IMG/VR virus record: IMGVR_UViG_3300042386_001233 | Span: 179,822 to 243,821 of that record | Length of the DNA: 64,000 bases | Strand: one strand, 5' to 3' | Shown here: positions 1 to 64,000 of the stretch, one piece after another | How the letters are laid out: each line of letters begins with the position of its first letter | How positions within the stretch are numbered: the stretch's first letter is position 1 | Program-made: the position numbers and the translations under genes | The notes under the pieces: model-generated | What the model saw: only the letters and a program-made list of their open reading frames with translations | Databases searched by the model: none | Told to the model about the DNA's origin: nothing

Positions 1-9
1 GTTTTACAC

Positions 10-246
10 TCATATTTGATCCTCCGTATATAATATTTCAAACTCTTCTAATGGACAAAGTTCTTCATCCCAAAAACCATTTCTTAAACCTCTACCAAGT
101 ATATGTCCTGCTTTTAGCCAAGTATTATGATAGCTATCAAGAGTCATTCTTTTGGTAATTCTGCCCCAATCACATATTGTAGCATCAAAAACTTCTGTTC
201 CAGCATCAAACCATTCGTCTGATTTAGACACAAATTTGACATACAT
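10..246 (-). CDS. hypothetical protein
   Basis: ORF in tightly packed co-oriented run. Confidence 0.6.
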   Translation of the reverse strand: MYVKFVSKSDEWFDAGTEVFDATICDWGRITKRMTLDSYHNTWLKAGHILGRGLRNGFWDEELCPLEEFEILYTEDQI

Positions 247-944
247 TATTCTTTTGCCTCTTTAAATTCATAAAAGTATTCTTCTTCTTCTGATTTGCTT
301 ACCCACCTACTACCAGTATGCTCACAACTAAATTCTTTGCTAAAAACTTTCCAATCTGGTTTCTTGTCAAATGTTCTACTGATAAAACTTCCTCCATCCA
401 TCCACAGTACCCTATTGTTTGGTTGTATAAAAAATTGTCCACCTTCACCTAAGAATACATGACCACATTTATGACCAGCAGCCATTTCACCATAACCAGA
501 TTTGTACTGTGGGCCAAAACACCAATCTAAAGTAAACAAATATTTGGATCTATGTAATGAATGATCCTTTAGCATTATTTTAGCTGCTCTGTTTTTTGTA
601 TATTCATTAATATTGCACGACACATAGTAGCTCATACTATCCCACAGTTGTATCCAGTCCAATGGATATTCGCTACCTCCCTCATCATTACCTCTTAGAT
701 AATGAATTGGAACTCTGGCGTGTTGACTTCCATATTCTGTCATAATAGAAAACATACCACATCTTTGTGGGATGCTGGTGAAGCTAAAAACTTCAACCAC
801 TATTCTTTCATTTTTGACATTAGGGAGTTCATCGTTTAGAAAGCCCGTATCAAGAAAACACCAAAATGGAGGAATGTCTATATTTAGGTAATTGCTCACG
901 GTACTGTTCTTTCTGAAGGAATATTTGGCTCCTGTAAATTCCAC
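246..944 (-). CDS. hypothetical protein
   Basis: 232-aa ORF, stop/start overlap with neighbour. Confidence 0.75.
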   Translation of the reverse strand: MEFTGAKYSFRKNSTVSNYLNIDIPPFWCFLDTGFLNDELPNVKNERIVVEVFSFTSIPQRCGMFSIMTEYGSQHARVPIHYLRGNDEGGSEYPLDWIQLWDSMSYYVSCNINEYTKNRAAKIMLKDHSLHRSKYLFTLDWCFGPQYKSGYGEMAAGHKCGHVFLGEGGQFFIQPNNRVLWMDGGSFISRTFDKKPDWKVFSKEFSCEHTGSRWVSKSEEEEYFYEFKEAKE

Positions 945-1123
945 ATAGGATTAGCACCAAAGTATATCTCATGACTATCTACATGAATACACTCTCTTGT
1001 TGAGAACAAATCTACTACCCAAATAGTATTAATGTCTGGCCCATAATCTATAACCAATCTAGCAAAACCTTCTCCTTTTGGAGTAAAAACATTGATAGGA
1101 GGATTTAATTGCAAAATATACAT
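896..1123 (-). CDS. hypothetical protein
   Basis: co-oriented ORF. Confidence 0.6.
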   Translation of the reverse strand: MYILQLNPPINVFTPKGEGFARLVIDYGPDINTIWVVDLFSTRECIHVDSHEIYFGANPMWNLQEPNIPSERTVP

Positions 1124-1368
1124 TAATAATCGCTCACTGTAAATTTAACATCGGCTTTTTCTTCTTTAAACTTGGTTTGATGTTCAACCCATTTATCTTC
1201 TGTCATATGATTAAAAATAGCGGTAGCTACTTTGCTAACACTTTTTGCTACTCCACTAGCATCCGGCCCAGCATCTAACTTAGCCCAATAATAAAGACCA
1301 TCTTCCTTGTCTTTAATTACTTCATAACCCTGTGTTTTAGCCCATTTTTTGATTTCGGAGATCATCAT
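1123..1368 (-). CDS. hypothetical protein
   Basis: co-oriented ORF, overlapping junctions. Confidence 0.65.
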   Translation of the reverse strand: MMISEIKKWAKTQGYEVIKDKEDGLYYWAKLDAGPDASGVAKSVSKVATAIFNHMTEDKWVEHQTKFKEEKADVKFTVSDY

Positions 1369-1369
1369 A

Positions 1370-1681
1370 TTAACAACTCATGTTACCAGACTTGGGTGGT
1401 TTGTCAACATACTTTCTTGTGGTTGGATCGTAATTTTCTATAGGTTTATCATAATGCTTCCATGCTTTTTCATGTCGCAAAGCAATGATCTCTTTTTCTT
1501 GCTCAAATATTCTTTTCTTTTGATATTCAATTAACTTATATAGCTCAATGATGTAATCTAAAACCTGCTGTCCTTTATATTGTGACAGGATACTGCTGAC
1601 TTTAGACAAATTCATAGGCTCATACTTGAGTGTCATATCGTAATCGTCTGGATTCCAGTTAGGATCATATGCCTCGCTCAT
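1370..1681 (-). CDS. hypothetical protein
   Basis: co-oriented ORF. Confidence 0.65.
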   Translation of the reverse strand: MSEAYDPNWNPDDYDMTLKYEPMNLSKVSSILSQYKGQQVLDYIIELYKLIEYQKKRIFEQEKEIIALRHEKAWKHYDKPIENYDPTTRKYVDKPPKSGNMSC

Positions 1682-2025
1682 TTTTGCATAGCCTCTTCAT
1701 GGGAAATTGTTCTCTTATGATCAAATCCCATAGAGAATCCCTGCATATAAACAGTTTTAAGTAGACGAGAATTTTCTCCAACAAGTTGTCTATTATCTTT
1801 TGCCCAAAGAACAAAACTTTTCTCTTCATCGCAAATATCAGACAAGTCTGGATAATAAATATCATCAAACCAATAATAATGTTTTTGTAGCATAGTATCT
1901 AATGCTATAAATACTGGTGGTTTTGGATCATAACTATGGTCTATTGCTGATATAACAAGCTCATCCATAAACACATTAACAATCTTGTCTCCAACCTTTA
2001 ATCCCATAGCCAAATCAAGACGCAT
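1678..2025 (-). CDS. hypothetical protein
   Basis: ORF; start chosen after AAGGAG RBS. Confidence 0.65.
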   Translation of the reverse strand: MRLDLAMGLKVGDKIVNVFMDELVISAIDHSYDPKPPVFIALDTMLQKHYYWFDDIYYPDLSDICDEEKSFVLWAKDNRQLVGENSRLLKTVYMQGFSMGFDHKRTISHEEAMQK

Positions 2026-2215
2026 TAGTAGTCTCCTTACTAAATTGATCCATATATGAATTGTAGGCATCTTCTAGATTTTCAATAAGCTTAAATTTCC
2101 AGATTGGAGCCTTGTTCCATTCTGTACTCTCGTCAATGCTTTCAATCAAACACTGTAATGCTTTTTCTGTGCCTATTGTTTCTAATGCTTTTTTAATTTG
2201 GTCTTTATTAGTCAT
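2015..2215 (-). CDS. hypothetical protein
   Basis: ORF; start chosen after RBS. Confidence 0.6.
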   Translation of the reverse strand: MTNKDQIKKALETIGTEKALQCLIESIDESTEWNKAPIWKFKLIENLEDAYNSYMDQFSKETTNAS

Positions 2216-2538
2216 CCCATCCTCTTGTATAAATAACTTCCTGCCCAATCACACTCATCAATAAGTTTTTTGTGGTCATGAAATAGATTGTATCTAGCAT
2301 CTTTATATGGAGCTTTATAGCTTGCTGGCTTATAAACATCTCCGGTGTTTTTATCTACGAAAGCATGAATAGTCTCAACACCTTCCCAAACTTGAGTAAT
2401 CTTGTAGTATTTCTTATTCTCTTTGAAGAAATAATAAACAGCTTGTTCATCTCCATAGGTCTGTTTTTTAGCTTTTACTTCAAGAGCATCTAACCATATG
2501 TTAATATGGTCATGAAAATTAGTAGCTGTAGAGTTCAC
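2212..2538 (-). CDS. conserved phage hypothetical protein
   Basis: IHAFVDKNTGDVYKPASYKAP motif typical of phage early hypotheticals. Confidence 0.7.
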   Translation of the reverse strand: MNSTATNFHDHINIWLDALEVKAKKQTYGDEQAVYYFFKENKKYYKITQVWEGVETIHAFVDKNTGDVYKPASYKAPYKDARYNLFHDHKKLIDECDWAGSYLYKRMG

Positions 2539-2634
2539 CAGTTAACCCCTAAAAAATAACCAAAAACAAAAAATACAATAATCACTAAAGTTAGTTCGAT
2601 TAACCAAGTAAAATCCCAATCCATCCAGTTCCTC

Positions 2635-2663
2635 ATTCTATCTTATCGGTTTTCTCTTGTCAA
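2635..2663 (-). promoter_or_regulatory. sigma70-type promoter TTGACA-17-TAGAAT
   Basis: direct match; CGATA in spacer. Confidence 0.7.
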
Positions 2664-2667
2664 GACT

Positions 2668-2895
2668 TCAAGCAAAACCAATTCTTTGCTTTGTTGTAGA
2701 TAGAGTGCTTTCAATTTCATAGTCAGCAAAACTCTTGCAGTCATAACTTCGTCCATTCCACCAGCCAATTTCATAGCTGATCGAATTATTTCCACGAATA
2801 TTAATCCCTGTTACCTTGCCGAATACATCTTCAGCCAGTTTAACGTCAGTACCAATAGCAAAAACTTCTGTCTTATCTTTCATTATTATCTCCAT
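2668..2895 (-). CDS. hypothetical protein
   Basis: co-oriented ORF. Confidence 0.6.
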   Translation of the reverse strand: MEIIMKDKTEVFAIGTDVKLAEDVFGKVTGINIRGNNSISYEIGWWNGRSYDCKSFADYEIESTLSTTKQRIGFA

Positions 2896-3109
2896 TTTCT
2901 ATCCATAGGTTGTGGTCGAACATCGGCGGCTTGTCTTGATCTAATAGCGATCTGCGTTCTTCTCGCAAAGAACCTATTTCTTTTCTTTGGGTTCTAATCT
3001 CATTTTTAAGAGACTCTATTGTATATTTTTGCTGTTCTATTGTTTTTTCCAGACGATTGATATAAGTATCTATATCAAAAAATGGATCTTTTTTATCTAA
3101 CTGTTTCAT
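2873..3109 (-). CDS. hypothetical coiled-coil protein
   Basis: heptad-like sequence. Confidence 0.6.
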   Translation of the reverse strand: MKQLDKKDPFFDIDTYINRLEKTIEQQKYTIESLKNEIRTQRKEIGSLREERRSLLDQDKPPMFDHNLWIENGDNNER

Positions 3110-3308
3110 GATTCCATGCTTTTTCTAGATAGCTTAGTGTTGTATCGGTTTTGTTATCGTTATAAAAACAATCTAAGTCTGTTGAGATTAATTCTCTATG
3201 CTTATCGGGCCAAACTTCTGATAAGGAATTCATAACTGTTTGACCATACCTTAAACCATACTTTTTAAGATCATGATCAATTTTGTTTTTAAAATCAGAG
3301 TAGGTCAC
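3093..3308 (-). CDS. hypothetical protein
   Basis: co-oriented ORF. Confidence 0.6.
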   Translation of the reverse strand: MTYSDFKNKIDHDLKKYGLRYGQTVMNSLSEVWPDKHRELISTDLDCFYNDNKTDTTLSYLEKAWNHETVR

Positions 3309-3520
3309 TTATGTCTCTTTTTAAGAAGAGTCACAATATCTCCGGCGGTATCTACAACATTGTTCCCGCCAAGATAATACTGTCCAGTAATCTGAATCAT
3401 TTCATCCAAAGTATCTTCAGCATTATAAAGTCTGGCCCACTTTGGCTTATATTCAGCTTTCATATAATTCCAAACACTATTATAGAAATCACAAATAGCT
3501 TGATTTACTGACTCGTTCAT
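3305..3520 (-). CDS. hypothetical protein
   Basis: co-oriented ORF with RBS. Confidence 0.6.
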   Translation of the reverse strand: MNESVNQAICDFYNSVWNYMKAEYKPKWARLYNAEDTLDEMIQITGQYYLGGNNVVDTAGDIVTLLKKRHK

Positions 3521-3663
3521 TGCTTTTCCTTTTTAGTAGATGATTCGTCTTTCACTTCTAGTTTAACGTCCTCTGGTTCCTTTGTCAAGCCCTCTGGTTG
3601 CTCGTTATAAGGGCAGTTAAAGCATCCAAGGGGCAGCAGTACCCTCTTTTTAATAGGAACTCC

Positions 3664-4017
3664 CTAGATAGCATCAACCTGTTCGCTCTGAGGATATTCT
3701 TTGATAGTCCATCCTAGCTGTAGTAAGTCTGATCGAATTTCATCAGTAACAAAACTCTCCCCAACATATCCATCATGATGATTACCTATTCCAGAACAAT
3801 ACCAATCAATATAACTCTCTCCCTTATTTCTTATATCTGCAATAACACCCCCAGCATATCTCCAAGAACAACTCCATTCTTCATCATTCTTGTAGAATAA
3901 ATTATTGCACATGGCGGAATATAAATTTTGGCTGTAAGATTCGCTGTTAACACATTTGTCTGTAATATAATCCGATTTGATAAGATCGTGTTCTAAACTA
4001 ACTGTTCTCATGACCAC
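3664..4017 (-). CDS. hypothetical protein
   Basis: 117-aa ORF. Confidence 0.7.
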   Translation of the reverse strand: MVMRTVSLEHDLIKSDYITDKCVNSESYSQNLYSAMCNNLFYKNDEEWSCSWRYAGGVIADIRNKGESYIDWYCSGIGNHHDGYVGESFVTDEIRSDLLQLGWTIKEYPQSEQVDAI

Positions 4018-4790
4018 AACTCCTTACGGATTTTAATTAGTTCAATGAGCATTTTTGTATCTTCTTTTTCGTAGTCTGCTTCAATCTTTTCAAGCTTTTT
4101 AAATTCCAGTAGTTCTTTTTTAGATATCTTTCCACCCATCAAGTTGTCTTCTTTATTCTGATCCCAGTTTAATCCAGCAACAGTCATTGGTTCTGGTCGA
4201 TTAGGACGATCTTTCCACCAGAGATAAAGTTCTTTAATCTTTTGTGCAGAGATGGCTTGGTGGGTTGGTTTTCCGTACTTTGGGTCTTTTTTATCTACTC
4301 CCCAATCTTTGGTATACTTTAAAGAACAAGCCCACTTTAGATAAGCTAATCCTGCTTCAATTGATCGACCATGTTTGAACTTGTATTTTTTAGTACCTTT
4401 TTTAAGAGACCATTTTGCTAGGTGTGCATATTCAATCTCTACAAAATCCACAAGCTCATTAAATAACCCATGAAGAATTCTATAATCAAGCTCATAGTAA
4501 TGTCCTGGCTTTAGTCTAGTTTTTAGATAGTGTGTTTTAGTTATCCAACGATTGTTGATATAGTATCTAATCTCAGTGTAAACGTCCACAGGAAACATGA
4601 TCAAATCCTGTAGTTTAGGTAATACTTCTTCTGCCAGCCAATATCTTACTGGTCTTTTCTTTTTTTGTTTTTTATTCCATTCGTCCCATTTGCCCCACTC
4701 TAAAGCAAAGGGTTTCTTCTCTCCGCGAATAAAATCCGCGAACCTAGAACAATTCCAATGATGAACTCTTGATTTTGGTCTTAGCCACAT
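4008..4790 (-). CDS. hypothetical protein
   Basis: 260-aa ORF. Confidence 0.75.
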   Translation of the reverse strand: MWLRPKSRVHHWNCSRFADFIRGEKKPFALEWGKWDEWNKKQKKKRPVRYWLAEEVLPKLQDLIMFPVDVYTEIRYYINNRWITKTHYLKTRLKPGHYYELDYRILHGLFNELVDFVEIEYAHLAKWSLKKGTKKYKFKHGRSIEAGLAYLKWACSLKYTKDWGVDKKDPKYGKPTHQAISAQKIKELYLWWKDRPNRPEPMTVAGLNWDQNKEDNLMGGKISKKELLEFKKLEKIEADYEKEDTKMLIELIKIRKELWS

Positions 4791-4912
4791 AATTTATTCC
4801 TGTACTTTAGTTCCAATATCATAAGGATATCCATCTTCTACTTCTTCACTATAAGTATCTTCATAATGATTATCCCACCAAGGAATTTTACTATCTGGTA
4901 ATGTACTCATGA

Positions 4913-5095
4913 TTAAAATTGAAATTCTTTTAGGATATTTAATATTCGTCGTGCTAATGCAGCACCACCGACAATTCTACCATCATTATAATCTTCACCA
5001 TATCCAGCACTAGCCTCATGATCTTTTTGTGCTTTGATCTTTTGGTTACACAATTTCATAATTTCAAGTATGCTAGTTTTTTCTTTGTCGTTCAT
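4913..5095 (-). CDS. hypothetical protein (YxDGRIVG family)
   Basis: paralogous to 6685-6846. Confidence 0.6.
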   Translation of the reverse strand: MNDKEKTSILEIMKLCNQKIKAQKDHEASAGYGEDYNDGRIVGGAALARRILNILKEFQF

Positions 5096-5243
5096 ACAAA
5101 TAATCTATCCTGCAATAGTTTTCTAACTGTTTCTGTTACATTAATCCCATTAAGTATAATGTCGTCAGAGCCATAAGGATTACTTGGCATCTTTTTAGCA
5201 ACCGTATTGTATAGCCAAAATATAACAAACCGCTCATTTTCTG

Positions 5244-5465
5244 TCACAGAATGGCCTCCTTGGTTTCCTCATCAAGAACAGGATTATCAAAAGATTCTAT
5301 TAGTCTTTGTAGGGTAACTTTAAGATCTTCTAAGCCTTCTTCCATAATTCTAATAGGTTCTTCTGTCCAGCCTTTTACTTTCCCATCTTCATCATAATAA
5401 ACTTCATGGATAGCATAATAAATACTGTCATCATCAATATGTCTAATTATTCTATGATTCCACAT
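5244..5465 (-). CDS. hypothetical protein
   Basis: WNHRI..IHEVYY motif; similar to 9955-10215. Confidence 0.65.
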   Translation of the reverse strand: MWNHRIIRHIDDDSIYYAIHEVYYDEDGKVKGWTEEPIRIMEEGLEDLKVTLQRLIESFDNPVLDEETKEAIL

Positions 5466-5592
5466 GATATAATCCTTTGTATTAAAGCAGAATTGGTTTT
5501 GGTCATTTACGAAAACTTTTCTGCAAACAAAACCTACGGCTGTTGATTATTGAGGATACCCGCGACCCCAACCTTTCGGCATCAACATTTTA

Positions 5593-5620
5593 ATTATACT
5601 ACCCGATACTAGACTGTCAA
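5593..5620 (-). promoter_or_regulatory. sigma70-type promoter TTGACA-16-TATAAT
   Basis: direct match. Confidence 0.6.
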
Positions 5621-6220
5621 TAGTTCAGTTTCCAATTCGTTTAAACATCTGAAATCCGTACCACTTATATTCATATTCCAACTCTTATGATAATGACCAA
5701 ATCGCCATTTCTTAGGTTGATGAATATTAAATAGCTCTTGCAAAGCCCATCCTGTTAGGTTCTCATATTTTCTTTGGTTGGAATCTAGTATTTGTAAACT
5801 AACTTCGTCTGGACAATCATGAGTTAAAACAATATCAGGCTTGATCTGTCTATAAAGCTCTCTGGCCTTCAAGAATTGATCAATAGTAACCTGTTCTTGC
5901 TGCCACCAATTTATTCCAATAGTTCGATCTTGACGATCAATACTATAGGCTCCACGATAAAAAAAGAAGGATATTCCATTCAATGTGGTAAAACCATAAT
6001 CTCCCAAGTAATGAGGAATATGAATAATCCTATCATAATGATCATGATTTCCTCCTATGATCTTGTGTTTTTCATCGTCCACATTAAATACTGTACCATA
6101 ATCAAAACCAAAATCTCCTAATTGAATAGTATATGGATGACGATCTTTTTCTCTGATAATTTCATGGTAGCGTTTATATTTACCATGAACGTCGCCAATA
6201 AGAGTTATTGAATCTTTCAT
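5609..6220 (-). CDS. calcineurin-like metallophosphoesterase
   Basis: GDVHG, GDFG, GNHD, THD, GHYH motifs. Confidence 0.85.
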   Translation of the reverse strand: MKDSITLIGDVHGKYKRYHEIIREKDRHPYTIQLGDFGFDYGTVFNVDDEKHKIIGGNHDHYDRIIHIPHYLGDYGFTTLNGISFFFYRGAYSIDRQDRTIGINWWQQEQVTIDQFLKARELYRQIKPDIVLTHDCPDEVSLQILDSNQRKYENLTGWALQELFNIHQPKKWRFGHYHKSWNMNISGTDFRCLNELETELLTV

Positions 6221-6498
6221 ACTCCATCCAAAGGATCGTTTTCATAAGGATAACTAAACGGCCCTAAAACACTTTTTCTTTTTTCTTTCAGTAAATCAAT
6301 TACATCATTGAAGCACGACTCGCACAGATCAACCTCAAATCTTGATCCATCATTCTTTGAGCCATATCCCCAACAAGATTCAAGAGTGGCATAATCTGGC
6401 CCAACATCTGGATAGTTAGTGGTACTTTTCCCACAAGCATCACATGAAACGTCATCAAGAACTTTTCTAATTTCTTCTTTAAATGTTCTCATTACCAT
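6217..6498 (-). CDS. zinc-ribbon hypothetical protein
   Basis: CxxC ... CxxC. Confidence 0.6.
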   Translation of the reverse strand: MVMRTFKEEIRKVLDDVSCDACGKSTTNYPDVGPDYATLESCWGYGSKNDGSRFEVDLCESCFNDVIDLLKEKRKSVLGPFSYPYENDPLDGV

Positions 6499-6692
6499 CT
6501 TCGTGACGGGTCACGCCTTTTTGGTTTCTTATTTTTAAGTTTAGTCATAGACCAACCGTATGGTACTGTATTGTATTGACTTTTAGAAAGGCCAATATAT
6601 TCTGCCCAGTAATCCATAGTTTTTTTGTATCCATCAATAATAACGTCTTTGGAACAAGTTTTCTTCAACAAATCTTCAAAACTCTTAGCCAT
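6492..6692 (-). CDS. hypothetical protein
   Basis: co-oriented ORF. Confidence 0.55.
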   Translation of the reverse strand: MAKSFEDLLKKTCSKDVIIDGYKKTMDYWAEYIGLSKSQYNTVPYGWSMTKLKNKKPKRRDPSRRW

Positions 6693-6846
6693 TGTTAATA
6701 ATCTCCAGAATAGTTTCTGCTAGTGTTGAACGCCCAACAATTCGTCCATCCTCATAAGGATCATTATAACTAGATTTTTGACTCCAACATTGCATAATAC
6801 CCAAGCACATTCGCCTAATTTCTTCCAGTTTTTCTTCTTTAGTCAT
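6685..6846 (-). CDS. small hypothetical protein (YxDGRIVG family), 53 aa
   Basis: hand-translated MTKEEKLEEIRRMC...YEDGRIVGRSTLAETILEII; below ORF-track cutoff. Confidence 0.6.
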   Translation of the reverse strand: MTKEEKLEEIRRMCLGIMQCWSQKSSYNDPYEDGRIVGRSTLAETILEIINNG

Positions 6847-7150
6847 TTTCTACCTCTGTTGGAATATAGAGCGGTTGTTTAATATTGCATCGTCCAAGAG
6901 CAATTCTAACGCCCAGCTTTTTATTATAGTTTTCTTTCTTGCTACAAATAGCCAGCCCTTCGTAATGATCACCAGATGGACTGTCAATTACAATTTGAGT
7001 TGATCCACCTTTAGTATCTGGATCAACAGGCCCATAACCATGATCTCCACTAGGCTTGCTACCTACTTGCCACTTATAGTAGCCGTTATAAAGACGATTA
7101 TGAAGAACCCTAACCTTGTAGCCATCATTACGAAGCTGTTGAATTGTCAT
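6839..7150 (-). CDS. conserved phage hypothetical protein
   Basis: AxCSxKENYNKKLGVRIALGR motif. Confidence 0.65.
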   Translation of the reverse strand: MTIQQLRNDGYKVRVLHNRLYNGYYKWQVGSKPSGDHGYGPVDPDTKGGSTQIVIDSPSGDHYEGLAICSKKENYNKKLGVRIALGRCNIKQPLYIPTEVEND

Positions 7151-7354
7151 ATTTTCTCCAATTTATTAATGTAGACCACAAACTTCCACTGTACGAGTGA
7201 TAATAATAGTATTATATTCCTGCAAAAAACTATTTAGATCATCTTGTTTAATAACTAGTTCACAGTTATTCTGACCGATAAAATACTTGTCAAGCAAATT
7301 TTGAACTTTTTGTTGAACTGTTGGACTCATTAGATTTTCTCCAAGGTATGCCCT

Positions 7355-7382
7355 AGTATACTACAGTATCGGCGTTTGTCAA
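7355..7382 (-). promoter_or_regulatory. sigma70-type promoter TTGACA-16-TATACT
   Basis: direct match; CGATA in spacer. Confidence 0.55.
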
Positions 7383-7398
7383 CAACCAACTTTAAAAA

Positions 7399-7608
7399 TC
7401 AGCTAGGAACTTTTTCTTTGTAGTCCTTTACTTCTGCTATGAGTTTTTTCAGTTTTTCATTATCTTTCAAATCAGATAACGTATAGTTAACTCTACGATT
7501 TTGTCTAGAGTCTGGATTCATGTCGCCCAAAAACAAAATACTAATAGCTAAACCGGAACTAACAATTAAAGTAATTATTAGCCCTGCAAAAAAAATAAAC
7601 ATTTCCAT
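7399..7608 (-). CDS. small membrane protein
   Basis: N-terminal hydrophobic helix. Confidence 0.6.
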   Translation of the reverse strand: MEMFIFFAGLIITLIVSSGLAISILFLGDMNPDSRQNRRVNYTLSDLKDNEKLKKLIAEVKDYKEKVPS

Positions 7609-7610
7609 GA

Positions 7611-7781
7611 TTAATCTCCCTTATAAGAGAATAGATTACCAAGACTAAGAATACTAGGAACCCACAAACCTACAAAAAGTCCACTATCTTTAGCCTCTGG
7701 CATACCACTGAACCAAAGACCAACACTAAGAGCAAAGCTCAAAAAAGCAGCAACCAAAACACTAATCTTAAAAACGCTCAT
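7611..7781 (-). CDS. small membrane protein
   Basis: two hydrophobic segments, GLFVGLWVPSILSLG. Confidence 0.6.
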   Translation of the reverse strand: MSVFKISVLVAAFLSFALSVGLWFSGMPEAKDSGLFVGLWVPSILSLGNLFSYKGD

Positions 7782-7867
7782 AATAAAACTCCGGTTTGTG
7801 TTTGTTAAAATAACCTTTCGATACCCTTGCATTATACATCGTCATACTCAGCAGTCAACTTGAATTT

Positions 7868-8077
7868 TTAGGTATTGTCCTTATAAAGACCAACGCTCAC
7901 TCCAGAATCAGCACTTTGATAATACTCTCCCTTACGATATTCTGGAAAATCAACTTCATTGACCCCAAATCCTATCCTAAGATACTCATTAGCATGAATC
8001 TCTCCCTGAAAATAATCGTCAAATACTTTCACTTGTTCGATAGTTGAATTTCTAGCCACAATAAAAACCCATCTCAT
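7868..8077 (-). CDS. hypothetical protein
   Basis: co-oriented ORF. Confidence 0.55.
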   Translation of the reverse strand: MRWVFIVARNSTIEQVKVFDDYFQGEIHANEYLRIGFGVNEVDFPEYRKGEYYQSADSGVSVGLYKDNT

Positions 8078-8463
8078 GTAAATTTCTCCAAAAGGCAGTC
8101 TTTAGCGTAAATTATACCACGTTTAACTGGAGGGTCAACTGGATTTTCAAATTTATTGACAGATTTTACAACCCATCCAAACTTAGGCTTATCATCTTTC
8201 CAACCATACTCATTAGTAATATGAACACAATGTCTTTCATAATCAAAAGCCCAGTGACCTTTATTCTGATATTGAAAACAATGACTAAAAGTTATGGTTC
8301 CGATAATTCTACTCTTAAACTTAGCCGATTTCCCCGGAGTTTCAATTAGTGCCAACTCAACTCCCTCTAATCTTGTGGGGAGTCGATAGGAGCGGGTTTC
8401 GACCGTTTTCTGACCATTAATTAAAAGGGTAGACCACGGGGCTTGAATATTTAAACCAGTCAC
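8074..8463 (-). CDS. ASCH domain protein
   Basis: GLNIQAPWSTLLINGQKTVETR signature. Confidence 0.8.
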   Translation of the reverse strand: MTGLNIQAPWSTLLINGQKTVETRSYRLPTRLEGVELALIETPGKSAKFKSRIIGTITFSHCFQYQNKGHWAFDYERHCVHITNEYGWKDDKPKFGWVVKSVNKFENPVDPPVKRGIIYAKDCLLEKFT

Positions 8464-8549
8464 GAATTACTAAGCTCCAAACTGACATTTAGGACATCTT
8501 TTCCAATTACTACCACAAATTTTGCAAACCGCTCTATAAAACATAGTCA

Positions 8550-9008
8550 TCATTTATGTTCCTGATCGTATTCCTTTTGAGTCATATACGAACCATCTTT
8601 CTTCACTGTAGTAAATTGGCCCATTCCCATACATTTTTCACAAGCCGCCATATCTATTTTCGGCCCAGCAGCACCATATTCTTGAAGCAAAATCTTGTAT
8701 TTGTTCTGAACAATATCGCAATAATCGTAACCATCACCATAGGGTAGTCTAACACACTTTTCACACTTGTCAACCATAAGATGATGATTTATGAATAATG
8801 CCAAACTAGCATCCATCATGAGTTTATTAACGTCTGTTGGATATTCTCCAGAGCCTTTACATTGATTGCAAGTTATCAGTGGTGGTTCTGATAGTTTTTG
8901 TACTTTCTTTTTGTGGATAGGATTAAGAACAAAAATAGAGAATAATAACCCTATAACTGTTCCTAATACTATTATTGTTGGTTTAATATCAAAATTAGTT
9001 TCGTTCAT
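8550..9008 (-). CDS. membrane-anchored protein with DnaJ-type Zn-finger motifs
   Basis: TM helix; CNQCKGSG and CEKCMGMG (CxxCxGxG). Confidence 0.6.
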   Translation of the reverse strand: MNETNFDIKPTIIVLGTVIGLLFSIFVLNPIHKKKVQKLSEPPLITCNQCKGSGEYPTDVNKLMMDASLALFINHHLMVDKCEKCVRLPYGDGYDYCDIVQNKYKILLQEYGAAGPKIDMAACEKCMGMGQFTTVKKDGSYMTQKEYDQEHK

Positions 9009-9228
9009 AAAGAATCCTTAATATTTTACTTGCCATATGAGATATTCCCGCCTCTAATCCTTCTGAATATGTTAATTTTTTACTACCCTCAAGCACCTTC
9101 ATAAACTCTATAGTATCAAGATAAGGCCCGAATGGTTCAGCAGCCTCTTCTTTGCATAAATCTTCTATCTTTTCTATTTTAGTGATAAGATAGAGTAATT
9201 GTTTTTGAAAATCTTTAGTCGTTGTCAT
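8995..9228 (-). CDS. hypothetical protein
   Basis: co-oriented ORF. Confidence 0.6.
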   Translation of the reverse strand: MTTTKDFQKQLLYLITKIEKIEDLCKEEAAEPFGPYLDTIEFMKVLEGSKKLTYSEGLEAGISHMASKILRILYERN

Positions 9229-9403
9229 TTTCCTTGTAGTAAATTACTACTTTGGTTCCATAATCAGTAGTTACTTTAATTTTATAAGGATCATAAGAAA
9301 CTTTTAAGTGATGACACAAATCCTCACCAGCTCTTAATACTTCTTTTAGAGTTGGGGATTGTAGATAAATATCATTATCTTTCGATATATCAAATGTTTT
9401 CAT
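9215..9403 (-). CDS. hypothetical protein
   Basis: co-oriented ORF. Confidence 0.55.
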   Translation of the reverse strand: MKTFDISKDNDIYLQSPTLKEVLRAGEDLCHHLKVSYDPYKIKVTTDYGTKVVIYYKENDND

Positions 9404-9623
9404 TTGTGTATGCTTTCATTATCGACAAAAATTGTTCTATACTTTTTTGTGTAGTTTCTTTTGTGTCTCCATAATCTATAAATAACCATCCATTCAATTC
9501 TGACCATATAAATAATTTAGTTGGACAATCAGAAATCTTAAACAATTTACCATTATATTCTAATATACAAGATATTAGGGTATTGCCATCTATTTGAGAT
9601 CGTCTTTCGTTAATGATTCTCAT
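9390..9623 (-). CDS. hypothetical protein
   Basis: co-oriented ORF. Confidence 0.6.
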   Translation of the reverse strand: MRIINERRSQIDGNTLISCILEYNGKLFKISDCPTKLFIWSELNGWLFIDYGDTKETTQKSIEQFLSIMKAYTNENI

Positions 9624-9644
9624 ACTACTTGTAATATTCCTATA

Positions 9645-9730
9645 GTTAACCCCGCCCCGCCTACTCTGTCGGCAATTAGCCTAGTTGATCTACGCACTAA
9701 GCGTAAACATTCGACGGGAACAGGGTTAAC
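9645..9730 (-). ncRNA. candidate structured intergenic RNA, unclassified
   Basis: closing stem GUUAACCC/GGGUUAAC and inner GUUUACGC/GCGUAGAU with G-U pairs. Confidence 0.35.
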
Positions 9731-9739
9731 ATTTTTATG

Positions 9740-9958
9740 TTATTCTAGTCCTAGTTCTTGATCAAGTTGGCTCAATTTATTTAGTGCTTGTAGTCGCTGA
9801 TAGTTCAAACCCGCCGCAAATCCACATTGGAAATAATAAAAATCATTAGGAGTTCCTTCATGATCTCCCTCTAGCCATACTTCTTCTGCTAATTGTTTGG
9901 CTTGGTCATAGCCAGACTGAATACTTTCTTTTTGTTTTTGTTGCCAAGTTTTTTTCAT
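9740..9958 (-). CDS. hypothetical protein
   Basis: co-oriented ORF. Confidence 0.6.
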   Translation of the reverse strand: MKKTWQQKQKESIQSGYDQAKQLAEEVWLEGDHEGTPNDFYYFQCGFAAGLNYQRLQALNKLSQLDQELGLE

Positions 9959-10215
9959 TTTTTCTCCAGTTCATTTACTCTGTCTTGTAATCCTTGATAG
10001 TCAATCATGGGTTTATTACAACCCTCCAGCATATTCTGAATCTCAGTTTTCAACTCATCAACAGTTTCACACATAAATACAGGCATAGAGCGAATATAAG
10101 TAATATCCCCATTCTCGCCAACAAATACTTTTTTAATCCCAAAAACTATCTTAGGATCATAGCGAAGATGCTTATGTGTTTGTATTTCTTTGCTAATTCG
10201 GTATTCCCAGCCCAT
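9955..10215 (-). CDS. hypothetical protein
   Basis: similar to 5244-5465. Confidence 0.6.
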   Translation of the reverse strand: MGWEYRISKEIQTHKHLRYDPKIVFGIKKVFVGENGDITYIRSMPVFMCETVDELKTEIQNMLEGCNKPMIDYQGLQDRVNELEKK

Positions 10216-10415
10216 TATTTTGTCCTTTTAGGAGACTTTTTAGATTTCACAGTAGATTTATTTTGTTCATTTATTTCTGGAAGATTCAACTCATCGAACT
10301 GTGCTGATTTAATAGCATCTAACATCTTATTCAGATTTTGTAGTCTTGTGACCAATTCCTCCCCAACATTAATTTGTTCGTTAGAACTCATATCATTTTT
10401 TCCAGAGTTTCTTGG

Positions 10416-10622
10416 CTATTCATGAGTCACCACAATCTTCACACCATCAAATTCATGACGATCACAAGAATCATACATTCCACATGAATATGGTTTATTG
10501 ATAACGACAAAATCAAAATTAAAATCTCCGCTCAACTTATGCTCTTTAGTCAAATGATCAAAAAGAATAGTTTGAACATCTTGGACACTGAGAACAATTT
10601 CTTTCTTGTTTTGAATTTTCAT
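10416..10622 (-). CDS. hypothetical protein
   Basis: co-oriented ORF. Confidence 0.6.
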   Translation of the reverse strand: MKIQNKKEIVLSVQDVQTILFDHLTKEHKLSGDFNFDFVVINKPYSCGMYDSCDRHEFDGVKIVVTHE

Positions 10623-10807
10623 AATAGATAGTATTCTTTAAGAGTTTGATATAGATTGTTGACTTGATTTTCGTCCACTCTGAGTTCAGTAGGGTCACTA
10701 CTATTATAGCTAAAAACCCTGATCAAGTAAGGTTTATTCTTCAAAAGTTCATTGTAATGAATCTCAACAATATCATATTCAAGAATCAAAGTTCTTAATA
10801 GAGTCAT
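10619..10807 (-). CDS. hypothetical protein
   Basis: co-oriented ORF. Confidence 0.55.
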   Translation of the reverse strand: MTLLRTLILEYDIVEIHYNELLKNKPYLIRVFSYNSSDPTELRVDENQVNNLYQTLKEYYLL

Positions 10808-11018
10808 TATTATTTTTACTTAAATTCCTAAGACACTCACTATCTTGTTTCATAATCTCTCTAGCAATTTCCATTTGCTTGTTATTATTTGTTCTTTCTA
10901 ATAGATTGCGTAGGGGCATCATCTTGACAAAATCTCTGTCGAGGACGGGTAACGACAAACACCACTCAATCGCCTCAATTTCTTCGTTAGTCAAAGTTAT
11001 TGGTTCTTGTTTAGTCAT
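10779..11018 (-). CDS. hypothetical protein
   Basis: co-oriented ORF. Confidence 0.55.
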   Translation of the reverse strand: MTKQEPITLTNEEIEAIEWCLSLPVLDRDFVKMMPLRNLLERTNNNKQMEIAREIMKQDSECLRNLSKNNNDSIKNFDS

Positions 11019-11087
11019 AATATATGAGCATTTGTGTGTGTTTTATGATATCAAGTGATAATATGTTATCGTTTGCAAGACAAAGTG

Positions 11088-11116
11088 AGTATACCATAGG
11101 TATCGGATGTTGTCAA
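11088..11116 (-). promoter_or_regulatory. sigma70-type promoter TTGACA-17-TATACT
   Basis: direct match; CGATA in spacer. Confidence 0.65.
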
Positions 11117-11316
11117 GACTCACTTGAATCAAAATCTAATAGGTCGGGGTTAATAAGGTCAATCATATAGTCTTTTGTAGCAGCCAACATAATTTCATCA
11201 CCCACATCAACTAGAAGATCACTAAGATCAGATATAATTAGATCAACCAGATTATGAACTGCCGCAAAATCATTACGATCAAGATTTTTCAGTTCTTTTT
11301 TTATATTAATTTGCAC
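11113..11316 (-). CDS. hypothetical protein
   Basis: co-oriented ORF. Confidence 0.55.
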   Translation of the reverse strand: MQINIKKELKNLDRNDFAAVHNLVDLIISDLSDLLVDVGDEIMLAATKDYMIDLINPDLLDFDSSES

Positions 11317-11537
11317 TAAAACATCCTTTTAATTTCTAGTGGCTTATTTTCGATAATCTCAATAAGAACATTAGTAGATTGATTCACAGCATAAATGAAG
11401 GATGCCATAGCAGGGTCATCGACTTTGTGTTTGGCAAATACTCTACATAGTTCTTTCATCTCTTTTAGTAAAGTAAGACAATCCTCTTTATTATCTTCAC
11501 TAGTCATTAAAACAACTCCCCATATCCATTCCACCAA
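11316..11537 (-). CDS. hypothetical protein
   Basis: co-oriented ORF; start uncertain. Confidence 0.5.
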   Translation of the reverse strand: MVEWIWGVVLMTSEDNKEDCLTLLKEMKELCRVFAKHKVDDPAMASFIYAVNQSTNVLIEIIENKPLEIKRMF

Positions 11538-11595
11538 TCATAAATTCGTATACAAGCCATATATCCTAGTATACCAAATAATACAAGTCCAGCCA

Positions 11596-11805
11596 TTATT
11601 TATTCTCCTTGTCTCTCCACAAAGGATAATCATTTTCATTTTTAGCCAATTTGTTCGCTAAATTCACTATCTCTCTTTCGCTCCAACCGCTAAAATGCCC
11701 TCTCATATGTATTTGGGTCAATTCATTACTACGAGTATTCTCATAATATTTCTGGACTGCTTCTATCCAAGCTTTAGTTGCTAGTTGTAGCGGATTTTCG
11801 GTCAT
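11596..11805 (-). CDS. hypothetical protein
   Basis: co-oriented ORF with RBS. Confidence 0.6.
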   Translation of the reverse strand: MTENPLQLATKAWIEAVQKYYENTRSNELTQIHMRGHFSGWSEREIVNLANKLAKNENDYPLWRDKENK

Positions 11806-12021
11806 TATTTATTCTCCAAAACTTCTTTCAAAAGATTAACAGCAGTCTCAAGCCACAAATCATAATCAGCCATATTAAAATCATTCTCAGTATTATCATA
11901 ATCTACAATAAAGTTCCTGATATTACTTTTCAGTTTATCGTTCATGGGTTGTCCTCCAAATTAGGTGTATTATATGATGTTGAGGGTGTGGTCAGACACT
12001 TTTGACACTACAATACAAACG

Positions 12022-12050
12022 ATTATACTCGACGCCCAAGCTGTTGTCAA
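12022..12050 (-). promoter_or_regulatory. sigma70-type promoter TTGACA-17-TATAAT
   Basis: perfect consensus. Confidence 0.75.
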
Positions 12051-12094
12051 CTGACCTTGACTCTGCTTGGGTTGTTGTTTTAATAGGCTAATTT

Positions 12095-12784
12095 ATGGAC
12101 ACTAAATTTTGTAATAAATGTAAAGAAGAAAAACCTTTTACTTGTTTTCATAAGAAAAAAAGGCCGAATAATGAAAATGGATTAGCTCATGCCTGTAAAA
12201 TATGTTTAAACAAATACTACAAAGAATATCACTTAAATAACAAAGAAAAAAGAAAGGAAAAATCTAAAACATGGTATTTGAATAATAAAGACAAGTTAAT
12301 AGAAATGAATAAAACATATCATTCAAATAATAGAGACAAAAGATTACAAAAACAGAAAGAATACTACTTAATTAATAGAGAAAAAATTATTGAACAAAAT
12401 AAAATTTATGCCACAAATAATAGAGACAAAATTAATAAAAGGACTATTGAGAATTGTCGTAAAAACCCATTGCTTAAATTAAAGAAATCACTCAGAGGTA
12501 GATTGTATCAAGCCTTAGCTCATGGACTAAAATCTGAGTCGTCTATTGAATTGGTAGGATGTTCTATTGAGAAATTAAAACTGCATTTAGAGTCTCAATT
12601 TAAAGAAGGTATGAGTTGGGAAAACTGGTCATTTAAAGGATGGCACGTTGACCATATTCGCCCAATATCATCTTTCGATTTCTCTGATCCTGAGCAAGTT
12701 AAACAATGCTTCAATTACTCAAATCTTCAGCCATTATGGGCCAAAGATAATTTGTTAAAAGGAAGCAAATTCATTTCTGATTGA
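12095..12784 (+). CDS. HNH-type homing endonuclease
   Basis: GWHVDHIRP..FD......CFNYSNLQPLWAKDNLLKGSK C-terminal HNH; isolated antisense gene. Confidence 0.8.
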   Translation: MDTKFCNKCKEEKPFTCFHKKKRPNNENGLAHACKICLNKYYKEYHLNNKEKRKEKSKTWYLNNKDKLIEMNKTYHSNNRDKRLQKQKEYYLINREKIIEQNKIYATNNRDKINKRTIENCRKNPLLKLKKSLRGRLYQALAHGLKSESSIELVGCSIEKLKLHLESQFKEGMSWENWSFKGWHVDHIRPISSFDFSDPEQVKQCFNYSNLQPLWAKDNLLKGSKFISD

Positions 12785-12802
12785 TTTGTTTTTGATTTGG
12801 GT

Positions 12803-12988
12803 TTACTTACCACTAAAAGCTATTTGATTACTCCCTTTACGGGCATTAATCCCACAGATATGACGTAGCATAATGTGAGCATTATTGATTTCAAAGCCCG
12901 GTTTGTCCTTCTTTTGGTCAATATAATATTGGATCATAGAGGCTAAAAGATCTAGTTCACTGTTGGTTAATTGAATCTGTTTATACAT
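12803..12988 (-). CDS. hypothetical protein
   Basis: ORF after promoter at 13046-13074. Confidence 0.55.
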   Translation of the reverse strand: MYKQIQLTNSELDLLASMIQYYIDQKKDKPGFEINNAHIMLRHICGINARKGSNQIAFSGK

Positions 12989-13045
12989 CCTAAAACCTCA
13001 AATTTCCCCTGCATTATTACTTTTACTACCCGTATCCACCATAGC

Positions 13046-13074
13046 AGTATATCACAAAGAATCGCTTTCGTCAA
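13046..13074 (-). promoter_or_regulatory. sigma70-type promoter TTGACG-17-TATACT
   Basis: direct match. Confidence 0.6.
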
Positions 13075-13091
13075 GTATCGACATAGGGGGC

Positions 13092-13120
13092 TTGACAACT
13101 TTATTCAAATCCTGTACAAT
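13092..13120 (+). promoter_or_regulatory. sigma70-type promoter TTGACA-17-TACAAT (divergent, no ORF downstream)
   Basis: direct match. Confidence 0.55.
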
Positions 13121-13216
13121 TAGCCTGTTATCCCACAAATTTCACCACGGGATAAGATAATAAGTGGATTTTAATACTTTTAGCCGATAAATAGGTGATA
13201 TTAGCTAAGAACAACC

Positions 13217-13393
13217 TCACTTGAGCGTACTCTGGGATTGTTCAGATGTATAAGTTGATGATTGTTGGGGTACTGATAATGATTTTGTAAGATAATAATG
13301 TACAGAAACCATAGAAACTATAGTAACTAGAGCCACAAAAACTAGATTCTTAATGAAAGGAACGTGAAATTCTTCAAATTTTGATTTACTCAT
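13217..13393 (-). CDS. small membrane protein, 58 aa
   Basis: hand-translated MSKSKFEEFHVPFIKNLVFVALVTIVSMVSV... Confidence 0.55.
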   Translation of the reverse strand: MSKSKFEEFHVPFIKNLVFVALVTIVSMVSVHYYLTKSLSVPQQSSTYTSEQSQSTLK

Positions 13394-13500
13394 AATTATC
13401 GTCCTTATTGAAAAGATACTCTAAATAGTCTATCAAAAACGAATGAATTGTGATGCAGGCAAGAATTATCCATGCTCCGTGTAAAATAAGGGGATCATTC

Positions 13501-13692
13501 TCAATCATTTAAAGCTCTCAGTATTCTGTAAAAGATGGCCGATAGGGCTAAGAGTAGTATGAGGATTATGAATATTCTGGTAGGATCATCATGAATGAAT
13601 GTGGGGCAAATTGGTCTTTTAACAATATTAGTTACCTGAGCTATCATTGTCGTCTTTCCTTGATAGATAGGAGACAAAATATAAACTCCCAA
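13501..13692 (-). CDS. small membrane protein
   Basis: C-terminal hydrophobic helix; start uncertain. Confidence 0.5.
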   Translation of the reverse strand: MGVYILSPIYQGKTTMIAQVTNIVKRPICPTFIHDDPTRIFIILILLLALSAIFYRILRALND

Positions 13693-13754
13693 AATATACT
13701 GCTGATTCTACTAGGATCAAGGATATCATAAAGAATCCTAAGATACGGAATATC

Positions 13755-13922
13755 TCATTCATAACCAAAAACTTTCTTAATTAAGCCCAGAAAATATTCT
13801 GATTTAGTTTCAGTCTTTGGTTCAACCTGCTCAATTTTGTCACAACTTTTCGGAGCACAATTCTTTTTACAAACTTTCTTAGAGCAGGCTTTCTTTTTAG
13901 GACTAGATTTCTTTTTTGCCAT
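13755..13922 (-). CDS. small Lys/Cys-rich basic protein
   Basis: MAKKKSSPKKKACSKKVCKK; start directly after repeat B1. Confidence 0.55.
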   Translation of the reverse strand: MAKKKSSPKKKACSKKVCKKNCAPKSCDKIEQVEPKTETKSEYFLGLIKKVFGYE

Positions 13923-13932
13923 AGTACAAATC

Positions 13933-13980
13933 CTCGCTGACTGTTTCCATAAATTCCAAATCGGAAGTTTTAGGTGAGAC
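13933..13980. repeat. 48-bp repeat family B, copy 1
   Basis: YTCGCTGACT...CAAATC...TTAG..GA.AC, gap-free alignment. Confidence 0.8.
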
Positions 13981-14036
13981 ACATAAGCTATATATCTCAA
14001 GAGTATTATAAAGAGGCCAGACTACTCTATCAAGAT

Positions 14037-14225
14037 TTATTCAGTCTTAAATTCCAACTTGGGTATCAGACTATCAGTATCAGCGGACACTTTCTTAATG
14101 TCGATAACTATTAGAGTATCAGACATGTCAGGACTATTTTGTTGATATTTTAGTATGGCCTGATGAATCTTTTGACAAATATGCTCACAATTCATCTGAG
14201 ATTCTATTTTAATGGTTGTTATCAT
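14037..14225 (-). CDS. hypothetical protein
   Basis: start directly after repeat B2. Confidence 0.6.
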   Translation of the reverse strand: MITTIKIESQMNCEHICQKIHQAILKYQQNSPDMSDTLIVIDIKKVSADTDSLIPKLEFKTE

Positions 14226-14232
14226 ACTAAAG

Positions 14233-14280
14233 TTCGCTGACTATATCCATAAAATCCAAACCGACTTTATTAGCTGATAC
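14233..14280. repeat. 48-bp repeat family B, copy 2
   Basis: gap-free alignment to family. Confidence 0.8.
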
Positions 14281-14296
14281 AATTGAGACTATTAAA

Positions 14297-14368
14297 AGCA
14301 AGAGAAGAGACTCGAACTCTCAACATTCAGGTTGGAAACCTAACGCTCTACCATTGAGCTACTCTTGC
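14297..14368 (-). tRNA. tRNA-Gly(TCC)
   Basis: cloverleaf, TTAGG-TTTCCAA-CCTGA anticodon arm, TTCGAGT T-loop. Confidence 0.9.
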
Positions 14369-14377
14369 CTGAAGATA

Positions 14378-14722
14378 TTATCTCCAAGACCTTACTCTAT
14401 ACCATTTACCATTCTTACCTTGTGCTGACGCATCTCCTGTTAGTCTCATATTGTTACCTGGAGTACAAGTGTTACAATTGGGAGACGAACCATAACCAAC
14501 TCCTTCAAAGCTACCAATAACACCCCACACATGACCAGTAATGTTATTAGCTGCCATATGATTAGCTTCGGCCTGACAACGTTCCTGATCATTATTTCCA
14601 ACATAGTTTTTTGTATAACTTTCTACCCGATAAGTTGGCTGACTATAATACTTTGGTCGAGCCGCCTCTGCGGTAAAAGTAGTGACAAAAACTAGAGCAA
14701 TTGCAATCATAAAAATCTTCAT
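14378..14722 (-). CDS. secreted CAP/SCP-like Cys-containing protein
   Basis: signal peptide ending AEA; FEGVG, CxxC. Confidence 0.55.
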   Translation of the reverse strand: MKIFMIAIALVFVTTFTAEAARPKYYSQPTYRVESYTKNYVGNNDQERCQAEANHMAANNITGHVWGVIGSFEGVGYGSSPNCNTCTPGNNMRLTGDASAQGKNGKWYRVRSWR

Positions 14723-14753
14723 AAGTTCCTCCGTGAAAGTAATAAGTCTATTT

Positions 14754-14782
14754 AAGAAAAGACCCCCGAGTTTATTCGGGGG
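14754..14782 (-). terminator. intrinsic terminator
   Basis: CCCCCGA-ATAAAC-TCGGGGG then TCTTTTCTT. Confidence 0.7.
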
Positions 14783-14848
14783 AATTCTCTAATGATCTAT
14801 AATCAAACAAATCTGTCCTATGATCCTTTTGATTATCGACCATGAATA

Positions 14849-15064
14849 TTAACGAACAACACTGCGAACGCGAGCTACAGTTCTTCGACCAACATTACGG
14901 GTAGCCTCAACTGTTCGGCGTGTTACTTCTACTGGGACTGAAATAACTTCCCTAGTAACATTGACAACTCGACTTCGTAGTGTACAATTGCCACTAGCAC
15001 ACTCACCAGCATAGGTTGACGAACCAAGAACCATAAGAGCAAACACAAGAACAAACTTAATCAT
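14849..15064 (-). CDS. small secreted protein
   Basis: signal peptide, CASGNC, Arg/Val-rich tail. Confidence 0.6.
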   Translation of the reverse strand: MIKFVLVFALMVLGSSTYAGECASGNCTLRSRVVNVTREVISVPVEVTRRTVEATRNVGRRTVARVRSVVR

Positions 15065-15182
15065 AAACTTTCTCCTGTTGAAGTAATGTCGCGTCCCTGC
15101 GACTGTCATTTATGTTATAGTAAGTTCGGGGGATATGTGGTCAAGTTGCAGCCTATTACCATTTTTTAACTGACCCTCTAAT

Positions 15183-15230
15183 CTCGCTGACTATCACCAA
15201 CAAAACCAAATCCGGAGGATTAGCCGAGAC
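15183..15230. repeat. 48-bp repeat family B, copy 3
   Basis: gap-free alignment to family. Confidence 0.8.
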
Positions 15231-15388
15231 TAACCCTACCGGATTAAAATAACATCAAATTACTATTGTTTACTATTTAATAGTTGGAGGAGAACAATGG
15301 CATGAGTAATAATATAAAGATACTAATGCTAACAATGTTACTATTATTCCAACGCTCCAATAAACTAATGTATAATTCATAAAGCACC

Positions 15389-15640
15389 TCATTTGTTAAT
15401 TGTAAAAGTTTCTGTATCTGCCTTATCAGTTTTACTAATTTTACTCTTGCGAGTCATTTTAGTAATACGTCCACGACGATCATCATGAGAAGATTCTAAG
15501 AAACATTTATCTTCATGGTTGTCATGAAAACCCTTGAATCTCCAGTCATAACTTTTGATAATATCTTCTGGCTTAGTAGAGTGATCATATATTTCACCCT
15601 CTACCTCAAAAGAAATTATTCTATGAAAAGTTTTAGGCAT
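15389..15640 (-). CDS. hypothetical protein
   Basis: ORF with RBS. Confidence 0.6.
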   Translation of the reverse strand: MPKTFHRIISFEVEGEIYDHSTKPEDIIKSYDWRFKGFHDNHEDKCFLESSHDDRRGRITKMTRKSKISKTDKADTETFTINK

Positions 15641-15887
15641 GATAATGCTCCTCTTCTGTGAGAGTAGCAGGCCCATTAAAATCTTCCCAATTTTCCACCA
15701 GAACTTCTGGCGCTTCTTTCCGTATCTCAGATTCTAAGGCATAATTAGATTCTTTGTCTTTCTCATGCTGAAGATAGTCTCTTAACCTATCTTTGATCTG
15801 CATGAAATCTAATTCACCCAAGATCTGGTCAATATACTTTCTCTGAATTTCCTTACGATTACTTTCACCGATATATCTAGCACGCAT
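15633..15887 (-). CDS. hypothetical protein
   Basis: resembles 17068-17274. Confidence 0.6.
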   Translation of the reverse strand: MRARYIGESNRKEIQRKYIDQILGELDFMQIKDRLRDYLQHEKDKESNYALESEIRKEAPEVLVENWEDFNGPATLTEEEHYHA

Positions 15888-16060
15888 AAATCACCTCATG
15901 GTTTAAAAGTTAAAAACACTTTTGCCCATGATTCCCTTAGTCCCGCATTTGTCTCACCATATGCTTGACTATTGGCTCCGTTGACTCCTGTATTATACCA
16001 TGATGGGGTGGTGCATGGAAATGTTATTTCTTATTTGTATTTTTTAACTGACCCCCATTG

Positions 16061-16108
16061 TTCGCTGACTATCGCCACGGTCGCCAAATCTGAAAGATTA
16101 GATGATAC
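16061..16108. repeat. 48-bp repeat family B, copy 4
   Basis: gap-free alignment; shares TTTTTAACTGACCC flank with copy 3. Confidence 0.8.
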
Positions 16109-16112
16109 AAAA

Positions 16113-16337
16113 TCAATTATCAAATAAATCATCATCAATTTGATAATCATCAGATAAGAATTGTGTCGGACTAGATTCTGGTTCTGTCGCTCGTTTTTTA
16201 ATGACAATTTCTTTTTCTTCCTGATTCAAGAACATATCACAAACTATACTAACAGAACCAAATAAGAAGAAGAATAGAATTCCAGAAATTATGTAATATC
16301 CAGCCATAAGATCATTCATAAGATTAAGCATCACCAA
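16113..16337 (-). CDS. small membrane protein
   Basis: hydrophobic helix, acidic tail. Confidence 0.55.
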   Translation of the reverse strand: MVMLNLMNDLMAGYYIISGILFFFLFGSVSIVCDMFLNQEEKEIVIKKRATEPESSPTQFLSDDYQIDDDLFDN

Positions 16338-16692
16338 TAGTACAACGTGTTGAAGTAGTTATTATTTTCTCGTGAGGAGAATTGACAGAGTATATCGATG
16401 TGCAAATAAGTTAATAACTAACCTTGGATTTGACAGTAACCAGAGACAAGACCCATACAAACACCAAATACAAGGCAAACTTCTAGCATATAATCTCCCA
16501 AAGTTAGAGGATAGAACAACCACAAAATATTCCACCAATAGCAACAAGCTAGCTGGGGAAAAGAACTTGACAGATACCCTGAATTGGATTATATATTATG
16601 CAGGTGCGGAGGTGATATATACTATACATACTAATAACACCAACCTTGCCCTTCCCTGCCACAGTCCTAGTATACCATATCGTCACGTTGCA

Positions 16693-16721
16693 CACAAACC
16701 CTTGAGGACAGATAACTTACA
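16693..16721. repeat. solo 29-bp family A site
   Basis: CACAA-N19-TTACA. Confidence 0.4.
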
Positions 16722-17067
16722 AACGTAACCGGACTCTCACCACCGTTTACTATTCTTTGACAACCTCCTTTAGTTTTTTAGTAATATTGTCGAACGTTTT
16801 ATGAACTGCGCCCGTAACAGTATAGTCTTTCATATATGCCTTGATAGCATCTATTAGTTTCCAAGCTTCTTGTTTACTAATATCAATTTCCATTAGTTCT
16901 CCACATAAGAGTTGTCAAAACTTTGAAATAGACCAGAAACATCTTCTTCAGAGTAAGGTCAGACAGAAGGAAGTCCAAAAGCTTTTCTATTTTTAATAGT
17001 TTCGCTCATATGTTCCAGAGCATCCAAGATTATTTCCATATCATGTTTTTCGATATAATAATTCATA

Positions 17068-17274
17068 TTAGTTCTCCAGAATATCAGGGTAGTAGTCAGA
17101 GATTTGATCTTCCAACATTTTATTAGTCAAACCCTCTTTATTATCTCTCAACATATCATAAGCAAAAGTCCACAGAGTATTAAAGTCCATGTCATCCAAA
17201 AGTCTGTGACAATAGATGTTAGTAATATCCTGTCGATTTTCATCAGTTACAATAATTTTTTCTTTCTGCATCAC
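17068..17274 (-). CDS. hypothetical protein
   Basis: resembles 15633-15887. Confidence 0.6.
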   Translation of the reverse strand: MMQKEKIIVTDENRQDITNIYCHRLLDDMDFNTLWTFAYDMLRDNKEGLTNKMLEDQISDYYPDILEN

Positions 17275-17416
17275 AAAGGGCTCCCGGTTTTTGCCTGACT
17301 ATAAGACTATATAACAAAATCTAACTAACTTTATCTATTGAGAATAAATCTCAACTATTAGTCGCTTTGTTACTATCGTTGTTACACTGTTCAGTATACC
17401 ACACTCTGCAACTTGA

Positions 17417-17445
17417 CGCAACTGGTTGAAACATAAGAACTTAGG
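17417..17445. repeat. solo 29-bp family A site
   Basis: CGCAA-N19-TTAGG with ATAAGAAC right arm. Confidence 0.45.
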
Positions 17446-17476
17446 AACAGAGTAGCTTGTTACTATTGACATAATT

Positions 17477-17524
17477 CTCGCTGACTAACAGCAACGGCAG
17501 CAAATCCGCTGGATTAGGCGAGAC
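17477..17524. repeat. 48-bp repeat family B, copy 5
   Basis: gap-free alignment to family. Confidence 0.8.
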
Positions 17525-17568
17525 AAATGAATATAATCCTATCTTTACATTATTCATTATTATTTTAA

Positions 17569-17597
17569 CCTAACCCTTTGCCCAGTAACCACTTACG
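17569..17597. repeat. solo 29-bp family A site
   Basis: CCTAA-N19-TTACG. Confidence 0.45.
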
Positions 17598-17668
17598 TCC
17601 ACATACAGTATATCGTCATCGTAACCCATTGCCAACAGCCAACTTATGAGATTCTTTTACTAAATTGA

Positions 17669-17750
17669 CGCAAGTCGTTGGTATCAAATAACTTAGAGAA
17701 ATTTCGGGCGCCCCGGCTTGTCGTAAGTCCTTTGAGCATAAGGGTTTGCG
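17669..17750. repeat. 82-bp paired-palindrome element A1
   Basis: 29+24+29 geometry. Confidence 0.9.
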
Positions 17751-17766
17751 TCAAGTGATCTAGACA

Positions 17767-17803
17767 CAAAAAAGAACCGCCACCCATTGCTGAGTGGCGG
17801 CTC
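17767..17803 (-). terminator. intrinsic terminator after DUF932 gene
   Basis: GCCGCCAC/GTGGCGGT stem then TCTTTTTT. Confidence 0.75.
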
Positions 17804-17828
17804 CCGTGTCAACCCCTATTGCGAGGGA

Positions 17829-18779
17829 TTAGAGTGCTTGAGCGAACTGCATGGCCTTTTCCAGAGCCTTGGTGTTGTCGTTCGCGTTCAGTCCGAACCA
17901 CAGGCTGTCGAGCCGATTATCTTCGGTGCGACCCTTATTGTAATTCAGATACTCGTTGTAGCCGTTATACGCGGCCCACCACGTTCCACGCACACCCGTT
18001 GCACTCTGTTTCGGGCCTTCGACCAGAGCCAGAATCTCGTCCATAATGTTACGGGTGCGAGTCTTGATCTGATCGTCCGGCGTACCGTCAATGTCGAGCA
18101 TCACCTTGACATAGCGACGAACGTCGGCCTGATTGAAGTTCTTCGACGCGAGGAACTTGAACTGTTCCGCAGTCGCCTCAAACTCCATGTTGATATTGTC
18201 CATAATATCTCGCACATTTTCCAGATTGGTCTTGCTGGAACGTGTGTGACGAATACGGATCAACTTGGAACCACTAGCCTTGCTATGGGCCATCGCCATA
18301 GTGTTAGCACACACAACGCGGATCGGCGTGTAGCCAACCCGGATAGCGGTCGTGCCATCGTGCGAGTTGCTGAGAAGAATGAACTTCCCAACCTCGTCAC
18401 CCTTCACGATCTCGCTGTTGTCGCGGTTCAGTTGGGCCAGAACCCAAACTTTCTGACCGCTGTGGAGCGAACCGGCAGTATGCAATGCACACTCGCCAGC
18501 GTCCAGAAACGGCTGGAACCAATCGAACGCCTCGCTGTTTTGTAGCGGGGTGTATCGCGGGCCGACAACGCCCAAAATGCTGTCATCGGTCTTGCGATAG
18601 GTCGCACGGGCCGGAACGGGTTGCCCGTCCACCGTGACCAAATCCTTCAGACCAACTTCCCAATCCAAACCGGCGGCAGTCATCGCCTCCGAAACCGTGG
18701 GAGCCTCGTCGAGCTTATTGCCCAGACCGTGCCACGGGGTCGCACCAACAAACATCATCTGTTCAACTGCATGAGCCAT
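17829..18779 (-). CDS. DUF932 family protein (phage/plasmid-like TIGR03299 type)
   Basis: PWHGLG, YTPLQNSEAF, TAGSL..G.KVW, NSHDG, TPIRVVCANT motifs. Confidence 0.85.
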   Translation of the reverse strand: MAHAVEQMMFVGATPWHGLGNKLDEAPTVSEAMTAAGLDWEVGLKDLVTVDGQPVPARATYRKTDDSILGVVGPRYTPLQNSEAFDWFQPFLDAGECALHTAGSLHSGQKVWVLAQLNRDNSEIVKGDEVGKFILLSNSHDGTTAIRVGYTPIRVVCANTMAMAHSKASGSKLIRIRHTRSSKTNLENVRDIMDNINMEFEATAEQFKFLASKNFNQADVRRYVKVMLDIDGTPDDQIKTRTRNIMDEILALVEGPKQSATGVRGTWWAAYNGYNEYLNYNKGRTEDNRLDSLWFGLNANDNTKALEKAMQFAQAL

Positions 18780-18822
18780 AATCATCCCTTTCGTGTTGCT
18801 GTTCAATCGTTCTTATGCACTG

Positions 18823-18851
18823 ATTCTACACTATATTATCGGCAGTGTCAA
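18823..18851 (-). promoter_or_regulatory. sigma70-type promoter TTGACA-17-TAGAAT
   Basis: direct match; CGATA in spacer. Confidence 0.75.
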
Positions 18852-18879
18852 GCGAAAACTTTGGAAAAATTCCGCAGGT

Positions 18880-18961
18880 CGTAAGTGGTTGGCAGATAAG
18901 GACTTACGGCGACCGGGGCCGCCCCGCCTTGTCCTAAGTCTTTGGCTGGTAAGGGTTTAGG
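18880..18961. repeat. 82-bp element A2
   Basis: 29+24+29; supplies TAG stop of PRTase gene. Confidence 0.9.
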
Positions 18962-19437
18962 ATGATCGTCCCAAACTGCTTCTCAAAATATTTAGAATTA
19001 GAAGCATTGAAAGCACACTCCTCACCAAGATAGAAATATGCCCCGATACACTTTGCTCTTGGAGTATCGTCATTGATACTATCCATAATATGTTTGATAG
19101 TATTTCCAGAACAAATCAAATCATCAATAATAACGTATCGAGATGGAGTAACGCCTTCAATAAAAAATTCGCTATATCGTTTTTCATCCTTGCGAACGAT
19201 AATAATATTTTTATTAAGAATCTCTGCAATCTGTGGCACTACCATCAAACCACTTACGCCACAACAGGCAATGCTATCAAAATCATTCTCAATCTTACGC
19301 AGAGAGCAGATAGCCTTGATAATCACACCATTCCTATATTTGTGATTTAACACTCGGCTAGTATGAGCAGCCCCTTGAATTATCTTGCCGTCTGGGGTAC
19401 GCCGAAAATCATCAAGCTCTTGCTGAAAAGCGTTCAT
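18934..19437 (-). CDS. type I phosphoribosyltransferase-like protein
   Basis: YVIIDDLICSGNT PRPP-binding loop. Confidence 0.8.
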   Translation of the reverse strand: MNAFQQELDDFRRTPDGKIIQGAAHTSRVLNHKYRNGVIIKAICSLRKIENDFDSIACCGVSGLMVVPQIAEILNKNIIIVRKDEKRYSEFFIEGVTPSRYVIIDDLICSGNTIKHIMDSINDDTPRAKCIGAYFYLGEECAFNASNSKYFEKQFGTIILNPYQPKT

Positions 19438-19439
19438 AA

Positions 19440-19524
19440 AGTGTGTGGTCGGATTTGAACCGACAATCCCGATAAGAAAGAAAGGAATTAAGAATAGGGT
19501 CTAGTCCCACCTAGATGCACACAC
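19440..19524 (-). tRNA. tRNA-like gene with 13-nt pyrimidine-rich insertion in anticodon loop (pseudo or intron-containing; anticodon ambiguous)
   Basis: GTGTGTG/CACACAC acceptor, TCTA/TAGA D-stem, GTCGG-TTCAAAT-CCGAC T-arm; 20-nt anticodon loop. Confidence 0.6.
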
Positions 19525-19530
19525 AAAAAA

Positions 19531-19707
19531 TCAATCTTCATCTTCCTCAATACTAGGATAATAGTTCTTGCCATAAGATGGAACCTCGTCATCTTCTTCC
19601 TCAAGATCATTCATCCAAGGTTCTTCATCCAGACCAAGATCCTCGGTATTTTCTACCAATTCATCGTAGTCATAGTTATAGCCGTCATAGTAATCTTCAT
19701 ATCTCAT
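19531..19707 (-). CDS. hyperacidic small protein, 58 aa
   Basis: hand-translated; 24 D/E vs 2 K/R; own promoter. Confidence 0.65.
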   Translation of the reverse strand: MRYEDYYDGYNYDYDELVENTEDLGLDEEPWMNDLEEEDDEVPSYGKNYYPSIEEDED

Positions 19708-19731
19708 ATTTCTACTCCCTTTCTTACCTCT

Positions 19732-19759
19732 ATTCTACACCAACAATCGTCACTGTCAA
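19732..19759 (-). promoter_or_regulatory. sigma70-type promoter TTGACA-16-TAGAAT
   Basis: direct match. Confidence 0.6.
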
Positions 19760-19760
19760 G

Positions 19761-19833
19761 TGGGCCCTCGGGGACTCGAACCCCGAACCTATCGGTTAAA
19801 AGCCGAATGCTCTGCCAATTGAGCTAAAGGCCC
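19761..19833 (-). tRNA. tRNA-Lys(TTT)
   Basis: canonical cloverleaf, CTTTTAA loop. Confidence 0.92.
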
Positions 19834-19839
19834 GCCTTA

Positions 19840-20016
19840 TTATTCGGTTACGGTAATTTCCTCGTAAGAATAACTTTGGATATTTTCGGTTGTAAAATCA
19901 TACAGCTTGTCGAAAACATCGACCCAATCAAAATCCTCTTGCATAGAGAGAGTAATTTCGGCCAGAGATTTACCATCCTCAGTCAGAATATCATAGATGC
20001 GAAGGTTCTTCATCAT
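19840..20016 (-). CDS. hypothetical acidic protein
   Basis: ORF after promoter 20039-20067 and RBS. Confidence 0.6.
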   Translation of the reverse strand: MMKNLRIYDILTEDGKSLAEITLSMQEDFDWVDVFDKLYDFTTENIQSYSYEEITVTE

Positions 20017-20038
20017 CACTTTCCTTTCTTGTTCCAAC

Positions 20039-20067
20039 AGTCTACCATACCAATATCGTCCTGTCAA
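20039..20067 (-). promoter_or_regulatory. sigma70-type promoter TTGACA-17-TAGACT
   Basis: direct match; CGATA in spacer. Confidence 0.65.
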
Positions 20068-20086
20068 CACCCAAAACTTTAAGATT

Positions 20087-20134
20087 CTCGCTGACTATCG
20101 CCAAGACCACCAAATCCGTAGGATTAGCAGAAAC
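20087..20134. repeat. 48-bp repeat family B, copy 6
   Basis: gap-free alignment to family. Confidence 0.8.
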
Positions 20135-20137
20135 AAA

Positions 20138-20209
20138 TGACCCCACTGGGTTACGCTCCCAGGTCTCCGGCGTGAAAGGCCAGCGTACTAACTACTATAC
20201 TATGGGGCC
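20138..20209 (-). tRNA. tRNA-Glu(TTC), non-canonical T-loop AGCGTAA
   Basis: cloverleaf, CTGGC-CTTTCAC-GCCGG. Confidence 0.8.
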
Positions 20210-20244
20210 GCACTCGCAACTCAAACATCAGCCTCCGATTAGCA

Positions 20245-20273
20245 ATCATACATCTGTTATCGGCAGTTGTCAA
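20245..20273 (-). promoter_or_regulatory. sigma70-type promoter TTGACA-17-TATGAT
   Basis: direct match; CGATA in spacer. Confidence 0.65.
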
Positions 20274-20291
20274 GGCCAGCCTTTAGAAAAT

Positions 20292-20373
20292 CCTAAGTCT
20301 TTATGGTACAAGCACTTACGTCGAAGGCGGTCCGCCACATTTGTTCTAAGTCCTTTCATACCAACAACTTAGT
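20292..20373. repeat. 82-bp element A3
   Basis: 29+24+29; last base coincides with tRNA-Tyr discriminator. Confidence 0.9.
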
Positions 20374-20454
20374 GGTAGATGCTGGATTCGAACCAGCGAA
20401 GGCAATGCCAGCAGATTTACAGTCTGCCCTCGTTGTCCACTTGAGTAATCTACC
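20373..20454 (-). tRNA. tRNA-Tyr(GTA)
   Basis: cloverleaf with long variable arm. Confidence 0.92.
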
Positions 20455-20458
20455 TAAA

Positions 20459-20545
20459 CGGCTGGAACAGGATTCGAACCTGTGGACGGTTTTAATCGTC
20501 ACATCTTTAGCAAAGATGCGCATTAGACCACTCTGCCATCCAGCC
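20459..20545 (-). tRNA. tRNA-Ser(GCT)
   Basis: cloverleaf, long variable arm, G73. Confidence 0.92.
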
Positions 20546-21224
20546 TCAGTTCTTTTCTATTAGTATTTATCCCGTATTCTTTTGCCCATTTTCTTACAGC
20601 ATTATCTGATACGTCAAATATTGCAGCAGTTTGTGTCCAATTATTCTTTATAAGTAACGCTATTAATTCTTCTTTTGATGGTCTTTCTTTTACTTTTCTT
20701 CTATTTATTTTTGCACAAGTATATGAGCAGTATTTTTTATTGTATGTATTATTGTAACAAACAACACATGCATTGTATTGTTTTTTTTGTTTTTTTCTAG
20801 AGATAGACGATTCTAGATCTACTGCTCTATAGGTCTGTTGTTTTATATTAGTTCTAGATTCTTTATATCCATTTAACTCTTCATGTAGTTCTCTATGACA
20901 GTTAGAGCATAACAATAAACACTTATCCGCTTCTTGTGTTAATTTTTTCCAACTCTGAGTATTTCCATTACTAGACAATCCAAAATCTTTTTCGTTTGGA
21001 TCCTTATGATGGAAATCTAAAGCTGAAACGCACTTATTATAACCGCACTTTTCACACTTTCCACCCTTATAGTCTACTAAATCTTTTTTGAGTCTTTTTC
21101 TTTTTCTACTAACAGCATCCATCCTGCATTTAGTACAACGATAATATCCTCTATTTTCCAGAATAAACTTTACATCACCATGATGTTTACAGTTTCTAGT
21201 TATATACCTATCTTTATTTTCCAT
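20523..21224 (-). CDS. HNH endonuclease with C-terminal HTH-like domain
   Basis: CEKCG..LDFHH..KCLLLCSNCHRELH; 3' end overlaps tRNA-Ser. Confidence 0.85.
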   Translation of the reverse strand: MENKDRYITRNCKHHGDVKFILENRGYYRCTKCRMDAVSRKRKRLKKDLVDYKGGKCEKCGYNKCVSALDFHHKDPNEKDFGLSSNGNTQSWKKLTQEADKCLLLCSNCHRELHEELNGYKESRTNIKQQTYRAVDLESSISRKKQKKQYNACVVCYNNTYNKKYCSYTCAKINRRKVKERPSKEELIALLIKNNWTQTAAIFDVSDNAVRKWAKEYGINTNRKELRLDGRVV

Positions 21225-21242
21225 GACCTATTTTTCTAAAAG

Positions 21243-21314
21243 CTGTGGGAACTGGTTCTGCCCCAGTATCTTACACTTTAACAGAGTGCCGCATTACTGT
21301 TATGCTATCCCACA
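21243..21314 (-). tRNA. tRNA-Asn(GTT), non-canonical T-loop GGCAGAA
   Basis: cloverleaf GCACT-CTGTTAA-AGTGT. Confidence 0.8.
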
Positions 21315-21385
21315 ATGGTATGTCTTGATCGTTATACCATATAATACACCAAAGTTCGATTTTTAATCTGTTTTTCAATTAAATA

Positions 21386-21458
21386 ATCCGCGGGGTGGAT
21401 TTGAACCACCACTCAGCTGATCCAAAGTCAGCCGCTTTGCCAGTTAAGCTACCGCGGA
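21386..21458 (-). tRNA. tRNA-Gln(TTG)
   Basis: cloverleaf, U1-A72. Confidence 0.9.
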
Positions 21459-21463
21459 ACAAG

Positions 21464-21536
21464 AGCCAGTGGCAGGAGTTGCACCCGCGACATTCAAATT
21501 ACAAATTTGACGCTCTGCTGACTGAGCTACACTGGC
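21464..21536 (-). tRNA. tRNA-Thr(TGT)
   Basis: cloverleaf; T-loop TGCAACT. Confidence 0.85.
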
Positions 21537-21552
21537 ATACTACTAATTATAC

Positions 21553-21714
21553 TCAATAGTCCCCATTCTCGCAAGCCCTGCGATTTTCAGCGGATCGGGT
21601 TCGGGTTCGCTTGGGGCGATTGTCCATAACGGTATGACGGTGTTCCTTGTGACCCGTAGGAACTTGCCACTGCGGTCGAACCTTGATTTTGATATGGTTG
21701 CGTTTGGGTCGCAT
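21553..21714 (-). CDS. small basic protein
   Basis: MRPKRNHIKIK...DNRPKRTRTR; overlaps next ORF in another frame. Confidence 0.45.
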   Translation of the reverse strand: MRPKRNHIKIKVRPQWQVPTGHKEHRHTVMDNRPKRTRTRSAENRRACENGDY

Positions 21715-21961
21715 ATCGTCGTTGTTGTGGAGCGTAATCATGCCATTGTCCATTTTCGTGTAAGTAGAAAACCTTGTCAATATTAGGATCGTAAGCCATC
21801 AGACAGTATTGTACCGGATAAACTGGCTTTGTCAATACTTGTTTTTGCTCTTGTGAAGGATGACGCAAAGGTGGAATTTTTATATCACCCTTTTGGTAGT
21901 CCTTAACCCCATTATACGCCAGACCCACCACAGCAATCAATATCCCAATCCACTGGATCAT
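21587..21961 (-). CDS. membrane-anchored/secreted hypothetical protein
   Basis: N-terminal hydrophobic helix, RBS GGCGAG. Confidence 0.55.
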   Translation of the reverse strand: MIQWIGILIAVVGLAYNGVKDYQKGDIKIPPLRHPSQEQKQVLTKPVYPVQYCLMAYDPNIDKVFYLHENGQWHDYAPQQRRYATQTQPYQNQGSTAVASSYGSQGTPSYRYGQSPQANPNPIR

Positions 21962-22051
21962 TCTCTCGCCCTTTGTTGATTCCCTTCTCGTTCTCATATC
22001 CTTATTATCGACCAATCACCACCCTAAACTTTAGGAGTTTTCTGGAATTTC

Positions 22052-22133
22052 TCTAAGTCCGCATCCTGCAACAACTTACGTCAAATCCGGCCGCCCCCGC
22101 TCGCCCTAAGTGCTTATGCAGTAAGGGTTTGCG
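22052..22133. repeat. 82-bp element A4
   Basis: 29+24+29. Confidence 0.9.
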
Positions 22134-22304
22134 GAAAGTGTTACATATCCACTTCTGTCCTAATATACTCCATATCCTTCTCACACTTTGTGCAAAAGGG
22201 TTCGCCATTTTCGGAATAGAACCAAGGTTCAACATAAACTAGATTATCACAATCTGCACATTCCCACAAGTGCCTTACTTTTTTATCGTCTATTTTTGTC
22301 CACA

Positions 22305-22535
22305 TTATTCAATACTCCATCCGGCATCTTTGAGAATATGAGTAGTATGCAACACACAAGTTAATCCATCAGCATTTGTATAGTTTCTATATCCGCGTTC
22401 ATCAAGGTAGATATGTTCATCCAGCGTGTCGTTTTCATTTGTTTCCCATATAGCATCCATCGCAGCATCCCTCGGACATTTGTTGCAGGAATAAATTAGT
22501 TCTAGTGTCCCACATTTGATATAATACTTTGCCAT
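22305..22535 (-). CDS. hypothetical protein
   Basis: co-oriented ORF. Confidence 0.6.
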   Translation of the reverse strand: MAKYYIKCGTLELIYSCNKCPRDAAMDAIWETNENDTLDEHIYLDERGYRNYTNADGLTCVLHTTHILKDAGWSIE

Positions 22536-22537
22536 GA

Positions 22538-23107
22538 TTATCCCCTGTCTCTAAATTGTTGGCAGTGAACACAATTACACGCCCCATAACCATCAACATC
22601 TTCATCAGCATCATAATCAAACTTTCCATAAATATCTTCATCCCAATCAGTAAAACTCTCAATCCCAAGGTCAATCACAACCGGAACCCATGATCCTTTG
22701 CGTCGAACATAACCAAAGTTACCCTTGTGAGAATCATTATACTCTAAGCCATGCTCACCCAAATCATAAACTAGCTCAGAGATAGTAGTACCGTTCTTAC
22801 ATTCGCTCTGAAAACATTCACCATCACAATCCTCATCATGACATTCCGGCATAGTACGAGCCACTTCGGTCAAATAACCATGAGCAGTCAACTCACCATC
22901 ATGCCTACGAATCATACCAACATCCCCATATACCATAGGAGCCAAATTAAACTCGGCCAGATATTTTTGAACCCGATGGGCAAACTCTGCTTCTTGTTTA
23001 TTCTCAAATTCTTTAAAGCCCACACGTTTACGGCCAATCTTTTTGTCTTTAATAATATAGAAAGCATTTTTACTTCCTGCATCATCATACAATCCAACGT
23101 AGCTCAT
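22538..23107 (-). CDS. minimal protein-kinase-like (RIO/APH-type) protein
   Basis: GFK (beta3 Lys), DSHKGNFG catalytic loop, VIDLG metal-binding loop. Confidence 0.55.
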   Translation of the reverse strand: MSYVGLYDDAGSKNAFYIIKDKKIGRKRVGFKEFENKQEAEFAHRVQKYLAEFNLAPMVYGDVGMIRRHDGELTAHGYLTEVARTMPECHDEDCDGECFQSECKNGTTISELVYDLGEHGLEYNDSHKGNFGYVRRKGSWVPVVIDLGIESFTDWDEDIYGKFDYDADEDVDGYGACNCVHCQQFRDRG

Positions 23108-23140
23108 AGCTTTCCCTTTCCAAGTTGGTGATACTCCACC

Positions 23141-23169
23141 ATTCTACAGTATCTTATCGACAAATGCAA
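23141..23169 (-). promoter_or_regulatory. sigma70-type promoter TTGCAT-17-TAGAAT
   Basis: direct match; CGATA in spacer. Confidence 0.6.
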
Positions 23170-23188
23170 TAGTGAAACTTGAATAATC

Positions 23189-23270
23189 TCTAAAGTCTTA
23201 TGAGTCAAGGACTTACGACCGATCCGTCCGCTCGCCCTTGCCGTAAGTCTTTTACTGACAAGGATTTATA
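23189..23270. repeat. 82-bp element A5
   Basis: 29+24+29. Confidence 0.9.
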
Positions 23271-23324
23271 GAAAATCTCCTCTCCCCGTCAATTTTTGGT
23301 GTATTATTATTTAAAGGAGCTTTT

Positions 23325-23915
23325 ATGAAAAAAACACCCCAGTCCAAGATTGATAATAATTGTAAATGGGCTAAAAATAATGTTAATAAAGTACGTCAAT
23401 ATAAACGCAAATACAAACACGAACAAAAAAGATTAGCCAGAGAACATATTAAATTCATAAAAGAACTTTCTGGTTGTAAAACTTGTGGAAATAAAAATAT
23501 CCACTGTCTAGATTTCCATCATCGCCCTAAAACTAAAAAGAAAAATACAGTATGTAATCTTGTACGTCATGGATATTCTCTTGAAATAATTAAAAGAGAA
23601 ATAAAAAAATGTGATATTATTTGCTCTAATTGCCATAGAACATATCATTACACTGGCAAGTATATGAGGAATAAAAAAGGTGCCTTAGTACATACTATTA
23701 AATCAAATAGTAAGTGCTTATATTGTAGTTGTAATAATATAGAATGTCTAGATTTTCATCACACAGATGACAATAAAGAACATAGTATAGGTGCAATGAT
23801 ACGAGATAAAGCCGTATCTATAGAACAGTTAAAAACAGAGATTGAAAAATGTATCATACTCTGCTCTAACTGTCATAGAACGCTTCATGCTAATGACAGG
23901 GAAAAAGAACATTAG
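23325..23915 (+). CDS. HNH endonuclease with two tandem HNH modules
   Basis: two copies of CxxC..CLDFHH...KC..xCSNCHRTxH. Confidence 0.8.
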   Translation: MKKTPQSKIDNNCKWAKNNVNKVRQYKRKYKHEQKRLAREHIKFIKELSGCKTCGNKNIHCLDFHHRPKTKKKNTVCNLVRHGYSLEIIKREIKKCDIICSNCHRTYHYTGKYMRNKKGALVHTIKSNSKCLYCSCNNIECLDFHHTDDNKEHSIGAMIRDKAVSIEQLKTEIEKCIILCSNCHRTLHANDREKEH

Positions 23916-24600
23916 GCTTATCTTTATCGAGACACATATTGCAAGCCTGACTATCCTTTGTTCCAGTGCATGTAACAAATGAACGACCACGACGAATCTC
24001 TGGACAAGTGATAAACTTTTCACCTTCAAGTATTACCAGTTTCGGTAGAGCCTGACGCCATGCGTCTGCCTTTGCTTTATTTTTGGGTCGCTTTGGTGCA
24101 ATTTTTTGGTCGCTGTCACACCATGCGAACTTGGTAAAACCCTTAGATTTTGCAATCTTCATATGTTCACCATTATGAATACTAGCAAAGATAGAAAAAT
24201 ACTTGCCAAGTTGTGCTGGAATACGCTCGTCATAAACATGGGTATAAAACCACATTTTTGGCAAAGTATCACCATCGGCCAGAATACTATCGCAAGCCCA
24301 GACTACATTCTCTACAAAGCTAATATCAAGTTCGCCATTCAGCAACCAATCGCCACGTTCCATAAATCGAATACTACGATTACGACGCTTGGCTTCTAGA
24401 ATCATAGAGCGGATACGATTCTTTTCTGTGATAAGATTCTGCATACCAGCAGGGCGAACACCCGGATAAATCTTCTCAGTGTTTTCGGCATAACAACCAT
24501 TATCAAGAAATGCACAGTCTGGCGGGCAAGTATCCCCAACCGGGCGAGAAACTACCAGACAATTTTTGCCGAGCTTGTCATTACCTTCAGCGTACTTCAT
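23890..24600 (-). CDS. GP88-like Cys-rich phage protein
   Basis: GNDKLG, TCPPDC..GCYA, C-terminal CP...C....C..C pattern. Confidence 0.6.
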   Translation of the reverse strand: MKYAEGNDKLGKNCLVVSRPVGDTCPPDCAFLDNGCYAENTEKIYPGVRPAGMQNLITEKNRIRSMILEAKRRNRSIRFMERGDWLLNGELDISFVENVVWACDSILADGDTLPKMWFYTHVYDERIPAQLGKYFSIFASIHNGEHMKIAKSKGFTKFAWCDSDQKIAPKRPKNKAKADAWRQALPKLVILEGEKFITCPEIRRGRSFVTCTGTKDSQACNMCLDKDKPNVLFPCH

Positions 24601-24621
24601 GTTCTTCTCCTGTGTCTACTG

Positions 24622-24650
24622 ATTCTACACTATGGTATCGGCATAGTCAA
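24622..24650 (-). promoter_or_regulatory. sigma70-type promoter TTGACT-17-TAGAAT
   Basis: direct match; CGATA in spacer. Confidence 0.7.
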
Positions 24651-24678
24651 GCGAAAAACTTCAAAAAATTATTCTTGA

Positions 24679-24760
24679 TGCAAGTTGTTGTGAAATAAGG
24701 ACTTACGACGAACCGGGGCGGCCGGGCTTGTCCTAAGTGCTTATGCAGTAAGGGTTTATG
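24679..24760. repeat. 82-bp element A6
   Basis: 29+24+29; site-2 N19 identical to A4. Confidence 0.9.
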
Positions 24761-24765
24761 ACAAA

Positions 24766-24839
24766 CGAGAGCGACGGGACTCGAACCCGCAACCTCTAGC
24801 GTGACAAGCTAGCGATCTAACCAATTGATCTACGCCCCC
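24766..24839 (-). tRNA. tRNA-Asp(GTC)
   Basis: canonical cloverleaf. Confidence 0.92.
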
Positions 24840-24844
24840 AATAA

Positions 24845-24916
24845 TAGCCCCAAGAGGAATCGAACCTCTAACCAGTGCTTAGAAGGCACTTGTTATATCC
24901 ATTTAACTATGGGGCC
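24845..24916 (-). tRNA. tRNA-Arg(TCT)
   Basis: canonical cloverleaf. Confidence 0.92.
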
Positions 24917-24981
24917 GCAATACCGCAAGCCCCCACGGCGTCCCGTGGAGGCTCGCAGCCATTATAACTCCTTAGAGTCGA

Positions 24982-25239
24982 TCACGCAACTGCTTCAGTA
25001 GTTTCCTTTTCTACCTTACCGTCATGGGCATCACCAGCCTGTTCAGCAGTCACACCCGTAACCCTCGCTCGCCACACCTTATAACCTTGCTCGCTGAAAG
25101 CCTTGACCTCACCGGCCTTGACATTAGCGTGAACATCGCCAGGAAGGCTATCGCTCAGGCAATCACGAATCGAATCAACCACGCCGTCACGATCAAGCTC
25201 ATCGGCCACAACATCAACCACAAAACTAAACTTCTTCAT
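24982..25239 (-). CDS. hypothetical protein
   Basis: ORF with GGAG RBS. Confidence 0.65.
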   Translation of the reverse strand: MKKFSFVVDVVADELDRDGVVDSIRDCLSDSLPGDVHANVKAGEVKAFSEQGYKVWRARVTGVTAEQAGDAHDGKVEKETTEAVA

Positions 25240-25375
25240 CTTACATTCTCCAAAAAGTGTTACAGTTACCAAATCGTTCTAGTATCAGTATACGCTACTG
25301 TTACCCACTTGTCAAGTCCGTCGTGATGGTTTCTGTTGTTGGCATCATCGCGGAGTCTTGTCTCGTGATACTCTC

Positions 25376-25404
25376 ATTCTACAGTATAGTATCGTCATTG
25401 TCAA
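25376..25404 (-). promoter_or_regulatory. sigma70-type promoter TTGACA-17-TAGAAT
   Basis: direct match; CGATA in spacer. Confidence 0.75.
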
Positions 25405-25443
25405 GCCGGAACTTGAGTGTCCCTCAAAAATTTTTGTTTTTGT

Positions 25444-25525
25444 CCTAAGTTGTTTGCTGATAAGGACTTATGTCAAATTCGGCCCGCCCCGTTTGCCGTA
25501 AGTCTTTACAGCATAGGGGTTTAGG
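25444..25525. repeat. 82-bp element A7
   Basis: 29+24+29; abuts stop of bL12-like gene. Confidence 0.9.
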
Positions 25526-25900
25526 TTATGAGAGATAACCCTCACAACCCAATCCAGCCAGATCACGCAGCAGTGCCTCTGCCGCTTCGGGCGTTTTCAG
25601 CATCATGCTCTGCTTGGTTCCTGCCGGTGCCGGATACCACTTGTCGTACTTCCAACCACCAACCAGAAAGTCGGTCCAATCCTTTGCCTCTTTCAGTCCC
25701 CACCCGGTGTGAAGACGAATAGCTTTGATGCAAGGGATACGATTATCCGTATTCATTCCAGCAGTAATCGTCACACAACGACGCTGGTTCACACCCAGTG
25801 CAACTTCCAACGAGCAAACAATCTTCTCGAACATGTCGAGACTGCAACCGTTGGCAATCATGTTCAGAGACTCACGGACGCTCAGTTCGACTTTGATCAT
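25526..25900 (-). CDS. ribosomal protein bL12 (L7/L12) C-terminal-domain-like protein
   Basis: NRIPCIKAIRLHTGWGLKEAKDWTD resembles KIxVIKxVRxxTGLGLKEAKxLVE. Confidence 0.7.
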   Translation of the reverse strand: MIKVELSVRESLNMIANGCSLDMFEKIVCSLEVALGVNQRRCVTITAGMNTDNRIPCIKAIRLHTGWGLKEAKDWTDFLVGGWKYDKWYPAPAGTKQSMMLKTPEAAEALLRDLAGLGCEGYLS

Positions 25901-26381
25901 AAATTCCAAAACTTTCTGTATACTTAGGGTCTATCTCGTAAATGCCGTCAAAATTTCCGTTACGTTCTTCCAGAATATGTACCTGTCGCCCATCGGTAAC
26001 TAAGGTGTCATACTCACTGTTATCCCAAACAAATTCACCACCATCACTCTCCCTACGCCAATGTACGTCTTTGATTGGGTTATAATACAACTTCTCAAGA
26101 TTGTCAATAGGCAAAGAGGGATAAAAATCCTTGCGAAGCATAACTTCTTCACACTGCACCCAACCACTAACATTCTTTTTCTGTTTCTTATTGACCCATT
26201 TTGCCCTAGCTACCTTATTTACCAGCTTGCAACCACGCATCTCTAACTGGTATTCTGTAGGATCTACATAAAATTGGTCAACCCTTTTCTTACCCTGCAT
26301 AATATTTACTTGCCACTTCCGATAGTTCTGCCCATTGAGCAGATGGAATCGTACTTCGGCGTGTTTTTCGACCGTTTTCAT
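25872..26381 (-). CDS. hypothetical protein
   Basis: 169-aa ORF. Confidence 0.7.
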   Translation of the reverse strand: MKTVEKHAEVRFHLLNGQNYRKWQVNIMQGKKRVDQFYVDPTEYQLEMRGCKLVNKVARAKWVNKKQKKNVSGWVQCEEVMLRKDFYPSLPIDNLEKLYYNPIKDVHWRRESDGGEFVWDNSEYDTLVTDGRQVHILEERNGNFDGIYEIDPKYTESFGIYDQSRTERP

Positions 26382-26623
26382 TTACCTCTCCCGATAACAA
26401 CGCATGACGTAGGCTCGTCGCCTTCCATATCCTTGTAGTACGTTGCGTGTCGCCCATTATACCAATAAAGCTTTTCTTGTCCATCCCAATTATCATCAAC
26501 AACAACAGCCCCATTCCTCTGAACTTCGATATTGTCGTATCCACCCTCGTAACCCGGCACCAGTACCAGCATATCTTGGGGTAGCTTGTTCAGTTCTTCG
26601 ATCAATTCGGCAACAGTCATCAT
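26378..26623 (-). CDS. hypothetical protein
   Basis: MTVAELIEELNKLPQDMLV..GYEGG phage motif. Confidence 0.7.
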   Translation of the reverse strand: MMTVAELIEELNKLPQDMLVLVPGYEGGYDNIEVQRNGAVVVDDNWDGQEKLYWYNGRHATYYKDMEGDEPTSCVVIGRGK

Positions 26624-26644
26624 ATTCCCTTTCGTGTTACCACT

Positions 26645-26673
26645 ATCTTACACTACTATTATCGACAAGTCAA
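26645..26673 (-). promoter_or_regulatory. sigma70-type promoter TTGACT-17-TAAGAT
   Basis: direct match; CGATA in spacer. Confidence 0.6.
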
Positions 26674-26701
26674 GAGGGAATCTTGAAAAAATATTGCTAA
26701 T

Positions 26702-26783
26702 CGTAAAGTCTTTAGAGATAAGGACTTACGTCGAAACCGGCCCGCCCGATTTGCTCTAAGTCGTTATGTAGCGGTAACTTATG
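26702..26783. repeat. 82-bp element A8
   Basis: 29+24+29; supplies TAG stop of 26756-26890. Confidence 0.9.
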
Positions 26784-26890
26784 TACCACCAACCACAATC
26801 TCCGCATAAACTCCAAACAAGACCATGCTTATCAACAGTATACATAATTTCATTACAGTTGCCACAACCACACATGTTAAAAGTTTTCAT
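26756..26890 (-). CDS. small zinc-ribbon protein
   Basis: CGCGNC...CGDC. Confidence 0.5.
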   Translation of the reverse strand: MKTFNMCGCGNCNEIMYTVDKHGLVWSLCGDCGWWYISYRYITT

Positions 26891-26894
26891 AATT

Positions 26895-27152
26895 TCAACC
26901 ACTAGGATAATCTGGTGGGTAAGGCTGTTCTGGTGGTGGTGGTTTTGGTTGCCCCTCATCGGGTTGCCAGTATGGAGCATCCATATAATCTACATTACCG
27001 GGAGCTTCACTACAATCAATATTGTGAATACAAAAAGGATCATTATAGTTTATCCTATATGTTCCACGCCACACACCAATAGGCTCACCATAATAGATGA
27101 TCTTCTGACCATTAATAGGACGACGAGGTCCGTGGAAACTAATCCATTCCAT
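26895..27152 (-). CDS. hypothetical protein
   Basis: MEWIS..P.. N-terminus, Pro-rich tail. Confidence 0.6.
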   Translation of the reverse strand: MEWISFHGPRRPINGQKIIYYGEPIGVWRGTYRINYNDPFCIHNIDCSEAPGNVDYMDAPYWQPDEGQPKPPPPEQPYPPDYPSG

Positions 27153-27668
27153 TAGGATGCCACCTCTGTTTCGCAGTCCATCAGTTTATTAAAAACACGT
27201 TCTTGCATCTTCATAAACTGATTCTGATTTCCCCAATATTCTCCACGCTCCATATTCTCACATACCAGATTATACAAATAGTTAATTTCGGTTTTGGTCA
27301 GCTCAAGCGTTGTAGTTTTCATCCCTTAGTAACCTCAATACTCCACTTAGTACCCTTCAACTCAGCAATCACACACATGTCCAACTTAACCAGTTCAGCC
27401 ACAATTTCGGCCAAACGCTCAATCTCATTAATATTTAAGTAGATCATTATACCCTCATCACTATCTTTTCGTACTCAGTAATCAAATCAGTCACCGTTAT
27501 ACCATACTTCTCTGCTAAAGTCAATGCGTCTTTTTTAGCAGGACTCCTGATCATCATTGGGTTTTTAAGAACCCTAAGAACATAAACTATCGCTGCGTTT
27601 CTATCTGATTCTTCTTTATTCATCACTTCTCCTTTGTATTGTTATACCGGCTGTTAATGGATCGACTT

Positions 27669-27741
27669 ACCAGATAACAGGGTTTGAACCTGTAACTCCT
27701 CTCATCTCTGAGTGGAACTCTGCCATTTGAGTTATATCCAG
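27669..27741 (-). pseudogene. tRNA-like element with non-canonical anticodon arm
   Basis: intact acceptor, D (ACTC/GAGT) and T (ACAGG-TTCAAAC-CCTGT) arms; no 7-nt anticodon loop. Confidence 0.6.
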
Positions 27742-28230
27742 CGATAGTTTTACAGATAATGTCCGGTATCACGCATTAACTAACCTCAAGGTTTTACCTT
27801 ATCTAAGGTTTCTATCCGACCCCTGTTTGTAATCAGCGAACCATTTACGACTCCGGTTCTATACTCCACTAATACCCGATATTTTTAACCCTTGGGCCAG
27901 GTAAACACTAGTGGAAACCGTCCACGGAAACCTCCCTGAGATTGTTCATGAAGCAATCTGTCTGGCTCTTGGGAACGATTACTGATTGTATTATAACGTG
28001 GTGAGGACGCGATCCCCCATAGATTGGCACTACTATCCAGTGCGTAACCGGCACTGTCAGCATCATCGCTGCCGCGACATGCGATGCTTATCGTAATGAG
28101 TTACCCAACCTAGTCCAAGGCATGGACCCACGAGTTTTGTATTGTAAAGCAGATAGGGTTGAGCCATACTCGACAGCCATTTAACCGTGGCTACTTTGAT
28201 ATCATTCTGCCAGCGGCCCTCATCTGCTTG
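27742..28230 (-). ncRNA. candidate large structured ncRNA (~490 nt), unclassified
   Basis: no plausible ORF, own promoter (TTGACA-16-TATAGT, ~28238-28265), at least 7 hairpins, followed by tRNA-like element. Confidence 0.5.
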
Positions 28231-28422
28231 TTTCTTAACTATACCTCATTATTTTTTGTTGTCAAGTATTTTTGAAAGAACAGGACAGGCAGCACTGGGC
28301 GTCGCACCCACCATAGTACGCGAACTATGTTGCTTCAACGTAGGTCTATTTAGCAGTTTATCTTGGCCTTCGATAAACGCGAACAACCTTGTGCTACCTG
28401 TCTTGTCCTCTCTTGTTCAATC

Positions 28423-28451
28423 ATTCTACATCTATTATCGTCACTTGTCAA
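28423..28451 (-). promoter_or_regulatory. sigma70-type promoter TTGACA-17-TAGAAT
   Basis: direct match; CGATA in spacer. Confidence 0.75.
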
Positions 28452-28490
28452 GAGGCTTCTGTAGGAATTCCAAAAATTTTTTAGTATTGA

Positions 28491-28572
28491 CGTAACCCTA
28501 TGATACACAAGCACTTACATCAAAGTCGGCCGCCCGCCCTATCCCTAAGTTCTTTAAGGATAAGGACTTACG
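28491..28572. repeat. 82-bp element A9
   Basis: 29+24+29. Confidence 0.9.
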
Positions 28573-28573
28573 A

Positions 28574-28753
28574 TCAGTAGTCTTCAGCCTCAATAGGCTC
28601 GTCGGCAGAGTAATTGGAGTTGGTCAACACTTCTGGCCTATACTTACTCAACTTTTTATCCAGACACTCCAAACAAACCCTACCCAGTGGAATTCCCCTA
28701 GCATCACTTTCCCACCAACTTTTCTTGCCAGACCCACATGGACAAACTCTCAT
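28574..28753 (-). CDS. small SEC-C-motif-like protein, 59 aa
   Basis: hand-translated MRVCPCGSGKKSWW...CLEC. Confidence 0.6.
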   Translation of the reverse strand: MRVCPCGSGKKSWWESDARGIPLGRVCLECLDKKLSKYRPEVLTNSNYSADEPIEAEDY

Positions 28754-28762
28754 GATATCCCC

Positions 28763-28966
28763 TTAGTTATTACTAGCCCCAATAGACTCACGAACCCTAA
28801 CCGCACCTTCGTTCTTGGCAATCTCAAGAGCCCTACAAAAGAACTCAAAGAAAATATCCAACTCATCATGAATAGACTGCTCATCCACAGTAGCAGCATT
28901 AAACAGACGAATGGAAAAATCGGCCACACAATCACAAACAGCCATACGTTCATCATCTGTCAACAT
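28763..28966 (-). CDS. hypothetical protein
   Basis: ORF with RBS after promoter. Confidence 0.6.
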   Translation of the reverse strand: MLTDDERMAVCDCVADFSIRLFNAATVDEQSIHDELDIFFEFFCRALEIAKNEGAVRVRESIGASNN

Positions 28967-29025
28967 AAAATTCTCCCTTTCTGCTCAATATACTCTATGA
29001 AAAACTCTTTGTCAAGCCCCAACTA

Positions 29026-29073
29026 TTGGCTGACTATACCCACTCAGCCCGACCCGCTAGGGTTAGGCGGGAC
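29026..29073. repeat. 48-bp repeat family B, copy 7 (diverged)
   Basis: gap-free alignment. Confidence 0.65.
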
Positions 29074-29208
29074 AACTATGGGTAATTCGCTCAATGAGCA
29101 AATTCTTCCCATACAACTTTTCGGCCTGAGACAACGCATGATAGGTACTGTACGCATGAACATATCCTACCACCTTATTACCCTTCATGACCATATAGGT
29201 ATCGGTAC

Positions 29209-29481
29209 TCATTCGTCATCCTCCGATCCGGCAAACATACTATTCCAGCACTCATCGTCAAATCCCGTCATCAGAATTTCACGCTGTTCAGCATTGAGAT
29301 GAAGAAAGCAGTTTTGAATCAACTCTCCATTGAGCCAACGCTGTGCGTCAGCAAGTCGAGTAGAGATTGCAAAATCCTTGCCGCTCTTGGTCTGACCCTC
29401 AAACATCACCCAAGAGCCATCGCTGCTAACAGTTCGCGTGACATCATCACTAAAAGCAAACGGCTTACCGAGCATAAACAT
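29209..29481 (-). CDS. hypothetical protein
   Basis: LIQNCFLHLNAEQREILMTG phage motif. Confidence 0.7.
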   Translation of the reverse strand: MFMLGKPFAFSDDVTRTVSSDGSWVMFEGQTKSGKDFAISTRLADAQRWLNGELIQNCFLHLNAEQREILMTGFDDECWNSMFAGSEDDE

Positions 29482-29508
29482 CTTCTTTTTCTCCTTTTGA
29501 TTCCTTGT

Positions 29509-29537
29509 ATTCTACACTACTATTATCGACCTGTCAA
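29509..29537 (-). promoter_or_regulatory. sigma70-type promoter TTGACA-17-TAGAAT
   Basis: direct match; CGATA in spacer. Confidence 0.75.
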
Positions 29538-29566
29538 GAGGAAAAACTTGAGCAAAAAAAGATTGT

Positions 29567-29648
29567 CGTAAAGTGTTGTGAGATAAAGACTTACGACTCG
29601 CGGGGCGGGCCGACCTCGCCCTAAGTCCTTTGGTGTCAAAGAGTTAGG
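29567..29648. repeat. 82-bp element A10
   Basis: 29+24+29. Confidence 0.9.
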
Positions 29649-29682
29649 GGTTGGTCAGTTAGTAGGCAGAGACTGCTAGTTT

Positions 29683-30087
29683 TTAGAACAGGTTAGCAAA
29701 CCCGCTCTTGAACAAAGCACCGGCCAGCAACGGCTTTCGGCACTTCGTTACACGTTCTGCGTAGAAATTACGCACCTTACCATCCGCAGTTCGACACGTT
29801 ACCAGATTACTGGTACGCACAAACTCAGGATCATTGATACGATACCGACTCTTGCGATTGAGTCTCGCAATCTGATCGGCAGTCAACGTCTGCTTGCCAA
29901 TCACCTTAGCAAGAAAACGCTCATGCGTTCCATGCAAAGGCTGCTCGTAAACAAAGTTGAAAACCTGACCCTCTTGGGCATTCGCCAAGCTAGCTTTCGA
30001 TCCACCATAGACCGAATAGAAGACGAAACCCACAACAGCAACGGCAGCAGCCGCAAAAATCGCACCAAACAGAATCACATCGTTCAT
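29683..30087 (-). CDS. membrane-anchored WYL-like domain protein
   Basis: TM helix; FNFVY...R..; RNFYAERV resembles RxFRLDRI. Confidence 0.5.
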   Translation of the reverse strand: MNDVILFGAIFAAAAVAVVGFVFYSVYGGSKASLANAQEGQVFNFVYEQPLHGTHERFLAKVIGKQTLTADQIARLNRKSRYRINDPEFVRTSNLVTCRTADGKVRNFYAERVTKCRKPLLAGALFKSGFANLF

Positions 30088-30132
30088 AGAAACCCTTTCA
30101 AATTGAAAACCGATCACAACATCCATGCCACA

Positions 30133-30161
30133 AGTCTACACTAATTATCGTCATTTGTCAA
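30133..30161 (-). promoter_or_regulatory. sigma70-type promoter TTGACA-17-TAGACT
   Basis: direct match; CGATA in spacer. Confidence 0.7.
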
Positions 30162-30421
30162 GCGGGAACTTTAGAAAAATTTTCTTCCCAATACTCTACC
30201 ATTTCAGCCATGTTGATACCACTATCATTCCAAGCCACACAATCGGGCGTTTCGAACCGAATAGGACTCACTTCAAAAATCTCACGAATCAAAATTCTAA
30301 AATGATCGTAAGAGCCACACTGTTTGGCTAGAGTATACAAACCCTCATCGTTGCTGATCCACAAGCAGACATTCCAAGTTTGATAGTTTTGATAGCCGTT
30401 ATAGGTTCCGTCGGGACTCAT
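30158..30421 (-). CDS. conserved phage hypothetical protein
   Basis: YNGYQNYQTWNVCLWISNDEGLY motif. Confidence 0.7.
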   Translation of the reverse strand: MSPDGTYNGYQNYQTWNVCLWISNDEGLYTLAKQCGSYDHFRILIREIFEVSPIRFETPDCVAWNDSGINMAEMVEYWEENFSKVPA

Positions 30422-30451
30422 GTTCTCACCCTTGCCTTTCTTCTATACTGC

Positions 30452-30480
30452 ATTCTACTATCTATTATCGTCAATTGCAA
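30452..30480 (-). promoter_or_regulatory. sigma70-type promoter TTGCAA-17-TAGAAT
   Basis: direct match; CGATA in spacer. Confidence 0.65.
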
Positions 30481-30516
30481 GTGGTAAACTTGAATCTTTC
30501 AGCATTGCAAGGTTTC

Positions 30517-30598
30517 CGTAAGTCTTTATTCGATAAGGAGTTACAACAATCTGGGGCGCCCGCCCTTACCCCAAGTTCTTTGGAGTTAAGGACTTGCG
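30517..30598. repeat. 82-bp element A11
   Basis: 29+24+29; abuts TGA stop of nuclease gene. Confidence 0.9.
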
Positions 30599-31144
30599 TC
30601 AAGCTTTCACTTTCTGCTTTTTCTTTTTTGTTACGGGCATCTTGAGCTTTTTCCAAGCTGTTCCTTCAAGATTACGAAAAGAAGAAGTAGTAACATCGAT
30701 CTGGCTTGCCTTAGAACGATGATTACCAACAAACTCCCTCGCTGTCGCTTTGGTCATCCATCGGACTTTAGGCCCATTAGGAGTAACATATACCAGAAAA
30801 AGAATATCAAACTTAGACAATTGCACATGCTTGAATGAAAATTTATATCTAGTAATTTTCTTAGTCCTGCTACTAACCAGAGGAGTAGCTAAAGCTGATT
30901 TCACTTCAATCCTAACATCCTTATTCAAGGTAATGTCGTGGGAATGAGATCCACCATGATAGCTTGTCTTGTGCTTCTTCAGCAGTCCATCCCTAACCAT
31001 CTTTTCAATTGCATGACCACGAAACTGCGACCCCATCTTAGAGAGTTTATATGCTGATTCGCTCTTGGATGGAGAGAAAATAGCAGGCCGCTTCAATCCC
31101 TTGAGTTCTGGAAGCACACGACTCAAATCTTTCATCGTGAACAT
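30599..31144 (-). CDS. PD-(D/E)XK restriction-endonuclease-like protein
   Basis: GHAIE ... HDI ... RIEVKS catalytic pattern. Confidence 0.6.
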   Translation of the reverse strand: MFTMKDLSRVLPELKGLKRPAIFSPSKSESAYKLSKMGSQFRGHAIEKMVRDGLLKKHKTSYHGGSHSHDITLNKDVRIEVKSALATPLVSSRTKKITRYKFSFKHVQLSKFDILFLVYVTPNGPKVRWMTKATAREFVGNHRSKASQIDVTTSSFRNLEGTAWKKLKMPVTKKKKQKVKA

Positions 31145-31168
31145 AGCTTGTCCTCCTTTGGTTGAGTC

Positions 31169-31196
31169 ATTCTACAGGAGTATCGGCTATTGTCAA
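31169..31196 (-). promoter_or_regulatory. sigma70-type promoter TTGACA-16-TAGAAT
   Basis: direct match; CGATA in spacer. Confidence 0.65.
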
Positions 31197-31223
31197 TAGA
31201 TTCGGTAAGAAATTCTCTTTCGT

Positions 31224-31305
31224 CACAATCCTATGCAAGATAAGGACTTACGTCAAATCCGGCTCCCCGCGTCGGCCCTAAGTGCTTGAACACAAAGGGT
31301 TTACG
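31224..31305. repeat. 82-bp element A12
   Basis: 29+24+29. Confidence 0.9.
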
Positions 31306-31320
31306 ACGAGAGATTATTTT

Positions 31321-31551
31321 TTACTCAAAATCAACAAAGATGATTTGAGCATAGCCGCGAGGCTTAACGGTATAGCCATCGCCATAGTCAAGAGTATCGG
31401 CCTTGACCGCAGTCATACCGGCCAGAGCCTTGGCCTTACGAATAACACTACGCTGAGAAGCATTCTTCTTGGGGATGAACTCATAACGATTCACCCAACC
31501 ATAGTTAGCTTCACCACCAAAAGTATCCGTATGGGTAACAACGCACTTCAT
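31321..31551 (-). CDS. hypothetical protein
   Basis: TDTFGGEANYGWV phage motif. Confidence 0.7.
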   Translation of the reverse strand: MKCVVTHTDTFGGEANYGWVNRYEFIPKKNASQRSVIRKAKALAGMTAVKADTLDYGDGYTVKPRGYAQIIFVDFE

Positions 31552-31694
31552 TTAACAAGTTCCTTTGCTTTCATGGTTTCAAGATACAACTGTTCCAACA
31601 TCTTCACACGATTCACTGCACGACTAGCTTCACGATTCATGAGTATAACAGCTTTCTGGTGTGCTGTCAAGGGCTTTTTGTTTTTAGTTTTCAT
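31548..31694 (-). CDS. small hypothetical protein
   Basis: RBS GAGG before MKTKNKK. Confidence 0.5.
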   Translation of the reverse strand: MKTKNKKPLTAHQKAVILMNREASRAVNRVKMLEQLYLETMKAKELVK

Positions 31695-31710
31695 TTTATT
31701 CCTCACTAGA

Positions 31711-31917
31711 CTACCACCCATTACGGCGGCACTCTTCATTCCAAGCTTCCACTTCTTCCCGTTGCTTACGAGTAACCGCCGGACCCTCACCAGTCAGATA
31801 AGCATCACGAGCAGCATCATACCCATCGTCACTATCCACAAACGGTTCGCAGTGTTCCTTGCAACGCGAGCAAATATCACCACGATAGATCATCACACCA
31901 CAGCAATCACTCAACAT
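31711..31917 (-). CDS. zinc-ribbon hypothetical protein
   Basis: SDCCG..CSRCKEHC. Confidence 0.6.
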   Translation of the reverse strand: MLSDCCGVMIYRGDICSRCKEHCEPFVDSDDGYDAARDAYLTGEGPAVTRKQREEVEAWNEECRRNGW

Positions 31918-32036
31918 CTTTCACTCTCTCTTTCTCTATCTCTTATATCGACAAGTATAGCATAGAAACTTTAGGTGTCAAGCAGAAAATTTTGAAAAAA
32001 AAGAAAAGATTTTTTGGCACGACATCTGCTATGAGT

Positions 32037-32118
32037 CATAAGTCCTTACTGCTAAAGGATTTACGTCAAATCCGGCCCGCCCCGCCAGCCCTAAGTGCTT
32101 ACGCACAAAGGGTTTAGG
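32037..32118. repeat. 82-bp element A13
   Basis: 29+24+29. Confidence 0.9.
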
Positions 32119-32126
32119 GCGAGTGC

Positions 32127-32519
32127 TTAGAATTTTCCTCCAAAATCTGGACTAATTCCAAGTTGCTCCTGAACATCTTCATCGTTCAGGGTATCTTCAT
32201 CCATCATGAAATCCATATCATCAAAGAACATTTCGATTTCTGGCTGTCCATCATGGGCCATAATAGCAGCAAAATCATAGATCATAAAGTAAGCCGTAGC
32301 TTGCACCCATGATTCTACAAGTCCCGAATGTAACTCAATAGTGTCTCTATTAAGATAAACATACTCTATTGCAGAACACTTTGTGCTATCATTCATCTCA
32401 TCCCATACCGGAATTTCATACTTATTCAATTCTTCAGCAAGAACGCCATCTTCTAGCCACTGTGAATAATTCTCATATGTAGCTTCAATCATTCCCGTCG
32501 CAATCTTTCGATACTGCAT
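32127..32519 (-). CDS. acidic hypothetical protein
   Basis: 130-aa ORF with RBS. Confidence 0.7.
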   Translation of the reverse strand: MQYRKIATGMIEATYENYSQWLEDGVLAEELNKYEIPVWDEMNDSTKCSAIEYVYLNRDTIELHSGLVESWVQATAYFMIYDFAAIMAHDGQPEIEMFFDDMDFMMDEDTLNDEDVQEQLGISPDFGGKF

Positions 32520-32535
32520 TGTTCTTTCCTTTTAA

Positions 32536-32811
32536 TTAGTCGTTATATGGCCCGTCTTCATTGTAGTCCACAAATCCCACAGCCTCATCGGCGTGGAAAT
32601 CTTCTACTCCATCGTCACCATAGTAACCGTAATCCTCGTCGGTTCCCCATCCAGCGGAAGCCAACGCAGATTCAGCATCACCATCCATACTATCATCAAA
32701 CGAATCATCAGAATCATTCTCCAGGTCATCATTTCCAGCCCAATAATCGTTAGTACGATCATCAGCGTCGATACCGTAAAAATCTTCAAGATCGTCATAT
32801 TCGTAGCTCAT
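32536..32811 (-). CDS. hyperacidic protein (DNA-mimic candidate)
   Basis: 33 D/E, 1 R, 0 K in 91 aa. Confidence 0.65.
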   Translation of the reverse strand: MSYEYDDLEDFYGIDADDRTNDYWAGNDDLENDSDDSFDDSMDGDAESALASAGWGTDEDYGYYGDDGVEDFHADEAVGFVDYNEDGPYND

Positions 32812-32877
32812 GATCAATCCCTCACGATGGTAGTAACGTAAAACAAACCCACATAGCCCACAACAAAAGCAATTGCA

Positions 32878-33051
32878 CTAAGCATTAGTATACTCCTCGG
32901 GAACGAATTCGTCAACAGCACCTACAACGTCAGCCCAATCCCAAAAATTGACTTCCACACTGGGGTCATCGATAGGCTCGACCATCGGCTCAACAATCCC
33001 CGCTTCGGCCATGTCGTTCAGAATATCGTTGATCTCGTCGAAGTTCAGCAT
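32878..33051 (-). CDS. acidic small protein
   Basis: 16 D/E, no K/R in 57 aa. Confidence 0.6.
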   Translation of the reverse strand: MLNFDEINDILNDMAEAGIVEPMVEPIDDPSVEVNFWDWADVVGAVDEFVPEEYTNA

Positions 33052-33088
33052 GATTCTGGTTCCTGTGGTTTCCGTTCGTGATGCTGCG

Positions 33089-33117
33089 ATTATACTCTTA
33101 TTATCGGCCAGCGTCAA
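33089..33117 (-). promoter_or_regulatory. sigma70-type promoter TTGACG-17-TATAAT
   Basis: direct match; CGATA in spacer. Confidence 0.75.
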
Positions 33118-33179
33118 GCAGAAACTTGGAAAATTCCAGAATATAATTTCATGCCAAAGACGAAAAATCTTTTAGTTAA

Positions 33180-33261
33180 CGTAAAGTCTTGGTGCATAAA
33201 CACTTACGCTTCGCGGGGGCGGCCGGACTCGACGTAAGTCCTTACAGGTGAAGGAGATACG
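33180..33261. repeat. 82-bp element A14
   Basis: 29+24+29; contains stop of 33242-33430. Confidence 0.85.
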
Positions 33262-33430
33262 TCATAGTGCAGCCAATAATAAAACACACCCCCCACAATA
33301 TGTAGTCACTCACTTTCATCATTTTCCTCCATATACATGATATTTGACATACTAGCGTACAGTACAATACCACAAATATAACCGAAAGCAACACTAATAA
33401 AGTCGAACTGATACATCCGTGTATCTCCAT
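33242..33430 (-). CDS. small membrane protein (start uncertain)
   Basis: hydrophobic ORF. Confidence 0.4.
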   Translation of the reverse strand: MEIHGCISSTLLVLLSVIFVVLYCTLVCQISCIWRKMMKVSDYILWGVCFIIGCTMTYLLHL

Positions 33431-33443
33431 TTTGTTTAAGTGG

Positions 33444-33632
33444 TCAATCCCCGTATCCTACCCAGAAATCATCACCCTTATCATTCTTCATAAGAGTAAA
33501 ACCCCTGGCCCGCATATTCTCATACTCGTTTATTCTCTGCCAAACTTCTCCCACAATAGTGAGAAAATAAGCAAAGAACAAAACCCCACACATAACCGCC
33601 ACCCAGACCCACACCATAATAAAATCGCTCAT
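33444..33632 (-). CDS. small membrane protein
   Basis: GGAGG RBS, TM helix. Confidence 0.6.
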   Translation of the reverse strand: MSDFIMVWVWVAVMCGVLFFAYFLTIVGEVWQRINEYENMRARGFTLMKNDKGDDFWVGYGD

Positions 33633-33634
33633 AT

Positions 33635-33838
33635 TCAAGCCTCCGGTTGAGTAGAGATAGCAGTTAGATTCCCGCACTGCTCAAGATAGCACGAACGATA
33701 CTTACCCTCACCCAATTTCACAATCATCAAATGACCCTTGGGCTTATCATAAACCCTACGAACCTCACCCCTGAAGCTCTTACCCTTATAATCAAAAGCT
33801 ACCCAATCATGTCTCTGTGGCAACGTGAGATTGTCCAT
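33635..33838 (-). CDS. small WYL/Sm-like protein
   Basis: VAFDYKGKSFRGEV...GKYRSCYLE. Confidence 0.5.
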   Translation of the reverse strand: MDNLTLPQRHDWVAFDYKGKSFRGEVRRVYDKPKGHLMIVKLGEGKYRSCYLEQCGNLTAISTQPEA

Positions 33839-33919
33839 ACTTTTCCTCTTTGTTGTTAGTTCTCGTTTTCCCTATACCTATTATCGACATTCTACCATAT
33901 CAACCTTTAGCCTGCAATA

Positions 33920-33937
33920 CCTTACAGTATCGATAGG
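33920..33937. promoter_or_regulatory. 18-bp palindromic operator family C, copy 1
   Basis: CCTTAC-AGTATC-GATAGG, 2 bp upstream of -35. Confidence 0.55.
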
Positions 33938-33944
33938 TTGGCCT

Positions 33945-34157
33945 CTAACCCCTCTTAGGGGCTACGAGATCAACCCTCACGATTTCCTTGGTGTCGAAAC
34001 CCTGAGAACGCATATACTGGTAAACCGCACGGTCTGAACCGCAACGGTAAACTCTATAGGCTTTCCCATTCTTCATATGCACGATATGATCGTAAATATA
34101 AATAGAGGGAAGCGAACGGGTGAAACTTTCGACTGAAACTGACTCTCTCATCTTCAA
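33945..34157 (-). CDS. hypothetical protein
   Basis: ORF after perfect promoter. Confidence 0.55.
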   Translation of the reverse strand: MKMRESVSVESFTRSLPSIYIYDHIVHMKNGKAYRVYRCGSDRAVYQYMRSQGFDTKEIVRVDLVAPKRG

Positions 34158-34180
34158 CTCTCTTTCTTTCTTGTCCTACG

Positions 34181-34209
34181 ATTATACATCTATTATCGTC
34201 CAGTGTCAA
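34181..34209 (-). promoter_or_regulatory. sigma70-type promoter TTGACA-17-TATAAT
   Basis: perfect consensus; CGATA in spacer. Confidence 0.8.
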
Positions 34210-34230
34210 GCTATTTCTAGAGAAAAGAAT

Positions 34231-34248
34231 CCTTACAATATCGTAAGG
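34231..34248. promoter_or_regulatory. family C operator, copy 2
   Basis: CCTTAC-AATATC-GTAAGG. Confidence 0.7.
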
Positions 34249-34249
34249 T

Positions 34250-34331
34250 TGCAAGTTGTTGCGTCATAAGGAGTTACATCAAATCGGGGCGGTCGCGTTT
34301 GCCCTAAGTCCTTATAGGGTAACGCTTTAGG
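34250..34331. repeat. 82-bp element A15
   Basis: 29+24+29. Confidence 0.9.
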
Positions 34332-34364
34332 TCAACTGCTATATGTTTGTGCAGTAGTGATCGT

Positions 34365-34739
34365 TCATTCATCACTCTTGAAGCTGAACGGGCTGAGTTC
34401 CAGATGGGCGACCACACCATACTGTTTGGTCAGTTCCTCGATACGTTCACGGCTTCCCGGCTTTCCAACCGGAACGATCATGGTATCCTCACCCCCCACA
34501 TAGCGGGGGTCAGCCTTTTCCTTGCGAACCTTGCCAATGTTCTTCAGTGCGGTACGATTGAATTTGAGTACCTTTTCGGTCACAACGTAACGCTTGTGGT
34601 CAGTCACACCGTGAACGTAGTCAACGTCGATGATGCACTGCTCATCGGTCACTTCGTGGCGAACTGGAATCGCGATACCCTTGAAGATCATACGGGCTTG
34701 ACGCTTGGCATTTTCGATGATTGGATACTTGGTTTTCAT
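34365..34739 (-). CDS. hypothetical protein
   Basis: GC-rich ORF; VGKPGSRERIE motif. Confidence 0.7.
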   Translation of the reverse strand: MKTKYPIIENAKRQARMIFKGIAIPVRHEVTDEQCIIDVDYVHGVTDHKRYVVTEKVLKFNRTALKNIGKVRKEKADPRYVGGEDTMIVPVGKPGSRERIEELTKQYGVVAHLELSPFSFKSDE

Positions 34740-34779
34740 TGTCTTTTTCTCTAAGGGTCTATCGTTCTCTTGTGCGATC

Positions 34780-34808
34780 ATTATACCAAACTGATTTTAT
34801 CGTGTCAA
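34780..34808 (-). promoter_or_regulatory. sigma70-type promoter TTGACA-17-TATAAT
   Basis: perfect consensus. Confidence 0.8.
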
Positions 34809-34826
34809 CCTTACAATACCGTTAGG
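34809..34826. promoter_or_regulatory. family C operator, copy 3
   Basis: CCTTAC-AATACC-GTTAGG directly abutting -35. Confidence 0.65.
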
Positions 34827-35007
34827 CCCAGGGATGGCCGTAGGCATCAACTGCGGGAGCTAGCTCATCGTCCGAAAAATATGCGTTCATACTTTCGGTT
34901 ACGGTTACTTCCCACACATTACCCTCATCGTATTCCCAGCCTACGATTTTGCCAAACTTTTTCTCTTTTCCCCACATGAACGATACGCTGTCACCAATTT
35001 CAAACAT
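34822..35007 (-). CDS. small SH3/KOW-like hypothetical protein
   Basis: MFEIGDSV..GKIVG.. Confidence 0.6.
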   Translation of the reverse strand: MFEIGDSVSFMWGKEKKFGKIVGWEYDEGNVWEVTVTESMNAYFSDDELAPAVDAYGHPWA

Positions 35008-35047
35008 TCTTTTCTCTCTTTCTTTCTTCTCTATGTCTTATATCGAC

Positions 35048-35076
35048 ATTATACCATGCTCATCTTGAGCTTGCAA
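35048..35076 (-). promoter_or_regulatory. sigma70-type promoter TTGCAA-17-TATAAT
   Basis: direct match; CGATA just downstream of -10. Confidence 0.7.
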
Positions 35077-35163
35077 GAGAAATCTAGAAATTTTATTGTC
35101 AAGAATTTTTGACAAAAGAATCGTCTATTTTCTATCCTATTGGCACAGCATTTGCTAGGTGAA

Positions 35164-35245
35164 CGTAAAGTGTTGCAGCATAAGGACTTACGTCGATCCC
35201 GGCCCGCCCGCCTCGCTGTAAGTCCTTTACAGACAAGGCTTTATG
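35164..35245. repeat. 82-bp element A16
   Basis: 29+24+29; abuts TAA stop. Confidence 0.9.
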
Positions 35246-35545
35246 TTAACTCACCACCATACGATCCTCAAACGGTGTGCCGTCTTTTAGGTACCATTCG
35301 TAGTTCTTCTGGTATACCTGTACGGGCGAATACTGGTTGATACGCTTCTTAGTGGTGTGCGTATGCCATCCACCACTATTGAGCATAACAGTATCGTCGG
35401 GATAAATCACCACGACATTCGTACCATGCAACTCTATTGCAACGCTACCATCGGCCTGGATATAGGCATAGGTATTGTTGCCAACCTTGCGAGTATCCTT
35501 ATTAGTCTTACCACGAACCATCTTTACTGCTTCAAAGTGTGTCAT
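35246..35545 (-). CDS. conserved phage hypothetical protein
   Basis: LHGTNVV..LNSGGWHTHTTKKRIN motif. Confidence 0.75.
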   Translation of the reverse strand: MTHFEAVKMVRGKTNKDTRKVGNNTYAYIQADGSVAIELHGTNVVVIYPDDTVMLNSGGWHTHTTKKRINQYSPVQVYQKNYEWYLKDGTPFEDRMVVS

Positions 35546-35806
35546 TTTGTTTACCAGCTTTCGCTAATGATTCCTAGTAATTGTTGAAGAAACTGTAAAA
35601 CTTCTTTGATATTGTATGTAGCATAATCTACATAACCATCAGGCAGATACCTAGACATATTCCCTCAGTCGTGAAGAATGGATTGAATAGCGTTACCCAC
35701 CTCGTGGGCGGTGTACGAGATGAAACCAGCAAAAGCAATCAAGGCAAACAACTGAACGTATTCGATAGTCGTAATCATTGGGATTCCTTTTCTTTCTTGT
35801 GTTCTT

Positions 35807-35835
35807 ATTCTACACCTATTATCGACCAACGTCAA
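35807..35835 (-). promoter_or_regulatory. sigma70-type promoter TTGACG-17-TAGAAT
   Basis: direct match; CGATA in spacer. Confidence 0.7.
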
Positions 35836-35855
35836 GCTCTAGCAATAGTTTTCTT

Positions 35856-35873
35856 CCTTACAATATCGTAAGG
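35856..35873. promoter_or_regulatory. family C operator, copy 4
   Basis: identical to copy 2. Confidence 0.7.
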
Positions 35874-35875
35874 TT

Positions 35876-35957
35876 CATAAGCCTATATGAGATAAGGACT
35901 TACGTCAGATGCGGGCGCCCGGCCTCGCCCTAAGTGTTTATAGGGTAAGGCTTTAGG
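35876..35957. repeat. 82-bp element A17
   Basis: 29+24+29; abuts TGA stop. Confidence 0.9.
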
Positions 35958-36173
35958 TCATGAGGCGTGAATGAAGACCTTTTCGCTTACTGTACGGTTA
36001 GTCACTGTCACGATCCAATTCTTTCCGCTACCATCCTCACGCATGATACCATTGATAAGGCCCACATGAGCGTTACCCTTTGGGTCGAGCACGCAGTGAT
36101 ACTTACCAGCTCGCATAGCAGAAAAAATCTTATCAAGGTTGTTCGTCACAGTTTTGTAGTTAGTCTGAAGCAT
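35958..36173 (-). CDS. hypothetical protein
   Basis: ORF with RBS after promoter. Confidence 0.7.
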   Translation of the reverse strand: MLQTNYKTVTNNLDKIFSAMRAGKYHCVLDPKGNAHVGLINGIMREDGSGKNWIVTVTNRTVSEKVFIHAS

Positions 36174-36237
36174 CTTTTTCCTTTTCTTTCTTGTGTTGTT
36201 TCTATTATAGGTTATCGGTTAGGGCGTTGTCAATACC

Positions 36238-36480
36238 TTAGTAGTAAAGAAAATCTTCCAGAATGTTTCCGTCCCGGTCAACGGTGATTCCCTCACCCTC
36301 ATCACCCATCGGAAAAAAGTCTCCAATGCAGGCGTTTCCGTCGCTCATTTCATAGTAGTGAAAAGCCTCTTCGAGCAACTCACCACCGATGCGAGCAATA
36401 CCAACAAGAGTTTCGGGCATGGTCGAATCAGCACCATAGAGGAAGTTTTCGAGTTCGTTGCGATTGTTGATGGTGATCAT
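36238..36480 (-). CDS. acidic hypothetical protein
   Basis: ORF with RBS after promoter. Confidence 0.65.
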   Translation of the reverse strand: MITINNRNELENFLYGADSTMPETLVGIARIGGELLEEAFHYYEMSDGNACIGDFFPMGDEGEGITVDRDGNILEDFLYY

Positions 36481-36562
36481 TTTCTTGTCCTCTTGTTTAT
36501 CGTTCTCTTGTTCTTATATCGACATTATACAGAGTATTCTTTAGCTTGCAAGCGAAAAGTTT

Positions 36563-36580
36563 CCTTGCATTTTCGTAAGG
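36563..36580. promoter_or_regulatory. family C operator, copy 5
   Basis: CCTTGC-ATTTTC-GTAAGG. Confidence 0.55.
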
Positions 36581-36583
36581 TTT

Positions 36584-36665
36584 CGCAAAGACAAACACCA
36601 TAAGGACTTACATCAAACGCGGGCTTCGTCATTCGTCGTAAGTCTTTATGTCACAAGGACTTGCA
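36584..36665. repeat. 82-bp element A18 (last copy)
   Basis: 29+24+29. Confidence 0.88.
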
Positions 36666-36789
36666 GACAGTTGCAGACAGGGGGTTTTTTCGTTTTAAAG
36701 GGGCCAAGGGGTCGCACAGTCAAAACCGCCGGGAGGTCCATAAACAATAAGCGCCTCCATACATAATTGGCCAGTTTATTAGCCATTTA

Positions 36790-38397
36790 TTATCTATTTA
36801 TGATTCTTTCCCAAGCTATTGAAACTTGTCTCGATATTGGATCGTAAATTACAATCTTCATATCATTAGTTCCTTTATGAAACCAGCTTCTATTCAAAGC
36901 TATATTAAATCCGTGTCTGGCGCTACCGACCACCGGAATTAACGCTGGTCTATACAAATTAGCCCACTGTCCAGTAACTATCCTTCCATTAATAATTACT
37001 CTAACAAGAACCGGAGATGCTCCGGACCTCTCACTAAAAGCCCACCCCGCCACTCTATCTAATCTTAAATATCCCACCCTAACAATCGGAGGAGGAATAG
37101 TAACTGTGGATGATGCTACAGAGGTCCAAGATCCTGTTTGAGAATCTCTGGCCTCAACACTTATAACATGCTCCCCTATTGTGAGACCGCCCAGATTAAA
37201 AACAAATGACCCACCAACCCCAGTCCATAGATACCCACTATCTGCACCATCTATTATTATTCTCACATAAATACTAGAGTTCGGAGAATTAAGATCTTTA
37301 GCCCATCCACTAATACTTCTTAAATTCTGACTGATTATGGCTCCTGTTGGTAATATGTTTCCATCATAAGGAACTCCCAACACATTAGATATAGCTGCCC
37401 CCACGTTCAATTTTCCTCCTGTTGCCACCTTTCCAAATAGTTCCGGAAGCTTATCTACTGATCCAAAAATAGCAGCCTTAACTTTTGAAATTGATAATCC
37501 AGGTTTAACAGAGTTCAACAAAGCTACAGCACCAGCCACTTGAGGAGCTGCCATACTAGTCCCCGCCATATATCCATAATTATTATATGGAATAGTAGAT
37601 AGTATCATGCTACCAGGAGCAGCAATATCTACATTAGTAGCTCCATAATTTGAAAAGCTAGCTAACTTTATTCCATCATATCCTAAAGCCCCTACACTAA
37701 TAATATTATCATTATCAAAACAACTAGGATATCTTAATGTAATATCATTATCGCTACCATTATTACCAGCCGCCACCGTCACCACCACCCCAGCATCATT
37801 TAATCTACCAATCGCCCCATACAACATATTACTAAAACCAGTCCCCCCACCCCAACTAGCATTAGCTACTACCACATTTACTCCATAAGTATTCTTCATC
37901 ATACTAATATAATCCATGGCTCGAATAGCCCCACCAGTATCGCCCACCCCCTTGTCGTTCATAAACTTTAAAGCCATTAAACTCACATTCCAATTAATCC
38001 CCGCCACCCCCAAACTATTGCTTCCTTCTGCGCCAATTATGCCTGCCACATGACTTCCGTGTCCGTATCGGTCCTGAATATCATTATTATTAGAATAAAA
38101 ATTCCAACCATTAATATCATCTATATATCCATTATTTTCATTATCTATCCCGTCCCCCGCTATCTCTCCAGGATTAGTCCATAGATTATTCTTCAAGTCC
38201 TGATTAGTTAAATCAATACCACTATCTATAATCGCAACAACAATGTCTTTTGAACCAGTTCCATACTGCCACGCTTGATATGCTGAAATACTTTGAAGAG
38301 CCCACTGATCATTAATTTTTGGATCATTAGGAACAACTGACAATAATTTTCTATTTTCTAGAGACTCTACAGTTAGACTAATAGCTTTTTTGCCCAT
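36790..38397 (-). CDS. subtilisin-like S8 serine protease with N-terminal LEPR-XLL-type motif
   Basis: IIDSG (Asp), HGSHVAG (His), GTSMAAP (Ser); ESLENRKLLS. Confidence 0.92.
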   Translation of the reverse strand: MGKKAISLTVESLENRKLLSVVPNDPKINDQWALQSISAYQAWQYGTGSKDIVVAIIDSGIDLTNQDLKNNLWTNPGEIAGDGIDNENNGYIDDINGWNFYSNNNDIQDRYGHGSHVAGIIGAEGSNSLGVAGINWNVSLMALKFMNDKGVGDTGGAIRAMDYISMMKNTYGVNVVVANASWGGGTGFSNMLYGAIGRLNDAGVVVTVAAGNNGSDNDITLRYPSCFDNDNIISVGALGYDGIKLASFSNYGATNVDIAAPGSMILSTIPYNNYGYMAGTSMAAPQVAGAVALLNSVKPGLSISKVKAAIFGSVDKLPELFGKVATGGKLNVGAAISNVLGVPYDGNILPTGAIISQNLRSISGWAKDLNSPNSSIYVRIIIDGADSGYLWTGVGGSFVFNLGGLTIGEHVISVEARDSQTGSWTSVASSTVTIPPPIVRVGYLRLDRVAGWAFSERSGASPVLVRVIINGRIVTGQWANLYRPALIPVVGSARHGFNIALNRSWFHKGTNDMKIVIYDPISRQVSIAWERIINR

Positions 38398-38468
38398 TGA
38401 TCACTTCCTTGCGTTTTTTTGTGATAAAATAAGAGACAACTCTCACCCTATCAGAAAAATTTGAGAAG

Positions 38469-38795
38469 TCAATACCTAATTGGAACATAAACTGTTTGAG
38501 GAACACTAACTACCTCATATCTCTTTAAAAGAGTCCAGCATCGACGTTCTACCACAAAGTTTTGATAAGTTGTTACTGGAACGAGCTGAGGAGCTGCAGG
38601 AGCTATTATAATCGGATAGTATACTGGAACATACTGAATAGCTGGAGCTTGTTGAACAGCCATTGGTTGCTGAGGAACATAACTCATCCAATCACTACCA
38701 TATGATACTGAACATAGAGCAAATACAAACAATCCGCTTAATAGCTTTAGCATAAAATTATCCTCTGAGGTTAAAAGAAATTGACCAGTTTCCAC
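38469..38795 (-). CDS. small secreted protein
   Basis: signal peptide ..CSVSYG; V/P/Y/Q-rich; resembles 46376-46690. Confidence 0.6.
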   Translation of the reverse strand: METGQFLLTSEDNFMLKLLSGLFVFALCSVSYGSDWMSYVPQQPMAVQQAPAIQYVPVYYPIIIAPAAPQLVPVTTYQNFVVERRCWTLLKRYEVVSVPQTVYVPIRY

Positions 38796-38827
38796 ACTTA
38801 TAGTATCGACAGTCCCGTATTGGAACT

Positions 38828-39127
38828 TTAGTCCTTATAAGGAACCAAATGTTTGCGAACAAAGACCATATTAATAAAAAATCCACAAAAAGCACTCAGT
38901 ATGTTACTAACCATTGGAGCTGTAAAATCTTGCAAAGGATTTAAAAAGAACGATAGGCCAAGACTAATCCAAAAACTAACACACTCATGACACAACAATG
39001 GTTTACGAACGTATGGAACTCGCGCTACCAAATTTCTTAGTGGCCGAGTAACTTCAGTATCACTCCAAGCGTACGACAAAGCTAAAGAAATAAATAAATA
39101 AATTATGAACATGCTCTTATTCCCCAA
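38828..39127 (-). CDS. DUF1360-like membrane protein
   Basis: LLCHECVSFW motif, TM helices. Confidence 0.6.
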   Translation of the reverse strand: MGNKSMFIIYLFISLALSYAWSDTEVTRPLRNLVARVPYVRKPLLCHECVSFWISLGLSFFLNPLQDFTAPMVSNILSAFCGFFINMVFVRKHLVPYKD

Positions 39128-39474
39128 GTTCCTGGACCCTGAGCATTTACGTGCGTATTAAAAAAAGTTCCTCCGCAGTATAATGCCCCTTGTTGTCTGA
39201 AGTACGTGGCACTTAGTGTTGCATTGCCATAATACCATTGATTGTTTGCATAAGCATAAGTGGCAGTGTTATACGAGGAGTTTCCAGTACCACAGTAGTT
39301 ATTGCCAGAGTTACATGCTGCTATAAGGATAAGGCAACTACCTGTTCCACAATATGATGATGTCCCATCACTACAACAGTACTCTCCCGCTGAACAATTA
39401 CTGTTAGATGTACAAGGAGCTAGTTTGTTTACCACTTGGCTATAAACTGGTCCGTTACTATTATCATATGCCAT
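39103..39474 (-). CDS. Cys-rich protein with shared N-terminal leader (1 of 3)
   Basis: MAYDNSNGPVYS leader then Cys/Gly/Ser/Asn-rich body. Confidence 0.65.
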   Translation of the reverse strand: MAYDNSNGPVYSQVVNKLAPCTSNSNCSAGEYCCSDGTSSYCGTGSCLILIAACNSGNNYCGTGNSSYNTATYAYANNQWYYGNATLSATYFRQQGALYCGGTFFNTHVNAQGPGTWGIRACS

Positions 39475-39490
39475 AATATTGTACCCTTTT

Positions 39491-40003
39491 TTATAAAGAT
39501 TCCCACAACTCCACATCAGAAGAATATGCTTCACGAATAAGAATTTTCTGTTCTTCCGTCAAGACTGGCTTGTCTTCTTCTAACTCCTCATTTAATATTG
39601 GTACAGGAGTCTCCAACCCTAACCATTGTGCGCAATCATCTATTTGATCAGGGAATCGAAAGTAGGTTATTCCTTCAGCCAATAGTCCCATAGATTCTAG
39701 TGTCCAGAAATGAACATCAAAAGATATTGATTCAAGTCCTTCTTCTACGGTTTTTTGTTGTCTAGCACAAGATGAGCGAAATCTTTCAACAGGGTCTCTA
39801 ACTAAGCAACACAAATTAGGAATATCATTATCGTCTAATGGCGAACCTATAGTATGTGTGGTTGCGTTAATGGGATGCCATCTTTCTCCTTCTGGATTTC
39901 TTAGTGACGTTGGTAATGCTTGCCATATTACACTGTAGCTTCCGCTACGAGCCACAAGAGCAAACCTTTTTCCATTTGGTAGTGTGATTTTTGCGCCTTT
40001 CAT
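39491..40003 (-). CDS. sulfotransferase family 2-like protein
   Basis: ARSGSYS 5'-PSB-like loop, VRDPVERFRS 3'-PB motif. Confidence 0.7.
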   Translation of the reverse strand: MKGAKITLPNGKRFALVARSGSYSVIWQALPTSLRNPEGERWHPINATTHTIGSPLDDNDIPNLCCLVRDPVERFRSSCARQQKTVEEGLESISFDVHFWTLESMGLLAEGITYFRFPDQIDDCAQWLGLETPVPILNEELEEDKPVLTEEQKILIREAYSSDVELWESL

Positions 40004-40014
40004 AGTATTTCTCC

Positions 40015-40848
40015 TTATGTGATTGTGATTGTGCCGGTGTATCCGCCGCTGTACCGCGACCCGCGCAGGTCAACAATATAATCGCCGGGGTTCATCGTAA
40101 GCGTCTTAGTCAAGCCATACGGGTACGGGGCCGAATAAGTGCCATTCTTATCTAATGTCCAACCCGAATTATTGTAGTTGACAATAGAACGTAGTGCATT
40201 TACGCCGCCGGTTGTTAAATCCCACCCGGTGTTATTTCCGCGTCTGTTTATAAACGCAATCGTTACTGAACGCGCTGAACCCGCAGGTACGGTAAAGAAG
40301 ACCTTGCCAGCATGTGCATTGGCATAAACGGTAAAGCTGGTCACCAGACCGCTTACGCTAACATTCGCTGCCGGATCGAAATTTGCAAAGTCGGTGCCAT
40401 CAGGGAATGGCTTGGCACTGGCAAGCACAGAGTTGGCAAACGTATACGTCGCTGTGGACGAGCTAGGATAGTTGTTAAAGTTGCCGCCGGGAACACTCAC
40501 ATAGTAAGTGCCAGCGTTTAGAGAGGACGGGTTGTCGTAGTTGAAAAGGCCGTCTTTATCTAGCTGACCGCCGCCGTGGTTGGTCACAGAGCGGAAAAAC
40601 TTGGGGGTGCCAGTGATGGTGCCGGAGTTTCCACTGAGGGTGAAAACATGGGTCCAGAGGGTCGAAGGATAAGAAGGAGAATAACCTTGGAAGGTTGTGC
40701 GTGTGAAAGAGTTGCTTGTGTTGGACCAAGTGGCGGGCCACGGCTGGACCCCAACGCTGCCGCCATAGTTGTCGGTGGGGCGCGCGAAGCCGGTGAATAA
40801 AGCAGGCTTCCCAGTTAACACGCTATAAATTGGCCCATTATCATTCAT
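40015..40848 (-). CDS. beta-rich protein with shared N-terminal leader (2 of 3)
   Basis: MNDNGPIYSVLTGKP leader; GC-rich body. Confidence 0.7.
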   Translation of the reverse strand: MNDNGPIYSVLTGKPALFTGFARPTDNYGGSVGVQPWPATWSNTSNSFTRTTFQGYSPSYPSTLWTHVFTLSGNSGTITGTPKFFRSVTNHGGGQLDKDGLFNYDNPSSLNAGTYYVSVPGGNFNNYPSSSTATYTFANSVLASAKPFPDGTDFANFDPAANVSVSGLVTSFTVYANAHAGKVFFTVPAGSARSVTIAFINRRGNNTGWDLTTGGVNALRSIVNYNNSGWTLDKNGTYSAPYPYGLTKTLTMNPGDYIVDLRGSRYSGGYTGTITIT

Positions 40849-40885
40849 GGTGTTGTATCCTGTTGAGTAAGTTATTCAATAATCA

Positions 40886-41290
40886 CTACAAGAAATACAC
40901 CACTACTTTATCATCTCTTTCAGCCACGCTAAACATTCGGAACATCTTGCCGGGTAAAGTTCCCGCAAATGCCGCCCACGCTTCTTCTCCCTTATCAACA
41001 AGGAAGACCTTACCAGCATAATTATTAGCAGCTCGTTCATCACTTAAAGATTGTAGCTTAACAGTTATTTCACTAGCATCTTTAACATACTGATCTAAAA
41101 TATTTGGATTAGCTTCTAGATGTTCAGAGAAGAATTTAAAAACTCTTCCTCGACAAGAACAATTAGGATTATCCTTAAAAGTCACAAGATCCGCCAGAAT
41201 GGAAGGAAAATCGTTCTTAAGACGGTTAAAAGTTTCTTCGTCCTTAATCAGAATAGGAAGAATATCGGCCACATTGTTTTTATTGATCAT
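40886..41290 (-). CDS. hypothetical protein
   Basis: 134-aa ORF with RBS; NCSCRG. Confidence 0.7.
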   Translation of the reverse strand: MINKNNVADILPILIKDEETFNRLKNDFPSILADLVTFKDNPNCSCRGRVFKFFSEHLEANPNILDQYVKDASEITVKLQSLSDERAANNYAGKVFLVDKGEEAWAAFAGTLPGKMFRMFSVAERDDKVVVYFL

Positions 41291-41365
41291 ATTTAGTCTC
41301 CTTTAGTTTATAATAGAGACCATTGAGGTATTGGCAAGATTATATCGTGGATAGATTTTAATCTC

Positions 41366-41677
41366 TCAAGATGGTGCGTTACAAAGAATAGTATCGTTAC
41401 AGAATTGTCCAACTTTAGACGCATCGCAAGTTCCGCAATAAGAAGTAAATCCCTCTGGTGTGCCGGTGCCGTTAACGTAATAACCACCGGTGAATTGATT
41501 GCAAGGAGCTGCTGTACAACAACCAGAGCAACCCGCGTAATTATGAACGGCATTTCCGAAGTCCCATTCGTAACCGCCATATCCATCACTTATACACTGT
41601 ACAGAAAAAGTTCCGCACTGCCCAGGCTTCCCAGTCAAAACACTATAAACTGTCCCATCATTATTATCATATACCAT
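41366..41677 (-). CDS. Cys-rich protein with shared N-terminal leader (3 of 3)
   Basis: MVYDNNDGTVYSVLTGKP leader; 10 Cys. Confidence 0.65.
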   Translation of the reverse strand: MVYDNNDGTVYSVLTGKPGQCGTFSVQCISDGYGGYEWDFGNAVHNYAGCSGCCTAAPCNQFTGGYYVNGTGTPEGFTSYCGTCDASKVGQFCNDTILCNAPS

Positions 41678-41736
41678 ATAACAATTTCCCTTACAACTAG
41701 TAGTAATTATAGACTATACACCCCAAACGGGGGAGA

Positions 41737-42912
41737 CTAGCAAAAAGTTATTTGATATTCCTTCAATATCTTTTTAAGTTGTGTTTTTTCGTTCTTTTCC
41801 AACTCCCTATCACTAGAAATTCTTACATTCAAATTCTCAAACTGAACTTGAACCAAGTTATTCTTAAAATCTAATTTGTTAATTTCTTCTTTTATTTGCG
41901 TTAACTTGGTAGTTCCTTTAAGAGCAAAGGGCCGATTTTCCAGCATCTTGAATGGCCGATACAATCTTCCACATTGACATCGCAAGTATTGGTCTTGAAT
42001 CTCACAAACATCTCCGTTCCAATAATTTACAAAAGGCGCAGCTAGTGAAAAATAATCCGTAGTTACTAATTTAGAATCTATACTTTTATGAAGCGTAATA
42101 TTATCTAATAAATGATAAGTTCCAAACTTACAAGTAAAGAAACTGGCCCCACCATCCCAACATCTCATATGATCACAGTGATAATCTATAAGCTTGTTAA
42201 TTTTCAAAAATTCAAAATCTCTTTGTAATGGAAATTCATTACTATGACTCAATAAATAACATAATTTTTTAGAATACTTTCTTTTTCTGATCTCATTACA
42301 TAGCTGGTTAATTATAGGTCCCGTACTAATTATAATATCAATTTCAGTACCGCTTAAATAATCGAACAATTTTTCATACCAATCAGTACTACCAAAATTT
42401 TGAAAGTTAATATAATCTACCGAACAATCCTTACTACCATGATTATACTGAAACTGATTTGAAACAGAGTGGTCCGATCTGACAAATTCACTATCTGAGA
42501 AAACAGACAATGTGTCTTTAAAATAATACATTATTGCTATTTTAATATGATGTTGATATAATCCAAACTCCTTGAGTATCAAACTCCAATGTTGATCATC
42601 TATTAAAAATCTAGCATATCTATTATATATAGAGTATGAAAAAGGATCTCCTGTAGTACTTCCGCTAGTGCTACGTATCCCACTATTCTCTTTTAGCTGT
42701 GGAACATACCAGTTTTCTTTATTAAGTAGATCATCCTTGATAAATATTCTGTCTGGCCGATATAAAGTCTTATAAACATTACTATGTTCAAGTGCCCAAT
42801 TTACTATATTCTTTTCCAAAAGCTCTTGATAGTATCTTAAAGTAGCATCGTCTTGATATAACAAGGTGTCTGCCATCTCAACATAACTATCTAATAGTTT
42901 TTCAGAATTCAT
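41737..42912 (-). CDS. phenylacetate-CoA ligase/CapK-like adenylate-forming protein
   Basis: STSGSTTG P-loop, ..GDV.., RCQCGR. Confidence 0.75.
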   Translation of the reverse strand: MNSEKLLDSYVEMADTLLYQDDATLRYYQELLEKNIVNWALEHSNVYKTLYRPDRIFIKDDLLNKENWYVPQLKENSGIRSTSGSTTGDPFSYSIYNRYARFLIDDQHWSLILKEFGLYQHHIKIAIMYYFKDTLSVFSDSEFVRSDHSVSNQFQYNHGSKDCSVDYINFQNFGSTDWYEKLFDYLSGTEIDIIISTGPIINQLCNEIRKRKYSKKLCYLLSHSNEFPLQRDFEFLKINKLIDYHCDHMRCWDGGASFFTCKFGTYHLLDNITLHKSIDSKLVTTDYFSLAAPFVNYWNGDVCEIQDQYLRCQCGRLYRPFKMLENRPFALKGTTKLTQIKEEINKLDFKNNLVQVQFENLNVRISSDRELEKNEKTQLKKILKEYQITFC

Positions 42913-43609
42913 TAGTCTTCTCTACAGTATCCTTCAGATTATAGATAAAAGAACAAGGAGTAAAAATATTATTATTAGGATTTAACAGTTTTTTCTTTTC
43001 ATTATATTTCATAATAATTTCATTATATTTTACCATTGTTTCCCAATCCATACCCTCTCCAAAATCTTTAATAGTATCTTTTTTACTATTAGATACCGGA
43101 GGAGTAATACTAGGAATACTTTTAAATTTATAGTCTAGATAGTTTGCTCGTAAAATAATATCATTATCATGAACTCCGGCAGGAAAAAAGTTTTCATCAT
43201 ATCCTCCTATCTTAACAAAGATTTCTTTGCTCATTCCTATTCTTCCATGAGTTCCTTTAAGATATTCATGACAATGAACTCCTTGATCAGAAGATCTTAT
43301 TTCATCAACTATATTATCTAAATAATTATCACAATCTAAATTAAAAACATAATCTCCAGAGGAAAATCGCACAGCAAAATTTTTAGCTATTGGAATAGAA
43401 TACTTAAAATCAAGAGCTTGATAGTATTTAACAAAACTATATTTTTCCAAATATTCCGCGATATATTCAGATAAGTTATCTGTTGATCCACAGTCCACAA
43501 TTATCCATTCAATATCTTGGTATTGTCCAAGAGTCTCCATATTTTTTAAAAAAGTCTTACTAAACTGATACAGTCTATTTTTTATTTGAGAGCATATTGA
43601 TATTTTCAT
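42902..43609 (-). CDS. glycosyltransferase family 2 (GT7-like C-terminus)
   Basis: IIVDCGSTD, NLDCD, GGYDENF..G.HD.D. Confidence 0.85.
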   Translation of the reverse strand: MKISICSQIKNRLYQFSKTFLKNMETLGQYQDIEWIIVDCGSTDNLSEYIAEYLEKYSFVKYYQALDFKYSIPIAKNFAVRFSSGDYVFNLDCDNYLDNIVDEIRSSDQGVHCHEYLKGTHGRIGMSKEIFVKIGGYDENFFPAGVHDNDIILRANYLDYKFKSIPSITPPVSNSKKDTIKDFGEGMDWETMVKYNEIIMKYNEKKKLLNPNNNIFTPCSFIYNLKDTVEKTNEF

Positions 43610-45426
43610 TCTACAGTAACGCTTTTTGCTAAGTTTCTTGGTCTATCAATATTACAGCCCCTTAGCTTTGCGCTATAATAAGAAAACAACTGCAGAGGAA
43701 CTACGGAAACTAGTGGACACACATGATCAATACATGAAGGAACATAAATATTATGATCTCCAGCAATATCTTGTTGTTGATTGCTTATAGTAATTACTTG
43801 ACCATCTCTTGCTTTTATTTCTTGAATATTGTTTTGTAATTTTTGATACTGATCCATATTATTAGATATAACAATTGTTGGAGTGTCTCTATCAACCAAA
43901 GCTAAAGGACCATGTTTCATTTCAGCAGCAGCATATCCTTCAGCATGAATGTAACTAATCTCTTTAAGCTTCAAAGCACCCTCTAGTGCTATAGGGAAAT
44001 TGTATCCTCTTCCAAGAAATAAACAATTCTTAATATCACAGTACTCCTCAGCAATACTCCATATCTCTTCTGAAGAGTCTAGTGTTTGTTTAATTAAGTT
44101 TGGAAGATTTAGTATTTCATTAATTATATTTCTTCTAATCTCAATATTGTATTTTTCTTGATTTTGATTAATCCATAAAGATAATAATAGAAGCACCAAA
44201 ACTTGATTTAAAAAAGTCTTGGTACTAGCAACACCAATTTCTACTCCTGACCTTAAAAATATGCCACAGTTAGTCATTCTTGCCATGGTTGAATTAGGAA
44301 CATTGCATATTCCAATGACAGTTGCTCCTTGAGCTTTTGCTTTTTCTAAAGCAGCAATAGTATCTGCGGTTTCTCCGCTCTGACTAATTCCAATAACAAT
44401 ATCTCCAGGACTAATTGCTGTTAATCGATATCTAAATTCGCTAGCATATTCAACACTAACTTTAATATCGTTTAATTCTTCAATATAGTATTTGCCTAAT
44501 AATCCAGCATTCCAGCTTGATCCACAAGCAACAATAGTAATATGTTTTGCTGAAGACAATACTTTTTCATATCCTAATAATCCACCAAGTTTAATTTTAT
44601 CTTTAGAGATACGCCCAGTAATACATTGAGTTATTGTTTCTGACTGTTCATAAATCTCTTTGAGCATGTACGACTCATAATCCCCTTTATCAGAAGGCAT
44701 TCTATGATCTAGTACTTTTTCTATTTCACAGTCTACTTCGATTCCGCATGTCATATCATAGGTGACAATTTGATCATTAATTTTACAGACGCTATTGTCT
44801 TTAAGATATACTATATTAGTAATCTTCTGATCAATACCCATTTTATCAGAGGATACATAGTATTCGCCATCTCCTATTCCTACTATCAAAGAGCTTCCTT
44901 TCCTAGCACAAACCAGAGTATCTGTACTATACCTATCGATTACAACAATAGCATAAGCCCCCATAACTTGCTCTAAGGCTAGTTTAGTTGCTTCAAATAA
45001 CGACAGATTATTAGAGATCATAATATCATATATCAAATATAATAGAACTTCACTGTCAGTATCTGATGAGAAAGTATACTTCGGACTTAATTCAGCCTTG
45101 AGTTCTTTATAGTTTTCAATAATTCCGTTATGAACTAATACTAATCTCTGATCACTAGTAACATGAGGATGACAGTTGTTTAGTGATGGTTTTCCATGAG
45201 TTGCCCAGCGAGTATGAGCAACAGCACAGTACGATCTCAGTAAGGACGAACCAGCCTGTTTTTTTAAAGACTCTACCGGTCCCACAGACTTATAAACTTT
45301 AAATTCTGGGCCACATACATAACACACCCCAGCACTATCATATCCTCTATATTCTAGAGACGATAGTTTGTCTAATATATCATTTGAACAATTGTTCTTT
45401 CCGACGTATGCTACAATTCCGCACAT
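43606..45426 (-). CDS. glmS: glutamine-fructose-6-phosphate aminotransferase
   Basis: MCGIV N-terminus, EYRGYDSAG, HTRWATHG, VASTK, PRNLAKSVTVE. Confidence 0.97.
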   Translation of the reverse strand: MCGIVAYVGKNNCSNDILDKLSSLEYRGYDSAGVCYVCGPEFKVYKSVGPVESLKKQAGSSLLRSYCAVAHTRWATHGKPSLNNCHPHVTSDQRLVLVHNGIIENYKELKAELSPKYTFSSDTDSEVLLYLIYDIMISNNLSLFEATKLALEQVMGAYAIVVIDRYSTDTLVCARKGSSLIVGIGDGEYYVSSDKMGIDQKITNIVYLKDNSVCKINDQIVTYDMTCGIEVDCEIEKVLDHRMPSDKGDYESYMLKEIYEQSETITQCITGRISKDKIKLGGLLGYEKVLSSAKHITIVACGSSWNAGLLGKYYIEELNDIKVSVEYASEFRYRLTAISPGDIVIGISQSGETADTIAALEKAKAQGATVIGICNVPNSTMARMTNCGIFLRSGVEIGVASTKTFLNQVLVLLLLSLWINQNQEKYNIEIRRNIINEILNLPNLIKQTLDSSEEIWSIAEEYCDIKNCLFLGRGYNFPIALEGALKLKEISYIHAEGYAAAEMKHGPLALVDRDTPTIVISNNMDQYQKLQNNIQEIKARDGQVITISNQQQDIAGDHNIYVPSCIDHVCPLVSVVPLQLFSYYSAKLRGCNIDRPRNLAKSVTVE

Positions 45427-46349
45427 GATTTAGTTTTTAAGTACCATTCTATGGTTTTTTTTAATCCTGATATAAACTCTTGCTTTGGCTCCCAGTCTAA
45501 TAGCTGCTTAGCTTTGGCAATATTCAAAACTCGTCTAGGCTGTCCATTTGGTTTAGAGCTATCCCAAAGAATATCTCCGCTATAATTAACCAATTCTTTA
45601 ATTTTGTCAACTAATAATAGAATACTAATTTCTTTGCCAGATCCCACATTAATAGGACCGGGATCCTTAACCTTTTCCATTCCGTCAACAACTGCTCGTG
45701 CTGCATCTTCAACGTACAAGAACTCTCTAGTTGCTGATCCATCTCCCCAACAAGAAACATTTGGGAAATTACGCTTTTTAGCAATTATGAATTTTCTAAT
45801 TAATGCAGGAATAACATGAGAAGAAGCTGGATCAAAGTTATCAAAAGGTCCATAAAGATTAGTTGGTACTATTACGCAACTATTTAATCCATACTGTTTT
45901 TTATAAGCCTCCAACATCACAAATAAGGCCTTTTTAGCAATCCCATAAGGAGCATTAGTTTCTTCAGGATATCCATCCCAAATATCCTCTTCCATAAAAG
46001 GAGCATCACAAAACTTTGGATAAGAACATACTGTACCAATTTGAACAAACTGGCTAACCCCGTACAGCCTGCTCATCTCAATAAGATTAGATCCCATAAC
46101 CATATTACTATAAAAGAATCTTCCAGGATTAGCCATATTCGCCCCGATACCTCCAACCTCTGCTGCCATATGAATCACAGTATCGGGCTTATGCTCTTCA
46201 AATAGTTTTTTAACAGTGCTATAATCAGTTAGATCATAGTCTTTCTTTCGTGGTATAAATATATCGGTTTGGCCGTAATTCCTATTCAGTAGTTCCTGAT
46301 AAACAAATCGGCCTAAAAATCCACCACCACCAGTTAATAATATCTTCAT
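45411..46349 (-). CDS. fcl: GDP-L-fucose synthase
   Basis: GGGGFLG, AAEVGGIGAN, YGIAK, SHVIPALIRK, WGDGSATREFL. Confidence 0.92.
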   Translation of the reverse strand: MKILLTGGGGFLGRFVYQELLNRNYGQTDIFIPRKKDYDLTDYSTVKKLFEEHKPDTVIHMAAEVGGIGANMANPGRFFYSNMVMGSNLIEMSRLYGVSQFVQIGTVCSYPKFCDAPFMEEDIWDGYPEETNAPYGIAKKALFVMLEAYKKQYGLNSCVIVPTNLYGPFDNFDPASSHVIPALIRKFIIAKKRNFPNVSCWGDGSATREFLYVEDAARAVVDGMEKVKDPGPINVGSGKEISILLLVDKIKELVNYSGDILWDSSKPNGQPRRVLNIAKAKQLLDWEPKQEFISGLKKTIEWYLKTKSCAEL

Positions 46350-46375
46350 AATCTTATTATATCCTTCTATATTTA

Positions 46376-46690
46376 TTAATACCTATAAGGACTTACAACT
46401 GGACTAGTAATATAATATGGTCCGCTATTACGAAACCAACAAGGTCTATGATAATATACAGGAGCAATATGCTGGTATTGATAAATCGTAAAATTAGGTA
46501 TGACTATTGGCCGAAATTCCCAAGTATTGACCAACACCTCTTTCTGCACCAATACTGGAACAAAAGAAACATTTGGAGCTTGATAGTATACGGTGGATTG
46601 AACGGGAACAGTTTGATATATTACATCTTGACCATAAGAAACTGAACAGAACACTAGAGCCAAAAGAACCAGGGCGCTTTTAATCATCAT
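46376..46690 (-). CDS. small secreted protein
   Basis: signal peptide ..CSVSYG. Confidence 0.6.
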   Translation of the reverse strand: MMIKSALVLLALVFCSVSYGQDVIYQTVPVQSTVYYQAPNVSFVPVLVQKEVLVNTWEFRPIVIPNFTIYQYQHIAPVYYHRPCWFRNSGPYYITSPVVSPYRY

Positions 46691-46759
46691 AAGATGCTTC
46701 CTTTACATGATAAAATAAGAATTATAGTATTACGATACAACTTAAACAATTTATATTCC

Positions 46760-46796
46760 AAAAATAAAAGCTACCAGCCTAAATAACCGGTAGCTT
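46760..46796 (-). terminator. probable intrinsic terminator
   Basis: AAGCTACC/GGTAGCTT stem then T-rich tract. Confidence 0.5.
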
Positions 46797-46826
46797 CTAT
46801 CTGGTTGTTAACTATTTTTAAATAGA

Positions 46827-47054
46827 TCAATTAACTGACGGAACAGCACCATCAGCTACCTTAGCAATTTTACGAGGACGACCTCTACTCTTCTTTAGAG
46901 CAAGCTTTCTTCGCTGTCTTCGCACCATAGCAGTAGTAATATTCTCTCCGGTCATCTTACTAAGAGATCCGGCCAGAAATTCGTCACACAAACTAGTGTG
47001 GTTATTTTGAATGTAGTCCAGTTCAGCAGATGTCCACTTTTTATAGTTGGCCAT
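46827..47054 (-). CDS. Myb-like HTH + AT-hook DNA-binding protein
   Basis: KKWTSAELDYI; RGRPRK. Confidence 0.6.
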   Translation of the reverse strand: MANYKKWTSAELDYIQNNHTSLCDEFLAGSLSKMTGENITTAMVRRQRRKLALKKSRGRPRKIAKVADGAVPSVN

Positions 47055-47120
47055 AATAACTCCTTAAAAATCTTGTTTAATAAATTGACAATTTGTCCAA
47101 CGAACATATTATAGTAAGAG

Positions 47121-47318
47121 TTGGCAAGTTTGAGGCAACAAAAAATGAACAAAATAAATATCAAAACGAATAATATTATCGACTCTGTATTGCACGTCAG
47201 GGCATCAGGCACCATAGAGGACGTATCCTCAGATCTAGAGTCTTTGCCCGCAAAAACTATAGCGCAACTACTAGATGAAAAAACAACAGAAACCAATCAA
47301 GACAAAACCTCAGAGTGA
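47121..47318 (+). CDS. hypothetical protein
   Basis: first ORF after divergent promoter; start uncertain. Confidence 0.4.
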   Translation: MASLRQQKMNKINIKTNNIIDSVLHVRASGTIEDVSSDLESLPAKTIAQLLDEKTTETNQDKTSE

Positions 47319-47952
47319 TTTGCCTAATGGTGTTAAAACAGAAGAGTTTTTACAAGCATTAGAAAATATTAGCAAAAGATTAGCTAATAAGTTTAGATTT
47401 GCATATCATAGTGTAGAGGACATGAAACAACAAGCCGCAATCTTCGCTCTTGAAGGCTTGGAAAACTATGATAATAAAAGACCATTAGAGAATTTTCTAT
47501 GGACCCATGTTCGCAATAGACTATTTAACTATAAGAGAAATAACTATCAGCGACCAGACAAACCCTGTCATTCTTGTCCTTTCTTTGACAAAACATGCAA
47601 AGTATCATTGAGTCAATGTGAAAAGTATAACAATAAGCATGATTGTGATTTATATGCCGCCTGGGCAAAACGTAACGAAGTTAAGAAAAATATTATACAA
47701 CCATCCTATATAGAAACCTCATTACATCAGTCTGTACAGCCAACAGATTTTGATCTTAACGTACAGAATCAAGAATTAATCAAATTTTTAGATATGCATG
47801 TTCAAAGCGAGTTTCGTGAAAGCTATCTGAAACTTAAACATGGGGCCAAAATTTCTAAGTTAGAACTTAAAAAATTACAACAACATATTTTTACTTTAAT
47901 GGAGACAAACAATTGGAAGCCAACAACATTCCAAGAAAACGAGGACAATTAA
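47275..47952 (+). CDS. phage sigma70-like factor (region 2) with Cys-rich insert
   Basis: EDMKQQAAIFALEGLENYD...ENFLWTHVRNRLFNYKR. Confidence 0.65.
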   Translation: MKKQQKPIKTKPQSDLPNGVKTEEFLQALENISKRLANKFRFAYHSVEDMKQQAAIFALEGLENYDNKRPLENFLWTHVRNRLFNYKRNNYQRPDKPCHSCPFFDKTCKVSLSQCEKYNNKHDCDLYAAWAKRNEVKKNIIQPSYIETSLHQSVQPTDFDLNVQNQELIKFLDMHVQSEFRESYLKLKHGAKISKLELKKLQQHIFTLMETNNWKPTTFQENEDN

Positions 47953-48734
47953 GCCTCGACGAAGAAAAATATATCAGAGAGAACTACAAAACATTAAGCT
48001 TACAGCAGATAGCTGATAACCTCAATCGTACTGTCTCTCCCGTACAAAGATATGTTTCTGAGAATCAACTATCTATTGTTGAGTCAGATAATGATGCAGA
48101 AATATTAAAACACAAGCTTCACACGAAAACTTTTTGGAGAGAAATACAGAGACAGTTTGATGTTGACACTGGAGAGCTTGAATACTTTGAAGATACGTGG
48201 GTAGGTTTAATAAAACAGTTTAGAGAAGACGTTTTACCAGCAGAAGAACTACAAATTAAACAATTCATCACCATAGATATTCTGATTAACAGAAGCATGA
48301 AGGAGCGTAAGAGACACATCGCTGAAACAGAAAAACTTCAGAAACAAGTAGACAAAGAATATGAAAAGACAGAAACAGAAAGAGACATTCCGAAACTTGC
48401 AAATCTGGAAACCCAACTGAGCTTTGCTCGCAATAGCATTGCCAATTATACCAATGAGTATACAAAGCTATTAAATGAACAACAGAAAATTAGTAAAGAT
48501 CTAAAGGCGACCCGAGAGCAGAGAATTAAAAGAATTGAAGACGGGAAAAGTAGCTGGGTCGGTTTAATTAGAATGTTAGAAGATGAAGAAGTGAGAGAAC
48601 GAGAAGGTAAGGAAATGGAAATTCTGAGCATGGCTACAGAAAAAGTTAAGTATAAGCTACAAGGATATCATAACTATCAAGACGGAGTTGTCGATAAACC
48701 CCTACTAACCCCAGAAAGTGTGGACAATGAATAA
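47913..48734 (+). CDS. putative terminase small subunit (HTH + coiled coil)
   Basis: N-terminal HTH, long coiled coil, position upstream of TerL. Confidence 0.4.
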   Translation: MEANNIPRKRGQLSLDEEKYIRENYKTLSLQQIADNLNRTVSPVQRYVSENQLSIVESDNDAEILKHKLHTKTFWREIQRQFDVDTGELEYFEDTWVGLIKQFREDVLPAEELQIKQFITIDILINRSMKERKRHIAETEKLQKQVDKEYEKTETERDIPKLANLETQLSFARNSIANYTNEYTKLLNEQQKISKDLKATREQRIKRIEDGKSSWVGLIRMLEDEEVREREGKEMEILSMATEKVKYKLQGYHNYQDGVVDKPLLTPESVDNE

Positions 48735-49731
48735 AACAGCACTGATAAGCGGAATAACAGGACAAGACGGTTCATATCTTGCAGAACTATTATTAGATTT
48801 AGACTATGCTGTTATAGGACTATATCGACGATCTAGTTCTTCTAATCTTGAAAGAATATCACACATTTCTAATCCAAATCTGCACCTAGAAGAATTTGAT
48901 CTAACCGATCCCAGCTCATGTATTTCAGTTATCAATAAGTATAAGCCAGATGAATTTTACAATTTAGCTGCACAAAGCCATGTTGGGACAAGTTTTAATC
49001 AGCCCACCACAACATTTGAAATTGACACTATAGGAGTTATTAATTTATTAGAGAGCATCAGGAAGTTTTCTAATAGTACAAAATTTTATCAGGCTAGCAC
49101 AAGTGAAATGTTTGGATCTAATTATTCTGTAGGAGTGGGTAATAATAAATATCAGAATGAAGATACTAAGTTTTTACCACAAAGCCCCTACGCTGTTGCC
49201 AAGATGGCAAGTCATAGAATGATACAAATATACAGAGAGGCTTATGGTCTATATACTTGTTCTGGAATTTTATTTAATCACGAAAGTCCACGACGAGGTG
49301 TAAATTTTGTTACTCGTAAGATAACTAATTTTATCGGTCAACTTGTTTCCGGATCAATATCACCTGCATCAAAACTTGGGTTGGGCAACTTAGAGGCTAG
49401 TAGAGATTGGGGACATGCTAGAGACTATGTCAAGGGCATGTTTTTAATGCTACAACAAGATGAAGCAGACGATTTTGTATTAAGTACTGGAGATACATAT
49501 ACTGTGAGAGAATTTTGTGAAAAAGCATTTTCTTATGTTAATTTAAATTGGTCCGATTACATATTTATTGATCCAGAGTTCTATAGACCCTGTGAGGTTA
49601 ATTATCTTAAAGGTGATAGTACTAAGGCAAGAAATAAGCTTGGGTGGTCTCCTAATGTGTCGTTTGATGATCTGGTCAAAGATATGGTAGATAGTGATAT
49701 TTCTAAATATAGAACCAACTCATATGTTTAA
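48727..49731 (+). CDS. gmd: GDP-mannose 4,6-dehydratase
   Basis: GITGQDGSYLAE, AAQSHV, YQASTSEMFG, SPYAVAK, NHESPRRG. Confidence 0.96.
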   Translation: MNKTALISGITGQDGSYLAELLLDLDYAVIGLYRRSSSSNLERISHISNPNLHLEEFDLTDPSSCISVINKYKPDEFYNLAAQSHVGTSFNQPTTTFEIDTIGVINLLESIRKFSNSTKFYQASTSEMFGSNYSVGVGNNKYQNEDTKFLPQSPYAVAKMASHRMIQIYREAYGLYTCSGILFNHESPRRGVNFVTRKITNFIGQLVSGSISPASKLGLGNLEASRDWGHARDYVKGMFLMLQQDEADDFVLSTGDTYTVREFCEKAFSYVNLNWSDYIFIDPEFYRPCEVNYLKGDSTKARNKLGWSPNVSFDDLVKDMVDSDISKYRTNSYV

Positions 49732-50002
49732 GCGTAATTTTGATGATCCAGAATATAAAAAGTGGAGAACCAAGGTATATAAAAGAGACAAACATCAGTG
49801 CCAATGGCTAGGATGTACTATGCGTAAAAGGCTAAATGCTCATCATATTAAAACTTGGGCTAATTTTCCTGGTTTGAGATTTGATGTTAATAATGGAATT
49901 ACTTTATGTTATTATCATCACAAACTAATCCAAGGATTAGAACATATATATGAAGCAGTATTCTTAAAAATATTAGCGGATAAAAAAAATGACTCATTAT
50001 AA
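49724..50002 (+). CDS. small HNH endonuclease
   Basis: CQWLGC..AHHI..NGITLCYYHH. Confidence 0.8.
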   Translation: MFKRNFDDPEYKKWRTKVYKRDKHQCQWLGCTMRKRLNAHHIKTWANFPGLRFDVNNGITLCYYHHKLIQGLEHIYEAVFLKILADKKNDSL

Positions 50003-50468
50003 TAACTTTACTATTATTGTAGACACAAGAGAACAACAACCCTGGGTTTTTGAGTCTTATACTACAGCAAATAAAAAACTAGATACTGGAGATTATAGCA
50101 TAGAAGGATTAGAGCACTTAATTTGTGTTGAAAGAAAAAAGAGTGCTAGTGAATTTGCTAACAATGTTGTAGAAAGCAGGTTCAAAGATGTAATAATGAG
50201 AATGAGCAATATCAAGTACGCATTTTTATTACTAGAATTCGATCTAGAAGACCTTCTAGTTTATCCTATAGGATCTACTGTTCCCAAAAAGATGTGGGAT
50301 AAGATTAAAATTAGTCCAGCTTTCTTAATTAAAAATATATTAGAGCTAGAGATGTCTCATAATATCAAAGTGTTCTTTTGTGGTAATGCTACAAACGCTG
50401 CTAAGCTTGCAGAAATGATTCTTAAAAAGATTCACTATTTAGAAGTGGTTAAACAGAATAATGTCTAA
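49989..50468 (+). CDS. ERCC4-domain nuclease
   Basis: IIVDTREQ, TGDYS, VERK. Confidence 0.8.
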   Translation: MTHYNNFTIIVDTREQQPWVFESYTTANKKLDTGDYSIEGLEHLICVERKKSASEFANNVVESRFKDVIMRMSNIKYAFLLLEFDLEDLLVYPIGSTVPKKMWDKIKISPAFLIKNILELEMSHNIKVFFCGNATNAAKLAEMILKKIHYLEVVKQNNV

Positions 50469-52482
50469 AAACGTAGCTTTCGACAATGCATGGCTCGGAT
50501 TAGGAGACCTATCGACTCTGTCGATTGATAGTAATCCTATGATTCATAGAAACGAACTGGATATAGAAAATCCAGATTTGCATTTAATGAAACTACTAAG
50601 AAACCCAAAGTATATTGGAGGCACATGTAAACTGTTGTTCGGTATAGAATTACATCCAATACAGATGACTATTCTTCAAGAACTATGGATTAGACCATTT
50701 CCTATGTATATTGCTAGTCGTGGGTGGGGTAAAAGTTTCTTGCTAGCCCTATACTGTGTTGTCAGAATGACATTTTATCCAGGAACAAAAATAGTAGTAG
50801 TTGGTGCTGCTTTTCGTCAAAGTAAAATCATTTTTGAATACATGGAAACTATATGGCGTAGTAGTCCCATATTAAGAAGTATTTTTGGCGGTGGGGATGA
50901 TGGTCCTCGTCGAGATGTTGATAGATGCACAATGAGATTAGGAGATAGTTGGACAGTAGCCATTCCCATGGGTGACGGAAGTAAAATCAGAGGACTAAGA
51001 GCACATATTATTATTGCAGACGAATTTGCCTCTATATCTCCAGATATTTATGAAACCGTAGTCTCTGGATTCGCAGCAGTATCGGCTAGTCCAATACAGA
51101 ACGTAAAAGAAGAAGCCAAAAAAGCAGCGATGGTTGAGGCTGGATTATGGAATACTGAGCTAGAAGCACTCAATGTTAAGATGGGCAATCAGGCCATTAT
51201 ATCAGGAACAGCAGATTACGCATTCAAGCACTTTGCATCATATTGGAAAAGATATAAAGCGATTATAGAGAGTAAGGGGGATGCTAAAAAACTAGAAGAA
51301 ATTTTTAAAGGAGAAGTTCCTAGTAATTTTAATTGGAAAGACTATAGTATCATTAGAATGCCATATGAGCTAATACCCAAAGGATTTATGGATGATAAAC
51401 AGGTTTCAAGAGCTAAGGCTACTATTCATAGCGGTATTTATAATATGGAATATGCTGCCTGCTTTGTTAGTGATAGTGAAGGATTCTTTAGAAGGAGCTT
51501 GATAGAAAATTGTGTCGTATCTAATAACAATATCATAATAGACAGTAAGCCAATTAAATTTTCAGCAGCAATTAACGGTGATCCTAATAAGCAATATATC
51601 TATGGTATTGACCCAGCATCCGAACAAGACAATTTCAGTATAGTAATACTAGAGGTTAATCCCACACATTCGCGTATAGTCTATTGCTGGACAACAAATC
51701 GTGCTAATTTTAAGGAAAGACAAAAAATAGGCTTGGTTACTGAACATGATTTTTATGGATTCTGTTGTAGAAAAATTCGTAATTTAATGAAGACCTTTAC
51801 TCCTATACGAATCGGTATGGATGCTCAGGGTGGTGGTGTCGCTATTGAAGAAGGACTACATGATCCTTTAAAAATAGATGGCGGAGAGCATCTAATATGG
51901 CCGGTGATAGATGATAACAAATCTAAAGATACTGATGATCAAACTGGATTGCATATTTTAGAGCTGGTTCAATTTGCCAAAGCAGAATGGACTAGTCAGG
52001 CTAATCATGGTATGAGAAAAGACTTTGAGGATAAAGTATTACTATTTCCAGAATTTGACAACTTAACCCTTGGTTTGGCATTAGAACAAGAAAATAAAAA
52101 TATTATCAGCACCGACCTAAGTGCCGCCTTATATGATAGTTTAAGTGAATGTATTTTAGAGATAGAAGAGCTTAAAAATGAATTAACAACTATTGTTATG
52201 ACACAAACAAGTAATAACGCCAACGCCAGAGACAGATGGGATACTCCTGAAACTAAACTATCTCATGGAAAAAAGGGCCGATTAAGAAAAGATAGATATA
52301 GTGCCTTATTAATTGCCAATATGTTAGCTCGTCAAATTAATAGAGCCCTTAAGCCAGTAGACTATGATGTGATTGGTGCAGATGCTCGTAATTCCGTAAA
52401 AAGTGATGGAAAGTTATATAAGGGTCCAGATTGGTTTGTATCTGGCGCCAATGATGATATTTATACGGGAATTTATAGATAA
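50461..52482 (+). CDS. terminase large subunit
   Basis: ASRGWGKS Walker A, IIIADE Walker B, YGIDPA RNase H motif, KDRYSA. Confidence 0.9.
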   Translation: MSKNVAFDNAWLGLGDLSTLSIDSNPMIHRNELDIENPDLHLMKLLRNPKYIGGTCKLLFGIELHPIQMTILQELWIRPFPMYIASRGWGKSFLLALYCVVRMTFYPGTKIVVVGAAFRQSKIIFEYMETIWRSSPILRSIFGGGDDGPRRDVDRCTMRLGDSWTVAIPMGDGSKIRGLRAHIIIADEFASISPDIYETVVSGFAAVSASPIQNVKEEAKKAAMVEAGLWNTELEALNVKMGNQAIISGTADYAFKHFASYWKRYKAIIESKGDAKKLEEIFKGEVPSNFNWKDYSIIRMPYELIPKGFMDDKQVSRAKATIHSGIYNMEYAACFVSDSEGFFRRSLIENCVVSNNNIIIDSKPIKFSAAINGDPNKQYIYGIDPASEQDNFSIVILEVNPTHSRIVYCWTTNRANFKERQKIGLVTEHDFYGFCCRKIRNLMKTFTPIRIGMDAQGGGVAIEEGLHDPLKIDGGEHLIWPVIDDNKSKDTDDQTGLHILELVQFAKAEWTSQANHGMRKDFEDKVLLFPEFDNLTLGLALEQENKNIISTDLSAALYDSLSECILEIEELKNELTTIVMTQTSNNANARDRWDTPETKLSHGKKGRLRKDRYSALLIANMLARQINRALKPVDYDVIGADARNSVKSDGKLYKGPDWFVSGANDDIYTGIYR

Positions 52483-52539
52483 AAGTGTATAAAGAACTAT
52501 AATACAATTACCGTTTGCATCGTAATACGATTAGATTTT

Positions 52540-53121
52540 ATGAAAATAGTAAAAGACAAAAATTATTGTAGATTATGTCGTCAATTTAATATTAACGCAA
52601 GTAATAATCGCACAAATTATTGTCAAAAATGTAAAAATAATATCGCTGTAAAAAATGATATTTTTGATAGATGGTCCTCTTCTAATGTTTTTATTAGTAC
52701 CTCATTTATTGATTGCGTTGATAAAAAAGAATGGTTAGGTTTTACAGACGTAAAATTTAATAATATGCTGATTGATCAAATATCTAATAAATTTTCTGAT
52801 TTATCCTATTGTATTTCTACTCCTGAAAGACAAAAACTTAAAAACTATATTGGTGGAAATTATTTATACTTACTTTCTGACGAAAAATGTAATTTATTAA
52901 AAATTGGTCAAACACAAAATCTGATTAATAGATTTAATAGATACTATAATGCGTCTGAGAGCAAACCAATTTATTATCATGTGTTTTCTGTTGACAGTTA
53001 TGAAAAACAAGACCTATACGAAGATAAAATTAGAAATTACTTAGAATTTTTGGGCTATGTTCTCCCACTCGATAACACTGGATCAAGACTCAAGTACATA
53101 CTACAAACCACAACAATATAA
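52540..53121 (+). CDS. GIY-YIG/T5orf172-like endonuclease
   Basis: YLYLL...LKIGQTQNL..R. Confidence 0.6.
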   Translation: MKIVKDKNYCRLCRQFNINASNNRTNYCQKCKNNIAVKNDIFDRWSSSNVFISTSFIDCVDKKEWLGFTDVKFNNMLIDQISNKFSDLSYCISTPERQKLKNYIGGNYLYLLSDEKCNLLKIGQTQNLINRFNRYYNASESKPIYYHVFSVDSYEKQDLYEDKIRNYLEFLGYVLPLDNTGSRLKYILQTTTI

Positions 53122-53130
53122 AATAACAAT

Positions 53131-55329
53131 ATGGCTAACAGAAAAACAAAAAACGAAATTATTAAAGACGCTAATATTATCCCAGAGGATGCGTATGTCA
53201 CATGGGGTGATGATTTGGCCAGTAAGCAGGAAGCTCTAAAAGCATCTGCTTCATCTTTAGACGAATTTACCTTAGTAGAAAGAGCTGTTGCTGCTGGTGG
53301 CAGAAGATATAGCTTAGACTTTTCTAATTTAGATGGTCAAACAGGAAGTCGTCCAGGTTTAACCAAATCAGATTACTATACTTTCCGTCCACAAGAAGCT
53401 CCTCCTAATCAAATAAAAGCCATCTTGCGCAGAGCAGATGAGGTTTATCAACGTGTGGGCTTGGTTAAAAATGTTATAGATTTGATGGGTGATTTTGCTA
53501 GTCAAGGCATCAGATTAGTTCACAGAAATAAAAGAATTGAAAGATTTTATAGGCAGTGGTTTAAAAAAATTAGTGGCAAAGATCGTAGCGAAAGATTTCT
53601 TAATAATATATACAAAAGCGGTAATATCGTTATTGATCGTAGAACAGCAAAAATAAGCGTTAAGGTTGCAGATAAGCTTTATAGGGCTTTGGGTTCTGCC
53701 GATATGCAATTGGCAGATCTTCCAGAAGTGTCTGTAGAAAAAAGAGAGATTCCTTGGAAATACACATTTATTGACCCTGCTTGTGTCGAGGTTGCTGCTG
53801 GAGCATTATCTTCATTTGTTAGCAACAAGACTTACGAATTACAATTACCACCATCATTACGAAGAATTATTAATAGTCCAAAAACAGAAGCTGAAAAAGC
53901 TGTTGTTTTAGGATTACCAGAACAGATTATAGAAGCAGCAAAAGCTAAGAAGCCATATCCTCTTGATCCTAATAAAACTCTAGTTTTTCATTATAAGAAA
54001 GACGATTGGCAATCATGGGCCTATCCTATGATTTATGCTATCATGGATGATATTACTGTTATTGAAAAGCTTAAACTAGCAGACATGGCTGCTCTCGACG
54101 GAGCAATTAGCAATATTCGCATATTCAAACTAGGTAGTCTAGAACATAAAATAGCGCCAACCAGAGCAGCTACTGCTAAACTAGCTAGTATTTTAGGTAA
54201 TAACGTTGGTGGTGGTACTATGGACTTGATTTGGGGGCCAGATATTGAACTGGTCGAATCAAATACTAACGTTCACAATTTTCTTGGAGAGGGTAAATAT
54301 ATTCCTCACTTGAATTCGGTATATGCTGGCCTGGGAATTCCTCCAACACTAACAGGAACGTTTGGTGCTGCTGGAACAACAAACAATTTCATTTCTCTAA
54401 AGACCCTCACTCAAAGACTACAATATGGCAGAGATGTTTTAATACAATTTTGGGAACAAGAAATTGCAATTGTACAGAAAGCAATGGGTTTCAAATATCC
54501 TGCTAAAATTGAATTTGATAGAATGGATCTTAGTAACGAAGATAGCGAAAAGGCATTACTAATACAACTAGCTGACAGAAATGTTATTAGCGATGAGTTG
54601 TTGCAAACAAGATTTGGTTTTGATCCAGACATTGAGAGATCAAGACTTAATCGTGAAAGCAGAGATAGGGCAGCTGAAAGGATGATACCAAAATCTGGAC
54701 CATGGCATGATCCACAATTTGAAAACGCTTTGCGTAAAATTTCTTTACAGCTTGGTATAGCTGCTCCTAGTCAAGTTGGTCTTGAGCTAGATCCTAAAAA
54801 GTCTGGAGAAAAAAATGCTCTAGAATTAAAACAAGCCTTAACTCCTCCTAAAATGCCGCCGGGATCAACTAATCCATCACCAGACAAGCTTCCTAAAGAA
54901 GCTGGAGAAGGAAGACCCAAACTATCTAAAGATAGTGAAAAACGAAAAGACAGAACATTCAGTCCAAGAACAGGTGCTTCATTAAGATTGTGGGCTACAG
55001 CAGCACAAGAAGATATTGGCGAAATTATTAACCCAATATTACTAGAGTTTTTTAATAAAAAGAATATTCGTAGCTTATCCAATATAGAAAATAAACAATT
55101 AGAAGACTTAAAAACAAATATATTGTTTAAATTTAATCCATACTCTAATATTAGTGAAGCAGAAATAGTTAAACAGATAAGTGAACCTATTGACCATAAT
55201 TTAATTAATAACTATTATAGTTGGTTAAAATTAATTTCGATAGATATAAACAGAGAATTAACAGTTGATGAAATCAAACAAGCTAAGGCTTCTTTCTATG
55301 ATATGGTGTATAACCAGTCAGCCAAATAA
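53131..55329 (+). CDS. portal protein
   Basis: 732 aa between TerL and protease; VYAGLGIP and helical clip/wing pattern. Confidence 0.75.
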   Translation: MANRKTKNEIIKDANIIPEDAYVTWGDDLASKQEALKASASSLDEFTLVERAVAAGGRRYSLDFSNLDGQTGSRPGLTKSDYYTFRPQEAPPNQIKAILRRADEVYQRVGLVKNVIDLMGDFASQGIRLVHRNKRIERFYRQWFKKISGKDRSERFLNNIYKSGNIVIDRRTAKISVKVADKLYRALGSADMQLADLPEVSVEKREIPWKYTFIDPACVEVAAGALSSFVSNKTYELQLPPSLRRIINSPKTEAEKAVVLGLPEQIIEAAKAKKPYPLDPNKTLVFHYKKDDWQSWAYPMIYAIMDDITVIEKLKLADMAALDGAISNIRIFKLGSLEHKIAPTRAATAKLASILGNNVGGGTMDLIWGPDIELVESNTNVHNFLGEGKYIPHLNSVYAGLGIPPTLTGTFGAAGTTNNFISLKTLTQRLQYGRDVLIQFWEQEIAIVQKAMGFKYPAKIEFDRMDLSNEDSEKALLIQLADRNVISDELLQTRFGFDPDIERSRLNRESRDRAAERMIPKSGPWHDPQFENALRKISLQLGIAAPSQVGLELDPKKSGEKNALELKQALTPPKMPPGSTNPSPDKLPKEAGEGRPKLSKDSEKRKDRTFSPRTGASLRLWATAAQEDIGEIINPILLEFFNKKNIRSLSNIENKQLEDLKTNILFKFNPYSNISEAEIVKQISEPIDHNLINNYYSWLKLISIDINRELTVDEIKQAKASFYDMVYNQSAK

Positions 55330-55343
55330 CTAAGGTAAAAACT

Positions 55344-56900
55344 ATGCAAATATTTGAACAAGAAAAAGCAGATGGTTTAGCTTCGGCTCTTCAAGCATCC
55401 GCCTCAATTTCTTATGCTAGTGTGGCACTGCCATACAACGGAGCTAATAAGGATATTAAATATCTAAAGAGCATAGCGTCGTTTAGCGATGAAGACTTAT
55501 ACTATGTTCAGTCCATTCTAGTATCGTCATCATGGAATAAAAATGATGATATATTTGATAAACTAGAAGTATGGAATGCTAGGAATACTCCAGAACATAA
55601 GCCTACCAATCTCGAACACAATGAAGAAACTATTATTGGTCATATTATTTCTAATTGGCCAATTACAGAAGATGGCATACTAATCGACGAAAATACTCCG
55701 GTAGATAATTTACCAGAAAAATATCATATATTAACTGGTTCTGTTATTTATAAGGGCTTTACTACTCCAGAACTCAGAGAAAGATCAGAAAAGCTGATTG
55801 CAGAAATCGAAAGTGGATCAAAGTACGTTAGTATGGAATGTTTCTTTAAGGGATTTGATTATGGTGTTTTAAATAAAGCTAGCGGAGAATACAAAATTCT
55901 TAGCAGAAATAATGAAACAGCATACCTAACAAAGTACCTGCGAGCATATGGTGGTCTTGGTGAACATGAAGACTATAAAATAGGTAGAGTTCTAAGAAAT
56001 ATTACCTTTACTGGTAAGGGTTATGTTGACAAACCAGCTAATCAAGATAGTATAATCTTTTCTAAGAATATGATTATTAAATCAGAACCAGAACCAGAAA
56101 CAATAATTGATAATTTTGAAGAAAAAAATGAAGAAATTGTCAATTCAGGTGTATTAAATTTTCAATCCAATACTAATTCGGAGATTTTAACTATGAGTGC
56201 AGCTAAAGAAGGGGTTGTAATGGCAAATACAGAAACTACAACAGAAGTCGTTGCGCAAGTAACTGAACTTAAAACAGCAAACGAAAAACTACAAGCAGAG
56301 CTTGCAGAAGTTGTTGCTGCCAAAGACAGTGAAATTGCTCAGATCAAAGAGCAGGCTGCACAATTACTAGCACAAGAAATCGAGAAGCTTCAAACAGAAA
56401 TGTTGGCTGAAGCTGCTAAGAAAATGGACGAAGAAAAGAAAGCTAAAGACGAAGAAATGACAAAAGTCAAGTCTGAGCTTGATGCCGCCAATGAAGTCAT
56501 TGCTGGCTATAAAATGAAAGAAGAAGAGATGGCCAAGAAAGAAAAGAAAATGAAACGTATGGCTTCTCTTGTTGAGGTTGGCTTTGATAACGAAGCAGCC
56601 TCTGCTACAGTAGATAAATTTGAGTCTCTTGATGATGTTTCTTTTGAGGCTATGACATCACTCTTTGCTGGCAAATTACCTCCTTGGTTAAACAAGAAGG
56701 ATAAGGAAGACGACAAAGAGAAGAAAGATAAGCCCAAAGCCTCGTCTGATAATGCCGATTCCCAGGTTTTGGAGCAGGCTGAAGAAGATGAGTCTGTTAA
56801 TTTGAGCGTCGGCGGCGAAACAGAATCCCAAGTGGATTCAACAAGAGCTGCTTTGGTCGAATTCGTATGTAGCAAACTAGGCAAAAAGAATAACAAATAA
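55344..56900 (+). CDS. prohead protease/scaffold fusion
   Basis: NLEH..IIGH, VSMEC, FTGKGYV.KPAN; coiled-coil C-terminus; internal in-frame start at 56193. Confidence 0.75.
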   Translation: MQIFEQEKADGLASALQASASISYASVALPYNGANKDIKYLKSIASFSDEDLYYVQSILVSSSWNKNDDIFDKLEVWNARNTPEHKPTNLEHNEETIIGHIISNWPITEDGILIDENTPVDNLPEKYHILTGSVIYKGFTTPELRERSEKLIAEIESGSKYVSMECFFKGFDYGVLNKASGEYKILSRNNETAYLTKYLRAYGGLGEHEDYKIGRVLRNITFTGKGYVDKPANQDSIIFSKNMIIKSEPEPETIIDNFEEKNEEIVNSGVLNFQSNTNSEILTMSAAKEGVVMANTETTTEVVAQVTELKTANEKLQAELAEVVAAKDSEIAQIKEQAAQLLAQEIEKLQTEMLAEAAKKMDEEKKAKDEEMTKVKSELDAANEVIAGYKMKEEEMAKKEKKMKRMASLVEVGFDNEAASATVDKFESLDDVSFEAMTSLFAGKLPPWLNKKDKEDDKEKKDKPKASSDNADSQVLEQAEEDESVNLSVGGETESQVDSTRAALVEFVCSKLGKKNNK

Positions 56901-56924
56901 CTCACTTTTAATGGAGATTTTACA

Positions 56925-57383
56925 ATGGCTCTAAAACCAGATCGTGTTGAACTTTTAACTGATGTTTCCTTTTTCATGAACACAACAGCCGAGCGTGGTG
57001 GTGTTGTCAGTGTTGTAACAGCCACCAGTGGTGTTGGCGTTTCAATGGACGACGCTAATGCTGTTGTTGCTTATGCTGCGGTTGCTTCTGGCGCCAAGCC
57101 AGTTGGCCTACTATTGAATGATGTTGTTAACCTTGATCTAACCAGACAGCACATCAACTGGCACAAAGACGAGACACAAGTTGGTGGCAAGGTCACCGTG
57201 CTTCGTGTTGGTCAGGTTACAACAAATATGTTAGTTGCTGCTATCACTCCTTCTGCTGGTGCTGATGCTTATGTTGGTGCTAGTGGCTTGATTGGAACAA
57301 GTAGTACGAATGCTGTTAAGATTGGTCAATTCCTTAGCGCCAAAGATACCGACGGCTACGTCAAAGTATCAGTTAACCTTTAA
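56925..57383 (+). CDS. capsid decoration/cement protein
   Basis: small gene between scaffold and capsid; Gly/Val beta-rich. Confidence 0.65.
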   Translation: MALKPDRVELLTDVSFFMNTTAERGGVVSVVTATSGVGVSMDDANAVVAYAAVASGAKPVGLLLNDVVNLDLTRQHINWHKDETQVGGKVTVLRVGQVTTNMLVAAITPSAGADAYVGASGLIGTSSTNAVKIGQFLSAKDTDGYVKVSVNL

Positions 57384-57412
57384 TCATTTTTCAATAACAG
57401 GGAGATAAACAC

Positions 57413-58423
57413 ATGTCAGCCAAAACCGAAAGATTTCAACCAACACCAGAGTTAACAGATCTTCTTGTTCGTTCTGGTTCGCCAAATAGAGAGGTCGCTC
57501 TTGCTGCTAATGCTGAATTTGCAAAAGCTCTTGAACTACCTCTTCGCAGAGGAGTTTTAAGTGGAGATATCCTAGACGGTATTTTCGAGCCAATTCAATT
57601 AGCTCAAAGTGCTACTCCAGAGTTTCCTCTTGATTTTCTAGCTCCTGGCACAGAAAAAGACTTTGTTGCCTATACAATCCCCAACCATGGATATATTCCA
57701 GAGCGCCATGTTGAAGGCGATTACGTCATGGTCCCAACATATGATGTTGGTGCATCCATCGACTATCTCCTAAAGTATGCCCGCGATGCTCGTTGGGACG
57801 TTGTTGGTCGTGCTATGGAAGTTCTAGAAGCTTCTTTCGTTAAGAAGATGAATGACGACGGCTGGCACACTATCTTGGCTGCTGGTGTTGATCGCAACAT
57901 CGTAGTATATGATAGTGATGCAAGCTCAAGTCAGTTCACAAAGAGACTAGTGAGTCTCATGAAGACTGTTATGCGTCGAAATGGTGGTGGTAACAGTACC
58001 AGTGCCAATAGAGGTCTCCTAACAGATCTTTATGTTTCTCCAGAAGCTATGGAAGATATTCGTAACTGGGGTCTTGATCAGGTTGACGAAGTTACTCGTA
58101 GAGAAATCTACACAGCTGCCGATGGCAGTCTCAACAGAGTATTCGGTGTCAATCTTCATGACCTAGATGAACTAGGTGTTGGACAACAGTATCAGTTGTT
58201 CTATTCCAACACGCTTGGAGCAAGTCTTCCAGGAAGTAAGACCGAAGTTGTTGTTGGTCTTGATCTTCGCAAGAGAGACAGCTTCATTATGCCAGTTCGT
58301 CAAGAAGTTCAGATCTTTGAAGACGATACACTACATCGTCAGAAGAGAGCTGGTTTCTACGGCTGGGCCGAACTAGGCTTTGCTGTTCTTGACAACCGCA
58401 GAGTTCTCGTTGGCGCACTATAA
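57413..58423 (+). CDS. major capsid protein (HK97 fold)
   Basis: 336 aa, position after scaffold/decoration, followed by strong terminator. Confidence 0.8.
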   Translation: MSAKTERFQPTPELTDLLVRSGSPNREVALAANAEFAKALELPLRRGVLSGDILDGIFEPIQLAQSATPEFPLDFLAPGTEKDFVAYTIPNHGYIPERHVEGDYVMVPTYDVGASIDYLLKYARDARWDVVGRAMEVLEASFVKKMNDDGWHTILAAGVDRNIVVYDSDASSSQFTKRLVSLMKTVMRRNGGGNSTSANRGLLTDLYVSPEAMEDIRNWGLDQVDEVTRREIYTAADGSLNRVFGVNLHDLDELGVGQQYQLFYSNTLGASLPGSKTEVVVGLDLRKRDSFIMPVRQEVQIFEDDTLHRQKRAGFYGWAELGFAVLDNRRVLVGAL

Positions 58424-58452
58424 TTTAGTGATCGTCAATAATTAATCAAAAG

Positions 58453-58489
58453 AAGATGGGCCAGTATTCGCTGGCCTGTCTTTTTTTTT
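58453..58489 (+). terminator. intrinsic terminator after capsid gene
   Basis: GGGCCAG-TATTCG-CTGGCCT then T-run. Confidence 0.85.
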
Positions 58490-58573
58490 ATACATATGCT
58501 TTTCAGCATAGTTATAGTTCCAAGGTGTATTAAACTATGAATATCTTACATAAAAATCTATTTAGGGCAGATT

Positions 58574-58981
58574 ATGGCAGCTAGTAAATACGATTTTATT
58601 ATCGAACAAGGTTCGTCTTTTAGATTAACATTAGTCTATAAAGATGAGAATGGCAACATTATTAATTTAAGTAATTGGTGTGCTAGACTAACCTGGAAAA
58701 CCAACACTAATATTACACAGGCTTTTACTACAGATAATTTAGATTATACCGTATATAAATTTACGATAGAACCAGAGCTAGGTAAACTGACTCTGCTTAT
58801 ACCAGCTAGTACAACCAATTCTTTTGCTTTTAATACGGCTAAGTATGACCTAGAATTACAAAGCGATGACGATTTGTATACTGGTGGAGGCAAATATATT
58901 AGTCGTTTACTTTTTGGAACAGCAACTATCGGCAAGAGATTTAGTCAATCTACAGATCTTTTGGAATGTGATAACACATGA
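58574..58981 (+). CDS. virion structural protein (baseplate/fibre adaptor-like)
   Basis: IEQGSSF..L.YKD..G..INL; YDLEL motif. Confidence 0.6.
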   Translation: MAASKYDFIIEQGSSFRLTLVYKDENGNIINLSNWCARLTWKTNTNITQAFTTDNLDYTVYKFTIEPELGKLTLLIPASTTNSFAFNTAKYDLELQSDDDLYTGGGKYISRLLFGTATIGKRFSQSTDLLECDNT

Positions 58982-59205
58982 GCAATTTTACATTAGAAAT
59001 TTTTGATACTAAGCATACTCTCGAAATAGAAACTGCTATAGCTAATACTTTTAATAATTTGACTATTGAGACTTCTTCAGATAAAAGTGTAGATATTACT
59101 GTTGGATATGCTGGTACTGTTGTATATGCTAGTGATATTTTAGGTTTAGATTCTTATTTAAGTAACTTTATAGACCAATATAGTATTGATTGTGGTTCAC
59201 CATAA
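58978..59205 (+). CDS. hypothetical structural protein
   Basis: ends IDCGSP like fibre proteins (IDGGTP). Confidence 0.55.
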   Translation: MSNFTLEIFDTKHTLEIETAIANTFNNLTIETSSDKSVDITVGYAGTVVYASDILGLDSYLSNFIDQYSIDCGSP

Positions 59206-59225
59206 TAATTATTAGGAGATGACAA

Positions 59226-60917
59226 ATGTCTGTTCAAACATTAATTCAAGTTCGTAGAGGCACAGCAAGCGAATGGAGAGTTGCCAATTCAACTCTTAGT
59301 GCTGGTGAATGGGGTTTTGAAACAGACACAAAAAGATACAAGATAGGTGATGGTCTAACCTCATGGAATAGTTTAGCATATTCCTCAATATTACCATCGT
59401 CTAATGATCTGACTGGAGTTAGTGGTATTGGGGTTAGTTTCACATCAAACTCCGGTATCCCTGTAAGAATAGCTGTTACGGGTATTGGCTCTTCTCAGGT
59501 GACAGATTTTAATAGTAGTGTGAGTGGACTATTACCAGTTAAAAGTCTAGTTGCTGGAACCAATATATCTGTTACTCCAACCGGAGACAAAGGATTTGTA
59601 ATATCCTCAGAGGGCCTAGACACCAATGCTGTAAAAGATGTTGTTGGATCTACTATTAGTGGTGTTAGTGGAGTAGCAGTTAGTTATAATAATACATCTA
59701 AAGTTGTTACAGTTAGTTTAAGTGATCCTTCTATCCAGTCTACCGATGTTACAGACTTTAATAGTGCTGTTAGTGGTTTAGTAAATGGTATTTACGCTCC
59801 TCTCAGCAGTCCGACATTCACCGGTTCTATAACAATTCCTAATGGTACTGGTAATTTTAGCTCTTTACAGGTTGGTAATGTCCCTGTTAGTGTTAGCGGA
59901 CATACTCATCTAGCAGCTAATATCACAAACTTTAATAGTGTAGTAAGTGGACTTATAGGAGTAAAGAGTTTAACTGGTACTAGTGGTATTGGAGTAGTAA
60001 ATAACGCTGGCAGCCATACCATTGCGATTACCGGGATTCCTAGCTCTCTAATTACGGACCTGGGTAATATCGCCACAACAGAGGTTGTTGGTAGAACGGG
60101 CATACTTCTTACTTATGATAGTGTTTATGATAAGATGTATATCGACACAACTGGTGTGTCTTTGGTAGGACATACTCATAGTTGGAGTAATATTTCAGAC
60201 GCTTCAGCTATTGTATCTCTTAATGAGTTAGCATATTTATCTGGAGTATCTGCCGGAACTGCTAGTGCAGGAAGGGCTTTGGTGCTTGATTCTAACAAGA
60301 ATATTACTTCTATTAATTCTATTACTACTACTGGAAACATTACTGTTGGTGGAAATTTAGTAGTACAAGGTACTACTACAACAGTTAACAGTACTACTGT
60401 AGAAATTGGTGATAATATTATTAGAGTCAATGCTAGTGGTCTTAATACCGGAGGTATGGAAGTTTATACTGGTAGTGATACAAAATCTTTTGTATGGAAT
60501 ACATCATCAAATAGATGGGAATTCACTGGTGGTAATATTTATACTAGTGGTAATTTTATTGGATCATTAAGCGGCAATGCTAGTACTGTTACTAACGGAG
60601 TATATACAACAGATACTGGTACAGTAACAAGTACAATGATTGCAAATGATACTATCGTTGATGCTGATATCAATAGTGCTGCCGCCATCTCTTATAGCAA
60701 ATTGAATCTTTCAGCAAGTATTACAAACTCTGATATTGCTAGTAATGCAGCTATCGCAGTTTCCAAACTAGCTAGTAGCGGAGTAACTATTGGTAGTACA
60801 GTTGTGAATCTTGGGTCATCAACTAATAGTATCGCTGGGCTAAGTAGTATTAGTGGCACCAGTGCCGGTAGCCCAACAACCCTCTACTACTGTGTCATCG
60901 ATGGCGGAACACCATAA
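59226..60917 (+). CDS. tail fibre-like protein with Mtd N-terminal domain
   Basis: IQVRRGTASEW..N..L.AGE.GFETDT...KIGDG..W.SL; TDFNSxVSGL repeats. Confidence 0.75.
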   Translation: MSVQTLIQVRRGTASEWRVANSTLSAGEWGFETDTKRYKIGDGLTSWNSLAYSSILPSSNDLTGVSGIGVSFTSNSGIPVRIAVTGIGSSQVTDFNSSVSGLLPVKSLVAGTNISVTPTGDKGFVISSEGLDTNAVKDVVGSTISGVSGVAVSYNNTSKVVTVSLSDPSIQSTDVTDFNSAVSGLVNGIYAPLSSPTFTGSITIPNGTGNFSSLQVGNVPVSVSGHTHLAANITNFNSVVSGLIGVKSLTGTSGIGVVNNAGSHTIAITGIPSSLITDLGNIATTEVVGRTGILLTYDSVYDKMYIDTTGVSLVGHTHSWSNISDASAIVSLNELAYLSGVSAGTASAGRALVLDSNKNITSINSITTTGNITVGGNLVVQGTTTTVNSTTVEIGDNIIRVNASGLNTGGMEVYTGSDTKSFVWNTSSNRWEFTGGNIYTSGNFIGSLSGNASTVTNGVYTTDTGTVTSTMIANDTIVDADINSAAAISYSKLNLSASITNSDIASNAAIAVSKLASSGVTIGSTVVNLGSSTNSIAGLSSISGTSAGSPTTLYYCVIDGGTP

Positions 60918-60948
60918 TTATTATTATTCAAAAATATAGGTAAAAACT

Positions 60949-62973
60949 ATGGCCTCATTATATACTTTTGGAAATAAATTTTCTTTCAAAAATAATAAAC
61001 TTACTATTAGAAATAGTTTGTTACCAGATTTTAATGGCGCAAATACTGGATTTGCTATTTGGAATGGTATTACTCGTCATTTAACAACTGTTGGAACAAA
61101 TGGTAGACCAAGCTATTATGGCTGTTTTGATATGACCGGTAATGCATATACTTGGAATGATTTAAATGGAACGGCTAGTGCGCAAAGAGGTTTAAGAGGC
61201 GGAGACTGGGACGATTACTATACTAATGATGAATCTTCAAAATTTCGTTTTTCTTATACAATAACTTCAACATGGTCAACTGTTGGTTTCCGTGTAGCCA
61301 GTTTATCTAATGAATACTCCTTAAATAATTTTGTTTTAGTTGGAGATATCAATAATTCTGCTGATACTACTGGATATGGAGCAGTTAGCTATTCTTATTA
61401 TATGAATAAATACCATGTAACTAATAATGAATATGTAGAATTTTTAAATGCTATTGCTAAGACTGATACATATAGCGTATATACAACTTCGATGAATAGT
61501 GACGCTAGAGCAGGAATTATCCGTAGTGGCTCTAGTGGTAATTACGTCTATAGCGTAAAAACGAATTACGGCAATAAACCAGCGGTATTGTTGAATTGGC
61601 TACACTCAGCAAGATACTGCAACTGGCTTCATAATAATAAACCGACAGGCGCACAAAATAGTGGAACTACAGAAGGAGGAGCATACACTCTAAATGGAAG
61701 AACTAGTGGTAATGCTGTAGTTAAAAACAGTGGAGCAAAATATCATATCCCAACAGAAAATGAATGGTACAAAGCGGGCTATTATAAAGGAGGAGGAACA
61801 AATAAAGGCTATTGGCTTTATGGTACACAAAGTAATACTCGCCCAGCTCCTGTTTATGCTGATGAGAATGGTAATGGTACTATAAGGCCAGTTAGTTTGA
61901 AGCCAACGACTGTTGTCGGATCCAATGTCTCAACAACTCCAGTTAGTGACAGAATTTATAATACTAATATCGTTGTGAATTATAGTAATGTGTCATCAGC
62001 TGGAATAACCGCAATTACTCCGATTACACAAAAAGACCCGAAACTTCCTGCTAATTTTAGCTTAAGTAATAATTTAGGCAAATATAATATTAGTACTAAT
62101 TCTTCTATATCTGGTAGTATAGACACCTGCTTCACACTACCGGCCTCTGTTACACAATCAGTTTTTGATAAAACAAGAATTTTTCATACCAATTCTTCCG
62201 GAGTTACTTCTGATGTAACAGTACTAACCGGCCCCAATGCTCCAAACTATTCTTTAAGAAAAATTTGTTGTAGAACTACTTCTTTTAGTGATTTTCATAT
62301 GGTGCCAGAAATAGACTTCGTTGATCAACCCATACCCAATTCTATTAGTGGAATTCCTGCTAATGGTACTATTGATTTAAGTTGGTCTATAAGTGATACT
62401 ACAGATATAGAAAACTATATCATAAAATATAGTACTGACACAGGATCTTCATGGACAGAATTTAACCATAATGCTTCTACAGGATTAGCTATTACTGTTG
62501 ATGGATTAACAAATAATACCAGCTATATCTTCACAATATCTTCGGTATCATCTTCTGGTATGAGCAACTTCTCCAATCCTAGTTCTTCTTTTACTCCAAT
62601 TCCTAGTATCCCTGATAGTCCAACCAATGTTGTTGGAATTCCCGGTATTGAGTCTGTTGACTTAAGATGGGACGTTCCTAACGACGGAGGCTCATCCATT
62701 ACTGATTATATTGTACAATATAGCTCTGATAGTGGGGCGACATGGACCACAACCAGCGAATCTATTATTTTATTTGCTGATGATATATCTACTACTAGAA
62801 ATTTTACAGTTTATAATTTAGGAATTATACCATATATCTTTAAAGTTTGTGCTGTCACTGAAGCTGGGAATAGTGATTTCTCCACCCCCTCGGACCCTGT
62901 AACACCATATTCTGATTCTTATGATATTTACATAGCAACCTATTCTACTATTGATCCTAATTTAATACCCTAG
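60949..62973 (+). CDS. FGE/SUMF1 (C-type lectin fold) + fibronectin III protein, permuted lectin domain
   Basis: DMTGN..W, RGGDW, GFRVAS precede VTNNEY..PTENEWYKA; two FN3 repeats. Confidence 0.75.
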   Translation: MASLYTFGNKFSFKNNKLTIRNSLLPDFNGANTGFAIWNGITRHLTTVGTNGRPSYYGCFDMTGNAYTWNDLNGTASAQRGLRGGDWDDYYTNDESSKFRFSYTITSTWSTVGFRVASLSNEYSLNNFVLVGDINNSADTTGYGAVSYSYYMNKYHVTNNEYVEFLNAIAKTDTYSVYTTSMNSDARAGIIRSGSSGNYVYSVKTNYGNKPAVLLNWLHSARYCNWLHNNKPTGAQNSGTTEGGAYTLNGRTSGNAVVKNSGAKYHIPTENEWYKAGYYKGGGTNKGYWLYGTQSNTRPAPVYADENGNGTIRPVSLKPTTVVGSNVSTTPVSDRIYNTNIVVNYSNVSSAGITAITPITQKDPKLPANFSLSNNLGKYNISTNSSISGSIDTCFTLPASVTQSVFDKTRIFHTNSSGVTSDVTVLTGPNAPNYSLRKICCRTTSFSDFHMVPEIDFVDQPIPNSISGIPANGTIDLSWSISDTTDIENYIIKYSTDTGSSWTEFNHNASTGLAITVDGLTNNTSYIFTISSVSSSGMSNFSNPSSSFTPIPSIPDSPTNVVGIPGIESVDLRWDVPNDGGSSITDYIVQYSSDSGATWTTTSESIILFADDISTTRNFTVYNLGIIPYIFKVCAVTEAGNSDFSTPSDPVTPYSDSYDIYIATYSTIDPNLIP

Positions 62974-63069
62974 AACCATTGTTCTTTTATAGTGGCTTTG
63001 GTATTGTCTGGGGCGTATAATTAACTATTATGATTTAATACATCCAATTCTCAGGAATAATACTTAAAG

Positions 63070-63756
63070 ATGGCCGTAAATGATCTGATCACATTTCGCA
63101 AAGGGACAGCTTCAGCATGGACTTCTGCTAATCCAGTATTAGCTAGTGGTGAGCCAGGATACGATCTGACCAATAAAATTTTTAAAATTGGGGACGGAGC
63201 ATCCAACTGGACTAGTTTAGGTAGTATAAACCTAGCTTCATCTAATATAACAGATTTTAATAGTAGTGTGAGTGGACTATTACCAGTAACTAATATTGTG
63301 GCCGGATCTGGTATTACAATATCTTCTTCTAATGCAATCTACACCATAAATTCTACAGCAACAGGAGGAACACCTTCTCCTACTGGGAATTTCGTGGTTG
63401 AATCTTTACACGTATCTAATAGATATACGGAAACGGTTTCAGCTATCAGTATTTCATCAAATACCCTAGTTATAAATCTAGATACTTGTAATTTATTTAA
63501 CTGTGCTCTTAATTCCAATATCAACACTCTTACCATATCAAATGTTCCGTCAACTTCTGGAGTCTCTATTGGTTTTACTATTATTTTTACAGCAGACGGA
63601 ACGCCAAGAAGTGTATCCTGGCCTAATAGCGTGAAGTGGCAAGCTGGCACGGCTCCTAACATAACTAGCGTAAATGGTAAAATAGACACATTTAGCTTTT
63701 TATCAGTGAACAACGGAACTTCGTGGCTAGGCTTTGTTGGAGGGCAGAATTACTAA
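63070..63756 (+). CDS. fibre protein with Mtd N-terminal domain
   Basis: FRKGTASAWTSANPVLASGEPG..KIGDG; SVSWP..VKW..GTAP. Confidence 0.75.
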   Translation: MAVNDLITFRKGTASAWTSANPVLASGEPGYDLTNKIFKIGDGASNWTSLGSINLASSNITDFNSSVSGLLPVTNIVAGSGITISSSNAIYTINSTATGGTPSPTGNFVVESLHVSNRYTETVSAISISSNTLVINLDTCNLFNCALNSNINTLTISNVPSTSGVSIGFTIIFTADGTPRSVSWPNSVKWQAGTAPNITSVNGKIDTFSFLSVNNGTSWLGFVGGQNY

Positions 63757-64000
63757 TGTTTAGTGGCATGTCCTATAAAATAGCCAGTAGATCCAGTAAG
63801 TCTTCTGCTGGGTTTAATATGCTTATTGCGGGGGAATTTGATTCCATGCAACTGCCATGCTCTAGTTTAGTTAGATTTGACTCTAACACAGTTAACTCAG
63901 AGCCAGATTTTTCTTTTTCTGTTGCCATGGGAAGCGGATTTGATAGTTCTGTAACCGCTATCGCTATTCAAAGTGACGACAAAATAATATGCGGCGGAAC
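63756..64000 (+). CDS. delta-60 repeat (beta-propeller) protein, partial
   Basis: hand-translated open frame ending GFDSSVTAIAIQSDDKIICGG. Confidence 0.6.
   Translation, partial: MFSGMSYKIASRSSKSSAGFNMLIAGEFDSMQLPCSSLVRFDSNTVNSEPDFSFSVAMGSGFDSSVTAIAIQSDDKIICGG

What the first reader, a model, noticed from the sequence alone, without database searches (positions are those of the whole stretch)
13933..29073. Second length-invariant repeat family (48 bp x7) with ~10-bp periodic conservation
Copies at 13933, 14233, 15183, 16061, 17477, 20087 and 29026 all align without gaps over exactly 48 bp: YTCGCTGACTA-N3-CCA-N6-CCAAATC-N5-GATTAG-N2-GA-N-AC. Conserved blocks recur about once per helical turn. 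Copies lie just upstream of start codons (B1, B2) or of promoters (B4, B6, B7). Fixed length with divergent sequence suggests a one-face DNA-binding site for a phage protein; an RNA fold (GUCUCG/CGAG closure, AAUCC/GGAUU hairpin) is an alternative. I do not recognise this motif.
Basis: partly seen in the sequence, partly recalled or inferred. Interest (0 to 1): 0.62.

Follow-up and report, generated by a model that had tools for sequence, protein, structure and literature searches.

The report
Conserved 48-nt phage module-boundary element
A real, previously undescribed 48-nt repeat marks the boundaries between small early genes, tRNAs and promoters in a lineage of uncultured lake jumbo phages; it resembles the promoter/stem-loop cassettes that shuffle genes in T4-type phages, and carries an unexplained pair of always-matching 5-nt words.

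Summary
Seven gap-free 48-nt copies lie on one strand, none is expected by chance, and they are the only copies in the 243.8-kb phage genome. Local genes and tRNAs are on the minus strand, so the element is transcribed as GTCTCNCC-TAATCC-TNC-GGATTTGG-N6-TGG-N3-TAGTCAGCGAR.

288 distinct copies occur in related lake-phage contigs, always co-oriented with tRNAs. About 90% are 48 nt and 10% are 47 nt. There is no Rfam match, the element is not a host repeat, and it is not coding.

It sits between modules. 46% of copies are followed within 45 nt by a strong sigma70-type promoter, 16% directly follow a tRNA, and about 17% abut a start codon that has no other ribosome-binding site. Flanks are mosaic, so it is a recombination junction.

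Promoter-followed copies keep a weak hairpin; start-codon-adjacent copies have lost it and are AU-rich.

The strongest covariation is identity, not complementarity: two UGGNN words 9 nt apart match each other and change in concert. This remains unexplained.

Best reading (0.45): a transcribed, PeSL-like inter-module cis-element read by a sequence-specific factor. A double-stranded DNA protein-binding site (0.28) is not excluded.

The parts
13933..13980 (-). Copy 1, start-codon-adjacent type. The hairpin is degenerate, the sequence is AU-rich, it has C at column 38, and the twin words are UGGAA/UGGAA. The ATG of a 55-codon ORF lies 10 nt downstream. A promoter at 14033-14005 ends 24 nt upstream, so the element is in the 5' UTR.
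14233..14280 (-). Copy 2, start-codon-adjacent type. It lies 15 nt 3' of tRNA-Gly, and the ATG of a 62-aa ORF lies 7 nt downstream. A mini-ORF starting at columns 31-33 stops 1 nt before that ATG. Twin words are UGGAU/UGGAU.
15183..15230 (-). Copy 3, with the canonical hairpin AAUCC-UCC-GGAUU and twin words UGGUU/UGGUG. It is followed by a GGGTCAGTTAAAAAAT word that it shares with copy 4.
16061..16108 (-). Copy 4. The hairpin carries a compensatory change (AAUCU/AGAUU) and the twin words are UGGCG/UGGCG. A promoter-like site at 16021-15992 lies 39 nt downstream.
17477..17524 (-). Copy 5, with the canonical hairpin and twin words UGCUG/UGCUG, which are complementary to the invariant CAGC. The ATG of a 45-aa ORF lies 4 nt downstream. 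A promoter at 17635-17607 lies about 80 nt upstream.
20087..20134 (-). Copy 6, with the canonical hairpin. It lies 3 nt 3' of tRNA-Glu and 19 nt upstream of the promoter at 20067-20039. Twin words are UGGUG/UGGCG.
29026..29073 (-). Copy 7, the most divergent. Its hairpin is shifted to a 4-nt loop (ACCC-UAGC-GGGU) and its twin words are CGGGC/UGGGU. It lies 10 nt upstream of the promoter at 29015-28987.
20039..20067 (-). Sigma70-type promoter (TTGACA-17-TAGACT) behind copy 6. This is an example of the promoter half of the composite cassette.
28987..29015 (-). Sigma70-type promoter (TTGACA-17-TATATT) behind copy 7.
15992..16021 (-). Promoter-like site with an extended -10 (TG before TATAAT) behind copy 4.
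14005..14033 (-). Promoter (TTGATA-17-TATAAT) that places copy 1 in the 5' UTR of its mRNA.
14296..14369 (-). tRNA-Gly(UCC), with no encoded CCA, immediately upstream of copy 2.
20138..20209 (-). tRNA-Glu(UUC), with no encoded CCA, immediately upstream of copy 6.

Best explanation
The element is the conserved linker of a mobile regulatory cassette in the hyperplastic early/tRNA region of an uncultured freshwater jumbo-phage lineage. It is read on the transcribed strand as a composite cis-element with three parts: a small hairpin (AAUCC-UNC-GGAUU), a hypervariable G/U-rich spacer of fixed length holding two matching UGGNN words, and an invariant single-stranded word, UAGUCAGCGAR. Two properties are shown. 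It sits at the joints between modules (a gene or tRNA, then the element, then a promoter or the next gene). It is also the place where flanking modules are exchanged between phages. The rest is inferred. A sequence-specific factor, most likely a protein, recognises the invariant word together with the hairpin, and the element punctuates early polycistronic RNA. Where a new promoter follows, its weak stem-loops mark or protect the end of the upstream RNA, like the stem-loop of a PeSL. Where an ORF follows directly, the hairpin is lost and the 3' end of the element (GAG) supplies the only ribosome-binding signal, possibly through a short coupled mini-ORF. The twin words are kept identical by selection or by templated conversion; the reason is not known.
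For: The family is real and specific to this phage clade: 7 copies in this genome, 288 distinct copies in related viral contigs, and 2-8 clustered copies on one strand in each of five complete relatives. It is absent from bacterial genomes except one phage-like contig in a MAG. Orientation is strict: tRNAs within 3 kb are 482 on the same strand and 0 on the opposite strand, and no locus has copies on both strands. Context of 306 copies: 141 have a promoter within 45 nt downstream, 49 lie within 40 nt 3' of a tRNA (usually 2-6 nt), and 4 lie between two tRNAs with no promoter, so they must be part of the precursor RNA. About 50 abut an ORF start; none of 49 checked has a separate Shine-Dalgarno in the spacer, and 9 have a promoter 10-30 nt upstream, which puts the element in a 5' UTR. 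Sequence depends on context in the way RNA-level selection would predict. Canonical hairpin: 109 of 127 promoter-followed copies against 7 of 50 ORF-adjacent copies. GAG at the 3' end: 26 of 50 against 37 of 127, p = 0.005. ATG at columns 31-33: 54% against 16%. A weak second stem is present only in canonical copies. The hairpin is supported. Loops of 3 nt (63 copies) and 4 nt (29 copies) occur at constant total length, and G-U-type substitutions outnumber A-C-type. Shuffling: 191 pairs of copies share only the upstream flank, 144 only the downstream flank and 84 both. There are about 100 different ORFan families on each side. Intrinsic terminators in the region are no more frequent than chance, while strong promoters recur about every 800 nt.
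Against: There are no transcript data. The single metatranscriptome holds only a few coding contigs and none crosses an element. As a whole the element folds no better than shuffled sequence (z = -0.45, 0.08, -2.33, +0.80). The hairpin is weak (about -3.5 kcal/mol) and is not significantly more stable on the transcribed strand than on the other strand (p = 0.12). The invariant word has no pairing partner, and fixed spacing fits a DNA site equally well. Co-orientation is uninformative because the whole region is unidirectional. No binding factor was identified. A stem this weak, with only three U residues after it, is not an intrinsic terminator. The twin-word identity is not explained by this model.
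Confidence: 0.45

Rival explanations
1. The element is a double-stranded DNA site. A phage (or host) protein binds one face of the helix at the TAATCC/GGATT inverted repeat, the TGG words and TAGTCAGC. It then regulates the neighbouring early promoters, or acts as a strand-specific nicking or recombination site.
For: Spacing is fixed at 13 nt, with 12 nt in about 10% of copies. Conserved blocks lie 9-11.5 nt apart. An invariant 8-10-mer has no pairing partner. The element shows no overall RNA stability. 46% of copies lie just upstream of a strong promoter, and others lie 10-30 nt downstream of one. The inverted repeat is kept where a promoter follows and lost where none does. The element is a recombination junction.
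Against: The distance to the -35 hexamer varies (peaks at 6, 12, 19, 28 and 38 nt) with no helical phase. Spacing between the half-sites changes by 1 bp in about a quarter of copies, and the loop is asymmetric and conserved (U-N-C). Some copies lie between two tRNAs far from any promoter, and about 50 overlap a ribosome-binding region and have adapted to it. No candidate protein was found. The neighbouring genes fall into about 100 unrelated ORFan families.
Confidence: 0.28
2. The element is a promoter for an alternative (ECF-like) sigma factor. GGATT (columns 18-22), a 17-nt spacer and GTC (columns 40-42) would be the -35 and -10 elements, and transcription would start near the end of the element. 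This would give tandem promoters, or short-leader mRNAs.
For: The layout of two conserved blocks separated by a hypervariable spacer of fixed length resembles ECF promoters of the form GGAAT/C-N17-18-GTT/GTC (from my own knowledge). Some ORFs start 4-8 nt after the element with no Shine-Dalgarno. The genome encodes one sigma-like protein.
Against: That sigma-like protein matches region 2 only, below Pfam's cut-off (21.9 against 24 bits), and it heads the structural-gene block, like a late sigma. The invariant word is not found upstream of late genes. No phage RNA polymerase was detected (the T7-type search could not be validated by controls). Conservation extends 17 nt upstream of the supposed -35 element. 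There are only 2-8 copies per genome.
Confidence: 0.08
3. The primary function is a translated leader mini-ORF: a start codon at columns 31-33 followed by X-(I/V/T)-V-S-E..., which drives or gates translation of the next gene by coupling. The twin words would be two in-frame start-plus-second-codon pairs.
For: Columns 31-33 are ATG, GTG or TTG in 93% of copies, and columns 22-24 are TTG in 93%. In ORF-adjacent copies ATG is enriched (54% against 16%). The mini-ORF stops within -6..+1 of the main ATG in 23 of 50 copies, against 1 and 11 in the two control frames, and 8 further copies are in-frame extensions. The two triplets give the same residue in 79% of copies. Third-position identity is relaxed in four-fold codon boxes but not in two-fold boxes (p = 0.0025, not corrected for relatedness).
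Against: There is no period-3 variation in 184 copies. GTC and AGC show essentially no synonymous change, which points to a constraint on the nucleotides themselves. Stop codons between the twin triplets are not avoided (21 observed, 11.4 expected), and this frame is no more open than another. The 47-nt variants shift the first 'start' out of frame. In most copies the mini-ORF simply runs into a promoter, with variable length.
Confidence: 0.08
4. The element is a selfish or neutral repeat, kept only because it serves as a homology patch for recombination. It would be a linker scar with no regulatory function of its own.
For: The flanks are mosaic and the crossovers lie within the element. It sits in a hyperplastic region full of ORFans.
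Against: Five columns are invariant across 150 diverse copies while the centre is hypervariable even between orthologues (0.81 identity against 0.96-0.98). The spacing is fixed. The twin words change in concert. Sequence features depend on context. A pure homology patch would not need an interrupted, position-specific pattern like this.
Confidence: 0.07
5. The element is a stably structured non-coding RNA (a ribozyme, riboswitch or sRNA), or a fragment of a protein-coding gene.
For: Among the seven window copies alone, variation falls at every third position and one frame is open in six of seven.
Against: The period-3 signal vanishes in 184 copies, there is no ORF context, and 47-nt variants exist. 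There is no Rfam match. No helix other than the 5-bp hairpin shows excess pairing, and fold z-scores are near zero.
Confidence: 0.03

Closest known systems
PeSL (promoter-early stem-loop) cassettes of T4-type phages (Arbiol et al. 2010, PMC2839356; Comeau et al. 2014, PMC4122927)
   Same: Both are short conserved intergenic repeats concentrated in a hyperplastic region of small ORFans and tRNAs. Both are co-oriented with early transcription and placed immediately upstream of near-consensus sigma70 promoters. Both sit at the joints where modules differ between related phages.
   Different: The PeSL stem-loop is a stable G/C-rich terminator. Here the hairpin is 5 bp at about -3.5 kcal/mol, with no U-tract. 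This element adds an invariant 10-mer, a spacer of fixed length and twin matching words. Only 46% of copies have the promoter, and a subfamily serves as a 5' UTR. The phage is not T4-like; its TerL is about 26% identical to Bacillus phage terminases. In this genome the separate ~84-nt repeat family, with a G/C-rich centre, looks more like a classical PeSL stem-loop.
Bacterial REP/BIME-type intergenic repeats
   Same: Both are short, numerous, orientation-biased repeats in transcribed intergenic regions. Both contain a small hairpin and are thought to punctuate or stabilise polycistronic RNA and to promote rearrangements (from my own knowledge).
   Different: REPs are chromosomal and palindromic throughout. 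This element is confined to one phage clade, was not found as a host repeat, and is mostly non-palindromic.
Phage lambda nut sites and rrn boxB-boxA-boxC leader elements
   Same: Both are bipartite RNA signals: a small 5-bp hairpin plus a conserved single-stranded word, read on nascent RNA by proteins (from my own knowledge).
   Different: The word is not boxA-like. There are 2-8 copies per genome, placed at the ends of units rather than just after promoters. No N-like or Q-like gene was identified, and antitermination was not tested.
Matched take-off and landing codons of T4 gene 60 bypassing, and prime-and-realign repeats
   Same: These are the known cases where two short stretches must be identical, not complementary, because one strand (a tRNA anticodon or a nascent chain) leaves the first and re-pairs with the second. 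The wobble-like decay of identity (0.93, 0.84, 0.69) is reminiscent of this.
   Different: The offset here is only 9 nt and in frame. There is no long ORF, stops are not required, and nothing shows that any hopping or realignment occurs. The resemblance is only in the logic of the covariation.
ECF-type sigma-factor promoters
   Same: Both have two conserved blocks (GGATT ... GTC) separated by a spacer of about 17 nt that is fixed in length and free in sequence.
   Different: No cognate sigma factor is evident, conservation extends well upstream of the supposed -35 element, and the word is absent from other gene classes.

Membership tests
PeSL cassette (T4-type phages) | A strong sigma70-type early promoter is part of the repeat | tested here: inconclusive
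   141 of 306 copies (46%) have a promoter matching at least 9 of 12 positions within 45 nt downstream, most often 12 nt away. In the window this applies to 3 of 7 copies. The other copies lack one.
PeSL cassette (T4-type phages) | A stable stem-loop that acts as a transcription terminator | tested here: not met
   The hairpin is 5 bp with a mean MFE of -3.5 kcal/mol, followed by only three U residues. Whole-element z-scores are -0.45, 0.08, -2.33 and +0.80. Terminator activity itself is not testable here.
PeSL cassette (T4-type phages) | Located in hyperplastic regions, flanking ORFans | tested here: met
   There are about 100 clusters of small ORFs on each side. The ten commonest representatives have no known function. 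Copies are clustered in 6-16 kb of each genome.
PeSL cassette (T4-type phages) | Modules differ between related phages at the repeat (recombination junction) | tested here: met
   191 pairs of copies share only the upstream flank, 144 only the downstream flank and 84 both. Identity profiles place the crossovers within the element. Mini-circles are not testable here.
PeSL cassette (T4-type phages) | The host phage is a T4-type myovirus | tested here: not met
   The best terminase matches among cultured phages are about 26% identical Bacillus phages, and no near relative was found in 50,697 phage records.
Any Rfam RNA family | Match to a curated covariance model | tested here: not met
   There is no hit at any copy at gathering thresholds or at E <= 5 across 13800-20300.
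Host REP-like repeat | Multiple copies in bacterial chromosomes | tested here: not met
   A scan of one genome for each of 185,579 species found full copies only in one 141-kb contig of a freshwater MAG, with the phage-type promoter behind them. The cyanobacterial hits are partial matches inside a conserved gene.
Protein-coding sequence or gene fragment | Open frame, period-3 variation and ORF context | tested here: not met
   Column entropy by codon phase is 0.82, 0.71 and 0.90. 11% of copies carry stops in the best frame, 47-nt variants exist, and that frame is no more open than another.
Structured cis-regulatory RNA (hairpin element) | Base pairs kept by compensatory change | tested here: inconclusive
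   In the hairpin, 79.2% of cells are paired against 77.5% in shuffles (0 of 500 shuffles reach the observed value), and there are 22 double-sided changes against 12.7 (1 of 500). No other helix is supported. A second stem with the invariant CAGC is weakly favoured.
ECF-type promoter | A cognate sigma factor, and transcription starts downstream of the -10 element | not testable with these tools
   The only sigma-like gene is a weak region-2 match. No 5'-end data are available.

The most novel reading that the evidence does not exclude
The twin UGGNN words are a re-pairing signal. One strand (a nascent RNA or DNA 3' end, or a tRNA anticodon on a ribosome translating the mini-ORF) leaves the first word and re-pairs with the second, 9 nt on. 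That would be why the words must be identical whatever their sequence, and why they change in concert. It would make the element a new kind of realignment or bypass device placed at every module boundary of a phage's early region.
Probability: 0.05. Interest if true: 0.85.

Novelty: new variant of a known kind. Interest (0 to 1): 0.5.

Why it matters
Jumbo phages from lakes are known almost only from assemblies, and how their crowded early regions are transcribed and reshuffled is unknown. This element and its partner promoter give a concrete handle, conserved in sequence, on three things:

- where early transcription and translation units begin and end;
- where gene modules are exchanged between phages, which extends the PeSL idea beyond T4-type phages;
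- a rare type of covariation, identity rather than complementarity, that standard RNA and motif tools do not look for.

If that covariation is functional, it points to a mechanism that has not been described for intergenic elements. It also helps annotation: the motif marks this phage clade and its hyperplastic region in metagenomes.

Tried and rejected
**Coding.** The seven window copies look codon-like, but the signal vanishes in 184 copies and there is no ORF context.

**Closing helix GUCUCG/CGAG.** It pairs no better than chance.

**Any larger RNA fold.** No diagonal shows excess pairing and fold z-scores are near zero.

**Central block as an address complementary to nearby sequence.** Duplex energies with a copy's own flanks equal those with foreign flanks.

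**Unique address per genome.** Copies within a locus share blocks as often as unrelated copies do.

**Variation in the number of 9-nt units.** The spacing is only 13 or 12 nt.

**Pairing of UGGNN with the 3' end (NNCCA) of the adjacent tRNA.** It fits tRNA-Glu in the window, but the same tRNA in a relative is followed by a different word (reading).

**Late-sigma promoter.** The invariant word is absent upstream of late genes.

**Phage RNA polymerase promoter.** No polymerase was found, although the T7-type search had no positive control.

**Terminator directly upstream, as a test for a DNA-level role.** It is rare (12 of 306 copies) and uninformative.

**Helical phasing to the promoter.** There is none.

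**Neighbouring nuclease, recombinase or regulator.** None was found; all are ORFans.

**Literature search for the invariant word.** It returned only unrelated PCR primers.

**Not used.** No alternative genetic code was invoked.

Full report
**1. The observation**

The seventh (29026) is divergent but scores E = 1.3e-8 against a profile of the family.

The window is the last 64 kb of a 243,821-bp virus record with direct terminal repeats. A profile search of the whole genome finds these seven copies and no others, all in one orientation.

The tRNA genes and the plausible ORFs of this stretch are on the minus strand. I number columns 1-48 on that strand.

**2. Distribution**

- No cultured phage is close. 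DNA search gives only a 63-nt hit, and the terminase is about 26% identical to those of Bacillus phages.
- The DNA is held by 23 lake-water or freshwater runs.
- Three scans of the viral-contig collection with parts of the motif brought in about 170 loci. A profile search of these gives 288 distinct element sequences, 258 of 48 nt and 30 of 47 nt.
- The spacing between the hairpin arm and the invariant word is 13 nt in 235 cases and 12 nt in 26. Other values are false pairings with tRNA T-arms.
- The two conserved halves almost always occur together.
- Five complete relatives of 223-238 kb carry 2-8 copies each, on one strand, clustered within 6-16 kb.
- A scan of one genome from each of 185,579 bacterial and archaeal species found full copies only on one 141-kb contig of a freshwater MAG, with the phage-type promoter behind them. 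The Microcoleus and other cyanobacterial hits match only the searched part and lie in a conserved gene.
- Rfam has nothing at any copy, even at E <= 5.

**3. What it is not**

- *Not coding.* Within the window alone, variation falls on every third column and one frame is open in six of seven copies, which suggested a coding sequence. In 184 distinct copies the period-3 signal is gone. 11% have stops in the best frame and 47-nt variants exist. The frame is no more open upstream or downstream than another frame, and stops inside the block are not avoided (21 observed, 11.4 expected).
- *Not a stably folded RNA.* Single copies fold no better than shuffles (z = -0.45, 0.08, -2.33, +0.80). No helix other than the small hairpin shows excess pairing.

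**4. Anatomy**

*(a) Hairpin.* Columns 8-14 pair with columns 18-24 (C-G, a U-U mismatch, then AAUCC/GGAUU), with a conserved asymmetric loop U-N-C.
- On an independent MAFFT alignment of 150 diverse copies, 79% of cells pair. Double-sided changes number 22 against 12.7 in shuffles, and 1 of 500 shuffles reaches that count.
- The segment folds at -3.5 kcal/mol against -1.75 for shuffles. The difference from the opposite strand (-3.3) is not significant.
- Loops of 3 nt (63 copies) and 4 nt (29 copies) both occur while total length stays at 48. This fits a hairpin better than a palindromic operator with fixed half-site spacing.

*(b) Spacer.* It has a fixed length and is G/U-rich. It is hypervariable even between orthologous copies: 0.81 identity against 0.96-0.98 for the conserved parts.

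*(c) Invariant word.* Columns 40-44 never vary in 150 diverse copies, and the word has no pairing partner.

**5. The unexpected feature**

The strongest covariation in the element is identity, not complementarity. Columns 25, 26 and 27 equal columns 34, 35 and 36 (mutual information 0.57, 1.21, 0.73). Together with the conserved UG in front, this gives two UGGNN words 9 nt apart.

- Identity is 0.93, 0.84 and 0.69 against 0.72, 0.28 and 0.31 expected from composition, and it is specific to the 9-nt offset.
- 53% of copies have identical triplets, against 8% in permutations (maximum 15%). At least 12 different values occur.
- Between orthologous copies, both words switch to the same new dinucleotide in 12 of 28 changed pairs. 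One clean case differs by G-to-A at column 26 and G-to-A at column 35 with nothing else changed.

No complementary partner exists within the element or within 200 nt on either side. Copies within a genome do not avoid sharing words.

A partial lead: both words are more complementary to the invariant CAGC (columns 42-45) than controls. A perfect 4-bp match occurs in 21% and 17% of copies, against 8% and 7% expected. Under a stricter control the gain is only 0.6-0.9 kcal/mol, and it is confined to copies with the canonical hairpin. This explains the identity only for some word types.

I regard the identity as real and unexplained. The candidates are templated conversion between the two UGG anchors, or a need for one and the same strand or factor to engage both words.

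**6. Context**

- The element is strictly co-oriented with tRNAs (482 same strand, 0 opposite), and no locus has copies on both strands.
- Of 306 copies with distinct contexts, 141 have a sigma70-type promoter within 45 nt downstream. The distance peaks at 12 nt, with lesser peaks at 6, 19, 28 and 38 nt and no helical phase.
- 49 copies lie within 40 nt 3' of a tRNA, usually 2-6 nt away.
- 4 copies lie between two tRNAs without a promoter, so they must be part of a precursor RNA.
- About 50 copies abut the ATG of an ORF of at least 30 codons, mostly 4-8 nt away.
- In the window, the minus strand carries a strong promoter about every 800 nt, while intrinsic terminators are no more frequent than chance (13 against 11.4).
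- A second repeat family of about 84 nt occupies the same slot before other promoters.

**7. Two subfamilies**

| Feature | Promoter-followed copies | ORF-adjacent copies |
|---|---|---|
| Canonical hairpin | 109 of 127 | 7 of 50 |
| Column 38 | T in 126 of 127 | C in 27 of 50 |
| Composition | G/C-rich words | AU-rich |
| GAG at the 3' end | 37 of 127 | 26 of 50 (p = 0.005) |

In the ORF-adjacent class:
- none of 49 copies has any other Shine-Dalgarno-like tetramer before the ATG;
- 9 of 49 have a promoter 10-30 nt upstream, which puts the element in the 5' UTR;
- columns 31-33 are ATG more often than in the other copies (54% against 16%);
- the mini-ORF starting there stops at the main ATG in 23 of 50 copies, against 1 and 11 in the two control frames. 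This is moderate evidence for translational coupling.

The dependence of sequence on context is what selection on the RNA would produce. It is the main reason I favour a role for the transcribed strand.

**8. Recombination**

Among pairs of copies from different loci, 191 share only the upstream flank, 144 only the downstream flank and 84 both. The 5' part of the element goes with the upstream flank, the 3' part goes with the downstream flank, and the block is intermediate. The crossovers therefore lie in the element. The flanking ORFs fall into about 100 clusters on each side, and the ten commonest have no known function.

**9. Comparison with known systems**

The closest known system is the PeSL cassette of T4-type phages. 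It consists of a strong sigma70 promoter plus a stable G/C-rich terminator stem-loop, lies in hyperplastic regions, flanks ORFans and mediates modular shuffling (PMC2839356, PMC4122927).

This element shares the position, the partner promoter, the ORFan flanks and the mosaic junctions. It fails the defining stable terminator stem. It also occurs in a phage unrelated to T4, and it adds an invariant word, a fixed spacer and twin words. I therefore file it as working like a PeSL linker, not as a member of that family.

Alternative-sigma promoter and phage-polymerase promoter readings were considered:
- No polymerase was detected (the T7-type search lacks a positive control).
- The one sigma-like gene is a weak region-2 match that heads the structural-gene block.
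- The invariant word is absent upstream of late genes.

**10. Verdict**

The element is real, specific to this phage clade and previously undescribed. The most likely reading (0.45) is a transcribed inter-module cis-element and recombination linker, read by an unidentified sequence-specific factor. A double-stranded DNA protein-binding site (0.28) remains a serious rival.

Transcript-end mapping, orientation-swap reporters and concordant versus discordant mutation of the twin words would decide between them. The only available RNA data were uninformative.

Noticed in passing
window 17667-17750, 18878-18961, 20292-20373, 22052-22133, 23187-23270, 24677-24760, 25442-25525, 26700-26783, 28489-28572, 29565-29648, 30515-30598 (minus-strand sense): A second repeat family of about 84-90 nt has internal inverted repeats and a G/C-rich centre. 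It lies 18-37 nt upstream of the same type of early promoter, in the slot the 48-nt element occupies elsewhere. Two of four copies fold much better than shuffles (z = -3.2 and -2.7).
   Followed up: partly
window, minus-strand early promoters, e.g. 20039-20082, 22003-22034, 29509-29552; genome-wide list: The early promoters carry the words TAAAGTTT and G[CT]CGATAA, 13 nt apart, overlapping the TTGACA...TAGAAT hexamers. From my own knowledge these are the two consensus words of sigma28/FliA-type promoters, but here the spacer is 2 nt longer. G[CT]CGATAA occurs 17 times on the minus strand against 7.8 expected. These may be dual-specificity promoters.
   Followed up: partly
window 47275-47952 (+): A 225-aa protein gives a weak match to sigma70 region 2 only (21.9 bits; PHROG 'RNA polymerase sigma factor') and has a Cys-rich insertion. 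It is the first gene of the + strand block that runs into terminase, portal and tail genes, so it is a likely late sigma factor.
   Followed up: partly
window 9646-9729 (-): Rfam DUF3800-VIII RNA matches just above its gathering score (40.7 against 40.2 bits).
   Followed up: no
window 14296-24916 (-): Nine to ten tRNA genes, all on the minus strand, are interspersed with small ORFs. Each tends to have its own promoter about 80-90 nt upstream of the following element. The two tRNAs I inspected (Gly, Glu) do not encode CCA and are followed by U-rich trailers.
   Followed up: partly
window 13092-13120 (+) and 14961-14988 (+): Two near-consensus sigma70 promoters (11 of 12 positions) point against the direction of the local genes. 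They could give antisense transcripts across the small-ORF region, including copy 3.
   Followed up: no
window 15137-15182 and 16015-16060 (minus-strand sense): Copies 3 and 4 are followed, after 4-6 nt, by a shared word GGGTCAGTTAAAAAAT. Similar GGGTCAGT words follow several copies in related contigs. Its function is unknown.
   Followed up: no
window 17829-18806 (-) and 43606-45426 (-): There is a DUF932-family protein (E = 2.9e-49) among the early genes, followed by the only convincing intrinsic terminator of the region (17805-17772). There is also a 606-aa protein with an N-terminal glutamine-amidotransferase-like region (PHROG 13807, E = 8.5e-199).
   Followed up: no
L143 (contig RFTN01000003.1 of MAG 'bacterium WB4_3_0875'): A 141-kb contig binned as bacterial carries two full copies of the element with the phage-type promoter behind them. 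It is probably a phage of this clade mis-binned into the MAG, or a hint to the host.
   Followed up: no

What the first reader, a model, noticed from the sequence alone, without database searches (positions are those of the whole stretch)
17669..36665. Array of ~17 gene cassettes delimited by an invariant 82-bp paired-palindrome element (top candidate novel system)
Seen: 18 same-orientation copies (starts 17669, 18880, 20292, 22052, 23189, 24679, 25444, 26702, 28491, 29567, 30517, 31224, 32037, 33180, 34250, 35164, 35876, 36584), roughly one per kb. Each is exactly 29+24+29 bp with no indels despite heavy substitution. Each 29-mer is an 11-7-11 inverted repeat (ideal CGTAAGTCCTT-N7-AAGGACTTACG), and the GC-rich 24-bp spacer puts the two site centres 53 bp apart, about 5 helical turns. 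Modules typically read element > A/T-rich UP tract > sigma70 promoter > 1-6 small genes or tRNAs > element. Established: 11-13-bp inverted arms around a 6-8-bp core is the architecture of tyrosine-recombinase sites (Xer/dif, lox, lambda att core). Repeat-bounded early modules are known as PeSL cassettes in T4-like phages, but those are promoter stem-loops, not double palindromes. Inference: this is a phage cassette-shuffling or acquisition platform (integron/pdif-like), or a phased array of nucleoprotein sites that organises or protects the first-injected DNA. No recombinase is in this window.
Basis: partly seen in the sequence, partly recalled or inferred. Interest (0 to 1): 0.93.

Follow-up and report, generated by a model that had tools for sequence, protein, structure and literature searches.

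The report
Phased four-site operator array in phage
Eighteen copies of a fixed-length, four-half-site DNA motif sit in helical register upstream of the early promoters of an uncultivated ~240-kb freshwater phage; they look like docking sites for an unidentified regulatory protein, and they also mark the points where whole gene modules are gained, lost and re-ordered among related phages.

Summary
There are 18 copies at the stated starts, each an 11-7-11-24-11-7-11 unit of 82 bp, and none elsewhere in the window. The genes and promoters lie on the minus strand.

The element is family-wide. I found 586 copies in 97 IMG/VR contigs plus the window, and 570 of them have no indel.

It is not a hairpin. 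In 489 unique copies, no pairing model (two local stems, or nested long-range) shows more base-pairing than column frequencies predict. The palindromy comes from four independently conserved half-sites (TTGA-CGTAAGTCCTT), which is the signature of protein binding to duplex DNA.

The distance from the element to the -35 hexamer is quantised at about 18, 28.5, 39.5, 50.5 and 62 bp, a period of about 10.5-11 bp. Lone single palindromes occur either at the same upstream spacings or at +3..+31 of a promoter.

Among relatives, modules are inserted, deleted and transposed as whole element-to-element units.

No recombinase gene and no recognisable DNA-binding protein was found in the window. No paper in the searched library and no Rfam family matches.

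Best reading: a phased operator array for an unknown, probably phage-encoded, protein that co-ordinates control of sigma-70 early promoters. It doubles as PeSL-like recombination boundaries. An integron/pdif-like mechanism is not supported but not excluded.

The parts
36584..36665 (-). element copy 1 (first in the direction of transcription), after the S8 protease gene
35876..35957 (-). element copy 2
   Evidence: best HMM score, 69.7 bits
35164..35245 (-). element copy 3
34250..34331 (-). element copy 4
33180..33261 (-). element copy 5
32037..32118 (-). element copy 6
31224..31305 (-). element copy 7, upstream boundary of the indel module k
30517..30598 (-). element copy 8, downstream boundary of the indel module k
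29567..29648 (-). element copy 9
28491..28572 (-). element copy 10
26702..26783 (-). element copy 11
25444..25525 (-). element copy 12
24679..24760 (-). element copy 13, directly after tRNA-Asp
23189..23270 (-). element copy 14, absent at this position in most relatives; an HNH gene is inserted next to it
22052..22133 (-). element copy 15, the only one without a clear consensus promoter downstream
20292..20373 (-). element copy 16, directly after tRNA-Tyr
18880..18961 (-). element copy 17
17669..17750 (-). element copy 18 (last), after the only strong intrinsic terminator
17569..17597 (-). lone single palindrome (half-element) at about +3..+31 of promoter 17607-17635, conserved in relatives
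17607..17635 (-). sigma-70-type promoter after copy 18 (TTGGCA-N17-TATACT)
18823..18851 (-). promoter after copy 17, 28 bp from the element
20245..20273 (-). promoter after copy 16, 18 bp from the element
23141..23169 (-). promoter after copy 14 (TTGCAT...TAGAAT), 19 bp from the element
   Evidence: read from the sequence
24622..24650 (-). promoter after copy 13, 28 bp from the element
25376..25404 (-). promoter after copy 12, 39 bp from the element
26645..26673 (-). promoter after copy 11 (TTGACT...TAAGAT), 28 bp from the element
   Evidence: read from the sequence
28423..28451 (-). promoter after copy 10, 39 bp from the element
29509..29537 (-). promoter after copy 9, 29 bp from the element
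30452..30480 (-). promoter after copy 8
31169..31196 (-). promoter after copy 7 (drives module k), 27 bp from the element
31954..31981 (-). promoter after copy 6
33089..33117 (-). promoter after copy 5, 62 bp from the element
34181..34209 (-). promoter after copy 4 (12 of 12 consensus), 40 bp from the element
35048..35076 (-). promoter after copy 3
35807..35835 (-). promoter after copy 2, 40 bp from the element
36524..36551 (-). promoter after copy 1
17772..17805 (-). the only convincing intrinsic terminator in the array (15-bp stem plus T run), after the DUF932 gene
30522..31233 (-). module k (promoter, 181-aa gene and one element): present here and in L090, absent as an exact element-to-element unit in at least 7 relatives

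Best explanation
Each element is a platform for protein binding on double-stranded DNA, not a folded nucleic acid.

Anatomy. It holds four roughly 15-bp half-sites (consensus TTGA-CGTAAGTCCTT). They are arranged as two 29-bp palindromes whose centres lie 53 bp apart, about five helical turns and so on the same face. A G+C-only core (GG-SSSS-CC) sits on the overall dyad axis.

Most likely occupant. Two dimers, or a tetramer, of one sequence-specific protein. It is probably phage-encoded, because the motif is confined to this phage lineage.

Placement. The element lies directly after the stop codon of one early transcription unit. It sits in helical register (about 18, 28.5, 39.5, 50.5 bp) upstream of the UP-like tract and near-consensus sigma-70 promoter of the next unit.

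Inferred role. The bound protein meets RNA polymerase stereospecifically and sets the activity of all ~18 early units together. The promoters are already near consensus, and a lone palindrome covers +3..+31 of the last promoter. So shut-off, repression or insulation of read-through is more likely than activation.

Side effect that is observed. The same element-plus-promoter unit recurs at every module boundary, so recombination between copies deletes, inserts and transposes whole self-expressed modules, as described for PeSL cassettes of T4-type phages.

Shown: the anatomy, the absence of covariation, the phasing, the lone operator-like copies, and the module indels and re-ordering.
Inferred: that a protein binds, what that protein is, and the direction of regulation.
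For: - Copies: 18 in the window and none elsewhere.
- Family: 586 copies in 97 IMG/VR contigs plus the window; 570 have no indel over 82 bp.
- Conservation: all four arms conserve C-N-TAA-N4-TT independently, while the N7 cores carry almost no information.
- No covariation (my script): pairing equals expectation from column frequencies for every model. Mutual information (MI) is at most 0.09 bit for putative pairs, against up to 0.75 bit for adjacent columns.
- No covariation (dedicated tool, 148 copies): 74.3% paired versus 74.3 +/- 0.3 in shuffles for local hairpins, and 72.6% versus 73.0% for the nested model. There is a systematic G-G clash at positions 28/55.
- The dyad extends to TTGA|...|TCAA.
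- Promoter association: 64% of elements have a sigma-70-like promoter within 200 nt downstream, against 4-9% in control directions. In the window the figure is 17 of 18.
- Phasing: the element-to--35 distance is quantised at 17-18, 28-29, 39-40, 50-51 and ~62 bp. Rayleigh R is about 0.5 at a period of 10.5-11.5 bp, p about 1e-16, on 142 cluster representatives. Spacing differences within families defined by the same downstream gene show a similar but weaker pattern.
- Lone palindromes: 24 found, 0 in shuffles. They lie either at +3..+31 of a promoter (window 17569-17597, conserved in 6 relatives) or upstream of promoters at the same 28/39/50 spacings.
- Terminators: no excess of intrinsic terminators in the array (13 found, 14.6 expected); only one is convincing.
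- Module indels and transpositions are bounded by elements.
- The element is essentially absent from 185,579 species-representative bacterial and archaeal genomes, apart from phage contigs binned into MAGs.
Against: - No binding protein was identified. Pfam and PHROGs find no DNA-binding domain in array or flanking small proteins. A model of the most conserved array protein matched nothing.
- About a dozen equally strong promoters inside modules lack an element, so it is not needed for promoter function.
- Part of the spacing quantisation could reflect shared descent of element-plus-promoter units. My clustering cannot join copies of different length.
- The G+C-only centre and the asymmetry between the two outer arms are unexplained.
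- Abutting a stop codon with no terminator also fits a pure roadblock or insulator role.
- The 18-bp centre spacing of half-sites within each palindrome is unusual for classical helix-turn-helix dimers (my own knowledge).
Confidence: 0.55

Rival explanations
1. Protein roadblock or insulator. The same kind of bound protein, or a host nucleoid protein, mainly stops RNA polymerase arriving from the upstream module. It would replace the missing intrinsic terminators and shield each promoter from read-through, rather than regulating initiation.
For: - The element starts at, or overlaps, the upstream stop codon: 106 of 319 cases at offset 0 or -1, and 15 use the internal TAA.
- There is only one convincing terminator in 19 kb, despite about 30 co-directional strong promoters.
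- Four half-sites spread over 82 bp would make a long-lived obstacle.
Against: - A roadblock needs no helical register with the next promoter, yet the spacing is quantised.
- Lone palindromes keep the same spacings upstream of promoters.
- The two roles are not exclusive.
Confidence: 0.15
2. Passive recombination cassette (pure PeSL analogue). The repeats persist because they promote homologous exchange of modules, or spread selfishly, and no dedicated binding protein exists.
For: - Module k is an exact repeat-to-repeat indel.
- Modules are transposed between lineages.
- Ends of blastn alignment segments are enriched 3-4 fold at element edges.
- Homology breakpoints are scattered over arms, centre and edges, as expected for homologous exchange.
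- PeSL precedent: PMC2839356, PMC4122927.
Against: Homologous recombination cannot explain several features: four-fold dyad symmetry, 97% indel-free length over 586 copies, conservation limited to specific triplets while the N7 cores drift, helical phasing to promoters, or the operator-positioned lone palindromes.
Confidence: 0.12
3. Site-specific recombination sites (integron attC-like, Xer/pdif-like or res-like). A dedicated recombinase encoded elsewhere in the 244-kb genome would capture and shuffle promoter-bearing cassettes.
For: - The 11-7-11 arm/core geometry fits tyrosine-recombinase core sites (my own knowledge).
- Cassettes are bounded by the element.
- A frequent homology junction lies at the promoter-side edge of the element, positions 84-89.
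- Only 64 kb of the roughly 244-kb genome could be inspected.
Against: - N7 cores are unconserved between copies, so strand exchange would meet heterology.
- There is no single-strand folding signature, against an attC mode.
- The palindrome length is odd, which argues against the 2-bp symmetric cut of a serine recombinase.
- Breakpoints are not confined to one position.
- No integrase or resolvase domain occurs in any window ORF of 150 aa or more.
- Cassettes carry their own promoters.
- Phasing to promoters and the operator-position half-element are not expected for recombination sites.
Confidence: 0.08
4. Structured RNA or single-stranded DNA element: a terminator, an RNase processing site or a cruciform formed by the palindromic arms.
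For: - The consensus can be drawn as two 11-bp hairpins or as one long nested hairpin.
- The position at gene ends resembles terminators and REP elements.
Against: - There is no excess pairing or covariation on either model in 148-489 copies.
- Central arm positions pair in only 21-58% of copies.
- There is no consistent T run.
- There is no Rfam match.
- The wobble bias points to opposite strands for the two hairpins.
Confidence: 0.04

Closest known systems
PeSL (promoter-early stem-loop) regulatory cassettes of T4-type phages (Arbiol et al. 2010, PMC2839356; Comeau et al. 2014, PMC4122927)
   Same: - A repeated composite intergenic motif that begins at the stop codon of the upstream gene.
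- It contains an A/T-rich tract and a strong sigma-70-like early promoter, and precedes small ORFan genes in a plastic region.
- Indels, replacements and shuffling between related phages have their breakpoints in the motifs.
   Different: - The non-promoter part of a PeSL is a G/C-rich stem-loop. It works as a terminator and sits at variable positions relative to the promoter.
- Here it is a fixed 82-90-bp unit of four half-sites with no base-pair covariation. It always lies upstream of the promoter and is phased to it by whole helical turns.
- The phage is not T4-like. Its terminase is only about 25% identical to those of Bacillus siphoviruses, and its portal has no match.
Upstream operator pairs of phage transcription switches, for example phi29 protein p4 sites (my own knowledge, not tested here)
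   Same: - Inverted-repeat sites whose recognition triplets lie about two helical turns apart.
- They occur in pairs and sit upstream of sigma-A/sigma-70 promoters at face-of-helix-dependent positions.
- There the bound protein contacts RNA polymerase to repress strong early promoters.
   Different: - phi29 has one small control region, not about 18 copies spread over 19 kb.
- There is no sequence similarity.
- No p4-like protein was detected here.
Integron attC sites / pdif (XerC-XerD) modules
   Same: - Imperfect palindromes that recur at the boundary of every small gene cassette in a one-directional array.
- An 11-N-11 arm geometry.
   Different: - attC sites are conserved in folded structure rather than sequence, and their cassettes lack promoters.
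- pdif sites are 11-6-11 with distinct XerC and XerD arms.
- Here sequence rather than structure is conserved, the cores vary, cassettes carry promoters, and no recombinase was seen.
Halovirus HF2 intergenic repeats that carry promoters (PMC8707807, seen)
   Same: Families of short intergenic repeats that mark transcription-unit starts in a virus genome.
   Different: Those are archaeal promoters in 29- and 58-bp repeats. I did not read that paper's body, so no dyad four-site architecture or phasing could be compared.

Membership tests
PeSL cassettes (T4-type phages) | Strong sigma-70-like early promoter with an A/T-rich upstream tract inside the repeated motif | tested here: met
   17 of 18 window elements are followed within 18-90 bp by TTGACA-N16-18-TAnAAT-type promoters. 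Family-wide the figure is 64%, against 4-9% in controls.
PeSL cassettes (T4-type phages) | Stable stem-loop that acts as a terminator or attenuator | tested here: not met
   No covariation or excess pairing. Terminator-like sites are not above chance.
PeSL cassettes (T4-type phages) | Located in plastic regions, with indel and replacement breakpoints in the motif | tested here: met
   Module k indel, lineage-specific module orders, and enrichment of alignment ends at element edges.
PeSL cassettes (T4-type phages) | Circular single-module DNAs formed by exchange between neighbouring motifs | not testable with these tools
   This needs raw reads or PCR on phage DNA.
Integron attC | Site defined by a folded single strand (R''/L''-L'/R' pairing, extrahelical bases), so structure is conserved more than sequence | tested here: not met
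   Sequence is conserved in each arm independently. Pairing equals column expectation.
Integron attC | Promoterless cassettes expressed from a common promoter, with an adjacent tyrosine-recombinase integrase gene | tested here: not met
   Every module has its own promoter. No integrase domain occurs in window ORFs of 150 aa or more. The rest of the genome was not seen.
Xer/dif-like or other tyrosine-recombinase core site | Two inverted 11-13-bp arms around a 6-8-bp core | tested here: met
   11-7-11 in both palindromes.
Xer/dif-like or other tyrosine-recombinase core site | Core (overlap) sequence shared by recombining partners | tested here: not met
   N7 columns carry 0.03-0.5 bit (positions 12-18 and 65-70); the last column, 71, reaches 0.70. 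Even orthologous copies differ there.
Xer/dif-like or other tyrosine-recombinase core site | Cognate recombinase present | tested here: inconclusive
   None found in the 64-kb window. About 180 kb of the genome and the host were not examined.
Transcription-factor operator (dimer-of-dimers type) | Dyad-symmetric half-sites conserved by sequence, with fixed internal spacing | tested here: met
   Four half-sites; 570 of 586 copies have no indel.
Transcription-factor operator (dimer-of-dimers type) | Stereospecific position relative to promoters | tested here: met
   Spacing to the -35 hexamer has a period of about 10.5-11.5 bp. Lone palindromes lie at +3..+31 or at the same upstream spacings.
Transcription-factor operator (dimer-of-dimers type) | An identified cognate DNA-binding protein | tested here: inconclusive
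   No DNA-binding domain was recognised in array or neighbouring proteins. Binding itself is not testable here.
Rfam RNA families | Match to a curated covariance model | tested here: not met
   Only tRNAs were found in window 13000-39000 at E up to 0.1.

The most novel reading that the evidence does not exclude
The 82-bp elements are the attachment sites of a dedicated recombination system encoded elsewhere in these ~240-kb phage genomes. This would be a phage 'integron' that captures, excises and re-orders promoter-bearing early-gene cassettes. The promoter-side edge of the element (positions ~82-88) would be the exchange point. The four half-sites would bind a recombinase tetramer that also represses the adjacent promoters, as resolvases do at res sites.
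Probability: 0.08. Interest if true: 0.9.

Novelty: new variant of a known kind. Interest (0 to 1): 0.6.

Why it matters
Early ('host-takeover') regions of large virulent phages are the least understood and most plastic parts of their genomes. This lineage of uncultivated freshwater phages, with contigs up to 244 kb, wires about 18 early transcription units to one highly constrained four-site motif. That implies a single unknown regulator which could switch the whole early programme.

The motif gives a ready bait for finding that protein. The promoters are consensus sigma-70, so element-plus-promoter units can be tested in laboratory E. coli.

The same motif marks the joints at which modules are exchanged. 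The locus is therefore a natural system for asking how regulatory repeats drive modular evolution beyond the T4-type PeSL case.

The strict length conservation together with free N7 and spacer sequence is also a clean data set for inferring protein-DNA geometry from sequence alone.

Tried and rejected
- Close cultured relatives: none. Megablast of the array, tblastn of the portal, and blastn of one element against 50,697 phage records found nothing. The terminase has only distant Bacillus siphovirus hits.
- RNA or ssDNA structure: rejected by the covariation counts and by Rfam.
- Host operator or prophage origin: a scan of 185,579 genomes gave 5 stretches. Two are phage contigs binned into freshwater MAGs (metagenome-assembled genomes). 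Two belong to an unrelated G+C-rich intergenic repeat in a gammaproteobacterial MAG. One is a simple hairpin.
- Binder identification: Pfam and PHROGs on about 60 window proteins found no helix-turn-helix, ribbon-helix-helix or recombinase domain. The AlphaFold2 model of the most widespread array protein (34365-34781) had pLDDT 70 and pTM 0.33, with no Foldseek hit at E<=0.001. Sequence searches of three small candidates against the PDB found nothing.
After filtering, it shows scattered breakpoints plus a peak at the promoter-side edge. This cannot separate homologous from site-specific exchange, because conserved columns are uninformative and push estimates towards the edges.
- Literature: searches for the motif strings and for similar repeat architectures found only the PeSL papers and a halovirus case.
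- Consensus fold of the second repeat family (52-57 nt): no structure on the minus strand.

Full report
**1. Is it there?**

Yes. The repeat finder recovers the copies at all 18 stated starts, in one 82-bp register. The inner-arm pattern (AAGGACTTACG-N24-CNTAAGT, up to 3 mismatches) hits 35 times on both strands, against 0.16 expected from shuffles.

An HMM built from the 18 copies finds those 18 in the 64-kb window and nothing else. Each scores on both strands because the unit is nearly its own reverse complement. The minus strand always scores higher.

Printed on the minus strand, the layout reads:
- stop codon of the upstream gene
- 11-bp arm, N7, 11-bp arm
- 24-bp G+C-rich spacer
- 11-bp arm, N7, 11-bp arm
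- 18-90 bp of A/T-rich, UP-like DNA
- promoter TTGACA-N17-(TG)TAGAAT
- ribosome-binding site and genes

All genes and tRNAs of the array are on the minus strand.

**2. Surroundings**

The promoter scan finds about 30 strong sigma-70-type promoters (at least 10 of 12 consensus) on the minus strand of 17.2-37 kb, and one on the plus strand. Seventeen of the 18 elements have a promoter just downstream. About a dozen more promoters lie inside modules without an element.

Terminator-like hairpins are not above chance (13 found, 14.6 expected). Only one is convincing, at 17772-17805, after the DUF932 gene.

Array G+C content is 40-46%, against 33-35% in most of the flanking DNA.

Identifiable genes:
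- In the array: DUF932, a phosphoribosyltransferase-like protein, DUF7227/GP88, DUF7249, a Kyano_Gp96-like protein, and two HNH endonucleases.
- Upstream in transcription (higher coordinates): an S8 protease, a GlmS-like enzyme and sugar-nucleotide enzymes.
- On the plus strand from about 47 kb: a sigma-like protein, terminase, portal and tail-fibre genes.

No integrase or resolvase domain occurs in any ORF of 150 aa or more.

There is no close cultured relative. The terminase is about 25% identical to those of Bacillus siphoviruses, and the portal has no hit.

**3. The element is a family-wide feature**

They come from 97 contigs of up to 243.8 kb. Five loci are near-identical to the window. 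L054 and L107 place the window at roughly the last 64 kb of IMGVR_UViG_3300042386_001233.

The HMM finds 586 copies in these loci plus the window. Of these, 570 have no indel across all 82 positions, and 489 are unique. In large contigs the copies form one array of roughly 20-25 kb.

A scan of 185,579 species-representative bacterial and archaeal genomes found only 5 stretches. Two are phage contigs binned into freshwater MAGs (Lake Lanier; Candidatus Planktophila), and the rest are unrelated. The motif is therefore phage-specific, and the habitat is probably fresh water.

**4. Sequence versus structure**

Per-column conservation shows the same skeleton in all four arms: C-N-TAA-N4-TT, or its complement. 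The inner arms are strongest. The N7 columns carry 0.03-0.5 bit, with the last one reaching 0.7. A G+C-only core sits at positions 38-45, on the overall dyad axis.

Flanks extend the symmetry to TTGA|...|TCAA. The TGA is used as the upstream gene's stop codon. Among upstream ORFs of at least 60 codons ending nearby, 106 of 319 stop at offset 0 or -1, and 15 use the TAA at positions 3-5.

For every pairing model I compared observed Watson-Crick frequency with the product of column frequencies. The models were two local hairpins, outer-with-outer, inner-with-inner, and the spacer. Observed equals or falls below expected everywhere. Mutual information is at most 0.09 bit, while adjacent columns reach 0.75 bit.

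The dedicated tool, run on 148 copies, agrees:
- Local hairpins: 74.3% paired, against 74.3 +/- 0.3 in shuffles.
- Nested model: 72.6% against 73.0%.

The inner arms have a systematic G-G clash at positions 28/55, and central arm positions pair in only 21-58% of copies. The palindromy is therefore a by-product of four half-sites that each match one consensus. That is the signature of a protein reading duplex DNA. It is not the signature of an RNA or single-stranded DNA fold, a terminator, or an attC-type site. Rfam has no match.

The TAA/TTA triplets lie at positions 4, 26, 57 and 79. These are 22, 31 and 22 bp apart, or 0, 2.1, 5.0 and 7.1 turns, so all are on one face of the helix (read; inference).

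**5. Relation to promoters**

Family-wide, 64% of elements have a promoter-like site within 200 nt downstream, against 9% pointing the other way and 4% upstream.

Measured to the base, the distance from the element's end to the -35 hexamer is quantised at 17-18, 28-29, 39-40, 50-51 and about 62 bp. I collapsed spacer-plus-promoter sequences into 166 clusters. For the 142 clusters with distances up to 100 bp, the Rayleigh statistic peaks at R of about 0.5 for periods of 10.5-11.5 bp, with p about 1e-16.

The window's own non-orthologous modules show the same classes: 18, 19, 27-29 (five modules), 39-40 (four modules) and 61-62.

Within families defined by the same downstream gene, spacing is mostly conserved. 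Where it differs, the differences show weak peaks at 9-11 and 21 bp. The caveat is that element-plus-promoter units share ancestry, so not all points are independent.

In the 28-bp class the intervening DNA resembles an UP element. The near palindrome is then centred at about -79 and the far one at about -132. These positions are inferred from the spacings.

**6. Lone palindromes**

A two-half-site scan finds 24 single palindromes outside full elements, and none in shuffled loci. They fall into two groups:
- One group starts 4-9 bp after the -10 hexamer. The window example, 17569-17597, lies behind promoter 17607-17635. It is conserved in six relatives at 76-86% overall identity, while its N7 core drifts.
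- The other group lies upstream of promoters at the same 28/39/50 spacings.

The 29-bp palindrome is therefore the functional unit. At one promoter it occupies a classical repressor position.

**7. Modules among relatives**

Mapping window proteins onto the loci shows the array bounded by the same genes in relatives: the S8 protease on one side and the low-G+C 'D' genes on the other. Close relatives keep the same order of modules a to q, but the array is not identical.

- **Module k.** Window 30522-31233 holds a promoter, a 181-aa gene and one element. It is absent from L052, L078, L099, L089, L083, L037 and L045. In each, the alignments join inside the two flanking elements.
- **Element 14.** The copy at 23189 is missing between genes d and e in most relatives. 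In the window it lies next to a plus-strand HNH endonuclease gene, 23325-23915; the ~680 bp holding that gene do not align in L064 or L088, the relatives that keep this element.
- **Two alternative module orders.** One lineage (L048, L077, L014, L118) reads p, n, (n o j), m, b, (e d), (c h g), f. Another (L001, L020, L029, L103, L104) has o and p swapped. In both, the moved pieces are whole modules.
- **Alignment ends.** The ends of blastn alignment segments pile up 3-4 fold at the two edges of the element.
- **Breakpoints.** A change-point analysis of pairwise homology places breakpoints in all parts of the element, with a peak at the promoter-side edge. Clear chimeras exist. For example, L015:5542 and L082:4595 are identical up to the G+C core and unrelated after it. 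The method cannot distinguish homologous from site-specific exchange.

Its proposed enzymology does not gain support.

**8. Mechanism**

The best-supported reading is a phased operator array. One sequence-specific protein binds each element as two dimers on one face of the DNA. It meets RNA polymerase or its alpha subunits at the adjacent promoter in a face-dependent way. It thereby controls all early units together.

Three points make shut-off or insulation more likely than activation:
- The promoters are near consensus and carry UP-like tracts.
- A half-element covers +3..+31 of the last promoter.
- Intrinsic terminators are missing.

The binding protein is unknown. No DNA-binding domain was recognised in about 60 window proteins. 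The one structure model I made was uninformative.

Module exchange at the repeats is an observed consequence. It parallels PeSL cassettes, which combine a promoter with a stem-loop terminator, undergo homologous exchange and form mini-circles.

**9. Comparison and novelty**

Functionally the locus resembles PeSLs. It fails their defining stem-loop feature.

It resembles attC and pdif arrays in layout. It fails on folded structure, core conservation, promoterless cassettes and a visible recombinase.

In working principle it resembles upstream operator pairs such as the phi29 p4 sites (my own knowledge). It is unrelated to them in sequence and far larger in copy number.

No paper in the searched library and no Rfam family describes it.

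I rate it a new variant of a known kind. It is a robust, well-constrained new cis-element family with a testable mechanism.

Noticed in passing
window 13932-13983, 14232-14283, 15182-15233, 16060-16111, 17476-17527, 20084-20140: A second repeat family of 52-57 nt, six copies at 63-81% identity. It lies in the low-G+C region downstream of the array, with one copy next to tRNA-Glu. On the minus strand the conserved blocks are CTAAT, GATTTGG and ATAGTCAGCGAG. No consensus RNA fold was found on the minus strand. It may be a promoter or binding motif of a later temporal class.
   Followed up: partly
window 23325-23915 (+) and 20523-21224 (-): Two free-standing HNH endonuclease genes of the same PHROG families (2255/3106). 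The plus-strand one runs antisense to the array. The relatives that keep element 14 (L064, L088) align through the element, and every relative printed resumes at ~23950, so the ~680 bp holding this gene are unaligned there. The other sits among the tRNA genes.
   Followed up: partly
window 47275-47952 (+): A 225-aa protein with weak matches to Sigma-70 region 2 (Pfam E=1.5e-4) and to a PHROG sigma factor. It lies at the head of the plus-strand structural operon and may be a phage sigma factor for late genes.
   Followed up: no
window array promoters, e.g. 18823-18851, 28423-28451, 30133-30161, 34181-34209: The promoter spacer itself is conserved (TTGACA-N4-CGATAAT-N6/7-TAGAAT). This holds in promoters with and without an upstream element. 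It suggests common descent or a second recognition feature.
   Followed up: no
window 21243-21314 and 27669-27741 (-): Two extra tRNA-like matches in Rfam (49.7 and 35.4 bits) that ARAGORN did not call.
   Followed up: no
window ~34231-34248; similar sequences just downstream of elements 35876 and 36584: A small hairpin (CCTTAC-N6-GTAAGG, then a T-rich run) directly after three elements. It re-uses the CTTACG/CGTAAG part of the half-site. It may be a weak terminator or an extra site.
   Followed up: no
L122:1930-2050 and L123:6435-6550 (Gammaproteobacteria MAG, 1.67-Mb contig): A G+C-rich intergenic repeat, seen at two places in that chromosome. It combines CCTAAGTCCTTAT-N6-CCGGAATTTACG units with an AAGGACTTAGG...CCTAAGTCCTT hairpin. 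It shares the half-site core with the phage element but has a different architecture.
   Followed up: partly
window 30599-31144 (-): The gene of the indel module k encodes a basic 181-aa protein (pI 10.6) with no Pfam or PHROG hit. By eye it contains a D...E-V-K stretch reminiscent of PD-(D/E)XK nucleases. It could be a mobile nuclease gene.
   Followed up: no
loci L001-L120: Many IMG/VR contigs begin or end inside the array. This suggests that the repeats, or strain-level variation in module content, break metagenome assemblies there.
   Followed up: no
window 18001-36000 versus most of the flanking DNA: Array G+C content is 40-46%, against 33-35% in most of the flanking DNA, although the array is conserved across relatives. 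The cause is unknown; early-gene codon usage or older horizontal origin are possibilities.
   Followed up: no
window 35246-35545 (-): An array protein matches Pfam Kyano_Gp96 (E=5.7e-11), a family named from T4-like cyanophages. This hints at gene exchange with aquatic myoviruses.
   Followed up: no

What the first reader, a model, noticed from the sequence alone, without database searches (positions are those of the whole stretch)
18880..35960. Genes end exactly at, or inside, the 82-bp element
Stop codons abut the element with zero gap at A7 (25526), A11 (30599), A16 (35246) and A17 (35958), and with 1 bp at A9. The conserved CTAAG supplies the TAG stop at A2 and A8, and A14 contains a TAA stop. 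tRNA-Tyr's discriminator base is the last base of A3, and tRNA-Asp ends 5 bp from A6. The flanking triplet extends the half-site to TGACGTAA/TTACGTCA, so the element itself provides the stop. Integron attC sites overlap cassette stop codons in the same way (established). Precise junctions argue for site-specific insertion rather than random placement of operators.
Basis: partly seen in the sequence, partly recalled or inferred. Interest (0 to 1): 0.7.

Follow-up and report, generated by a model that had tools for sequence, protein, structure and literature searches.

The report
Repeated palindrome module upstream of phage promoters
In an uncultured 244-kb lake phage, 18 copies of a ~90-bp double-palindrome element sit directly after gene ends and just upstream of strong early promoters. 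Genes do stop at or inside it, but packed genes and a stop-rich motif explain this better than integron-like insertion.

Summary
All 18 copies lie in window 17.6-36.7 kb and nowhere else in the complete 243.8-kb phage genome. Four genes use T[TGA/TAA]C at element bases 2-4 as their stop. One stop straddles the edge, two or three use the TAG or TAA of the second site, and two tRNAs end at the edge. Among 247 usable unique copies from related metagenomic phages, about 65% have the stop within 6 nt of the element or inside it.

The integron-like interpretation is not supported. The genome has no integrase, resolvase or Y1 transposase. The elements have no target-site duplications and no base-pair covariation. 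The arrays are collinear between relatives.

The element is four 16-bp sites (TTGnCnTAAGTCCTTA) arranged -> <- [GC-rich core] -> <-. In 89% of copies a sigma70-like promoter follows, at distances quantised by about 10.7 bp. One relative carries an unrelated palindrome pair at the same junctions, again abutting the same stop codons.

My best reading is a PeSL-like composite regulatory module. It holds protein-binding sites phased with an early promoter and also serves as a homology anchor for recombination. Genes run into it because they are packed without gaps and its consensus closes all three reading frames.

The parts
17669..17754 (-). A1, full element. It is preceded by a true intrinsic terminator at 17772-17805 and has no strong promoter downstream.
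18880..18965 (-). A2. The upstream PRTase-like gene (18934-19437) reads 32 nt into it and stops at the TAG of CTTAG.
20292..20377 (-). A3. The 3' end of tRNA-Tyr (with CCA) overlaps its first bases, and its promoter drives tRNA-Glu.
22052..22137 (-). A4. The upstream stop lies 3 nt before it.
23189..23274 (-). A5. It is part of an ~800-bp segment, with a + strand ORF at 23325-23915, that is absent from relative L016.
24679..24764 (-). A6. tRNA-Asp ends at its TTGTCA flank.
25444..25529 (-). A7. The stop TAA of gene 25526-25909 is element bases 2-4. The position is conserved in 36 of 37 unique orthologs.
26702..26787 (-). A8. Gene 26756-26980 reads into it and stops at the TAG of CTTAG.
28490..28575 (-). 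A9. The TGA of gene 28574-28753 straddles the edge.
29567..29652 (-). A10. The upstream stop lies 30 nt before it.
30517..30602 (-). A11. The stop TGA of gene 30599-31144 is element bases 2-4.
31224..31309 (-). A12. The upstream stop lies 11 nt before it.
32037..32122 (-). A13. The upstream stop lies 4 nt before it.
33180..33265 (-). A14. Gene 33242-33430 stops at the TAA of site H2.
34250..34335 (-). A15. The upstream stop lies 29 nt before it. An extra small palindrome CCTTACnnnnnnGTAAGG follows.
35164..35249 (-). A16. The stop TAA of the Kyano_Gp96-like gene 35246-35545 is element bases 2-4.
35876..35961 (-). A17. The stop TGA of gene 35958-36173 is element bases 2-4.
36584..36669 (-). A18, the most upstream copy, after the subtilase-like gene 36790-38397.
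18823..18851 (-). Example of the sigma70-like promoter that follows each element (TTGACA-17-TAGAAT, conserved CGATAAT in the spacer). Equivalent promoters lie downstream of A3-A18.

Best explanation
The element is the upstream half of a composite regulatory module that heads nearly every early transcription unit in a variable early-gene and tRNA region of an uncultured freshwater jumbo phage.

On the coding (minus) strand the module reads, in order:
- the upstream stop codon or tRNA end;
- four 16-bp sites TTGnCnTAAGTCCTTA arranged -> <- (7-nt spacer), then a 16-bp GC-rich core, then -> <-;
- a UP-like A/T tract;
- TTGACA-17-TAGAAT;
- a ribosome-binding site and start codon.

What is shown:
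- The four sites are conserved as double-stranded sequence, not as a hairpin.
- The element sits at a helically phased distance from the -35 hexamer.

What I infer:
- A sequence-specific dimeric protein, from the phage or the host and so far unidentified, binds the two palindromes.
- In doing so it controls or insulates the adjacent host-RNAP early promoter.

Why genes end at or in the element:
- Genes in this genome are packed with zero or negative gaps.
- The consensus carries TGA (base 2), TAA (base 7) and TAG (base 30) in the three frames, so it closes any frame that reaches it.

Because the element plus promoter is the only sequence conserved between neighbouring modules and between co-infecting relatives, it also acts as an anchor for homologous recombination. 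That is what makes its 5' edge a mosaic boundary.
For: Location and number:
- 18 copies, all in one orientation and all within 19 kb of a 244-kb genome.
- About 480 copies (290 unique) sit at the same genomic place in 60+ related IMG/VR contigs.

Sequence rather than structure is conserved:
- TAA and CTT(A) are 97-100% invariant in each site, while the spacers vary.
- The core is conserved only in composition: 233 distinct sequences among 290 copies.
- For every possible pairing (H1:H2, H3:H4, H2:H3, H1:H4, core), Watson-Crick pairs at variable columns are no more frequent than chance.
- Paired cells are 65.8% against 66-68% in shuffles.
- RNAalifold finds no consensus structure on either strand.

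Link to the promoter:
- 263 of 297 unique copies have a strong sigma70-like promoter within 160 nt downstream.
- The distance to the -35 falls in classes 10-12, 19-23, 29-35 and about 49-56 nt. The best period is about 10.75 bp, with Rayleigh p of about 1e-16 on 94 cluster-level values.
- The steps between classes come from 10-11-nt insertions at two different places.

One palindrome type per genome:
- The window's type is concentrated in the array (32 of 47 matches to the 10-mer), and the L055 type is absent from this genome.
- Relative L055 has only CTGCCAnnnTGGCAG pairs at orthologous junctions.

Packing and recombination:
- Genes within cassettes overlap by 1-4 nt.
- Recent indels are patches bounded by within-gene homology on one side and by the element edge on the other.
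- The phage has its own sigma factor, which fits a switch from host-RNAP early transcription to later phage-directed transcription.
Against: - No binding protein is identified. No HTH_3 or HU-family gene was found, and most cassette proteins have no family.
- Relatives replace one or both palindromes with unrelated palindromes or a GC hairpin. That pattern also suits an RNA hairpin function.
- Some junctions have a promoter without any element (gA12 in L055; about 13 promoters in the window), so the element is not obligatory.
- The phasing could partly reflect the UP-like tract rather than the element itself.
- No transcript data could be obtained.
Confidence: 0.5

Rival explanations
1. The element acts as RNA. 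It forms stem-loops (H1:H2, GC core, H3:H4, or the long H2-core-H3 hairpin) at the 3' end of each transcription unit. These terminate or attenuate read-through and protect the mRNA or tRNA precursor against 3' exonucleases, as shown for the stem-loops of T4-like PeSLs.
For: - PeSLs have the same order of parts (stop codon, G-run/C-run stem-loop, AT-rich tract, sigma70 promoter, SD), and their stem-loop terminates in vivo (PMC2839356).
- The elements fold more stably than shuffles (mean z about -1.8 to -2.1).
- The array contains no canonical terminator, and only one flanks it, just outside the A1 end at 17772-17805.
- The elements start right at stop codons and tRNA 3' ends.
- Relatives swap in unrelated palindromes or a GC hairpin followed by a T-run at the same place.
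- In the 11-nt spacing class a T-run directly follows the H3:H4 stem.
Against: - There is no covariation, and uncompensated changes occur at variable stem positions.
- RNAalifold finds no consensus structure.
- None of the 18 copies passes a simple terminator scan.
- Arm sequences are strictly conserved while the core drifts, which a plain hairpin does not need.
- An RNA element would not be expected to show helical phasing with the -35.
- Half elements (H1-H2 only) exist.
Confidence: 0.27
2. The element is a four-segment, translation-sensing attenuator. H1, H2, H3 and H4 can pair 1:2, 2:3 or 3:4. A ribosome terminating at the stop in H1 masks H1 and so decides which hairpins form. Read-through into the next cassette would then depend on translation of the upstream gene.
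For: - All four segments are mutually complementary.
- The stop codon sits preferentially at base 1-2 of H1 (68 of 247 copies).
- The inner segments H2 and H3, which would each need two partners, are the most conserved.
- The L055 type also has two identical palindromes.
Against: - Two copies follow tRNAs, which are not translated.
- Many stops lie 30 nt inside the element or 5-30 nt upstream of it.
- In most copies H3:H4 is not followed by a U-tract.
- L065-type elements lack 2:3 complementarity.
- There is no covariation.
- Each element is followed by its own strong promoter.
Confidence: 0.08
3. This is the first reader's model: an integron-like cassette system. The element would be an attC-like site used by a site-specific recombinase to insert or excise gene cassettes.
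For: - The element has two pairs of inverted sites with short spacers around a variable centre, as in attC in duplex form.
- Stop codons overlap its first site.
- Cassette content varies between relatives, with one tandem cassette duplication and one case of a possible element-to-element deletion.
- Homology breakpoints concentrate at its 5' edge.
Against: - The complete genome has no integrase, resolvase or Y1 transposase. The only PF00589 hit scores 24 bits, below the cut-off, and lies in an ATP-grasp enzyme.
- Sequence is conserved, not structure, which is the opposite of attC.
- No cassette is found at a different relative position in 60+ arrays.
- Recent indels are small ORFs without an element. 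They are bounded by within-gene homology, which is typical of homologous recombination.
- The element is linked to the downstream promoter, not to the upstream gene.
Confidence: 0.05
4. The element is a non-autonomous mobile element, of MITE or REP/BIME type, that has spread into gene ends.
For: - It is short, palindromic, repeated and intergenic, and it lies next to stop codons.
- Its palindrome-linker-palindrome layout resembles a BIME.
Against: - There are no target-site duplications.
- There is no transposase or RAYT.
- All copies lie in one 19-kb region, in one orientation, at fixed phase to promoters.
- Orthologous positions are conserved across relatives.
Confidence: 0.03

Closest known systems
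PeSLs (promoter-early stem-loops) of T4-like phages (Arbiol et al. 2010, PMC2839356; Comeau et al. 2014, PMC4122927)
   Same: - Both are repeated ~100-bp composite modules in variable regions rich in small unknown genes and tRNAs.
- The order of parts is the same: upstream stop codon, GC-rich dyad, AT-rich tract, sigma70-like early promoter, SD, start codon.
- Both act as homology anchors for indels and replacements between relatives.
   Different: - This phage is not T4-like. Its terminase is only about 26% identical to those of Bacillus siphoviruses.
- The dyad part is a strictly conserved set of four 16-bp sites around a core conserved only in composition.
- It lies at a helically phased distance from the -35, whereas the PeSL stem-loop position varies.
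- Different lineages of the family use unrelated palindromes at the same junctions.
- Terminator activity has not been tested here.
Integron attC sites
   Same: - Both have two inverted pairs of short sites with ~5-7-nt spacers around a variable centre.
- Both lie at the 3' end of genes.
- In both, the stop codon often lies inside the first site.
   Different: - attC is recognised as a folded single strand with conserved structure and little conserved sequence. Here sequence is conserved and pairing is not maintained.
- There is no IntI, no attI and no Pc.
- Every unit has its own promoter.
- Arrays are collinear between relatives.
REP/BIME elements of enterobacteria
   Same: - Both have palindromic units in inverted pairs separated by a linker.
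- Both lie immediately after stop codons.
- BIMEs are known to bind proteins (IHF, gyrase) and to affect mRNA 3' ends.
   Different: - BIMEs are scattered across the genome and mobilised by RAYT transposases.
- Here all copies lie in one region, in one orientation, coupled to promoters, and there is no RAYT.
Multi-site operator regions upstream of phage early promoters (for example phi29 p4 sites; from my own knowledge)
   Same: - Both have several inverted-repeat protein sites upstream of host-RNAP promoters.
- Both show a phase-dependent arrangement.
   Different: - This one is repeated about 18 times per genome as a standard module.
- The regulator is unknown.

Membership tests
Integron (attC / IntI cassette array) | A tyrosine recombinase (IntI) is encoded next to the array | tested here: not met
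   A PF00589 search of the complete genome gave one sub-threshold hit (24.2 bits, cut-off 27.1), in an ATP-grasp-like ORF 60 kb away. There was no resolvase.
Integron (attC / IntI cassette array) | attC is conserved as a folded hairpin (structure conserved, sequence not) | tested here: not met
   Sequence is conserved. Pairing at variable columns is no more frequent than chance, and the covariation score is below the shuffles.
Integron (attC / IntI cassette array) | Promoterless cassettes are expressed from a common Pc | tested here: not met
   89% of elements are followed by their own strong sigma70-like promoter.
Integron (attC / IntI cassette array) | Cassettes occur in different orders and contexts, with junctions at the recombination site | tested here: not met
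   Arrays in 60+ loci are collinear, and variation is by indel or replacement in place.
Integron (attC / IntI cassette array) | The stop codon of the cassette gene often overlaps the first core site | tested here: met
PeSL-type composite regulatory cassette | A repeated intergenic motif combines a GC-rich dyad or stem-loop with an AT-rich tract and a sigma70-like early promoter, and starts at the upstream stop codon | tested here: met
   compared with the description in PMC2839356.
PeSL-type composite regulatory cassette | It is concentrated in hyperplastic regions of small ORFan genes | tested here: met
   All copies lie in one 19-kb region of small, mostly unknown genes and tRNAs whose content varies between relatives.
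PeSL-type composite regulatory cassette | It marks the boundaries of indels and replacements between close relatives (homologous recombination) | tested here: met
   HSP starts pile up at the element's 5' edge. Individual events are shown.
PeSL-type composite regulatory cassette | The stem-loop works as a transcription terminator and the promoter is active | not testable with these tools
   This needs reporter assays or 3'-end mapping. The only RNA run found was too sparse.
PeSL-type composite regulatory cassette | It occurs in T4-like myoviruses | tested here: not met
   The terminase and portal are only distantly related to known phages, and there is no near DNA match. I therefore call it PeSL-like rather than a PeSL.
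MITE / REP-BIME | Target-site duplications, a cognate transposase or RAYT, and dispersed copies in either orientation | tested here: not met
Intrinsic (rho-independent) terminator | A GC-rich stem is immediately followed by a U-tract | tested here: not met
   None of the 18 elements is flagged by the scan, whereas the real terminator upstream of A1 is.

The most novel reading that the evidence does not exclude
The two palindromes may be operators for a dedicated regulator of a jumbo-phage family that controls about 18 early promoters at once. Different lineages would then carry different operator 'dialects' (TTGnCnTAAGTCCTTA pairs versus CTGCCAnnnTGGCAG pairs) at the same junctions. That would make a regulator-operator system that is exchanged as a set across the whole array, for example to set the timing of early genes or to discriminate between co-infecting relatives. 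The regulatory cassettes would spread by gene conversion up to the stop codon of the neighbouring gene.
Probability: 0.3. Interest if true: 0.7.

Novelty: new variant of a known kind. Interest (0 to 1): 0.5.

Why it matters
It extends the idea of standardised, repeated regulatory cassettes to an unrelated family of uncultured freshwater jumbo phages. Until now these cassettes were described in T4-like phages.

It adds three features not reported for those cassettes:
- four strictly conserved dyad sites;
- helical phasing with the promoter;
- wholesale replacement of the palindrome type between lineages, with gene ends and promoters staying in place.

It gives a testable handle on early-gene control and on how variable regions are rebuilt.

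It also cautions against a tempting inference. Stop codons embedded in a repeat do not by themselves indicate site-specific insertion.

Tried and rejected
- Rfam scan of 13-38 kb: only tRNAs.
- Megablast against known phages: one 63-bp tRNA-sized match and nothing else.
- RNAalifold on both strands: no structure.
- Mutual information over 290 copies: the top pairs are alignment gaps or shared descent, not helices.
- Strand asymmetry of A.C versus G.U mismatches: it points to the antisense strand for H1:H2 and for the L055 palindromes, but it is balanced or reversed for H3:H4 and H2:H3. I did not use it.
- Triplet comparison to locate a crossover point inside elements: the relatives compared were too divergent to be informative.
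- First cassette clustering: too loose, because the promoters are shared. I redid it.
- PF00589 hit: it proved to lie in an ATP-grasp-like ORF.
- Searches for HTH_3 and HU proteins: none found.
- RNA evidence: one lake metatranscriptome held two short contigs over 29628-30038, and no run was listed for 17600-26000.
- Target-site duplication scan: negative.

Full report
**What the sequence is.** The window is the last 64 kb of a single 243,821-bp virus record with direct terminal repeats, rated 100% complete, at 35.6% GC. It encodes a terminase, a portal and a sigma-70-family sigma factor. Its terminase is only about 26% identical to those of Bacillus siphoviruses, and no known phage matches at the DNA level. 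More than 60 related contigs exist in IMG/VR, many of 200-240 kb. The only RNA run holding part of it is a lake-water metatranscriptome. I therefore treat it as an uncultured freshwater jumbo phage.

**The observation.**
- nhmmer with a profile of the repeat finds 18 full copies. All lie in window 17.6-36.7 kb, all in one orientation, and none elsewhere in the genome.
- Genes and tRNAs in this region are on the minus strand.
  - A9 is 1 nt away.
  - A2 and A8 stop at the TAG of the conserved CTTAG.
  - A14 stops at an internal TAA.
  - tRNA-Tyr and tRNA-Asp end at the edges of A3 and A6.
- The remaining copies have gaps of 3-30 nt.
- A1 follows a genuine terminator.
- The upstream ORFs are real genes, because their proteins are conserved in relatives down to 35-60% identity.

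**Anatomy.** I aligned the 18 copies and then 290 unique copies from relatives.
- On the coding strand the element consists of four versions of one 16-bp site, TTGnCnTAAGTCCTTA.
- They are arranged H1 -> (7 nt) <- H2, then a 16-bp GC-rich core, then H3 -> (7 nt) <- H4.
- TAA and CTT(A) are 97-100% invariant in each site.
- The inner sites H2 and H3 are the most conserved.
- The spacers vary freely.
- The core keeps only its composition: 233 different sequences among 290 copies.
- The TTGAC flank is part of the site, since the non-coding H3 has it most clearly. The TGA used as a stop at H1 is therefore indeed element sequence.
- TGA at base 2, TAA at base 7 and TAG at base 30 lie in the three different frames. 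Any frame that enters the element is closed within about 32 nt.

**Structure or sequence?**
- RNAalifold finds no consensus structure on either strand.
- For each of the four possible helices, and for the core, Watson-Crick pairs at variable columns are no more frequent than independent columns would give.
- The pair counter gives 65.8% paired cells, against 66.2% and 67.7% in shuffles. Covariation scores are below the shuffled mean.
- Single copies do fold somewhat better than shuffles (z about -2), but into different shapes.
- So the dyad symmetry belongs to the consensus and is not maintained copy by copy. This is what recognition of duplex DNA by a symmetric protein predicts. It is the opposite of attC sites.

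**Link to the downstream promoter.**
- Each element is followed by an A/T tract resembling a UP element and by a strong sigma70-like promoter (TTGACA-17-TAGAAT, with CGATAAT in the spacer), then a ribosome-binding site.
- Across the family, 263 of 297 unique copies have such a promoter within 160 nt.
- The distance from the element's end to the -35 is quantised at 10-12, 19-23, 29-35 and about 49-56 nt, with almost nothing in between.
- Counting each cassette family once per class gives 94 values, a best period of about 10.75 bp and a Rayleigh p of about 1e-16.
- Within orthologous groups the classes interconvert through 10-11-nt insertions at two different places.
- This argues for a constraint on helical phase between element and promoter, which is a DNA-level property.

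**Comparative test of the junction.**
- Orthologs keep the stop at the same element position over long divergence. For the A7 gene, 36 of 37 unique sequences have the stop at the same element position and the 37th lies in a locus with no detectable element. TGA, TAA and TAG interchange among them, down to 58% identity.
- About 30 of 44 orthologs of the A2 gene end at the TAG in H2.
- Family-wide, about 65% of 247 copies have the stop between -6 and +35.
- The most telling case is relative L055. It has orthologs of these genes (51-80% identity) but no element of the window's type.
- At the same junctions L055 carries two copies of an unrelated palindrome, CTGCCAnnnTGGCAG. These flank a GC-rich core and are followed by a T-rich tract and the same kind of promoter.
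- The A7 orthologs end at the same residue (…CEGYLS* versus …CEGHLS*), and the stop abuts either element type.
- The A8 ortholog in L055 lacks the seven residues that the window's gene reads out of its element.
- One junction in L055 has a promoter and no element.
- Another lineage (L065) combines H1-H2 and the core with an unrelated GC hairpin. Half elements also occur.
What sits there is an exchangeable regulatory module, and each genome uses essentially one palindrome type.

**Is it a recombination site?**
- The genome has no integrase, resolvase or Y1 transposase. The single weak PF00589 hit lies in an ATP-grasp-like ORF.
- There are no target-site duplications.
- Arrays in relatives are collinear. 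Cassettes are gained, lost, duplicated or replaced in place, and none changes position.
- Homology between relatives tends to begin at the element's 5' edge.
- Recent events are small ORFs, or diverged patches, that lie between a breakpoint inside the upstream gene and the element edge.
- In one relative an extra small ORF lies between the A16 gene and its element, with a decayed H1-H2 remnant behind the gene.
- This is the pattern described for PeSLs of T4-like phages. There, conserved promoter/stem-loop cassettes that begin at the upstream stop codon serve as sites of homologous exchange (PMC2839356 and PMC4122927).

**Why genes end at the element.**
- Inside cassettes, neighbouring genes overlap by 1-4 nt. 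Zero spacing is therefore the rule in this genome, not a special property of the element.
- With a stop triplet in every frame of the first 32 nt, a gene that loses its own stop, or is joined to the module by recombination, is simply ended by the element. This leaves a short element-encoded tail (A2, A8, A14).
- I consider this sufficient. It does not need site-specific insertion.

**Verdict.**
- The claim that the element provides the stop is right for about half the copies.
- The integron analogy is a resemblance of layout only.
- My best explanation, at confidence 0.5, is a PeSL-like composite module. Its four conserved sites are protein-binding sites phased with an early promoter, and it also works as a recombination anchor.
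- An RNA-level terminator or stabiliser role is the main rival (0.27). The two are not mutually exclusive.
- The binding protein, termination activity and promoter activity are all inferred, not shown.

Noticed in passing
window 13930-13986, 15180-15236, 16058-16114, 17474-17530, 20084-20140 (minus strand); also L055 1064-1117, 4603-4656, 11184-11237, 11390-11443: A second repeat family of ~57 nt (TTTGTCTCGCCTAATCCnnCGGATTTG...ATAGTCAGCGAGAAT) with nested inverted repeats. It is conserved even in the relative that uses a different palindrome element. It has no Rfam match, and one copy directly follows tRNA-Glu.
   Followed up: partly
L055 745-793, 1672-1720, 4420-4468, 5558-5606, 7470-7518, 11008-11056: A relative carries an unrelated element (two CTGCCAnnnTGGCAG palindromes around a GC-rich core) at junctions orthologous to the window's elements. 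All nine transitions seen in these palindromes give A.C mismatches on the coding strand, which would be G.U on the other strand.
   Followed up: partly
window 34231-34248, and just downstream of A17 (about 35855-35875) and A18 (about 36560-36583): An extra small palindrome CCTTACnnnnnnGTAAGG, related to the site motif, lies between the element and the promoter in three neighbouring modules.
   Followed up: no
window 20523-21224 (minus strand): An HNH endonuclease gene sits among the tRNA genes. This segment, with tRNA-Ser, tRNA-Tyr and element A3, is missing from relative L016, as for a homing-endonuclease insertion.
   Followed up: partly
window 23120-23950: An ~800-bp segment holding a 196-codon ORF on the opposite (+) strand (23325-23915, no family match) together with element A5 is absent from relative L016.
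   Followed up: partly
window 21243-21314 and 27669-27741 (minus strand): Rfam finds two further tRNA-like sequences (49.7 and 35.4 bits) that ARAGORN did not call.
   Followed up: no
window 17000-41000: The early region with the elements has 40-46% GC, against 33-37% in the rest of the genome.
   Followed up: no
window 17406-17445 and 17564-17599: Weak partial matches to the element (single palindromes) lie downstream of A1, as if the array decays at this end.
   Followed up: no
G000:C1:125834-125968 (outside the window): The phage encodes a sigma-70-family sigma factor (region 4 match, 44.7 bits, in a 216-codon frame).
   Followed up: no
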